Shown here piece after piece: positions 1 through 35,110 of a DNA stretch of 35,110 nt. A program made the translations under genes and the position numbers. The DNA is from Asterionella formosa. Taxonomy: Eukaryota. The stretch lies in contig NKIB01000118.1 of the NCBI GenBank assembly GCA_002256025.1, forward strand, positions 1 to 35,110, read 5' to 3'. Within the stretch, counting starts at the first letter, position 1; every line of letters begins with the position of its first letter. The notes below the pieces were generated by a model that saw nothing but the letters and a program-made list of their open reading frames with translations, was not told the origin of the DNA and searched no databases.

Positions 1-35
1 AAGAAATTTACTTAGGTCCATTATAAGGGAAATCT

Positions 36-118
36 CTTCATTGTCCTGGGCCCCCCTTAAGTAAAATCAGTCAAATTCAGTCACGGCAGTGTACATTGGG
101 GGGTCCAGGACAATGAAG
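36..118. repeat. Small inverted repeat with 21-bp arms (possible mini-MITE or TE end)
   Basis: 36-56 CTTCATTGTCCTGGGCCCCCC is the reverse complement of 98-118 GGGGGGTCCAGGACAATGAAG with one mismatch; 41-bp spacer. Confidence 0.6.
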
Positions 119-204
119 TATACGGTATTGGTATACATACTCCACAATCATTTAGTTTACGGCAGACGAGGTAAGAATAGATGAATCTTGATGCATGAGG
201 AGGA

Positions 205-1416
205 TGTCAAGAATATTAGCCCGAGTCACAAGGATTGTGGACTCGATTGTAATCGAACGAGTCGAATATTGCATTGCCATCAATCAGCTGTCTAACGAGA
301 TCAAAATTGAAGATTTCTATGGAAATGTTAAGTGGAAACTCGAAGAGAGTCTTAGAACGACTTTGCGGGAAGCAAAGATGCATGGAAAGGAAACATTTAG
401 TTTAGCTTTTAATTTAATTTGAGTTTAGATTATCAACCAAGGAAACAGTGTGTTAGGGTTCCTGTATTTCAACCCTAAGGCAAAAATTAAAATATTGCTT
501 GGGGTTGCCGAAATTCCCTGGAATTAAGAATTTATAGGAGCTATTTTTGAATGACATGATTCCGTTTGAAATATTCAAATCAGTGGAAATTTGCGCGTAC
601 GTACATAGATTCCTTTTTGAATAGCTAAATATATATATATATAGATATTGTTGTGCATCACTGCATGTATATGTACCAACGATTATTTTTCTTAAATACG
701 ACCCGATGGCTTGGCAAATATTTGAAATTGCAATCAACGAGTGGTACCAGGTACCACACGTATGATTTCCAATGATGATAATCAACTGGTACCCGCACTG
801 GATATAGTGGAGACTGTAGAAAAGGCCGATTTTGTCGAATTTTTGGACAACAATAGCTCAACGTTGGCTGGGTCTGAAGCCGATTTAGAGACATTGGTAA
901 CCTTCAAATAGCATCAGTATATAACTTCTGGCGAGAAACTGCAGAAAGGAACATTTTTTTACTATGCTAAACAAAGTGATTTCCCCCGAAATTTCTAGTC
1001 TTTATAGCATAGTTAAAAAAAACAGAAGTTCCTTTCTGTAGTTTCTTGCCAGATCCTATATCCTGAAAATATATAGCGTTGACCTATACCCCTACTTTTG
1101 TCAATGACTGTATCTAAGCATATGGAAAGGGTGTATATTGGTGAAAGCTCCATTTAGTGATACACATTTGTGTTTTACTCGTAAGAAGTGTGTGTTTGAG
1201 TACTCTGACTCAATATTATTTTTTTAACCCTACCTCTAAACTAGGTTTGAAATGCAGGAACCTTAATTGACAGGAAGGTCATTAAGTCTATCTAGCAGGA
1301 AGGCTAGGAGCAGAGACAAGGGAGAAAGTAAGTGGTCCTAGGTAGTACTACGAGCACGTAAGAGTCTACGTGAAGAGAGACCCAGCCCGCGGGAAGGAGT
1401 ACGGACCATTTCAACA
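205..1416. mobile_element. Candidate solo LTR (~400 bp) interrupted by a MITE
   Basis: Starts TGTCAAG (205) and ends TTTCAACA (1416). Flanked by the direct repeat GGAGGA (199-204, 1417-1422). Removing the nested 456-1263 element leaves ~400 bp. Confidence 0.45.
456..1263. mobile_element. Non-autonomous TIR element, family H copy 1 (PIF/Harbinger/Tourist-like)
   Basis: TIR GGGTTCCTGTATTTCAACCCTA ... TAGGTTTGAAATGCAGGAACCT, flanked by TTA/TAA. Colinear with 7162-8141. Internal hairpin at 927-1053. No coding capacity. Confidence 0.8.
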
Positions 1417-1495
1417 GGAGGATACATACCTGTAGAGTTATCATCAGTGCGAGCTGATGTTTCTCTGTAGAAAGTACCACGTAACAGGTAAAGTA

Positions 1496-1599
1496 CCTGC
1501 AAGTTGCGGTAATTTTGCTGAAAAACTAAAGATTTAGCTATCTTTATCCCAGATTAAAATGTTACCGGTAGTTCAAGCAAAATGACCGCAACTTGCTGG
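1496..1599. mobile_element. MITE family K copy A (TA-flanked, Tc1/mariner-like ends)
   Basis: TA|CCTGCAAGTTGCGGTAATTTTGCT ... AGCAAAATGACCGCAACTTGCTGG|TA; ~24-bp TIR; core AAAGATTTAGCTATCTTTATCCCAGAT shared with copies B and C. Confidence 0.8.
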
Positions 1600-1760
1600 T
1601 ACCGGTACCAGGTACTATGTAGTCTACCGGTAGCTACCATGGTACCTGGTACCTCCAAGTTGCGGTAATTTGCTGAAACTAAAGATTTAGCTATCTTTAT
1701 CCCAGATTCAAATGTTTTTTAAGCAAAATGACCGAAACTTGCTGGTACCACCGGTACCGG
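1600..1760. repeat. (TA-CCWGG / GGTACC) degenerate palindromic array around MITE copies
   Basis: TACCGGTACCAGGTAC, GGTACCTGGTACC, TACCACCGGTACCGG. Confidence 0.75.
1652..1745. mobile_element. MITE family K copy B
   Basis: TA|CCTCCAAGTTGCGGTAATTTGCT ... AGCAAAATGACCGAAACTTGCTGG|TA; near-identical to 1496-1599. Confidence 0.8.
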
Positions 1761-1830
1761 CATTAAATTTCGGTTTATAAATATGCGTGATGCATCGGGG
1801 CAAAATATTTTCTTCATTAAGTTGGTCAGA

Positions 1831-2352
1831 ATGGATGTTAAGATATATCAGGCTCGAACTGCCTTCATTTTTAGTCTACTTTTCCTATCTCTTGCCATGA
1901 CCGTCAACGCCCTTACGAGCAAATTTCCCTCCCTCGTGCAGCCCATGGCAACATCGAAAGTCATGGGACTCTTCTTCGCAGCCTCATGGTGCCCGGATTG
2001 CACTGGTGTCACTCCTGTTGTAGATGAGGTTTTGAAAGGTTCGAATAGCAAGAATCTTTCAATAGTCTACGTATCATCTGACACTACTGAATCGCAAATG
2101 ATGAACTATGTTCCTAAAGGATGGATGACTGTGCCGTTTGGTCAAGTGGAGGAACGAACAGAACTCAAGCGTGAATTCGGTGCTTGTGCTGGCAAGGAAG
2201 CGGGGCCGCTGAGTATTTCACGCAAATTTGGGATTCCAACCTTGATCGTGGTTCAAAGTAACAGTGGCAAGGTATTGACAACGGATGGTGTCGATGATGT
2301 CATGAAGGACAAAGGTGGCGCTTTGCAAAAGTGGTTACAGATGATAGAATAG
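1831..2352 (+). CDS. Nucleoredoxin/tryparedoxin-like thioredoxin-fold protein (WCPDC active site) with N-terminal signal peptide; ORF open from 1783, Met 1831 preferred
   Basis: FFAASWCPDC, IVYVSSD, W..VPF and GIPTLIVV...G.VLT.DG motifs are typical of the nucleoredoxin/TryX subfamily. Hydrophobic FIFSLLFLSLAMTVNA leader. Confidence 0.85.
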   Translation: MDVKIYQARTAFIFSLLFLSLAMTVNALTSKFPSLVQPMATSKVMGLFFAASWCPDCTGVTPVVDEVLKGSNSKNLSIVYVSSDTTESQMMNYVPKGWMTVPFGQVEERTELKREFGACAGKEAGPLSISRKFGIPTLIVVQSNSGKVLTTDGVDDVMKDKGGALQKWLQMIE

Positions 2353-2726
2353 TGGCAAAGAAAAAATGAAAATGAGAGAAATACATACCGATATGTCGGA
2401 CTCCATCGTGGAGACTTGCGATTTAAATAAAATAATTAAACCCCAGTTATTTATCATTATGATATATGAAACATTTAAATAAATGTACATATGTTGGGTA
2501 TACCGGTATATATATGATTCATGTATAAGTGTGCCCTCCGTCCTATATACCGGCTGGAGCATCATAACATTTTTGTTCATATTCTGATGTAGCTGTCGTC
2601 AACACAGCTCTCTCCAAGCTCGTCGCCATTAAACCCATTCTCAATGATGCTTGTTCTACACTGCTCAATTCAGCAAGCACAAGTCACTTCAGTAACAACA
2701 AGGCATTCTATACCGACTGAATCACA

Positions 2727-5177
2727 ATGAAACGTCTATGTCTTCCCTTCCATAGCATGAGGATTGCGAAACGAATCATTTACAAGAACCGTTACTTCCC
2801 TTGTTCATATCACACATTACAATCCGAGACGTTATTTCATCGGCATCCAGGTACTCGAAGATTGGAAACCTCAATAATTAGTCCTATGTCGGACTCTGTA
2901 TCGACCCATTCACTTTCGCCAAAATACATGACCGACCTCGTGAAATCCGCCGAAGGAAGCTGGAACGATCAGGATTGGGACGCAGCTCTGCAGGGTGTTC
3001 AATTTTGGAAACTACATGAAGAATCTTCAGACTTGGTGTGGCACTTACTAGACCGGGCTTTTCAGGAAAATGGAGGGGGAAGACGATACAAGGCAATGTT
3101 AGGCGAGCTGCTTTCCATTTGGGGGGAAACTCCAGGTCAGAGTCCGGCAAATGAGGTATTGTCAAAACTACAGGACTTTCCACACCTGGCAAGTAAGCTT
3201 TACACAGATATTCACACCTTGACAAAAATTATTGACGCAGCGATCAAAAATGGAGAAGCTGATGCATATTTATTGGCGGAACATGTCATCGATATGTGTC
3301 CAAACATTGATCAAAAGTTTGCAGGTACTGCAATTAACGCTTTAGCAAAGAGTGGAGTCCCCGATGCGCCACAGCGAGCAGAATTCATGGTTGCAAAAAT
3401 GAAAAAGTCAGGTTTGCAACCCAACAGCATAACTATGAGCGCACTCATTGAGGTATGGGTTTGTAGTGGTCAGTCAGGAGCTGCTCAACGCGCTGAAGAA
3501 ATTCTTTTACAGGATCCTATTCCAGATGCTGGAATGTTTGGTTCTGTCCTCAAAGCGTGGCGTGATAATAGTGCAGATCGCTGCATCGAGTTTTTTTGGC
3601 GTTGGCAGAGGCTATCAGATAATGGTACAATCAAGGCCCACCCTACCAATGTTCACTATGGTACTGTAATAGACGCTTTTGCCAAGGAAGGCCGTGCACA
3701 AGAGGCGGAAAATGTCATGCAAGTCATGATGGACACCTATTCACGTACTAAAGACCCACAGCTGGCCCCGGATCGAATTCATTTCACCACGTTGATTAAT
3801 GCCAACAGGAACAATCCGGAAAGGGCCGAACAAATACTTAAGAGAATGCTTGTAATGGCAGAAAACCACCCGGCCTTGACTCCAAACAACATCACGTTCA
3901 ATGCAGTGTTAAAGGCATGGGCTAACCGAAGCAAATCATCCCCCTGCGCAGTCGAACGTGCCATGGCAGTTATGGATCAAATGAAACAATCGGGGATGGA
4001 ACCAGATACGACAACATACAATACCGTCTTGTCGTGTCTAGCCAACTCGCGAGGCGCCGACGCCCCTCGTAGGGCACAGGATATCATCAACACGATGCGG
4101 GTCACATCTGTCTCTCCCGACATTGTTACCTTCAACTCAGTGATCGATCTCCACGCAAAATCCAATGCACGGGATGCGCCCGAGCAAGTGGAAGCCCTTC
4201 TGAACGAGATGAGTGAATTCTGTGAACCAGATATAGTGACGTTCAATACTGCCATTTTAGCATGGTCAAGGAGTCGAAGAAGTGACGCAGTGTATCGAGC
4301 CGAAGAGTTGTTTCAGAAAATCAAGTCCCCAGACAAGTTTTCTTACAATGCGCTACTGGATACATATTCCCGGAATGGTAATACAGAAGAAGCGGAACAC
4401 CTTTTGAAGAAGCTTTGCCAAGATTCAATGGCCAATAAAGCCTCTTTTCGAACAATTATGAACTGCTGGGCAAAGAGCCGGCATCTGGACGCTGGATTTA
4501 AGGCTGAAGCTGCCTTTTGTCAAATGACAAAGAGGTTTGGCGAGCTCCGAAGTGAAGCCGTCAAGGACTATACTACGTTAGTGTCTGCATGGGCAAACAG
4601 TGGCAACCCCCAAGGAGCCACCAAGGCGAATGAATACTTGAACAAGCTGAAACTGATGGGTCTGTCACCAGATACCTCGTTCTACAGCGCAGTAATAAAT
4701 GCTAATGCGACCGTCGCCAGCAAGGACCCAGTGGCCATTCTTCGAGTTTTCGCCTTACTTGACGAAATGATGAAGTCAAAACAAGCTGCTCCCAATCTTA
4801 TAACATACAACTCAGTGCTGAAATGTTTGTCCCGGAGTAGTCTCATCGACAAGGCTAACAAGGCCTTGTCATTACTTAAGGCAATGGAGCGATCTGTCTC
4901 ACCTGATATTAGGACCTTGGACGAAGTTTTGGCAGCCTGTGCCTACTCGGATAAGAATTCCTCAACCGAGGCGCATCTCATTGCTTTTGAAGTCTTTCGA
5001 TGTGCCTGTGAGAGGTACCAACCGTCGGCACGTACATTTGGTCTATTCTTTCTAGCTGCTGTCGGCCACGAGAAGGAATTGAAATTCGCGTATCGCTTAT
5101 GTTGTGACATGGGATTTCAGAATGATCCGCAAGTGAGGAAGCATTTGGCAATGGTTGCTCCGCAGTTGATAAAATGA
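2727..5177 (+). CDS. Pentatricopeptide repeat (PPR) protein, probably organellar (mitochondrial-like presequence)
   Basis: 816-aa ORF with repeated ~35-aa units (PNNITFNAVLKAWA, PDTTTYNTVLSCLA, PDIVTFNSVIDLHAK, PDKFSYNALLDTYSR) and A..RAE.IL..M helices. N-terminus is Arg/Ser/His-rich and acid-poor. Confidence 0.93.
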   Translation: MKRLCLPFHSMRIAKRIIYKNRYFPCSYHTLQSETLFHRHPGTRRLETSIISPMSDSVSTHSLSPKYMTDLVKSAEGSWNDQDWDAALQGVQFWKLHEESSDLVWHLLDRAFQENGGGRRYKAMLGELLSIWGETPGQSPANEVLSKLQDFPHLASKLYTDIHTLTKIIDAAIKNGEADAYLLAEHVIDMCPNIDQKFAGTAINALAKSGVPDAPQRAEFMVAKMKKSGLQPNSITMSALIEVWVCSGQSGAAQRAEEILLQDPIPDAGMFGSVLKAWRDNSADRCIEFFWRWQRLSDNGTIKAHPTNVHYGTVIDAFAKEGRAQEAENVMQVMMDTYSRTKDPQLAPDRIHFTTLINANRNNPERAEQILKRMLVMAENHPALTPNNITFNAVLKAWANRSKSSPCAVERAMAVMDQMKQSGMEPDTTTYNTVLSCLANSRGADAPRRAQDIINTMRVTSVSPDIVTFNSVIDLHAKSNARDAPEQVEALLNEMSEFCEPDIVTFNTAILAWSRSRRSDAVYRAEELFQKIKSPDKFSYNALLDTYSRNGNTEEAEHLLKKLCQDSMANKASFRTIMNCWAKSRHLDAGFKAEAAFCQMTKRFGELRSEAVKDYTTLVSAWANSGNPQGATKANEYLNKLKLMGLSPDTSFYSAVINANATVASKDPVAILRVFALLDEMMKSKQAAPNLITYNSVLKCLSRSSLIDKANKALSLLKAMERSVSPDIRTLDEVLAACAYSDKNSSTEAHLIAFEVFRCACERYQPSARTFGLFFLAAVGHEKELKFAYRLCCDMGFQNDPQVRKHLAMVAPQLIK

Positions 5178-5244
5178 GTTGAAGACAAGGTACAATCTAG
5201 GGGTATCGTATTCTTCAAATCTCATAAGATCTTAAGAATTACCA

Positions 5245-5790
5245 TTAATCGTCGACAGGGCCAACCTGACCATTATTCCATGGAGATTCGGTTGCTTGAC
5301 GACGACCTACGAAATCATGTTGAATTTCTTCACGGTCACCAGGACTTCTAATGTCAACTTTGTCCCCATTAGTTGTATCTGTAGATGCTGCTGTCTTCGT
5401 TTTCTCTCGAGAACCATAGACGAAGGCAAGCCAAAACAAAGAGGCAACAACAAGTCCTCCTGTCGCGATTTTTATGTCTATCTTTGTCGCGGAGTTTAAC
5501 AAGAGGGTAGCAGTAAGGAGTCCAGCGCAGATCGTTGCCATCTTTGCCTCGTCTACATGCAGCACATCTCCTTCATGTAGTTCCTCCATACCACGAATGA
5601 TATTTCTCGTTTCATATTCCCTTTCTTTGTTGGTAGGAACAATCAAAACACGAGAACCATATCGCCGTACTTTTCGCATGTGCGTGAACGCCATTGGCAT
5701 TTGAAGCCAGCATATACAAATCAATAGAATCAGGGGGGTCCATGCAATATTAGCAAGTCTCCATGTCTTTCTCTGTACCGATCGGGCCAT
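5245..5790 (-). CDS. Hypothetical small membrane protein (signal peptide + AF motif, two TM helices; possibly plastid-targeted)
   Basis: 181-aa ORF convergent with the PPR gene. Hydrophobic leader ending PMA-F, basic transit-like segment, two hydrophobic helices (ATICAGLLTATLLL; IATGGLVVASLFWLAFVY). Confidence 0.7.
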   Translation of the reverse strand: MARSVQRKTWRLANIAWTPLILLICICWLQMPMAFTHMRKVRRYGSRVLIVPTNKEREYETRNIIRGMEELHEGDVLHVDEAKMATICAGLLTATLLLNSATKIDIKIATGGLVVASLFWLAFVYGSREKTKTAASTDTTNGDKVDIRSPGDREEIQHDFVGRRQATESPWNNGQVGPVDD

Positions 5791-6096
5791 GGTTGTTGCC
5801 GTCCCCTACACTTACGGCGATTGGAAACCACAGTCATTAATTATGCTTCAGAAAATTATTTGGAAATAGATTGACTGGTACATGCAGGTACACAGTATGT
5901 ATACCGTATGCATGTTGAGATGTTCCAGATCTCCTTGATAGTACTTACACATCTAGTGTCCATTACTACTAGTTCTCCACTAGCTAGTTTCTTCAACAAC
6001 ACTTTAATCTACTTTTAGATTTGCCTCTTTCAATGTTGTGATTACTTCAGATTACTTTTTCTATCAATCTTACCAAATTCTATCAATCCTGCCAAA

Positions 6097-6816
6097 TTAC
6101 TTGGTCTTACCAAATTGATCTTGTTTCACGAATTTTTCTTTCTTGGATTTGTTCTTCACCTCAATCCAGTCTTTCTCATTGGTCAATTTCATACGATTTG
6201 CAATTCCAATAGTCTCAGTCTTATCAGTTAATCTTGCATGTTGGACTTGCTCTGTAGGAATTGCTATTCCATTTACGAATCCCGCATAGATTTTCCTGAA
6301 CTGACCTTCTTGTTCCATGGAATTCCTCACCATGACTGTCGGTCATGCAGACTGTGCAGTCATTACAGTATTAGATATACTACTGTCTGCTAACAGTAGT
6401 CGTTTATCCTCAACATATGCATGCACATACGTAGTTCCCTGGTACTGGTACCATAGTGCTGCCTTGTTTGTCAATCTCTGGTGGTAAAATGCAATCCATG
6501 ATATTTACATGCGCAAGTACTACTATGCCCTCCTCTTGTTCTTGATTGGAATCATGTCTCTCCTCTCTTCATCTTGTTGTAGTTGTTGCAATGCAGTTGC
6601 ATCATCTGGATCCATCAGGGCGCGACCAAATTTTTCATAGCAATGGAAGCATGTTGTTTTGAAGTGAATATCTGCTTCTTCATGCAAATGACTGCAAAGA
6701 GCATGAATGCTCTACTACCCACATATAGGGCAGTTATGTGCAGTTGACCTTGGTAGGAGCTCCTTCACCAAGCATCTCTTTTGAGATGCACAAACTATTT
6801 CTTCATTGTCTGACAT
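6097..6816 (-). pseudogene. Disrupted ORF with N-terminal Cys/His (PHD/RING-like) finger, likely TE-derived
   Basis: Manual translation from ATG 6816: MSDNEEIVCASQKRCLVKELLPRSTAHNCPICG*/fs/SIHALCSHLHEEADIHFKTTCFHCYEKF; further stops downstream. Confidence 0.45.
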
Positions 6817-7161
6817 GATATTTTGATGTGGCAGTGGGTTGCTTCCATAGATTTATTGTTGATTGTTGTTGTTCTCAATTGATGTTCATAATTGGCTGAG
6901 TCGGAACCGGTATAGCTATTAACAGTAGCTAGCATGCATGTACTGTCAACATGAATCCTACAATGGTACAAAATTGAACGCTGTTTCTACATGTTTTTGG
7001 GAGAAAAGTCTCCCCAAAAAGCTACTGCTGACAGGGCCGCAGAAAATATATGTGTTAAAAGCTAGAGGGGAATAAACATCAGCGCGGAAAAAAGGGGAGA
7101 ATTTCTGACCCAAAAATGTAGGAGGATCTCCTACATTCTCCCCATTTTTCCATGCTTCTTA

Positions 7162-8141
7162 AGGTTCCTGTATTTCAACCCTAAGGCAAAACTTAAATTA
7201 TTGCTTCGGGTTGCCAAAATTCCATGGAACTAAGAATTTATATGAGTTATTTTTGAATGACATGATTCAATTTGAAATATTTAAATCAGTGGAAATTTGC
7301 ACGTACATGCGTACATAGATTCCTTTTCGGATCCGCTAAATATACATAGACATTGTAGAATGCTAAATGTATATATACCAACGATTATGTTCCTTATATC
7401 CAACCTGGCAGCTCGGCAAATATTTGAAAGTGCACTCAACAAGTTGCACACGTATGATGTCCAATGATGATCATCTACTGGTACCTGTAGTAGATATAGT
7501 ATCGGCCTGCCGGCAGTACACCCAAGAAAATGTTACATGTGTAGTATCCAATGTGGCCAGTGTGGGTTTGCAATTCCTAGCACAATCAAACGGAGGATCA
7601 GTACATATATAATACTGTGTGCACTTACAATGGAATTTTAGGTACAGGAAATTTTATGACCAGCATCACAAGACTCTGATTCAGATGATGACGTTTTGGC
7701 GCTAAGTGGTTCTGATTCCGATTTTTGGAGACCGTAAAAAATGCGGATTTTGTCGAATTTTCGGACGATGAAAGCTCAATGTTGCTTTGCTGGGTCTAAA
7801 GGCGATTTAAATACATACTAGGTAACCTTCAAATAGCATCAGTATATAACTTCTGCCGAAAAACTGCGGAAAGGAACTTCGGTTTTTTATTATGCCAAAT
7901 AAAGTGATTTCTCCCGAAATTTCCACTCTTAATAGCATAGAAAAAACTGTAAGTTCCTTTCTGAAGTATCTCGCCAGATCATGTGTCCTGACGCATATGG
8001 AAAGGGTGCCTATTGGTGAAAGCTCCATTTGGCGATATACATTTATGTTTTTTTCTTCGTAAAAAGTGTGTGTTTGATTACTCTGACTCAATATTATTTT
8101 TTCAACCCTACCTCTAAACTAGGGTTGAATTGCAGGAACCT
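7162..8141. mobile_element. Non-autonomous TIR element, family H copy 2
   Basis: TTA|AGGTTCCTGTATTTCAACCCTA ... TAGGGTTGAATTGCAGGAACCT|TTA, a perfect 3-bp TTA duplication. Colinear with 456-1263 plus an extra segment at ~7501-7726. Confidence 0.82.
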
Positions 8142-10644
8142 TTATTAAGCCAAAGATGCCAGTCAAAATTATCCACACACAGGAAACAAAAGTAACATGC
8201 ATTAGTAATTTTCGGTACGTTTTCAACCTGTTTTCATTCTCCAAATCCAGGCATACCTTGTATTGGAGATCAATATTTTTTCCAATAAACCAAGGTACAT
8301 CTACTACAACGCCAATTATTGGTACAGCCACCAGAAAAAATGGGTGGCCCGCTATGACAAATTGGGCTAAATACATAACTTAAGGGTGGTGCATCAAATA
8401 TTAATTGTGATGCATCATATAAGATATATGATAGGAGAGGGAGTACACTTTTTTTGCCAAATATAAAGGCAAGTTTAAGAATGACTGCTACAGTACTACA
8501 GCGCTGATCACAGATTTTAGTGGTACGTAAGCTAGTACAGGGACCTTTGGGACCCAATAGTTAATAATTCCTAAAAATGACCGATTCAACATGACAATAG
8601 GCGCTATCCAAGCGTCCAACCAGGCAAAGAAAGAACAAATCATACTTGTGGGACAGAACCATACAATGGTGATGAAATCAAACAAAAAGAGAATGCAGAA
8701 AGAGGAGGAGATGAAAAAGCAAACCTAGATTAATGCAGGAGCGGTGAAAAACAGCGATTGCATGCATGTCGATTTGGCGTTTTACACTAACACTATGCAA
8801 TGTTGGGGAATTCATGGCAATGGTATCAACACAACGCAAACAGAAGAAGAACCAGACAAAGACAGCAACACGAGAAAAGAAAAGAAGAAATTTAACCCTT
8901 TTTCACTACAGTGAAAAGAAGCAAGAGGAACACAAGAATGTCGATATGCTAAACATTAACAAGAATAAAGAAGAAGACAGACATCTAAGCCGCGTATTAC
9001 GTGAAGTAACCATCACGTAAATAAGCCTAGTTGATTTTGAATGGATCACATAAATTAGTTCAATAGTACATCAAAATGCTTACTTGAATATATCTTTATA
9101 TTATCTCAATACATCACGTTAATTATTTGATCAGAGTATCATGCATGCATTCCTGATCATCACTATATTACGTGATCACCTTCACATAAACATTCGAAAT
9201 ACTTCACGTAATTATTTGAAATACTTCAATTAATTCTGTAATTTAGTTCACATTGCCTTATAATTTTGTTCACGTAATTCTATAATATAGTCCACGTAAT
9301 GTATTAAATTTTTTTACGTAATTTAAAAGTACTATCAAATATGTTGATTACTAATTCAATTACGACCGGTAATTCACATCACATGGGAAACAGATCTCGA
9401 TATGCAATCAAACAAAGCAGTTCTTTCAGAATGGCATCTCAGTTTTGAGAAGTCAGGCATTATGAGACATCTGTAAGGACAATGCAAGACAAACCGAAGC
9501 CGTTCATTCTGAATCAAAAAATTATTCACTCTTGAACAGGCATCATTATACGAAGTTGCAATATGAATGCATCGCACTGGCTTCCTTCTTGTCCTTGAAA
9601 TGACTTGCTTTGTCATTGACCTGCAACGATTTACATAGCAACAGTGTGTCAGTAATTAATTTAATAGAACTAGCAACAGCATAAAGCAACACACACATGT
9701 GCTATTCAACTGTTTCACGGAGTGCAGTCAAATTGACAGCAAGACACCGGCATTAGCCACCAGGCAGCACCGCAACTAACTGATGCAATCAAAAGAATGC
9801 TCCTGTTTTGAAATGGATGGCTAAAATGTAAAATAAATGTAGAGAACAATAGCAAAAGCTTGTGATTTATCGCTCGCTTTGCTGTTGTGATGACAAAAAC
9901 TGAGGATTAAGCTTACCTTAGTAAAATCTTCCATTGCGGGTCGCCATATTGCATCATTTCACCTTCTATCACTCCAGCTTTCAAAAGAACACTCCTTTTC
10001 TGAAAAGTCCTGTTCAAATGTCAAATGAATGTTGAGAACAGCAACATATCACTATGAATCATCTCGCTTGGTGATATGATAGCAAAAATAGCAAGAAAAA
10101 ATATTACCTTAAAAGCATCCATTGCGGAGGACAATCTCAATGTTGCATCATCCCACCTTTTGTTGGTACAACAAACCATTTGTGAGTTGATAAAAGATTT
10201 GTTTATAGCAAGGTAGCTGAAAATCTGGAAGGGGGATGCTAGTTGTAAGGGTCGTCCCCATGTTGAAAATAAATTGTTCACAGTGGTGTTGAATGTTGGT
10301 GTTTTTATGAATTAAGAGGGTCAAAATCCTGGAGTAGCCATGACTTCCTCTTGTACCAACAGAACCTACAATCTACACGAAAAAGTCTTGCTAACAATTT
10401 CGTCGGGACAAATTTCTGAGGCTACAAGTGTGACTTGAACAAATATAAGAAAAGGGAGAGGACACAGCCAATAGTTACTCCTAATTGCACATGCACTGGA
10501 TGATCTACCATCAGCCTTGTCTACTATAGTAAAAAAACGCCTGGATTTTATATTGAAAATAATCAACTGATGAGTCAACCAATTCACTTGCATGATGAAA
10601 TTTTAATCTGTTGTGTATTCCTCAATTCTGTGTGATTTGTACAT

Positions 10645-11150
10645 TCAGAGCATTTTAGCAGCTGTGTGGCAACCCATCGGTCCCATGCTTGTTATGCCTG
10701 AAACGATCTCTTGGATCCCTTGAGTTTCATTGACTCCATATGACGGTTTTCTCCTTCTCAGTTCATCTTCTAGAATGGCTTCTGTTACTGATTTCACTCC
10801 ATCTGGCCCTAACCGGTTCCAGTCAAATACAGTTTGGTCACAGCGCACCCTCTCCTGATCCCATCAGCCAATGCCATGGCTCCTTCTTCCCGCATGTGAT
10901 TCCCTGCCAAGTAGAGCATATGCAAGGCAGATCCAATCAAAGCACGTGCCTATGATCTAATCCCATCAGCGCCGACTTGGTTGAATCAAAGATCCAACTA
11001 TCCCAAAGCGCGGTGTGCTGAAATCCCGACAGCCAAAATGTTAAAACATACCTTCGTTGCCCAAGTTGTTGTAACCTGGTTTGAGAATGGAAAGATTTGA
11101 ATTCTGCAGCAGGGCCACTTTGACTAAGCGTGCGTCCAATGACTGCAATC
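10645..11150 (-). pseudogene. Leucine-rich repeat (RI-like/NLRC3-type) gene fragment, disrupted
   Basis: Manual translation: LSILKPGYNNLGNEG/ILAVGISAHRALG*LDL*FNQVGADGIRS*ARALIGSALHMLYLAGNHMREEGAMALADGIRRGCAVTKLYLTG/NRLGPDGVKSVTEAIL. These are ~28-aa LxLxxNx(I/L)GxxG repeats with stops and frameshifts. Confidence 0.78.
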
Positions 11151-13785
11151 CTTGCTGTGATAATCAATCTACCATTTGTGAGTACGGATTGAGTATTTGA
11201 GGGACAAAGCGCCAAGGGGTTAGAACAACTGAGCCACGACACAGCGCAAGACAACAACACGCACTCGGGGTGCTTGTACCAGTACTTAACTTGGTTAGCT
11301 ATCGTCGCATGAGTGCTTCTGATAAGCGCTGAAGGACACTCTCTTGAGTCGGCGTTTCTTTGGCGTAGTGGTGCGAGTTCAATTTGCCAATTTTACATCG
11401 ACAATGCGCACTTACTTCAGCCTACAGCGGCGATGTTTATGGTTGCATCAATTTGGTGCACGAGGATGGCGACAACTCTTTTCACTGTCATTTCTTGGCC
11501 AATTCATACCTTCTCGGCATATGTACCATACGTTAGTTGAGTTGTCTTTCGCAATGATATATCCTCTAAAACAATTTTATCTTGAACTTTTATTAAAATA
11601 TGTAGTTGTAACATCAATTACTTTTGTCTTGGAAATCACTGTATGATTCTGAACCATCACATGAAAACCTCGAAGAGAAGTCTTGTTCACTATAATAGTT
11701 CATATTATTTACGTGAAGTGCACAACTATAAACTGTAGATTGCCCATGCATGAAATAAGACACCACAAATATTTCACAAATAAAGATGTGTGTAGTAAAT
11801 GAATTAGCCACGAGAGCAGGATATTAGTTGAATTTTGAAATGAATTATTTGAAACATCAACTAATTCAGTCTCGAGTTCAAAGTTCATTGTGAAAACTTC
11901 ACATGAAACCGTTAAAAGTAACCTTTTTACGGGAAGAGTGGCATTAATTCATGTCAGGTACCCCATCATTAACAACCCTACGTAAATGAAATTTCGAAAA
12001 CTGGCGTATTTCGCGGCTTAGATGGAGAAATGAAGAAGTCACTGATGAAGAAATTGCGCCAGAGCTGGATGTGATGCTGATCAAAGCAATAATTTTTTTG
12101 ATAACGAAAACAAAAAAAATGAGTTGTAAGCCCTGGCATCACCAATTGTTTTGGAGACTTCAAATTGAATCACCAGAAGTGGGGAAAAAATGGAAATCTT
12201 CAAATCTATCCACACTTACCATCCCATTCTCCGGCATACACAAGAAGTGAAGTCATAGAGAAATGAATCAAGAACAAAGTTAGCTACCACAAAATTTTTA
12301 AACTACTTCCACATGAGGAAGTGACTACCAACCAAAATTTTCCACCGCCCAACTATGGGCCATGGAGCGCAATGACGGCAACTCTAGAAATAGAATAGTA
12401 ACAATGCCCTATAAAAATGATTAATATAAATATGATAGGAGTGAATTGAAAAAAAGTTTCGACAACTTCCATAAAACAATTTATAAGCCCACATAATTTT
12501 TGGGGCAAACTTACAATATTGTTGCATGCATGATCATATAATTTCTGTATGAACAACCACAGGTATTGTTATCAAAAATCACGAAATTTCTATGAACGAA
12601 TGAAAGCAAATAAAATACAAGCAGTTGCGAAATAGGAGGAGTTTTCAGTAAAGTGTTGACAATATAGTTTATTCCTAGTAATGCGGCTATTATGTTATTA
12701 TGTCACTAGAAGCATAGGCGAAATTGGGCACCAATCTATCTTGTCTACAGGTAGCATTCATCTGACATGCACAGAACAGCTGCAGTACTCCTCCCATGTC
12801 ATCAGATCCCCTTGATTCTTGATTAAGGTAAGCAATACAACTAAAAATCAAGCAATAGTGGTTTTGATGTGGAAATATTTGAGAATAAAAGGAGAGGAGA
12901 ATAAAATTGAGATAATCTTGCCATAGAAATTTTAAGTCGATCACCATATCTAATCAACATTGCAATCATGATTCTTACCTTGTTTTATTTAACTATTCAT
13001 GAATATACCAGATACAACATCAAATGTGTGGCTCGTCATTGAATCCTATAAAGATTGAGAAGCATTTTCGTCAGTTCATCGAAAAAAGGTAAAGGAAGGC
13101 AAAAATAACATACCCAGAAAAGCGCCAACAAGGACGGCTTGGACAAGAACCTCATTCTCCTATGAATCTTGAAACTGCTTTTGTAAATGGCTATAGTATA
13201 TAGGAAGGAGGTAGAAGTGCGAGAAGTAGAAGTTCGGGAATTGAAAACAATGGCAAGAAGAAAAACTACATACCAAGAAAGAGCCGACTATAAGGGCTTT
13301 AAAATGACTCACCTTCTTGATTGAATCTTGAATATTCAGCCAGTCATGAGAGGCTTTAAGCTAGAAAGGATGTAGGGATGAGAGAAGAAGAAGCTCAGAA
13401 AGAAGAACCATTGCATCAAACTTATGTCCATCATTTTCATTGTCGATTTTCCTTTTTGGCAGGACGATTTTTCAATTATGTGGTGTCAGGATGAGATATT
13501 TAATTAATTAAAAATGTTCACGGAAAAGAAAATAAGTGCGTTTGGCTGGATTCATGCTTGTGGTACCAGTACCCATATCTCTTGTAAGCGCTGCCAAGTA
13601 TATTATTTAGCTGAGATTATTATGATTTAAACCCAAAAAATTGTGGAAAAAGTGCCATAATATTTTAGAAAAGTAACAAAAATACGTCAATTTAGGCATA
13701 AATTCGAAAAAGTGCCGTAAACGGCGTTTTAGATGCATTGGTCATTAGATATCTTTTCCCAATACAAGATGATATACCATTCTAA

Positions 13786-13855
13786 AGGGAATGGCTTAAT
13801 GGTTTAGCACGTTGCCTTTGATCTGAGGATGGGATGTTCGATTCCCGCCATTTTT
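13786..13855 (+). ncRNA. tRNA-derived Pol III cassette copy 1 (pseudo-tRNA/SINE head)
   Basis: A-box TGGCTTAATGG (13792-13802), B-box GTTCGATTCC (13836-13845), T5 at 13851-13855. Cloverleaf is degenerate. Confidence 0.5.
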
Positions 13856-14424
13856 ATGAGAAACAATCGTTGGGTTCGACTGCCAAACTCCTTACCATCC
13901 CATACAGCCTTGCCTGGTGTGCAGGAAATAGTGGGTTGCCCCCACAAGCATCTTGTGCCGCCTTCCTAGGCAGTCGGAGTTTCCTACCCAAACGCTGTGG
14001 ATAAGATGATCACCTTTCGCAAAATGTGGTTGGGGACTCACCTACCCTAACAAAACTAGGGAAGCATAGGTCTTGTTGGCAGGTAGCACAATGAAAGAGT
14101 TGCCAAGAAAAAGGGGAGCATGAATGGGCTATAAAACATACTATCCTTTTATGCCATTCCAATACAAGGTTCACCTTGTATTGGCAAAAGGTTGGTATGT
14201 CAAGTCCAATGCAAGGTGAAAACAATTCCAGGTACTATCACTCGTCCAATTCAAGGTTTTCCTTTATTTGTCATGATAATATCATCCCATAAAAGGTATT
14301 CCGTATATTGGGCTCTGTTTTTTTCAAGAATACAAGGTGGCAACATTTTGCAATTAAATGTTGCCCCTATACTGTTTTGTACTGTACTATGATGTCATGT
14401 CCCAATACAAGGTGATAAGTTCCA

Positions 14425-14497
14425 GGGGAATGGCTTAATGGTTTGCACACATTCTGCAGTGGCGGGTTCGATTCCTGCATTCTCCATCTGTATTTTT
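14425..14497 (+). ncRNA. tRNA(Ala)-like Pol III cassette copy 2 with truncated anticodon arm
   Basis: GGGGAAT/ATTCTCC 7-bp acceptor stem with G3:U70 pair plus discriminator A; T-arm GCGGG-TTCGATT-CCTGC; A-box TGGCTTAATGG; T5 at 14493-14497; only 62 nt. Confidence 0.6.
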
Positions 14498-15229
14498 CAC
14501 AAAGTCCCTGCTAGGGTTCCTGGTGCCTGATCAAAAGACAGGTCTTGTTGAACTGTACAGACAAATAAAACCGGTACTAACTGTTTCCGTTTATTTGGGC
14601 CCAAGTGCGATTATTGGATAGCTTTAACAAAAAAATTAATTGACATTTTTACAAGTGATAAGTATCAATACAAGGTGACGATTATTTGCAATTCGAGGTA
14701 TCCTCTGTATTGGGTTTTGGCGGTACAATATCACATCCCAATACAAGGGCATAAGTTCGAGTACAAGGTGACAATATTTTGCAATTCAAGGTTGAACCTG
14801 TCTTGGTCTATAGTGCTGGTAAAGTCTACATAAGATATCATAGTAATGCATATCAATTAAATAAAACGTCAAATTTTTTTATTTATATGATCATTCAGTT
14901 ATATATGCTTTCAAAATTTTCTAAAAAGGTTTTGCCATCTGTCTGCAATGCAAATTGATGATATCATAGTAACCTCTCATTTATTAAGCGCTTTAAAACT
15001 GCTCTATTGCTAGTATGGAAGCTCCTGTAGCGCTTTCTGGCGCTGCCAGCCTTGGTTTTCTGTAATACTACTAACCATCCCAATACCTACTCAACAAACG
15101 TGATGATTTGGGCGCTGTAAAGTGGGGAGAATGGTGGATATGCTTATCCCTTCTTGAGAGGAAGTCAGATAAATGATCTTTCTTGCTGTCGGTGTCTGTA
15201 GTGCCATGATCAAAATCTTTCTCCCCTCG

Positions 15230-15720
15230 CCTTAATCGCCTAAATGACCTAGTAAAAAATTGGATTGCTTAGTAGTTTGAACTATTTGTGGAGGAGGAGT
15301 TGGTGCTGGCTGTGCCTGGATCGCTTGTCCCCCCTCCCCCTTGCTGAGAGGAGCTTCGTCAGAGAGTGATTGATTAAGTGAGTGACCCTGACGCAGATCT
15401 CGTCCCGATTTTTTAAAGCGCTGTGATTCTTGCGTCCTTGTCCGACTGCACTTTTCTTTTGTTCTTTTCATTTTTATGTAGAACATTGTTTCTGTCATCC
15501 CATGCTGTACTTGCTTAGACCCAGGTTTGCTCTATCGCTGCAACTGTCAGTTTGTGTGCCATAGCCCCCACTATCTTTTCTGCGAATTCCTCTAAGATTG
15601 CTAATCGATCCTCTGCTCAGTAATGAAGGTGTCCATGAGAAGGGTATGACTTGTTCCTTCTGAAACGCATCGGCTGCTATGGCCATGATGATAAATCCTT
15701 GACTCCGGGATGGCATGATT
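15230..15720 (-). mobile_element. Degenerate 3' fragment of a non-LTR retrotransposon ORF
   Basis: Manual translation ...AAIEQTWV*ASTAWDDRNNVLHKN..., the W-x6-W-x2-RN-x2-LH C-terminal motif also seen at ~25.05 kb and ~34.78 kb. Confidence 0.45.
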
Positions 15721-16375
15721 CATCAACATTGTCGAAAAGTGTTACTTCCAAGATTTGACTAGCAGCCTCAGAAAAATCGTTAAATCCTAATAGTGACTAC
15801 TACATAGTTCCGCGCCAAAATTGAGATGCTGACGCCTTCCTGTATTGTCGGTGACAATGGTCGAGGATTCCCTTTTATAACTTTTCCATGTGCTGTTTGC
15901 GGAATGAGAGTGATGAATTTTGAGCTGACCAAAGCGTCTGGTTCACTAGCTTAAGCTGGATTTGAATTTCCTTCATTATCAACCTTGTTTGAAAGAAATC
16001 AATTTTTGCACAAAAGTGTCCGAAAGTCCACAAACCATCAGTTAGGAAAGTTGGTGAATATTTGCATGCTTCGAAATTTTATTCACGTAAAAAAAGCAGG
16101 CAGTGTAATATTGAATGTCTGTATGTATGTCTGTAGTAGTAAAGTGCGAAATGACCAAATCAAGATACCAAAGAAATGTGAACCACGAAAACTAGTGTGT
16201 ACATGAAACTCAGAAAAAAGTGTATGTTTATGTTCTATCTTCTTGCATTTTGAGCTGTTGTGCCCTTTCCGAGATTTCATTTTCTCAAGTTTTCTCATCC
16301 ATTTGTACAGAGTACTATAGATAAAATTAATCATGCATTTGAAGTTATCAAGCTACTACTCACCGTGGACTCACA

Positions 16376-17881
16376 ATGTCTCGGTTTGTTTGTATCCAAA
16401 AAACTGGCCAAACGACGACCAAAACAACTTCCAGCAGCACTTTCAACTATTTGTTGTCAATGTTGGTGCAAAAAATAGTGTTCAACGATTATCTCGTCTA
16501 TGTTAGGCTACATATATGTGCGATCAGATGATAGTATTTCCTCTTCTGGGAAAAGGGTGTTGAGCCCAATAACTTTTCCATCCTGCCATTGTCACCTGCA
16601 GGCGACACTCCAGCATGCACATACCATTTTACTCTTCGCTTTGGCGACACTCCTTGGTGCTGGAAACCATACAAATCTTCTTTCATCATAGAGACAATTA
16701 CTGATTATACTTTAGCTTGTCGCAAGGCTGTCAAGAAGGTTTGGTCAACAGCCGAATTTACATTCGGAATGTGCTCTTATCATGCCTGGAATGCATGGGT
16801 AAGAAACAAGAAGAGAATGGGTGAAGAGTTCGAGGCATATAAGAGAAGTTCCTAGATATATAAAATTCCAATCCTTCGCGATTTGATGATTTTTAAGTGG
16901 ATCAACACATACAAGGAGGAGAAAGTTGCAACTGCATTGTTGCAACAATGGGGTCACACCATTCACACCAGAATTGAATTGAATAGTTCCAATCTACTTC
17001 GTGGTGGTTTGCCTGCACACAACAACAATACAGAGGGCATCAATAATGTTGAAAAATCATTCTTTGACCACAGGAAGCCCATGTTTGAGGATTGTTCCAA
17101 AGGGGCTCTATCATTTTGCTCCACTCTTCACCCATTGGTACATTCAATCAATGTCTACAAGTTGATTTATAGGCTCCTTGAGAAAAGCCAAAATGGAGAA
17201 GCTACATTTCTCACAGTGACATTTGATTTCAAGTGTGATGCAATTGGAATCGGAGAGGGTTCATTGTTGATTGCTACATTGTCTTTTGTAGACCTAAACA
17301 TTTTTCCACTATGCAAACAATGCAGTCCCAGAATACTGCAACTGCATTGTCACAGCATGGCTGGTCAGCTATCTCAATATCGAAAGAAGAGATATCATTA
17401 CATAGGGATCATGGAATCAGTTACTGCACTAACTGTTATGCAATTGATAAAGAAGAACAAAATGTATGATGAGTACAAGCGCCTTCTCCAAAATCCTGAA
17501 CAATATTCTGCTAACCACACATTTGATGATGTACTTTCCCTTACACGCAGGTTTCATATTGTTGAACCTATTGTGCCCAAGAATCAAAGCAATGATGTGG
17601 CTCTTAATAAATGTTTAGGAATTTTGGAAATGTGTGGATTGGGACCCATTTCTATTACCAGCTTGAAAGCAATGGGTAATGAAGGCCTCATATCTTGCCA
17701 TTGTCTCACATATTTAGCGAACGCGTGTTGTAAACATGCAGTTGCATTTGCATTTGAATGTGGAATTATTTCTAGTTTTCCGAAAACAATGCACCATCCA
17801 AAGCTACCTAGTATTAAGATAAAAGTTTCTGGATGAATCAAAGATGGGAAACCTGGAGGTAGCTTAGAATTTAATGGATGA
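16376..17881 (+). pseudogene. MULE/Mutator transposase C-terminal half (second D, CxxH, catalytic E, SWIM finger), frameshifted
   Basis: TITDYTLACRKAVKKVW...MCSYH (D at 16703, CxxH at 16772-16783); PAHNNNTEGINNVEK (E at 17033); SWIM SCHC..YLANACCKH (~17695-17737). Reading through TGA 17834 gives G*IKDGKPGGSLEFNG* ending at 17881. Start is approximate. Confidence 0.75.
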
Positions 17882-17925
17882 TTCTATTTATTAATAGAAC
17901 TAGCTAGTAGTGATTATAACAGTTG

Positions 17926-19740
17926 TTATTAGATAAGAATATTAATGGTTTTCCTAGCTCTAACCAGCTTTTCCAAGGCAGACCTAATGTACGAAAATAT
18001 TAATCTTTGCGCTTTGTGGGTGGTGTTCATTGCTTATCACTCCATATGCAATCGTTTTCGTTTGTTGAGCTAATTTGGTTGTAATTACTGGAAAAACGCT
18101 GTTTCCTTCTTGTGTCAGTCTGTAAGATGCATCAGCAGCAAAGAAGATTGAATTACCCCAGAATTCTGTATGTAGGCATTCAGCAACGGATTCTCTGTTG
18201 ATAGCACCGGAACCAAAGAGTCGTCTTCCGGTTGCGAGTCTATGCCAAGTAGGTACATTGAATGTACCATGAAATTTTGGATATTTTCCTTCTTGTACGA
18301 TTCAAGCACAGCAGTGATTCCTCCCCAGTTACTCCCTTGACCACTTATAAACCAAACCGATTTATTGCGCAAACGAGTGAGTCATTTCATGCATTTTTTC
18401 ATTTGAATTTCGTTTTGCCCTTGCATGTTCAATTTATCAGGGAAGTAATTAAGACAGACTGATAGTATTTGTGAATCCGTTTTCTTATGCCTTCCTTGAA
18501 AACATTATATTGGGAGTGTTTTAAATCACCAATCTCAATTGTGGTCAAATTCGTTTTGGTGTTAGATAATTCCTGAATTAAAAAGGGGCACTTACTGGAA
18601 TGACAAAATGTGCATCTTTTCTTGGTAATTCTGATTCCTAGTAGTTAGGAGCGAAAAGAGACTATCGATTCATAGGACAAGCAATTGGATAACATTTTGG
18701 ACTTGCTCCTGGTGGGCACAGATGTGGCTCGATTCAAGGAAGGAACCACGACTTAACAAAATCTAAATTCCCACTCAACCTTTTTTCATAAGGTCTAATC
18801 ATTCACAAAACTATTGGCAATGCGATTGGACATTCACACAAAGTCAAGGCCTGATACAAATATATATATATATGAGTATAGTGTTTTAGATATCATAAGG
18901 AAAAGCACCCAAAAGTTACTGCAATCCAAGTTGAAGCAAATGAGGGAGCAATAAATTCAATGGCTGTGTCAATACTCATCCAATAGATGATACAACACAT
19001 TCAAGAATCGTGATATTGTTTTCCAGTGGGTAGAAGCACAGCTCTAGATCTATATTTTCTCATGGCTGAGGGGACGGTTCTTCACTCTTACTCCGCATTT
19101 ATCATTGCATCATAAATACCATAGTATACTAGATATATAACTTTAAGCTTTAAACTGGAAATGCACACTGCTAGGAGGTAGGTCTTCAGCACTTTTGAGG
19201 GAAGCAAAGCCATGTGTTGCTTCATAAAATGAAGTGGTCGGTTTCAGCATCAATAAACATATCATTTTGGCGTCATCGGTATCATGCTGTTCCAGCAACT
19301 CTTGGATAAGTGCACTTCCAACCCCTATTGTGGGATTAGTGTCGTCATCGATATCCACGCCCCTTTGATTATTGGCGCCTGCATTCAATTATTCCGCCAA
19401 ATATGTATTGCTGTAGTTCTTCTTATCTTGTAAATCATAGTGAGTGTATACTTGAGCTTTTGATGTTTTCGTTGTTGTGTCTTGTCGTTCAGAGCTATTA
19501 CTCTTGTTTTTGCAAGCTTTGCCTCAAATGCCGCCATTCTTGGCTGGTGCAAGCGCACTTTCCACATTATCACATTTGTAGCTGTTTGCGTCAATTTTTT
19601 CTATTTTCCTTAGTTTCAATTCTATTGCCTCGCTTCCTCCTTTCATCACCTTTGCAGTAGTAGGATGTGTTGCCAATGATGTTGGTTGTTTAGTTGTATC
19701 GTCACAACCCTGCTCTGTGAAAGTTTGCTGCTTTGCCATG
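17926..19740 (-). pseudogene. MULE/Mutator transposase N-terminal half (charged N-term, Cys/His region, first catalytic D), frameshifted
   Basis: Manual translation: VLSTENPLLNAYIQNSG/fs/IFFAADASYRLTQEGNSVFPVITTKLAQQTKTIAYGVISNEHH/fs/AQRLIFSYIRSALEKLVRARKTINILI** (D at 18133-18131; TAA TAA at 17931-17926). 5' end is approximate. Confidence 0.65.
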
Positions 19741-20640
19741 TCCTTTTGCCTGATGATTCCCTAAAGGGTCCCGGAAACCTGTGTAGCTTGAATACCAGTG
19801 AATTCCTTGCTACTTTGTTTTGTACTAGACTAGTCCTTATTATTTTCGCCTTTGTACTTGGCTAATAAGTGTGACTGTGGCTATCAGGTCAGGTTTGTCA
19901 CCATCAGAAGCCTTTCTGGGGTCCAGACAATTGGAATCTGTATTTTTCTCACAAAGAGTAAAGGAATGAAAAGAAGGCTGGAATACTTGATTTAGCAGCT
20001 GGAAGGAAACATGGCTGAACCCACACAACGTAATGAGAGCAGCATCATGCTGGCTGTTTATCAGCTGAGTCCGAAACGGACTTGACAGAGGGTGTTATAC
20101 TGGTGCCTTCCACCAGATTTTGCTGCTCCTTTTCTGACCCATCAACAGTCCACCTTTCTCTAAAAATTGGCGGCATCTTACTGATGGATCACATGCTGCT
20201 ATGAATATTAGCAATGTGATGATCATGTCATCATCATCATCCTCAGGAGATGAGAAGAAATCTGACATGATCTGTAATCAATGATGATGAAATTATGCTC
20301 ATCAAAGATAATAGTATGTAGATTAAACAAGAGGAAACACAACACATGCGAGTCTAAATTTCTAAAAAAATTTAACTGGTGTATTTTCATTTCATTTCCT
20401 TTCCTTTCCATTTCAAGTCAGATTAGTACTAATCTAAAATATTTGGTGTATCTGAGCACAAAGATGAAATTATAAATACTTATAAATCAAATCACAAAGA
20501 AATTTGTCATAATATTTTTGGCACATAACGTTTTAGAACATGATCTAATTACCGATAGATACCAGTATACAATTCATGTACATACCGGTATTCGTAACGA
20601 ATTTTTAAAGGTCATACATAGGCTTCACACAACAGCGAAC

Positions 20641-21402
20641 TTAGAAAGAGGCAATCGACCTGAGTATTTTGTCAACCACGGGGGGTTCTCGAATACATGG
20701 AGGGAGGTAGATTAGACTGCTCAACGTCGGAATATCTTTCCAGGTTGGAAGGCTCAAAATCGCATTTTCTGTTCCTTGAGACATAGGACTTCGTTTGACC
20801 GCAAGATCATGCTTGTTCTCCGCCACGAGGGGCAAGTCTTTCGCAAGAGTTGTCCACCATTTTTCAGGTGGGGCCTCTTGTGCTTCATTAATACCAGAAA
20901 TGGCTCGTTGGATACCGGGAGGCAGGTGGATCCTTTGTTCCGAGACCGATGCGATCGAGGGGGCGGGCTCCACCTCCGGCTGTACATTGTCTTCGACGAT
21001 TTCGACTTCGACATCACCATAATCATTTGGAGGAATTGCTCTGGTTTGTAAATACTCAACAGGCAACAGCACTTCTACAGGTGGCTTCAACTCAGTGGCA
21101 TCCAATGAGGGGGCGCCGATTGCACGAAGAGATACATCGTCCCAAAGGGGGCAGCTATAGACAGCGTCGGGCACTGTTGGAGGTAGAATCGGTTCATTGT
21201 TCCTGCATGGGACCAAGTTCTGATTGAGAAGGTCAGGGCTAGGAGGTTGATAGTCCTCGGATATCGAAGTTATTTCTGAAGATTCCTCGCTTTCTAAATG
21301 TTTTTTCTTTCCGGCTCGAACAGAGAGCTTTCTGACGAACTTGAACGGCTGGAACCTTCGCTTACAGGTGACTTCCATCACTGAGATCGTATCTCCCGTC
21401 AT
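20641..21402 (-). CDS. Hypothetical Pro/Glu-rich protein
   Basis: 253-aa uninterrupted ORF, more GC-rich than its flanks; no recognisable domain. Confidence 0.6.
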   Translation of the reverse strand: MTGDTISVMEVTCKRRFQPFKFVRKLSVRAGKKKHLESEESSEITSISEDYQPPSPDLLNQNLVPCRNNEPILPPTVPDAVYSCPLWDDVSLRAIGAPSLDATELKPPVEVLLPVEYLQTRAIPPNDYGDVEVEIVEDNVQPEVEPAPSIASVSEQRIHLPPGIQRAISGINEAQEAPPEKWWTTLAKDLPLVAENKHDLAVKRSPMSQGTENAILSLPTWKDIPTLSSLIYLPPCIREPPVVDKILRSIASF

Positions 21403-22020
21403 GGTTTCTGGCAGTTCGGGTGGTTGAGGCTATAATATCGAACAATGTTTAAAAGTGAAACAATCAAGCGGGAAGACAATCGGAGTGTGCCGAACCTTCA
21501 GATGTCCTCCTTGGTGTTTTGAAAACGTCTCAATACTTGTTATTTATTTGAAAAGTTGAGTGCGGCATATATATTGTGGATATTCCTCTATGTGTTTATG
21601 TCAATCATTCGATATCTTTGTCAGCATATAAACATAAATATTTATCAATAATCGATCCCATGCTCTATGCAACACCAAGATACGACCAATGAAAAATGCA
21701 TGTATAGCCCTCAAAGTGGGCATAGCTCTATTCATGGCTGTGAGAAATTATGGCTAGCCGGCTCCAAGTCTCGTCCTCTATATAACATCGGTAATAGTTG
21801 ATGGCATTGCTGCTGGAAGACGTGGAAAATCTTTCAACAAATTTTATTTTACGTGGACGAAGGTAGCTACCGGTAGGTAAATCGTTAGCAGCGGCTGGTG
21901 GGTCCGGCAACATCCCAACGCCCAGCACCCTGGCAGCACAAAAATAAAAATTTTGAGGTTTGAAGCAATTGAGAAACTTCATACCGGCATGCATGTAGCT
22001 CCTTCCTGACACTGATCGAT

Positions 22021-22200
22021 TACCTGGTACCAGGTACCAGGTACCTGGTACCGGTACCTGGTATCAGGTACCTGGTATCTGGCACCTGGTATCTGGCACC
22101 TGGTATCTGGCACCCGGTACCAGGTCGAACGAGTACTGGTACCAGGTAGTGGTCCCAAGGCAGGTACGGAACAGGTACCCTGGTACCAGTACCAGGTACT
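22021..22200. repeat. (TA-CCWGG)n palindromic heptamer array
   Basis: TACCTGGTACCAGGTACCAGGTACCTGGTACCGGTACCTGGTATCAGGTACC..., with a 14-bp higher-order unit CACCTGGTATCTGG. Confidence 0.85.
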
Positions 22201-23033
22201 AACTTCTTAGCTATGTCGACCAATCGAAATTTGTGCCAACATAGCAAAATCTCCAAGTATGGTAGACTTCGAAGGAAAAATACGACCGGTAAACCATCCT
22301 GCAGATTTGCCTTGGATCGGGTCCAATCAAAATACCGGATTCATATGATTTGACGAATGGATTCGGTTACAGCACTTCGCTATTGAATACGTAAACCTCT
22401 TTGTCGAAATTTTGGAAGTCCAGACCACGATTGCCTGCATGATGACGACGACACCACCAACTTGAGAAGCCACCACAACTCATAGAATCTGGTAGTTGGT
22501 AGCATGTGGCAGGCAAAACATAGGATTTCTGTTGGGATTCCCGGAATGTATTCTGTGAACGTGCGAGGACCGCGGGGGAGAGACTCTGGTGTGGTGCCGA
22601 TGTCCATAGTTATACACATCGCTCGTGTGACGTTGTCACCCCCTTAAAATCATTGGCTCTATGGATAAGAATACTCTCTGATGGATTACGGTACCCCGGT
22701 ACCAGGTAATCTAGAAGAGATGAGCCACCAAAATTGAACATAACGAAGAAGCCGAGCGCACATCGATTCATGCGGTCCATTTTGTCCACCGGTAGGTACG
22801 AATGTATTCACCAGCAGCATTTCTCATCCACGAATGGTACTTCCAGCACGATTGCTTTAATTAAGGCAATTCTTGAATTTTTGACACCTCTGCCAACACC
22901 TCCATGAGCACGACTCCATTATACCCCCTCCCCCCCCCTCCCCTTGCAACAATTGCAACTAGTCTCATAAAATACCTCGCTTGGTAAAACATTCTGTCAT
23001 ATTCACATACCTGAACTGAACTAAAGTAGAACC

Positions 23034-23918
23034 ATGAGATCGAACAGAAGTCCAGATTCTGAAAAAGTAAACACAACGAAGAACAGTTCCAAAAACCTTG
23101 AAAATATTCACCATACTGCAGTTGCTGTGAATTTGTCCAATGATATTGACGATTCCGATGCTGGCAGTATTAAGAGTAATCCATCAGTTCTGAGGAGCAA
23201 CACGCGCAATGGCAGCAGGGTCATCAATTTAGCTTTTGCACCAATAGTTGCTGGTACTGCTTATGGCATCTACGCATTTTTAGGTAACAAGGGCATTGCT
23301 CCGAAAAGCCCCAATACCTTTCGGAATCCAAGCGATCAGGGTTTACGGGAAATTTTGATATCAGAACTGGCATTGCACAATACCGCAAGCAATTGTTGGC
23401 TAGCAATATATGGCAATGTATATGACCTGTCGAAGTATTCAAAACAGCATCCAGGAGGATCCTCTGCCATCACAAGTTTGGCTGGGATGGAAGCTACTCA
23501 GCAATATAGTGCTCACCACAATGAAAGATTATTGCAAACAATTTCAAGTACATTGATTGGAAAACTTGTTGATACTCTTTCCTCTTCAACAGCCACACCT
23601 TCTTCTGTCACTGCAAAGAATCAGGTTACAGTTGAGGAGTTGGTATTGCACAATACAGCCAGCAACTGCTGGATTGCAATCTATGGCAATGTTTATGACT
23701 TGACGAAGTATTCAAATCAACATCCAGGAGGATCCTCTGTCATTACAATTTTGGCTGGGATGGAAGCTACTCAGCAATTTAGCGTTCAGCACAATGAGAA
23801 GTTACTGCAAACAATTCAAGGCACTTTGATTGGGCAACTTGTTACATCCTCCTCGTCAAATGCACCAACAACAGCAACAAGCTCATCTTCACAAAGCAAC
23901 ACTAATGGGGAAGACTAG
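23034..23918 (+). CDS. Membrane-anchored protein with two tandem cytochrome b5-like heme-binding domains
   Basis: Two copies of EL.LHNTASNCW.AIYGNVYDL.KYS.QHPGG.S.IT.LAGMEATQQ...H; one TM segment (LAFAPIVAGTAYGIYAFL) upstream. Confidence 0.9.
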   Translation: MRSNRSPDSEKVNTTKNSSKNLENIHHTAVAVNLSNDIDDSDAGSIKSNPSVLRSNTRNGSRVINLAFAPIVAGTAYGIYAFLGNKGIAPKSPNTFRNPSDQGLREILISELALHNTASNCWLAIYGNVYDLSKYSKQHPGGSSAITSLAGMEATQQYSAHHNERLLQTISSTLIGKLVDTLSSSTATPSSVTAKNQVTVEELVLHNTASNCWIAIYGNVYDLTKYSNQHPGGSSVITILAGMEATQQFSVQHNEKLLQTIQGTLIGQLVTSSSSNAPTTATSSSSQSNTNGED

Positions 23919-24548
23919 AAACATGGTGTTAAATTTGGGTTCTCTACATTGTATAGAGAAGCAGATATGATGCAAGGTATATACAGTATGTGCTATACAA
24001 AGGTATGAAATGATACATTTTAACCAAGAAGTTGTTGTAGGTGATGACTGCACATGCAGGGTCCCTGACAAAATGGTTTTAGTTCCACCTTACACAATCA
24101 ATACCACTTCAAAACTGTAAGCCTCCATCTTCTGACTGTAAATTTTTAAGTAATACAATAATGAAAACTTGATGCAGGTACTAAGGGAATGTTAGACTAT
24201 GGGCCGAATTCAACAAATAAGTAATCAACCATCAAGATTTGCTTAATTTTTCCAATTAAGATTGTTGCATAGCAGTGGCTTACTTACAGTGCATATTGAT
24301 TAACATGTACATGTGTTGTATACCTTTCCTCCCAAACCGTGATCATGTTTACTCCATTTACACTACAAAAATTCTTTTCCTAATAATTTACAATTTATTT
24401 GTTTGATCAATACACTATTAGCTAGTGATATTTGTTAGGGTACCAGGTACCAGTACTTGCTGGTACGAGTACAGAAGTTTTGGTAAATAAGAAATTTAGC
24501 TGTGTTTTCCTTACAGTAAAACCCATATTTTTACCACAACTCCCAGTA

Positions 24549-27500
24549 CCTGCAAGTTGTGGTAATTTTACTGAAATTGATAATGTGACGCAGGACAGGC
24601 GCTCAAAAGACTATGTTTTGTTTCACAATTAAATTTTAAAGTATGTTTAAACTAACTAAAAATTGCACTTGTGCTGAGACAACATTGCAGTGAAATTAGG
24701 ACTGTCGCTTGCGCACCCTTGGACGTTGCCCATGACCACATTGCCATACTGGAGCGAGGCAAAGCCGACCTTTATCTGTGATGTTCTGATTTTCTGCCTG
24801 AGTCTGCTGCCATGTATGAGCGCATGATCAACTGTATGCACCCATTGTCGTTTTTGTCATAAAGTATGTCGATTAATTCGCTTGCACTGCAACAGGAAGA
24901 AGAAATACAGATTTATCCTTCTCTAAGACTCTGTTTTGATCGTTGTTGTATCTGTTCTGTATCTGGCCATCCACTTCTGTTTTCATCTTGATAAGTTGTT
25001 CCTCCAGCCCTTTGTCTGTCCATATAATTCCGTTTTCTTATGATCCAACTATTCACTCCCATTCGCCATAAAACCATGATAACATGTTCACTGCACTGTT
25101 CTGCCTGAATTCAATGTGCTAATCCCTTTCTTTGTTATATGTAATGGTAGTCAGCTTCCATTTAAAATTGAGTCTTCCGCTAAAAGCTTGGTCCCACCCA
25201 AAATCCATCTGATTCATATATGCTTCAAAAGTTAAATACCCCACCATGTTTGAACTTTGCGGAATGATACTACCCTCCCAACGCACATGTTCATTGGCAA
25301 GCCATTGTTCTAGTCCCTGTTTGAGGTTTTGACGAACATAAGGGCAAGAACCCGATCCCTTTATTATTGAATTCATGTTTTGCTTCCATAATTTAGTCCT
25401 TGATGAATTTGCAGATGGGCACCAAATCACAAGATTGATGTCTTTGTTTGTGTTTTCGTTCCTCGGTCGTAAAGTTTCCAACCATGGCTGTGTGGCACTT
25501 GAAATTTTATTGACGAGGGAGCCATCAGAGGCTAGCACTAGTTTTCCGTTGCATAACTTTGGGCCAAATTCTTCCACATTGTTGGGAAATTTATAATCAC
25601 TCATAGCCGAATCTAAAAAACTAATCTAATGAAGACGAGTATGCGTCAATGTGGTGGTCTTCATGAACTAGACTTGAGACCGTGTAACTAGCTTGTGCTC
25701 ATCGTGAAGATGATCTTGGCGGAAACCCGCCGGTGATTGCAAAGTCCTCTCCCATTTTGATTTTTATAGTGACCGGAAGTAAAATGGCCGAAAAGCAGAA
25801 TTTTATAGTTTATTCCCTAGAAAAGATTCGGAGGAATACCCTGGATGGTGATAAACCAGGAAGATTCCTTTTTCTGTTTGTTGAACAAGATTCATGGTCG
25901 CCATATCCATTTGAGAAAACCCTTTTCTGATGACAACTGGCCAAGTCTGTCCATGGTTCTAGTTGCTGGGTTCGCAAGCGGCGATAGATCAGAGACATAC
26001 AGAAACATCTGGTTATTGTTTTTTAAGACGCCATGCTCTTGTGGAAGGCTGTGATTGATGTGGCCATGTGAAAATACTCCTGCAATCATGGCATTTCTGT
26101 CCCTGGAGGTAATTAGATAAACTAGTATGAAGGTGCCAACCCATCTCTAACGTCTTCTAACGTAATTACCTGTAAATATAATCGACATGCTTTTAATCTC
26201 TTCAATTACTTTGGTTTCAAGTGAAACTGTGGAAGTGGAAACACCTCCATCAGAAATTATTATTCATTTTTTGTAATCGAAGTTGCCAAGAAGTTTCTAT
26301 GCGTTCTTTTCCCTGGATTTGATTGATTGATAAACTTCCAGGCTGAGGTAATTTAAATTGTCTCAATATATCGTAAAGTCCCACAATGCCCATTTGAAGT
26401 TGTACATGTTCGATGATGATATTTAAGAACTGTGCGATTTCATCGTGTTGACATAGGTGGCCCAAGATCAATTGTATTTGTGCTATTCCTTGATCTGTTC
26501 ATGTATCAGTGAAAATGAAGGCTCCAGCAAGATTTGGAGGTGCAAAGGAAATATGGCATTTTTCTATTTTATTGAATCCTATCCTTGTGAAAGGCGCCCA
26601 AAAAGAATAAATAGAGAACGTCATCAACTCTATCTTTGAATCAATAGTATCACGACTTGTTAGTGAAGTAAATAATTATTTCATCTAAACGCGGAAATGT
26701 CAAAACCAGGGAACTGGCTGAAAAAGAAAATGACAATGACCGGGGCAATAGAGGGGCGGCCCGAAGCAAAAGAAAGCAAGTCTTGCTTACTTTGCTTTAT
26801 TCGCTCCAAACTAAAAATTGTTCTCTTTTTCCGGCCAAAGTGGCTGATGAAAACATCCAATCATTGAACGGTTCTATATTTATTAGAATTTGAACATTCA
26901 AATGCTAGCGTTATCACATGTAACAGCTAGTGGTACCAGGTACCCGATATGGTAACAATTATACCAAACCACCATATGCATGCTGGCTGGGCTCGTCAAT
27001 GCTGCTCAGGCTACTTGAGGTAGCACTCATGAGTGCTTGTATATAATTATTTAGCTTAGATTATTCGATTCTTTAGTAGTACATATATGTATTATTGCCG
27101 CAAAAAGGATGCATTGTGAAATGGGAAGAATGGAAGCGTGATGGTGATGGATTTCAAAATTGTTGTTTGCTAACCAGTATAAGTATTGGTATCCTGTGTA
27201 TTTTCTTCATTATATGCATGTAGTTGACAGTCAATATACCTGGTAGCCTAGTAACAGCCATGAGTATGTCATGTACATACATAGTTTATAATAACTATAC
27301 TTTATGGATGAATAAAACCAGAACTAGTTGTGTCCATTTATTTGGGCACAAGTGCAATTATTGGATAGCTTTAACATGCTATAAAATTTAATTGACATTA
27401 TATAATAGTTATATTGGGTCATTGGTATGATGATGCTAGCAGTTATGAGTTTCTAGTACCAACAACTTTGAAACCATTAATGAAGATACATTGTTTTCCT

Positions 27501-27776
27501 CACTTTGGCTGGAAAAAGAGAATGATTTTGAATTTTGAGAGAATAAAGCAAAGTAACCAAGACTTACATACTTTTTGCTTCTGGCTGCCCCTCTATTGCT
27601 CTGGTCATTGATGTGTATTGATGTTTCCCTGGTTTGAAGAATAAATTAGCACAAAACCTCACAAAGTGGCGATCATAACAGAGACGATTTTTAAGAGTGA
27701 ATTGATGACGCTTTTTATATAGAAATGCAGTCCTGCGTCACGTTCTCAATTTTAGAAAAATGACGCAACTTGCTGG
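24549..27776. mobile_element. Foldback-type TIR element (long family-K relative, TA-flanked), left arm split by a LINE insertion
   Basis: TA|CCTGCAAGTTGTGGTAATTTTACTGAAATTGATAATGTGACGCAGGAC pairs with GTCCTGCGTCACGTTCTCAATTTTAGAAAAATGACGCAACTTGCTGG|TA. The arm resumes at ~26607-26920 and is the reverse complement of ~27425-27720 (e.g. GCAATAGAGGGGC / GCCCCTCTATTGC; TTACTTTGCTTTATTC / GAATAAAGCAAAGTAA). Confidence 0.78.
24611..26591 (-). mobile_element. 5'-truncated, internally deleted non-LTR retrotransposon (diatom Ambal-like)
   Basis: TSD AGGCGCTCAAAAGA (24597-24610) / AGGCGCCCAAAAAGA (26592-26606). Motifs in order: GHLCQH...EHVQLQMG, LKACRLYLQVITLEDV, WPHQSQPSTRAW, RNase H start LASDGS, QMDFGWDQAFSGRL..KW, LWRMGVNSWIIR. 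Confidence 0.75.
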
Positions 27777-28325
27777 TACATGGCAGTGCAGTTGGTAGGT
27801 ACCAGGTACTGTTTTCAGGTTCCCTACTGGTATATCGCAAGGGATTGTGATACATAATAAACAGGTACCTGGTACCAGTCTATCAAAGTCCAAGGACCTT
27901 ACCGGTTGTACCAGTACCAGGTACCTTGTACCTGGCACCATATATCATACAAAGACCGGAAACATACGGTACCTGGTACGAGGTACCTGGTACCTCTAGT
28001 CTACCAGTACGTATGCAGCCTGATGATGAGGACGGTGAGTTGTGCGTTTCCTTTTTTGTGTTTGGCTCTGAGGATGAATCAGAATTGCATTCGCATGCAG
28101 ACATTACACCAATGACTCTGAGCGATGCTACCTACCTGGTACCTGGTACCAGGTGGTACTCATGTTTGATCGTACCTGATAGGTTCCTGCTACCTGTAGA
28201 CGAAGGAAGGAGCCAAAGAACCGAGTGGTAGTACCAGGTACCTGGTACCTGGTCCCAGGTAATGGGAGCCCGTAGAAAAAAAGTAATTTGCTTGTTATAC
28301 TACTAACAACATACCGGTACATACC
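27777..28325. repeat. Dispersed (TA-CCWGG)n arrays upstream of the sigma factor gene
   Basis: Clusters at ~27795-27810, 27863-27940, 27968-28010, 28130-28160, 28228-28260. Confidence 0.8.
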
Positions 28326-28487
28326 CCGCTGCTAATGATCATCAGATCTTGCGTCACCTTTGCATTGATGACTAATAATAATAATACACTCAACATGATG
28401 CGTGGTTGTTCCGATGTTAAAACTTGCCAAGCCTCTCACAATAAATGGAACAATCGAACTATCCATCAACCTATCATCCAGCCATCA

Positions 28488-29702
28488 ATGACAGCAGCCG
28501 AGTCAAGAATGGGTAGAAGGAGACTGAAGCGAAGTGCCCTTCTGGCATTTTGCGCCTTAACTTTCTGTCGTTCGGCAATGCCTGCTACGACCGAAGCCTT
28601 CGTCCCGTTTGCTGGGGTCTCTCGCACCTCCTCCTCCTCCGCCGTCTTCATGACTACCGGTACACCCGCTCTATCCACCCGCCTCACTCTGGAAGAAGAG
28701 GCAAACCTTCTACGTCAATCCGCTGAGCTCAAACGCCTCGTCACCTTGGCAAGGGAGTTGCCTCCAAGCTCCTTGACACTGGTCAAATCAAAACACGCTG
28801 GCTACGGCAACGACATTTCCGCATATGAACTCGCACTGGACCTTGGTCACGCCGCAAGGAATACCCTCGTCACCCGCAATATGGGACTGGTATATTACTG
28901 TGCGAAGGACGTGGGGCGAAGCCTGAACTCGTTGTCCAAGGATGATTTGGTACAAGAAGGAGCCATTGGACTTGCACGAGCTGTGGACAAGTTCAATCCA
29001 TACTTGGGGACCAAGTTTAGCACATATGCTGTGTATTGGATAAGGGCGGCAATGTTTAGGTGCATAGCGGAGCGAGACGATATGCTGCGAGTCCCGTCCC
29101 ATGTGGGGGACGCGGTACGGAAGATGACGCAAGCCGCGAAGAGGCTGGGGGTGGAAGTGGACGGAACACGGGTCTTGAATGCATGGACTGAATCATCGAG
29201 GGAGGCACTATGGAAGGAAGCCTCAGCTGCCAAGGCACTGGCGGAAGAAGCAGGCCTTTCTGACAAACAACTAATGGAGGCTATGAAAGTGAGGCAGCGG
29301 CGTTTGACTGGAGGTTATGTGTCATATGAGAGTTGGATGCAAAAAGGACAATCGATGCAGGTGGATTTAGAAACTGTAGCGACATCAGCAACAGCAAGCC
29401 CTGACAAAGAAAAGATGAAATTAGCCCTGGCTCGCTATTTGAGACCAAAGGAGATCGAAGCCCTCAGTTGGCGATATGGGCTCACCGAAGTACCTCGCGA
29501 CTATTTCAAACAAGCGGAACAACACATCTTTGGCGAAGACGCTATAACAAAGGGAAAATGGGGGGAAGCCATGAGCTTTACGGAAGTGGGCAAACAAATG
29601 AAATGTTCAGCGGAATATGGACGAAAGCTGTGTAACAAGGCCTTGGAAAAATTACGACAAGCAGCCGATCAAGGAACTTTGGAGCCAGCGTTTTTGTTTT
29701 AA
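28488..29702 (+). CDS. Plastid-targeted sigma-70 family RNA polymerase sigma factor (ORF open from 28335; Met 28488 or 28509 preferred)
   Basis: Region 2: LVTRNMGLV...DLVQEGAIGLARAVDKFNP..GTKFSTYAVYWIRAAM...RVP. Region 4: LRPKEIEALSWRYGL...MSFTEVG...KALEKLR. Bipartite leader ALLAFCALTFC...TEA-FVP followed by a Ser/Thr-rich transit peptide. Confidence 0.92.
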   Translation: MTAAESRMGRRRLKRSALLAFCALTFCRSAMPATTEAFVPFAGVSRTSSSSAVFMTTGTPALSTRLTLEEEANLLRQSAELKRLVTLARELPPSSLTLVKSKHAGYGNDISAYELALDLGHAARNTLVTRNMGLVYYCAKDVGRSLNSLSKDDLVQEGAIGLARAVDKFNPYLGTKFSTYAVYWIRAAMFRCIAERDDMLRVPSHVGDAVRKMTQAAKRLGVEVDGTRVLNAWTESSREALWKEASAAKALAEEAGLSDKQLMEAMKVRQRRLTGGYVSYESWMQKGQSMQVDLETVATSATASPDKEKMKLALARYLRPKEIEALSWRYGLTEVPRDYFKQAEQHIFGEDAITKGKWGEAMSFTEVGKQMKCSAEYGRKLCNKALEKLRQAADQGTLEPAFLF

Positions 29703-30049
29703 CAATCTCAAACGACGAAGAGAAACAAACTGTATTTACAACAATGTAATATAATTCCTACTAGAGCTAAACCAGGTGTTAAGTCAATTCACTACGTACA
29801 CTCCTTCTGCTACTTCACTATTAACGTCATATTCGTTCACACGTTTGCCCTTCCTCCATGACTTTGGAAACACGTTGTCTCTTAAAAATCCTGAGTACTA
29901 TAGCGCAGTATTACCTCCAGAGTACTCGATATTCCCCTTTGTTTTACTGACTTGAGCTGGGCCTTCGTTAAATTTGTCAACTTTCAAGGCAGCATCAAAA
30001 GGAATAATTATTCGATGGCAACTTTAATTAACTCATATACCAAGATTAC

Positions 30050-30610
30050 ATTCCGGTACTGGTACCTGGTACCATAACTGAGGAGTTCCAGGTACCCTGG
30101 TACCTGGTACTGGTAGGCTGTACACCTGAACCAGCGAGGACCAGGTACCCCTGGTATCAGGTACCAGTACCTGGTACCTGGTACCAAGTACCGGTACGAT
30201 ACCACTGGTGCTATGGTACCCGCTAGGGTATCTGGTACCAGCCAGGTACAAGCAAGTTGCGATAATTTTGCTGAACTAAAGATTTAGCTTCATCCCAGAT
30301 CAAATAGTCTACCGGTAGCAATTTATTAAGCAAAATGACCAAATCTTGCAGGTACCACGTCTTTTACCGATACCTGGTACCAGGGAACCAGTATCGGTAA
30401 GTAGTCAACAACCTCATACCAGGTGGTACTAGTACCAGGGGTACGAGGGTATGGTACCACCTCGTAACTGGTGTACCTAGGGGTATACCAGGTATCCTCT
30501 GCTCTGCTGATGGCTGTGAACTAATACCGAATGTGTGCACACTCGTCCATAAAGCAACACCGACGTACTCCGTACCTGAGGATTTTCAACCATCGTACCA
30601 GGTACCTGAG
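30050..30610. repeat. (TA-CCWGG)n arrays upstream of the ankyrin gene
   Basis: Dense GGTACC/CCWGG units at 30053-30250 and 30350-30500, plus hairpin TTACCGATAC...GTATCGGTAA (30364-30400). Confidence 0.85.
30249..30352. mobile_element. MITE family K copy C
   Basis: TA|CAAGCAAGTTGCGATAATTTTGCTGAACTAAAGATTTAGC...AGCAAAATGACCAAATCTTGCAGG|TA. Confidence 0.78.
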
Positions 30611-30991
30611 GATATCACAACCGTCATCGTCTTTCAATAATTGCTACGATAAACCGGTAAATAACATCCGGTGTATATGTGATGTTAGGACATGAGGATG
30701 ATCAAAGCATACGAGAAATCTTTGCGAAAAACAAGGTCGAGTGACGTAATTTTGAAACTGTCGAGACCATCTCACATTTTAGACCGTGACAACTGAACTG
30801 TCGCCCTGAAAGATAGAATGAGACCGAAAGAAAACGCAAAAAAACTCAGAAATGGTAACTGCAGGAAAGAGCACAAACGTGGAAGAGGAATTTCACAGTG
30901 TCACGTCGTATCGGCGGCGTACACAGCGTGAAATGAGCATAAATCCAGGTGAACGGAAACTTAAACCTCAATTGGTTGATCATCTGAAATC

Positions 30992-32071
30992 ATGAACTAT
31001 TCAAATCAAGAAGAATCTTTCAAGCAAGACATGCATATGGTATTCAATCTTTGCCGTCAAGATGAATGGAAAGTTGTCCTTGACTACGTTCGAGCGAACC
31101 CGTCGATGGCCCTAACAGAAATGACCATGGACAATCACATCAAAACGACCATCCTCCACCAAGCCATCACTTCGAAGAGCAAGATTTCAGATCGGGCCCT
31201 GGTGATTCAAACTGTCCTTGAGCTGGTACCAAAGGCAGCTTCTATTAAGAATGGCTACGGATCCTTGCCTCTTCATGTGATTTGTCAGCGCAACACTAAG
31301 ATGAATTCCCAGATCAAAGAAGCATTGATCCATGACCTGATCAAAGCCTTCCCGCAAGCCTTGGAAGAAGAAGGTGGTGTCGGCCAGCGCACGCCTTTGC
31401 ATATTGCATTTACGGACTATATTTCACCACTGCTGGCACAGTTCATGATTTCCAAGGGGAAGAATGCCAGTACTCGCCGGGACAAGAAGTCATGGTTGCC
31501 TATTCATGTTGCTTGTTCTCGCCACTGTTCTCCTGAAAAGCTCAACATGCTACTTGAAGCCAATCCATCGTCTCTGTACGCCAAGACCGGTGATGGAAAT
31601 TCGTTGATTGACCTTGCTAAAAAAACAGCTACCAAAAGCCATCCGAATTTCGCTCTCGTCGCCGAACTCGAGCGCCGATTGGAGGGTGGCAAGGGTAGCG
31701 CAGAGGCCATAAATGCACAGACAATGATGGAAGGTCTTATCCCTGCGTCCAGTCGGAGCTTAGCAACACCTCGTCGTAGCAAGCGTAAGCACAAAGAAGA
31801 CACTGAAAATGTTGCGGATTTGCTCCTTCACTTTTCTCGTTCCAAGAAGACTCCCCATGAAAATAATGTGGTACCATACTATCCGACTTGTTCACTTCCT
31901 GAGATCACCCCATCCCCTCCAAGTGGGCACGTGCCTTATCATTGTGATATGCAACCAATCGAATTTTACCCATTCTATCAGCAAGAGCAGGAAAACCAGC
32001 AGGAGCAGCATCTTGGTATTGATTATGTTTACGACGAGCTCGCTGGTCAAATTAAGGTGGAGCAAGTTTAG
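30992..32071 (+). CDS. Ankyrin-repeat protein with basic (NLS-like) low-complexity C-terminus
   Basis: TILHQAI, GSLPLHVIC, RTPLHIAF, WLPIHVAC, GNSLIDLA repeats; RRSKRKHK. Confidence 0.88.
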   Translation: MNYSNQEESFKQDMHMVFNLCRQDEWKVVLDYVRANPSMALTEMTMDNHIKTTILHQAITSKSKISDRALVIQTVLELVPKAASIKNGYGSLPLHVICQRNTKMNSQIKEALIHDLIKAFPQALEEEGGVGQRTPLHIAFTDYISPLLAQFMISKGKNASTRRDKKSWLPIHVACSRHCSPEKLNMLLEANPSSLYAKTGDGNSLIDLAKKTATKSHPNFALVAELERRLEGGKGSAEAINAQTMMEGLIPASSRSLATPRRSKRKHKEDTENVADLLLHFSRSKKTPHENNVVPYYPTCSLPEITPSPPSGHVPYHCDMQPIEFYPFYQQEQENQQEQHLGIDYVYDELAGQIKVEQV

Positions 32072-32219
32072 AAAGGCAGAATTCCAGGAAAAGAATGTCT
32101 GCCTGAAAGGTGCCAAATACTCGTTTAAATAGTTAAAAATAAAATTCTTCACTCGTCCACTAGTGACTTGTGTTGTGTGAAGTTGCAGCTCATAGCAGGT
32201 CCATTAATACCAAAATGTT

Positions 32220-34044
32220 TCATTCGAGAGTCCACAATGGAGAAATAGCGTCAATCAAATTCTCTTGACTCTCAAAGGCGACCAGCCAGTAGCCCTCTGT
32301 TGCCGACAGGTGTGGATGAGAAACCTTTGCCGACGAAATTCGTTCGTCGGTTAAATATGTCGCACTATTTTGCGTCGCTCCCTCTTCCTGCATGGCCAAA
32401 GCAATAGCCACCAACCGAGACACTCCCCAACTAGATGCTTCCGTCACAAGGTTTTCTAATCGCACTTCCAACCCAGTACAGTCCGCCAACATTTGCCGCC
32501 ATAAAGCGTTTCGCTCCATGGCGTGTCCACTCACCATGATCATGGGAGTACCGCCAATTTCATCGCACTCACGTATTAATCGTAAAATGGCTTCCATCCG
32601 AAGAACAACACCCTCCAAACAATGCTTCATAAAGTGAGACGGTCCACACTCGCGTGTCAAGCCCATTAAGGCAAAGCACGCTCCATCTCGATAGTGAGGC
32701 GATCGCTCACCGCTCAAGAAAGGCACGACGACAGGTGTGCTAAGCAGTTTTCCGCGCGCAGCGGATTGATAATCCTTGTTGTACAACAAAGCCGCACCAT
32801 TCAAACAATTTTGAAATTGTGCCTCGTCCGTCAAGGACAACATCCTCCTAGCCCAATCCACAACACTACCCCCATCAGTTAAGGCTCCTCCAACCACAAC
32901 AAGATTCCGATCCAATCGGTAACAAAAGAGCCCTGTCGGCACAACAAAGTCATCCGTCAGTGGCGACGGTGAGATAGGCATTGGGAGGCAAAAACGCGCC
33001 GCCGCCGATGTTCCTATAGTGACAGAAATGCGATTCGGTGAAACGCACTTGGATCCTACATTTGCACATGCGCCATCGCCGATTCCTAAGAATAACTTGC
33101 AGTGTTCTGAACTGCTTTTTGAGCCTCTTAGTTCTGGCCACCTTTCCCAATAATCATTAGTCTCGGGTTCAATTTCTCCAACAATTTCTGGCATGCCACC
33201 CGATGGCATGATGGCATCATTGAAGTCTGCAAGTGGTGGGAGGGTGTGCCTGCACTCTTCTGGCAAGAGAGACATGGCCAATTTGTCCCACTCGCAATTC
33301 CTGAAATTGAAGAGTCCAGTCCACGAGGCTTCGCTGTAACTGACGTGCGAGAAGGGAGTGCCTCGCCATCGACTCAGACACAGAGAAGCAATGGTTTGCC
33401 AAATAATGATTCGTTCGCACAAATCGGCGTTTTCTGAGTTTGAATATAGGGCCCGTAGCTGGGGGAGAGCGTATGCCGAATGGAGCGGAACTCCAGTGCG
33501 TTGGTAGAGGTCATGGATGACTTCCGGTCCGAGTTCGCTGTTGACGAGTAGCAAGGTAACATAAAATCAATGCATGAAATATGAAACCTTTGATTCTCGA
33601 TGTAAAATGTTCAATGTACTTGACGCACCTTTTCAATGTCCGACAGGCACTTGCAACTTCATGAGAGTGACAGGCATAACTCAATGTAGCAGCGCCTCCC
33701 ACAACTTTCCCGCTTTCATCCACTGCCACTAAATTCATAACAAAGGACGAGAAGCCCAGCCCAACGATTCGAAAGGGATGCATGCTGATCCGTAAAGTTT
33801 CGAGGCATTCATCAATCAAGGAATCAATCTCGTCCAACAAATTGCTTTCCTCGCTGAGCGTCATGTTGATTTTGCCAGTCACAGGATCCACCGTTTGAAA
33901 TCGACGGACTTTTCGACAGTTCTCTATGGGCGATGTTTGGGTGGCTTCGACATCGGACAGGAGGTACGCAGAACAGCGAATACTTGACGATCCAATATCC
34001 AGGGCCAAAATGATGGATGACAAAGCACTCGAGACGGCGAACAT
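32220..34044 (-). CDS. FGGY-family carbohydrate kinase (gluconokinase/xylulokinase-like), 2 exons: 34044-33629 and 33537-32220, 577 aa
   Basis: LALDIGSSSIRC, SYSEASWTGLFN, GIGDGACANVGS, VTIGTSAA, PFLSGERSP, LEGV, WRQMLAD. A GT..AG intron at 33628-33538 joins the two track ORFs in frame (...LK-S-ELGPE). Confidence 0.92.
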
Positions 34045-34599
34045 TGCTGTTTGATTAAATATGTTCAGTCCCTTGACTTACTATGTAGAGATATCGAAGT
34101 CTCCTAACGCCTTGATACATTGATTGTGAAGCAATGGGAGAAAAGTGGTTTATGTTGAATCGTTTCTTGATGGCATTATTTATGTAAATGCCTGTTAGGG
34201 TCCAGGTAACCTGGTACGACCGGTATATAGATGCCTACCAGTACGTAAAGTCTATGCACGTAATACCAGGTAGCATATCTTGCTAATGTGGGATATTTCA
34301 TACATACAACAAATGTCTACAAATTCCGGTTATTATACCTGTAGTCTATGCTTGAGGGTACCGCAGTCCTCGAACCTACGTAGAATGCACCATGGCAGCG
34401 GGGCCATCATATCTCTCCAGGAACAGATTTTACATACGTACGTAACCTGGCTTGCCGTATGTATCCGGTGCACCCCTCTGCCCTTCGTGTTTTTGAGTTA
34501 GCTACCGGTAATGTTTTGTACTGTGCTTGGAAAGCATGTAGACGTCGATTGCTGGGATGTTTCTACTGCCACTTTCGAGGCTGCAAATAGATGTGTTGC

Positions 34600-35110
34600 C
34601 CATCCCAGAAACCTCAGTTTTTCGCCGATCCTCAGATCCTGCAATTTTGTACTAAAAAGATGTGCATCCCTTCCCTGGCTGGTCAAGAATTCATCATTCC
34701 TTACATGATATTTTCTTATCTTTTCATCATATGCTGATTGAGATATTGTGTTGTTTTTCCATTATGAAGAAGCTTATTCCTTTCTTGCCATGTGCTAGTG
34801 GTTAATAGCCATTTCTTAGCAGTGGCAGTTTTGCCCAAGTATTGCTCAGGGCATGTTGCTGGCTGGGGGCTTCTGTTGAGCTTTTTATAGCACTGCGCCA
34901 ACCCTTACTGAGGTACCCTCTTGTTAAATTGTCTAGTTGAAATATCACAGATCTTACTTTTAAGATCTCTAAAGCTGAAAACGTATTTTCACTTTACACT
35001 TTGTAATATTGTGAGCTTTCTGTTAATAGTCTATCTAGTCTTGTTCTTGCCTGATTACTCATGTAATCCCGAACAAGACTTCTCACACTTTCCTTGATCC
35101 CGTCAAAATG
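34600..35110 (-). mobile_element. Degenerate 3' portion of a non-LTR retrotransposon, continuing beyond the window
   Basis: Manual translation: DNLTRGYLSKGWRSAIK (~34935-34885) then TSTWQERNKLLHNG (~34800-34758), frameshifted. Confidence 0.6.

Follow-up and report, generated by a model that had tools for sequence, protein, structure and literature searches.

Excision scars are commonly regarded as rare, variable and limited to a single site. Among the closest described systems, Stowaway-like MITEs and the Osmar elements are reported to leave scars that consist of 1–4 nt from a terminal inverted repeat (TIR) beside TA duplications, and re-insertion adjoining an old scar has been described, the systems concerned being a Triticeae β-amylase intron and Osmar5 in yeast (PMC1925063). 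For the mariner element Mos1, which targets TA, the excerpted account places the cut of the non-transferred strand 3 nt inside the element end, with the donor flanks keeping 3 bases (PMC5481204). In the comparison of Asian with African rice, the sections concerned present excision scars as a source of genome-wide variation, the active elements being mariner-type and non-autonomous and no polymorphic autonomous partner having been found (PMC4423477). Among the entries listed by full-text literature searches, none described GGTACC arrays or accumulated scars in diatoms; the preprint 10.1101/2025.10.24.684338 makes no mention of footprint, MITE, mariner, excision or satellite, and in PMC4486113 excision is mentioned in the reference list alone.

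The window considered here, i.e. the whole 35,110-nt stretch of Asterionella formosa contig NKIB01000118.1, contains arrays of short units bounded by TA dinucleotides, namely CCGG, CCWGG, CCAG and CTGG, together with copies of a small family of elements termed K. In our reading, these units are probably excision scars of K or of siblings with CCWG...CWGG ends, the scars being clustered and further lengthened by tandem duplication. The interpretation of the arrays as excision footprints, which had been put forward in an initial annotation of this DNA, is as a whole partly supported by the evidence set out below.

The K Elements and Their Ends

The small MITE copies of K, which measure 94–104 bp and are without coding capacity, are represented in the window by K1 (104 bp, 1496..1599), K2 (94 bp, 1652..1745) and K4 (104 bp, 30249..30352), which are accompanied by a 75-bp K-related MITE (24472..24546) with the ends CAGAAGTTTTGGTAAA and TTTACCACAACTCCCAG, all of them on the plus strand and with TA at either side. 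K3 (24549..27776, plus strand) is made up of two K-type ends, which form a long TIR around some 3.2 kb. All of these elements start with CCTG, CCTC or CAAG after the TA and finish with CTGG or CAGG before it, and the TIR of K1 is 27 nt long and 93% complementary. Both K1 (at 1563-1570) and K4 (at 30310) hold an internal TA-CCGG-TA, the former reading GTTACCGGTAGTT where the family majority has GTTAGTT.

A TA is present at all eight ends of K1–K4 and lies no more than 6 nt from the TIR core at 21 of 27 K-type ends, as expected of a TA target-site duplication, while the six ends without a TA within that distance count against the excision-scar reading. Within the window, clear TA duplications are seen in no family other than K. 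GTAC as the duplicated target was ruled out by the right flank of locus L033 (TATG) and the left flank of L066 (TTA), which are compatible with TA alone. The copies are dispersed, as they occur in 12 metagenome loci whose flanks are unrelated, and among the joints listed the K consensus continues in 33 X1 contigs at 30289. These loci come from a search of metagenomes with a degenerate TIR pattern, in which most of the 120 loci returned are chance matches in unrelated organisms, 13 being judged by context to be diatom K loci; the counts of inter-TA spacers given below use the window and 12 diatom loci. A tighter K pattern gave no matches in genome_contigs and none in viral_contigs. Two of the loci returned, L040 and L097, belong to a different organism in which arrays are absent, and are thus uninformative. 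Taken together, K is best explained as a non-autonomous cut-and-paste family of approximately 100 bp, which inserts at and duplicates TA and is Stowaway-like, of the Tc1/mariner type.

K3 was considered as the autonomous partner of the family and is rejected as such for now. Its interior is single-copy by depth, with an inverted-repeat element of high copy number nested in it at 26734-27610; none of its 10 ORFs has a credible match in Pfam, nine of them having none at all at E ≤ 1 and one matching DUF6906 at E = 0.12, which is under the cut-off of that model. An atlas search for a transposase partner gave matches that were all under 0.9 and none of them usable, and thus neither this search nor Pfam on the K3 ORFs yielded a transposase for K. 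A long K3-type end is also found in locus L095.

The Arrays and Their Units

The arrays, for which no strand is assigned, are spread over the window. The array between K1 and K2 (1600..1651) reads TA CCGG TA CCAGG TA ... TA CCGG TA GC TA CCATGG TA CCTGG TA, and K2, which has units on its left and right, is followed by TA CCACCGG TA CCGG... (1746..1760). The largest array (22021..22200) consists of mixed units, lies upstream of a cytochrome b5 gene in a divergent intergenic region, and holds the 14-bp repeat seen in the initial annotation, which is present as a higher-order repeat at about 22077-22118. A small array at 22688..22706 (TA CGG TA CCCCGG TA CCAGG TA) is followed by one at 24436..24471, by several clustered arrays that lie upstream of the sigma-70-like gene (27797..28262), by the array left of K4 (30053..30248) and by scattered units to its right (30353..30607). 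Taken position by position, the statement that the K elements sit in or against arrays is roughly right: K1 has units only on its right, K4 has them on its left and, at a distance of 13 nt, to the right as well, and in the case of K3 the left array lies beyond the 75-bp element and the right one 20 nt away.

Arrays occur in each intergenic region of the window that contains the 5′ side of some gene, those upstream of the thioredoxin-like, cytochrome b5, sigma-70-like, ankyrin and FGGY-kinase genes included. Only one of the 65 units in the window falls inside the ORF spans (9.3 kb), the other 64 being outside; this single canonical unit, a TA-CCGG-TA at 28655..28662 on the plus strand, lengthens the sigma-factor ORF by 6 nt in frame. 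A tRNA scan returned none.

The unit types named in the initial annotation are borne out by the spectrum of inter-TA spacers in the window, where CCTGG is found 17 times (0.10 expected), CCAGG 15 (0.09), CCGG 12 (0.18), CCAG 9 (0.41) and CTGG 6 (0.35), i.e. 6–17 times each against 0.1–0.4, with CCTG found 5 times (0.42), the expected counts being derived from 200 first-order Markov simulations. GGTACC occurs 59 times in the window as compared with 0–17 for twelve other 6-bp palindromes. There are 148 canonical units in about 50 kb, of which 68 are solitary; in full form, lone unit insertions would read TACCGGTA and TACCWGGTA. Unit length varies, a count by size giving 30 units with 4 nt, 71 with 5 nt and 18 with 6–7 nt. 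The summed depth of X1 contigs at 22021-22060 in the largest array is about 300 times that of neighbouring bins, which is not a copy number, and the loose ends at this place are mutually unrelated, agreeing at 0.34–0.44, which together indicates that the arrays are not local. When mapped, thousands of contigs were drawn to the repeats, and the joints listed reflect cross-mapping between arrays. Many contigs terminate at arrays.

The units match the ends of K. That they are combinations of the first and last 2–4 nt of the element, as had been claimed, is supported by the finding that 75 of 269 4-nt and 88 of 245 5-nt inter-TA spacers (window and 12 diatom loci) can be composed from a prefix of the K left end and a suffix of the right end, whereas this holds for only 2% of possible 4-mers and 0.6% of possible 5-mers. 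The spacers thus show TA...TA around a few bases identical to both element ends, as excision scars do. The TA-CTTGCTGG-TA noticed earlier at 24454-24465 is indeed there, its spacer being the final 8 nt of the K right end, and about 0.017 such 8-nt words would be expected among 140 spacers of that length. Similarly, TA-CCAGCCAGG-TA at 30236-30248, in the array left of K4, joins 5 nt of the left end to 4 nt of the right end, so that both remnants contain K-specific end bases; further longer remnants are CCCTGG, found twice, and CCATGG, which corresponds to 3 + 3 nt of the ends. K is also associated with units beyond the availability of TA, since a canonical unit abuts 6 of 21 TA-bearing K-type ends as compared with 148 of 3308 spacers overall (P = 2e-4). 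By hand count, GG|TA stands beside 13 of 18 K ends, versus 8.6% of TAs.

Gain of Units at TA Dinucleotides

Comparison of alleles and copies shows that units are gained at TAs. Locus L033 and locus L061, the latter taken in reverse complement, share approximately 1.3 kb of homologous sequence, with 41 mismatches in 1294 shared columns, and of the seven internal gaps between them five are TA-bounded units (6, 6, 7, 7 and 13 nt), the remaining two being a GC and a GAGAT duplication. At a "TAaaTA" site, the two alleles carry CCGG at neighbouring yet different TAs, L061 at the first and L033 at the second, which means two independent events. When 11 K copies are aligned, the extra sequence that some copies have over the majority consists of units placed at consensus TAs: CCGGTA in K1, CCGGTACCTGGTA in L061, and several after GATTTA in L033, L061 and L005. 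Among the indels listed, the unit at 27798-27804 is absent from two X2 contigs and that at 30596-30602 from one; both differences are of 7 nt, TA versus TA-CCAGG-TA, and in neither case does the added sequence exactly repeat the shorter allele in tandem. The one paralogous repeat pair within the window (430-1275 and 7135-8155) is uninformative on polarity because its GGTACCAGGTACC difference does not lie at a TA in the other copy, a point that counts against the scar reading.

It has to be noted that the unit differences outside the K copies are unpolarised, and the same picture would arise if a unit flanked by short GTAC(C) repeats had been lost. Among the joints listed and the loci compared, no allele pair was found in which K stands opposite a unit. 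The earlier proposal that each insertion and excision adds a unit is thus upheld insofar as units are gained at TAs, lone ones included, but not in its pairing of unit gain with loss of K. With about 10 unit events and no more than 41 substitutions in 1.3 kb, the implied rate of unit events is moreover very high, given that the family is seen in only some tens of contigs, which counts against the scar reading.

Tandem Duplication and Possible Other Sources of the Units

Of 52 pairs of neighbouring units, 20 have two identical members, as compared with 12.1 ± 2.8 under random order, and adjacent CCWGG pairs have the same W in 20 of 26 (3/6 in the window and 17/20 in the loci), a rate as high as that of bacterial slippage repeats. 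Independent insertions in random orientation would give the same W in about half of the pairs, and this figure therefore counts against a pure scar origin, while the excess of identical neighbours indicates that tandem duplication also builds the arrays, so that the number of units does not equal the number of transpositions. Slippage, which the initial annotation had allowed as a means of extension, accordingly contributes more than was implied there, and what the arrays record is not independent events alone. One could go further and regard the arrays as ordinary 7-bp microsatellites formed by slippage or unequal exchange, with K preferring GGTACC- or GTAC-rich targets and the likeness of the units to its ends being a by-product. 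The same-W and identical neighbours, the 14-bp higher-order repeat and the allele differences of exactly 7 nt within arrays are all in line with this, as is the occurrence of (GGTACCW)n arrays in at least 110 bacterial contigs, none of them with a K element, which indicates that the motif can expand without a transposon (the array pattern has no match in viral_contigs). These bacterial repeats, a slippage-only comparator that is biased because its loci were chosen for three consecutive units, likewise carry the 7-bp motif in tandem in non-coding stretches, agree in W in 93 of 110 first matches and often lie beside other heptamer repeats; however, 92% of their spacers are of 5 nt and 201 of 395 neighbours are identical, whereas here the corresponding values are 58% and 18 of 94 and units are gained at lone TAs, unlike in a uniform microsatellite. 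Slippage is unable to start a unit where unique sequence offers just a lone TA, or within a MITE in which the family consensus has none, and it sits poorly with X2 differences that do not exactly duplicate the shorter allele, and with mixed unit lengths, solitary units and K-specific remnants. We therefore consider the microsatellite explanation unlikely.

The units might also stem from a source other than K, either another TA-targeting family with CC...GG ends or templated end joining that copies nearby arrays, since CCGG and CCWGG are generic and need just such ends. Another high-copy element of the window does have CCAGGG...CCCTGG near its ends, the summed X1 depth is about 40-fold for K versus about 300-fold for the arrays, by which K looks much the rarer, and no K excision allele was seen among the joints and loci compared. 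Yet CTTGCTGG and CCAGCCAGG reach into K-specific sequence, K ends are strongly associated with units, no other family in the window has clear TA duplications, and templated repair would leave the TA duplication unexplained each time, which makes a non-K source, in our view, quite unlikely. That the arrays are selected cis-regulatory repeats with a GTAC core, their origin being secondary, appears highly improbable: it would agree with their presence on the 5′ side of genes and with the near absence of units from ORF spans, but any 4–7-nt insertion would be excluded from ORFs, and the fast turnover of units between close alleles and their occurrence inside MITEs are unlike conservation.

Proposed Mechanism and Its Implications

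In the scar reading, which we favour, an element that leaves would retain TA and 2–3 end bases on each flank, and end joining of the flanks would produce TA-CCGG-TA or TA-CCWGG-TA. Each scar would add a TA and, if formed beside another scar, would create GG-TA-CC, the setting of most K ends; as this setting appears to be favoured by K, presumably through a preference of the transposase for scarred sites, scars would come to cluster. Tandem duplication at a 7-bp period would then lengthen the clusters and partly homogenise them. Excision is suggested as the cause by the likeness of the units to joined K ends, and the stagger of cleavage is assumed. A bolder version, which we hold to be possible though doubtful, would have the scars act as self-propagating landing pads: excision would leave bases recognised by the transposase beside a fresh TA, elements would keep returning, the per-site rate of gain at TAs near elements would be similar to or above that of point mutation, and most 5′ intergenic regions of this diatom would acquire palindromic GGTACC arrays. 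The arrays would then be a record of transposition, blurred by slippage yet readable, and raw material for promoter evolution.

The scars here appear to be stereotyped and abundant, and would be a main source of indels between near-identical alleles and the seeds of genome-wide palindromic repeats in gene-upstream regions. If the scar reading is true, a transposon creates a microsatellite and with it its own preferred target, and the organism offers a natural system in which cut-and-paste activity and local hopping could be measured from sequence alone; it would also explain the repeats that break assemblies of this organism, given the contig ends at arrays.

Comparison with Known Systems

The Stowaway-like scars share with the present units the TA duplication, the retention of 1–4 nt of TIR, several distinct scars per site and insertion beside an old scar (PMC1925063). 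The case described there concerns one site across genera, whereas here the scars are stereotyped as CCGG or CCWGG, number 148 in about 50 kb and form multi-unit arrays; they are also a leading class of indels between near-identical alleles, and the TIR is different (CCWGCAAGTTGCGG). A Mos1-like cut on ends of the form CCT.../...TGG would, with a 1-bp overlap, give CCTGG, but the CCGG found here would fit a stagger of 2 nt, or trimming, as compared with the 3 nt of Mos1 (PMC5481204). The scars of rice are, in the sections available, complex and variable, with 8 of 94 being "perfect", and arrays of repeated scars or re-targeting are not described in those sections (PMC4423477), in contrast to the stereotyped units of the present locus.

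Distribution of the Arrays

The G+C content of the window is 41%, and the domains encoded by its open reading frames (ORFs) are of eukaryote type (thioredoxin-like, a PPR protein, tandem cytochrome b5, a sigma-70-like factor, ankyrin repeats, and an FGGY kinase), with the public runs that contain its sequence being labeled as algal or freshwater metagenomes; genes and run labels together suggest a freshwater diatom-like alga. The arrays of TA-bounded units reported in the initial annotation are clearly present: GGTACC occurs 59 times, as compared with 0–17 times for each of twelve other 6-bp palindromes, and the counts of spacers between consecutive TA dinucleotides are far above the average over 200 simulated first-order Markov sequences, with CCTGG found 17 times (expected 0.10), CCAGG 15 (0.09), CCGG 12 (0.18), CCAG 9 (0.41), CTGG 6 (0.35), and CCTG 5 (0.42). 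Both TA-CTTGCTGG-TA at 24454–24465 and a 14-bp repeat near 22077–22118 match their first description. The arrays are located in 5′ intergenic regions, and a single canonical unit out of 65, the TA-CCGG-TA at 28655 (6-nt, in-frame), falls within the ORF spans, which total 9.3 kb. The cytochrome b5 gene contains an internal 203-nt duplication (23368–23570 and 23641–23843, 85% identical), resulting in a protein with two such domains. A 326-aa open frame at 16856–17836 ends in a Cys/His-rich C-terminal stretch and matches no Pfam family at E ≤ 0.01, and the surrounding 8–20 kb region holds numerous broken frames and resembles decayed repeats.

Contigs from four metagenome runs were compared with window positions 21000–30900. 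In run X1, the summed depth, which is not a copy number, was 235,249 in the bin with the array at 22021 versus 608–845 in the adjoining bins, and a similar excess was seen in X2, X6, and X7. The contig tails leaving this array agree with each other at just 0.34–0.44; being mutually unrelated, they indicate that many unrelated loci carry such arrays, which are dispersed through the genome. By summed depth, the K family appears far rarer than the arrays (~40-fold vs ~300-fold).

K Elements and Their Target Site

The ~100-bp K elements, which carry terminal inverted repeats (TIRs), are represented by K1 (1496–1599), K2 (1652–1745), and K4 (30249–30352), together with K3 (24549–27776), a 3.2-kb pair of K-type ends, and a 75-bp relative (24472–24546), all with TA at both ends; the 27-nt ends of K1 are 93% complementary. 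A degenerate TIR pattern scan of metagenomes returned 120 loci, mostly chance matches, 13 of which, in GGTACC-rich DNA, were taken by judgement as true K copies. A TA is present within 6 nt of the TIR core in 21 of the 27 K-type ends from the window and 11 independent loci. GTAC as the duplicated target is ruled out by the right flank of locus L033 (GG/TATG) and the left flank of locus L066 (TTA/CC), which are compatible with TA and incompatible with GTAC, and TA is the duplicated target. With its TA flanks and TIR structure, K has the structural features of a Stowaway-like, Tc1/mariner-type MITE. A partner encoding a transposase was revealed neither by Pfam analysis of the K3 ORFs, nor by an atlas search, nor by a K-pattern search of prokaryote genome and viral contigs.

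The ends of K3 share a longer TIR of ~47 nt, present also in locus L095, and enclose ~1.6 kb in the window that is single-copy by depth and without a credible Pfam match; this interior may be a piece of host DNA that was captured, or K3 could represent two separate ends. Nested in K3 is an inverted-repeat element (26734–27610; arms of 75 nt at 85% and 38 nt at 89%), whose summed depth in X1, ~80–160x single-copy, exceeds that of K. Another TIR element has two window copies (446–1268 and 7160–8146) with ends GGTTCCTGTATTTCAACCC..., which are ~85–90% alike and are distinguished by a ~220-bp internal indel, GGTACCAGGTACC being present in copy 1 and absent from copy 2; with its TTA-like flanks, we read it as putatively Tourist/Harbinger-like.

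Unit Differences between Alleles

Loci L033 and L061, from different samples, are homologous over ~1.3 kb (41 mismatches in 1294 shared columns), with L102 being a third allele. Five of their seven internal gaps are TA-bounded units (GGTACCT, AGTACCA, GTACCG, TACCGG, and TACCGGTACCTGG), the remaining two being GC and a GAGAT tandem duplication. In one case, gagagTAtcatc versus gagagTAccggTAtcatc, the unit stands at a lone TA surrounded by unique sequence, in one allele only, which is read as a gain; another lone-TA difference occurs in the opposite allele, and TAaaTAccggTA versus TAccggTAaaTA at neighboring TAs requires two separate events. The K family itself indicates the polarity, which is unit gain: when 11 copies are aligned, the sequences inserted with respect to the majority consist of units placed at TAs of the consensus. 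Where five copies have GTTAGTT, K1 has GTTA-CCGGTA-GTT, the L061 copy has TTA-CCGGTACCTGGTA-AGC where others have TTAAGC, and several units follow GATTTA in the copies of L033, L061, and L005. The X2 contigs lack 7 nt of the window at 27797 and 30595, each being TA versus TA-CCAGG-TA, and at neither site does exact tandem copying of the short allele yield the long one. Judging from these alignments, units are gained at TA dinucleotides; at a lone TA, slippage cannot seed a unit, but a TA-duplicating process leaving CC..GG can. The allele comparison proposed in the initial annotation recovered whole-unit differences at TAs, but among the alleles compared and contig differences listed none coincided with the loss of a K element at the same site.

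Ordinary indels also separate X2 from the window, namely an 8-nt tandem duplication (TTCTGATT) at 24783 and an extra TA in a short TA run at 30673. The otherwise near-identical L033 (from ~1780 onward) and L061 are unrelated after "...gagagccgct", owing to a structural difference or else to a join made during assembly.

Proposed Excision Scars and Tandem Duplication

In the window and 12 loci, 75 of 269 4-nt and 88 of 245 5-nt spacers can be written as a K left-end prefix plus a right-end suffix, the share of all possible words so writable being 2% and 0.6%, respectively. Longer remnants between TAs, CTTGCTGG (0+8 nt) and CCAGCCAGG (5+4 nt), include K-specific bases, with chance expectations of ~0.017 and ~0.008 among spacers of equal length; others are CCCTGG (twice) and CCATGG. 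These findings bear out the proposal that the units combine the terminal bases of K. Its enrichment beside units beyond TA availability also holds, as 6 of 21 K ends adjoin a canonical unit, against a background in which such units make up 148 of all 3308 spacers (P = 2e-4). GG before TA (or CC after) was counted by hand at 13 of 18 TA-flanked K ends, versus 8.6% of all TAs. Both associations agree with the suggested feed-forward loop, but a target preference is not separable from the scars of local hops.

In the proposed mechanism, excision of K would leave ends CCT... and ...TGG, whose 3-nt overhangs would pair by one base to produce CCTGG or, in the opposite orientation, CCAGG. Trimming or a 2-nt stagger would yield CCGG, the loss of one base CCAG or CTGG, and 3+3 nt joining CCATGG or CCTAGG, both of which are observed. 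In PMC1925063, Stowaway/Osmar scars keep 1–4 nt of the TIR beside each TA, and an old scar can receive a new element beside it; for Mos1, PMC5481204 places the cut of the non-transferred strand 3 nt inside the end.

Scars would, however, not be the only source of units. Of 26 pairs of neighboring CCWGG units, 20 agree in W (window 3/6, loci 17/20), where random orientation predicts about half, and of 52 neighboring pairs of canonical units, 20 are identical, versus 12.1 ± 2.8 under shuffled order (P = 0.007), both of which point to tandem duplication. Slippage by itself is enough to expand the motif, as indicated by homogeneous bacterial heptamers: (GGTACCW)3 is found in at least 110 prokaryote genome contigs from many phyla, and among the matches listed, W is the same in 93 of 110, 92% of spacers are 5-nt, and 201 of 395 neighbors are identical. 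The diatom arrays are far more mixed (58% 5-nt spacers, 18 of 94 neighbors identical), a contrast inflated by the bacterial loci having been chosen for three consecutive units, and 68 of their 148 units are solitary. The prokaryote repeats often adjoin other heptamer repeats (GGTATCA, GGCACCT, GGGTTTC, and others), and several MAGs have 4–7 such loci apiece. In our reading, the arrays start from scars, which also diversify them, and grow longer through tandem duplication, so that the number of units is not a transposition count.

Comparison with Known Systems

No description of such arrays in diatoms was found in a full-text literature search, within the text it made available. If true, stereotyped scars would accumulate as genome-wide palindromic arrays, a known phenomenon in a new form, and would be among the commonest indels separating close alleles. 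As far as their available text indicates, the closest known work includes a Triticeae study (PMC1925063), which concerns a single site, and a genome-wide comparison in rice (PMC4423477), in which the scars vary, with 8 of 94 being "perfect".

Follow-up and report, generated by a model that had tools for sequence, protein, structure and literature searches.

A decayed Mutator-like transposon of Asterionella formosa with a transposase apparently split between two convergent genes

Results

The analysed window comprises positions 1 to 35,110 of contig NKIB01000118.1 of the Asterionella formosa assembly (GCA_002256025.1). Within it, the back half of a Mutator-like transposase is encoded on the plus strand and the front half on the minus strand, and the two lie tail to tail. 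The back-half gene relic (16528-17881, +) is matched by a profile of its relatives with an E-value of 1.7e-102, and its motifs can be read along the strand. The likely ATG at 16528 opens the reading MIVFPLLGKGC followed by a stop, which resembles the start of the paralogue fragment P0112, and a frameshift lies between 16528 and 16556. The family alignment places a conserved motif, GVEPNNFSILPLS..WCWKP, at 16556-16669, ahead of the second aspartate, which belongs to an ETITD block (16694-16705, Asp codon 16703-16705). Downstream, the letters read CSYH, the CxxH motif (16772-16783), NNNTE (17021-17035, Glu codon 17033-17035), a SWIM finger of the form CxCx8CxH, CHCLTYLANACCKH (17696-17737), and the C-terminal tail IKDGKPGGSLEFNG, which ends at its natural stop TGA (17879-17881). 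Two premature stops interrupt the frame, a TAG at 16853-16855 and a TGA at 17834-17836. Relative to related copies, about 33-34 nt are absent at 16803 and at 17079: related contigs have extra letters at 16802/16804 and 17079/17080, and the protein P0002 has 11 extra residues that match letters gone from the back half of the window. The initial annotation counted about 100 extra codons ahead of the second aspartate. The sequence is there, but part of it is the conserved family motif, and as an argument for a natural split these codons are weak or wrong.

The front-half gene relic (18644-17926, -) is truncated at its 5' end and is detected by tblastn with the front-half proteins P0152-P0173 (best E 1e-33). 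Tblastn and profile matches resolve it into a CCHH zinc-finger block (18644-18441, -), a pre-catalytic region (18399-18163, -) and the first-Asp block, FWGNSIFFAADASYRLTQEGNSVFPVITTKLAQQTKTIAYGVISNEHH (18166-18020, -, Asp codon 18133-18131). After one frameshift, the minus strand reads KAQRLIFSYIRSALEKLVRARKTINILI, with the helix ..LEKLV.. and a natural double stop TAATAA at 17931-17926. The relic corresponds to residues ~92-337 of the ~343 in family proteins, the first ~90 codons being gone, and it carries at least three frame changes as well as internal stops; the profile matches fall in three frames. Originally drawn out to 19740, the front half is recognizable only from 18644 downward, and 18645-19740 gives no family match. 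The description of this copy as decayed stands, given the premature stops, the frame changes and the 5' loss of the front half.

The facing stops are separated by an AT-rich spacer (17882-17925) which, measured between the stop positions in the sequence, is 44 nt long, close to the ~45 bp first reported. The two halves were described as sharing no motifs, and their matches are indeed confined to opposite strands. Tblastn with 151 proteins (P0001 and the listed back-half relatives) places all matches within 16500-17900 on the plus strand, P0037 being the exception, and the front-half proteins match only 17932-18644 on the minus strand, apart from a weak stray match at 1413-1700 (E 0.004). P0037 is a diverged paralogue that reads through the back-half stop; its plus-strand match extends to 17929, and it shares the spacer up to the stop of the front half. 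An independent DNA run of another study contains a 307-nt contig (17755-18061) that crosses the junction and shows 0 differences from the window, which rules out an assembly error at this point. In a variant copy, known from the protein P0002 with the end ..SIYL and a stop, 17815 is joined to 18148 without a change of strand. The junction layout is not private to the A. formosa assembly. The small hairpin that had been pointed out in the spacer does not stand up: its minimum free energy is -11.9 kcal/mol (z = -0.17), a value equalled or bettered by 88 of 200 shuffled sequences. It is at chance level and a weak or wrong argument for a natural split. An Rfam search of 15500-20500 returns no family.

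Upstream of the back-half gene, 16168-16527 is multi-copy DNA with no recognizable terminal repeat, and is probably the 5' flank or the left part of the element. The summed contig depth in run X2 rises from ~31 at 15500-15833 to 290 at 16168-16334, and related contigs skip 16299-16483/6. On the opposite side, depth in the same run is 177 at 18506-18672, against ~24 in 18645-19740, which is single-copy, non-transposase DNA with RNA contigs and without a recognizable family. A candidate GNAT domain at 19143-19388 was rejected, having a Pfam E-value of 0.27 on one ORF only and vanishing on read-through. The reported lack of TIRs is confirmed for the window copy: the best inverted-repeat pair around 15800-21200 has 23 nt at 83% (E 0.08), and no target-site duplication (TSD) of the 8-11 bp usual for the superfamily was found. 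One end of the element has probably been lost, because the copy is truncated at ~18644. No conclusion on intact copies follows from the absence of TIRs in the window. Many contigs that are 90-95% alike, in addition to decayed copies, mark the family as multi-copy. Contigs with ~90% similarity to both halves are present in a polyA library of RNA from the sample in which the window DNA is best represented, but these are unstranded paralogues from runs consisting of contigs only, without strand or ends, which give no proof of transcription and whose gaps are uninformative.

Both halves are known elsewhere as intact, divergent, stand-alone ORF families at 24-55% identity, each with its own N-termini. 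These relatives are automatic gene calls on metagenome contigs of 1-6 kb, and a leading Met is therefore weak evidence of a true start. Residues are numbered here by P0153 for the front half and by P0003 for the back half. Front-half relatives number 22 at E<=1e-3 (P0152-P0173). The C-terminus falls at one aligned position in 14 of the 18 aligned front halves, the other four being either cut short (two) or divergent as if frameshifted (two), and this common stop is preceded by 8-12 weakly conserved residues. The initial annotation had proposed to check whether front-half homologues stop just after the helix, and these 14 do. The distance from the first Asp to the C-terminus is 65-68 residues in 13 of the 16 front halves with the Asp motif, and reaches 94 in P0170 owing to an insert; in the window it is 65 residues to the stop, the same as in the family. 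Judged by this alignment, the double TAA of the window sits at the natural stop of the front-half family. D278 is invariant and E313 nearly invariant across a 15-row alignment, as are, in the finger, C102, C110 and H137 (invariant) and H134 (nearly so). The single locus returned by a metagenome scan, L001 (1555 nt), holds an intact front-half ORF with the stop context ..GTT TAG and no recognizable back-half tail in 164 nt downstream or 215 nt upstream. The scan patterns were poorly selective, and scans of viral contigs and genome contigs with a 4-row alignment gave no further loci of relatives.

The back-half family is larger, with 163 relatives found by phmmer at E<=1e-3. Thirteen homologues aligned with the P0001 of the window (26-51% identity) start with Met or Leu and continue with a non-conserved stretch rich in D, E and S. 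The first-Asp block is absent from all 13, and the first-Asp motif is found in 0 of the 15 back halves that match the second-Asp pattern. Between 15 and 155 stop-free codons, with a D/E/S share of 0.19-0.45, lie upstream of the conserved motif in back-half ORFs. D132, C155, H158, N249, N250 and E253 are invariant in the alignment, and the SWIM residues C466, C468, C477 and H479 nearly so.

A single protein among the 174 screened, P0100 (859 aa), is matched by both profiles, by that of the front half over residues 124-423 (E 6e-34) and by that of the back half over residues 422-859 (E 2.6e-47). Because P0100 aligns to both with a junction at 422/423, the halves are complementary, non-overlapping parts of one enzyme. 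It shares with the split forms the first-Asp motif, the second Asp, CxxH, the Glu and the SWIM finger, and aligns end to end with both families; it differs from them in being one ORF, in lacking the acidic N-terminal stretch of the back halves and in an identity of only ~25%. The initial annotation had set a homologue with both halves in one co-oriented ORF against a natural split. Such a homologue exists, but as an exception: of the 64 back-half relatives whose match includes the conserved start, it is the one fused form. P0120 and P0137, which belong to these 64 and have long N-termini, show no front half, and the front-half profile finds no fused form among proteins of 918-2620 aa, the length range of that search. 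As far as the alignments go, P0100 shows the complementarity of the halves and not an inversion of the window copy.

The signature of Mutator/MULE-IS256 comprises a D...D...E triad with C/DxxH ~20 residues past the second Asp, and in ISCth4, with one ORF, these residues are D175, D241, E348 and C262xxH265, as given in PMC7780238, where Hua-Van and Capy (2008) are cited. The same signature is present in the split families, as D278 in the front halves and D132-x22-C155-x2-H158 with E253 in the back halves, all invariant, and the window retains all positions of the triad and of CxxH, on two gene products. The arrangement of single-chain DDE enzymes, with three catalytic residues in one polypeptide, is not found here, and among the 174 proteins only P0100 has both parts. 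C-terminal SWIM fingers are found in many, not all, MULEs. Pfam detects no family at E<=1 in the MULE-relic ORFs of the window and no MULE domain at E<=0.1 among 10 relatives. The MULE domain (PF10551) is detected at E<=0.1 in 7 of 18 front halves (best E 4.9e-5). In P0153, the match aligns residues 277-327 with positions 4-54 of the 99 in the profile and so covers no more than its first half. MULE is detected in 2 of 14 back halves (best E 0.028) and SWIM in 4 of 14 (best E 6.9e-4), with P0004 and P0120 scoring 15.4 and 14.2 bits, under the SWIM cut-off of 19.6. The curated Pfam cut-off is unreached wherever printed (window ORFs, the 10 relatives, and P0153 with 14.2 against 27.6 bits). In the suggested profile check, member proteins give MULE and SWIM matches, below the cut-off where one is printed, and the window ORFs give none. 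Pfam also detects ZSWIM1-3_RNaseH-like in 2 of 18 front halves and AFT in 1 of 18 (E 0.055). An N-terminal zinc finger of the WRKY-GCM1 type occurs in some MULE classes, as described by Babu et al. 2006 (PMC1702500).

The front-half structure model (mean pLDDT 72.8) contains strands at 274-277, 283-285, 288-296 and 302-310 and a helix at 315-339, where the chain ends. In the back-half model (mean pLDDT 74.7), residues 1-107 are disordered, followed by a strand at 126-131, a helix, a strand at 149-154 and a helix. The modelled secondary structure runs strand-strand-strand-helix and then stop in the front half, and strand-helix-strand-helix in the back half, an order that fits an RNase H-like catalytic fold. 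Docking in a model is to be expected of two halves of one domain, regardless of whether they come together in the cell. The complex test gives a score of 0.74 (runs 0.74, 0.75 and 0.74), against 0.00 for the best of three controls. On this test, 51 of 78 solved complexes attain the mark, as do 2 of 108 mismatched pairs. The model was built without alignments; its runs share at least 67% of contacts, with a partner pLDDT of at least 48, and the partner's own fold is uncertain (pLDDT 49-54). Predicted interface residues include 271-279 (with D278), 125-132 (with D132), 249 and 251-256 (with E253). In the heterodimer prediction proposed at the outset, the halves dock and all three acidic residues are among those of the interface; as a model, this supports one active site assembled from two proteins.

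Foldseek finds no match in the PDB at E<=1e-3 for either half, and a PDB profile search by sequence finds no solved relative. ISCth4, a solved member of the IS256 family, is a weak match both in Foldseek (E 0.99, probability 0.75, 106 columns, rmsd 4.2) and in VIA (Z 5.5, rmsd 6.1, 157 aligned, rank 13). The VIA match lists consist mostly of helical bundles. The top VIA matches of the finger model are AFT2 (Z 6.6, rmsd 2.9, 75 aligned), WRKY33 (Z 5.8) and WRKY1 (Z 5.4), all below Z 8.

Discussion

The early preference for a natural split over a chance inversion is borne out by the stand-alone families, by the conserved front-half stop and by the window TAA at that stop. Taken as sequence evidence, these features indicate that the split is natural and old. 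We assign a probability of about 60% to the reading in which a Mutator-like DNA transposon of the IS256/MULE type, now dead and truncated at the 5' end, lies in the nuclear DNA of a photosynthetic freshwater alga and has a naturally split transposase. The N gene would encode an acidic tail, a WRKY/GCM1-like CCHH zinc finger and a helical region, followed by three strands with the first Asp and one helix of an RNase H-like fold, and the stop. The C gene would encode a disordered N-terminus, the short motif A-R-E-D..LP..WxWxP, the strand with the second Asp, CxxH and the Glu of NNxxE, and then a helical region, the SWIM finger and a basic tail. Strands of N and C may join in one sheet, bringing D, D and E together, and N may supply sequence-specific DNA binding. 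The two genes would be transcribed inward from both element ends, and the split may have arisen by fission of a P0100-like fused ancestor, probably through an internal inversion.

The wider proposal is of a widespread eukaryotic Mutator-like clade with a heteromeric transposase, in which one RNase H-like DDE domain is spread across two chains from convergent genes driven from both element ends; we hold this at even odds. The first Asp and strands 1-3 would come from one chain, which would also carry the DNA-binding finger; strands 4-5 would come from its partner, together with the second Asp, CxxH, the Glu and SWIM.

The split genes might instead be real without forming a working two-protein transposase, being regulators, domesticated host genes or passengers in elements mobilized by P0100-like fused enzymes. 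We regard this as unlikely, though it is the best placed of the alternatives. A fused relative exists, the front half of L001 has no back half within reach, and no TIRs or TSDs accompany the window copy; truncated transposase products are also known as repressors in other transposons. However, the catalytic residues and CxxH remain invariant down to 24-26% identity even though the fold of each protein is incomplete, and the family is multi-copy with decayed copies, as in mobile elements. The halves also dock in the model with catalytic residues in the interface, and P0100, only ~25% identical to the split forms, is too distant for an obvious helper.

Much less probable is that the halves are exons of one gene, co-oriented and spliced in intact copies, with a private inversion in the window; the stand-alone ORFs would then be artefacts of gene calls built on ORFs. 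The alignment of the front-half stop, shared by 14 of the 18 proteins, argues against this, as intron read-through would scatter the ends, and so do the stop contexts ..ATC TAA TAA in the window and ..GTT TAG in L001, neither of which is a splice donor. Cis-splicing is impossible for convergent genes, the junction spacer is common to the diverged paralogue P0037, and 15-155 stop-free, D/E/S-rich codons lie ahead of the back-half motif. What speaks for exons is the one fused homologue, P0100, and the origin of the relatives in automatic gene calls on short metagenome contigs, where a leading Met is trivial. A one-off internal inversion, or unrelated fragments placed tail to tail, in a family with an ordinary single-ORF transposase is already contradicted: breaks after the helix and after the stop would yield the same picture in this decayed copy, but the nearest relatives of each half are stand-alone, the window front half ends at the family stop and not at a chance one, a mere 1 of 64 informative back-half relatives is fused, and the halves complement each other within one enzyme instead of representing two elements.

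If the reading of a naturally split transposase is true, there is a natural family whose fold is parted at a point between the first Asp and the second, with both parts kept under selection, and the active site can assemble in trans. Activity may then need co-expression from both element ends, a built-in check against truncated copies. This bears on transposase regulation and on the design of split, inducible transposases, as well as on the origin of two-gene elements, by fission through internal inversion with promoters at both ends. As to annotation, either half by itself is missed by Pfam and would be recorded as a hypothetical protein or an unrelated zinc-finger protein. A literature search, with most subscription journals outside it, found no description of such a split transposase.

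In the textbook view, the catalytic domains of DDE transposases, integrases and RAG1 each lie on a single chain. PIF/Harbinger elements need both a transposase and a Myb-like DNA-binding protein, and Tn7 needs the two element-encoded proteins TnsA and TnsB. In these systems, as proposed for the split family, DNA binding or part of the chemistry resides on a second chain, but each catalytic domain is whole within one chain, whereas in the split family one RNase H-like domain with its triad would be completed by two. The genes mudrA and mudrB of MuDR are convergent and driven from two TIRs. MuDR resembles the proposed layout as an element of the Mutator superfamily with two genes pointing at each other; it differs in that mudrA alone holds the whole DDE domain, with mudrB outside the catalytic fold. 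The two ORFs of the maize element are described in PMC6446971. A MULE inserted in UMPS of Phaeodactylum tricornutum is mobile today, according to the preprint that describes it (bioRxiv 10.1101/2023.01.02.522487). It is 3707 bp long and has TIRs of ~200 bp, TSDs of 9 bp and a pair of ORFs, one with MULE and SWIM and the other a diatom-specific zinc-finger protein called E3-ligase-like. Its size and gene count fit what a full copy of the split family would need, whereas InterPro recognises its MULE domain and the window ORFs have none in Pfam. The 'MULE-Diatoms' have one ORF, SWIM and TIRs of 123-124 bp, as given by Dupeyron et al. 2019 (PMC6446971). Single-ORF MULE/IS256 elements and the split family are alike in the order D...D-x20-22-CxxH...E, in a helical insertion after the second Asp, in a putative N-terminal DNA-binding domain, in a candidate C-terminal SWIM finger such as many MULEs have, and in a sub-threshold Pfam MULE match. 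The split family differs in that the window copy is a relic without TIRs or TSDs, that each part is a gene of its own, convergent in the window copy, and that the chain breaks off behind the helix that follows strand 3, ahead of the strand of the second Asp.

Two relic genes with facing stop codons

The window carries two gene relics on opposite strands whose stop codons face each other across a spacer of 44 nt, and both are readable, as the initial annotation had described. The back half (plus strand, 16528-17881) has a likely start at ATG 16528 (MIVFPLLGKGC, then a stop) and continues past a frameshift as GVEPNNFSILPLS..GDTPWCWKP (16556-16669). It encodes ETITD with the second Asp (codon 16703-16705), CSYH (16772-16783), NNNTE (17021-17035), the SWIM pattern CHCLTYLANACCKH (17696-17737) and the tail IKDGKPGGSLEFNG, followed by TGA at 17879-17881; a premature TAG (16853-16855) and a premature TGA (17834-17836) interrupt it. 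The front half (minus strand) begins with the zinc-finger block GIRITKKRCTFCHSSKCPFLIQEL..IEIGDLKHSQYN (18644-18441) and could not be traced beyond 18644, short of the 19740 initially proposed. Between the finger and the first-Asp block lies ..SNWGGITAVLESYKKENIQNF..LSTENPLLNAY..; the block itself, FWGNSIFFAADASYRLTQEGNSVFPVITTKLAQQTKTIAYGVISNEHH (Asp codon 18133-18131), is followed past a frameshift by KAQRLIFSYIRSALEKLVRARKTINILI and the double stop TAATAA (17931-17926). The window's copy is dead: the front half has at least three frame changes and internal stops and has lost its first ~90 codons, while one frameshift, a pair of premature stops and a pair of small deletions disrupt the back half. 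No terminal inverted repeats were found at the relic, and the small hairpin reported in the spacer is at chance level (z -0.17; 88 of 200 shuffled sequences give a fold at least as stable). Ahead of WCWKP (16601-16653), an 11-nt sequence (GGCGACACTCC) directly repeated at a distance of 42 nt adds 14 codons (..GDTPACTYHFTLRFGDTP..); as the paralogue fragment P0112 has a similar insert, this is a subfamily trait and not damage private to the window's copy.

Contigs from four public runs were aligned to window 15500-20500. A 307-nt contig from another study's DNA run covers 17755-18061 with no differences. The majority of contigs are merely 90-95% alike to the window (67 of 100 in run X2 and 70 of 107 in run X5), and summed contig depth rises from ~31 at 15500-15833 to 100-335 in the peak bins (16168 to 17336 and 18506-18672), with some bins within the element down to 16-29, and drops again to ~24 past 18672. 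These peaks, with the abundance of contigs 90-95% alike, suggest a repeated element, ~2.5 kb long in the window, whereas the DNA at 18673-19841 is apparently single-copy. At 16803 and again at 17079, related copies have 33-34 extra letters that the window's copy has lost. In one variant copy 17815 is fused to 18148 without a change of strand, and the library protein P0002, at 96% identity and ending in ..PSIYL, corresponds exactly to this variant. In the more diverged paralogue P0037, TGG occupies both of the window's TGA codon positions, and the read-through crosses a homologous spacer (..FYFVIRLVVIYNSCH versus FYLLIELASSDYNSCY) to the front half's stop. The tail-to-tail junction is thus older than the window's copy. 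A polyA RNA library, from the sample in which the DNA is best represented, contains contigs ~90% alike to both halves; such contigs show neither strand nor transcript ends.

Protein families of the two halves

The 105-aa ORF with the first Asp, used in a word-index search, retrieved three intact proteins (343-377 aa; 77-81% identity within the matched block), and a profile search found 22 front halves. Features of the family are an acidic N-terminus, a CCHH finger (C102, C110, H134 and H137 in the numbering reference P0153), an invariant D278 and a nearly invariant E313. When 18 were aligned (identity to the first row 19-51%), the C-terminus fell at one aligned position in 14 cases, 8-12 residues past the helix ..VE.IV..R; two of the remaining four are truncated, and the other two diverge in a way that suggests a frameshift. 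The first Asp lies 65-68 residues from the C-terminus in 13 of the 16 front halves with the Asp motif, and 65 in the window. The window's tidy double TAA is thus the natural stop of the family.

An exhaustive phmmer search with the back half (TAG entered as X) gave 163 relatives at E<=1e-3, of which 85 pass E<=1e-10 and 19 pass E<=1e-30; the listing covers the best 150 of the 163. Thirteen full-length relatives (430-580 aa), aligned with the window's own back half at 26-51% identity, share a common build. The start is followed by a non-conserved D/E/S-rich stretch and a short conserved motif, A-R-E-D..LP..G..WxWxP; the catalytic part comprises M-x-D with an invariant Asp (D132 in the reference P0003), G-x-C-x-x-H-A (C155, H158) and N-N-x-x-E (E253); and a helical region, a nearly invariant CxCx8CxH, YP..M.P and a G-R-x-K-x-A..G-x-A-L tail complete the protein. 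None of the 15 back halves matching the second-Asp pattern has a first-Asp motif ahead of it. The library protein P0128 (685 aa) is chimeric: its first ~200 residues are a back-half start (motif, second Asp, CxxH) and the remainder is a proline-rich and leucine-rich-repeat-like protein, either through a gene-model merger or as a captured fragment.

The initial annotation had set against its own reading the possibility that homologues carry both halves in one ORF. One does: residues 124-423 of the 859-aa P0100 match the front-half profile, reaching its last columns (hhalign, E 6e-34), and residues 422-859 match the back-half profile from the R-E-D motif onward (E 2.6e-47), so that the families abut at residue ~423 with no overlap. 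But P0100 is only ~25% identical to the split forms. With HMMs built without it, the front profile matched 23 of 174 proteins and the back profile 150, and P0100 only was matched by both. Three of the 64 back-half matches that extend to the conserved start carry over 200 additional residues at the N-terminus (P0100, P0120 and P0137), and hhalign found no front half in P0120 or P0137 (probability below 1%). P0100 is the exception, the near relatives of both halves being split, and by these alignments the halves are two parts of one enzyme. A natural split of the transposase is well supported at the protein-family level.

Sub-threshold Pfam matches point to Mutator: MULE in 7 of the 18 front halves (lowest E 4.9e-5; the P0153 match is confined to positions 4-54 of the 99 in the profile), ZSWIM1-3_RNaseH-like in 2 of 18, and SWIM in 4 and MULE in 2 of 14 back halves. 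Wherever cut-offs were printed, no match reached the curated profile threshold. In the window's own relic ORFs Pfam gave nothing at E<=1. Neighbours in the language-model atlas, taken as leads only, carry MULE, FLYWCH, ZSWIM and DBD_Tnp_Mut in the case of the front half; those of the back half carry SWIM.

Predicted fold and assembly

AlphaFold models of each half were built from the family alignments. For the front half (mean pLDDT 72.8) the model shows a beta-rich finger domain and helices, which precede strands 274-277 (D278 at the end), 283-285, 288-296 and 302-310 and a helix at 315-339, after which the protein ends. The finger's best fold matches, all below Z 8, are of WRKY-GCM1 type: AFT2 (Z 6.6, rmsd 2.9, 75 aligned), followed by WRKY33 at Z 5.8 and WRKY1 at Z 5.4. 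In the back-half model (mean pLDDT 74.7), residues 1-107 are disordered, strand 126-131 is followed by D132, helix 135-144, strand 149-154 (C155) and helix 156-166, and further helices include E253. We infer that the front half would supply strands 1-3 and helix 1, and the back half strands 4-5 and helices, of an RNase H-like domain.

P0153 150-343 and P0003 95-522 were modelled together by ESMFold2 without alignments, and the suggested heterodimer scored 0.74, 0.75 and 0.74 in separate runs, the highest of the three control scores being 0.00; the mark is one that 51 of 78 solved complexes attain, compared with 2 of 108 mismatched pairs. The confident interface joins 271-279 (D278) on one chain to 125-132 (D132), 155, 249 and 251-256 (E253) on the other, bringing in all three acidic residues. 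The runs share at least 67% of contacts; the partner's own fold is uncertain, with pLDDT of at least 48, and the complex partners have no solved relative by sequence. Docking in a model would be expected anyway for two halves of one domain; the passed test shows complementarity, not association in a cell. The support for a heteromeric transposase mechanism comes from models only.

Host DNA and neighbouring features

The window belongs to the nuclear genome of a photosynthetic eukaryote. Its coding content includes a PPR protein, a sigma-70-like factor, tandem cytochrome b5 domains, ankyrin repeats and an FGGY kinase, and its DNA occurs in metagenome runs labelled freshwater, lake, river and 'algae'. 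The two cytochrome b5 domains of ORF 23025-23915 come from a 203-nt tandem duplication (23368-23570 and 23641-23843; 85% identical). Two RNA libraries of different studies contain contigs that match the single-copy stretch beside the relic (18874-19553) with at most one difference (18874-19060, 19154-19553 and 19237-19489); a splice site may account for a loose end at 19553. An 81-codon ORF there (minus strand, 19143-19388) has a weak GNAT acetyltransferase match (E 0.27), and none on read-through of stops.

A further multi-copy stretch at 20176-20500 (summed contig depth 447 and 258 in X2, ~24 alongside) has loose ends at 20209 and 20250 and overlaps a small palindromic ATGATGA-rich repeat (20217-20304). 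About 2 kb upstream of the relic, 14150-14815 contains clustered direct repeats of 56-57 nt, 65-75% alike, together with short inverted repeats based on CCAATACAAGGTGA; this cluster may be a small non-autonomous element or satellite. A sequence of ~800 nt occurs in two direct copies (453-1268 and 7159-8146; 76-81% identical, E down to 4e-101), and shorter dispersed repeats connect 1493-1758, 22019-22102, 24539-24674, 26734-27940 and 30140-30358.

Distribution and comparison with known elements

The convergent layout is documented for the window's copy and its close kin only. A metagenome scan yielded a single related locus, L001 (1555 nt), with an intact front-half ORF, and scans of viral and genome contig collections yielded none. 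No back-half tail was detectable in the 164 nt after the L001 stop (1392-1555) or the 215 nt before its ORF, so either the spacer varies and the 44-nt spacing is not universal, or the layout is not universal or the L001 copy stands alone.

We found no description of a DDE triad divided between two genes in the literature searched, which lies largely outside subscription journals. The split family can be filed as Mutator-like by its signature. ISCth4, a solved IS256-family transposase related to eukaryotic MULEs, is described as a one-ORF enzyme with D175, D241, E348 and C262xxH265 (PMC7780238), a signature fitted by the D-x22-CxxH spacing of the back half; the structural match of the back half to it is weak (Foldseek probability 0.75 but E~1; VIA Z 5.5). 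In the accessible text of Dupeyron et al. 2019 (PMC6446971), diatom MULEs have a single ORF; additional ORFs are recorded for MuDR, Mutyl, Hiun and Spectre, none of which is described there as part of the catalytic domain. A mobile diatom MULE of Phaeodactylum, reported in a preprint, is 3707 bp long and has TIRs of ~200 bp, TSDs of 9 bp and two ORFs: the first has MULE and SWIM domains, and the second encodes a diatom-specific zinc-finger protein interpreted there as E3-ligase-like (10.1101/2023.01.02.522487). This element may have the same split architecture, read differently.
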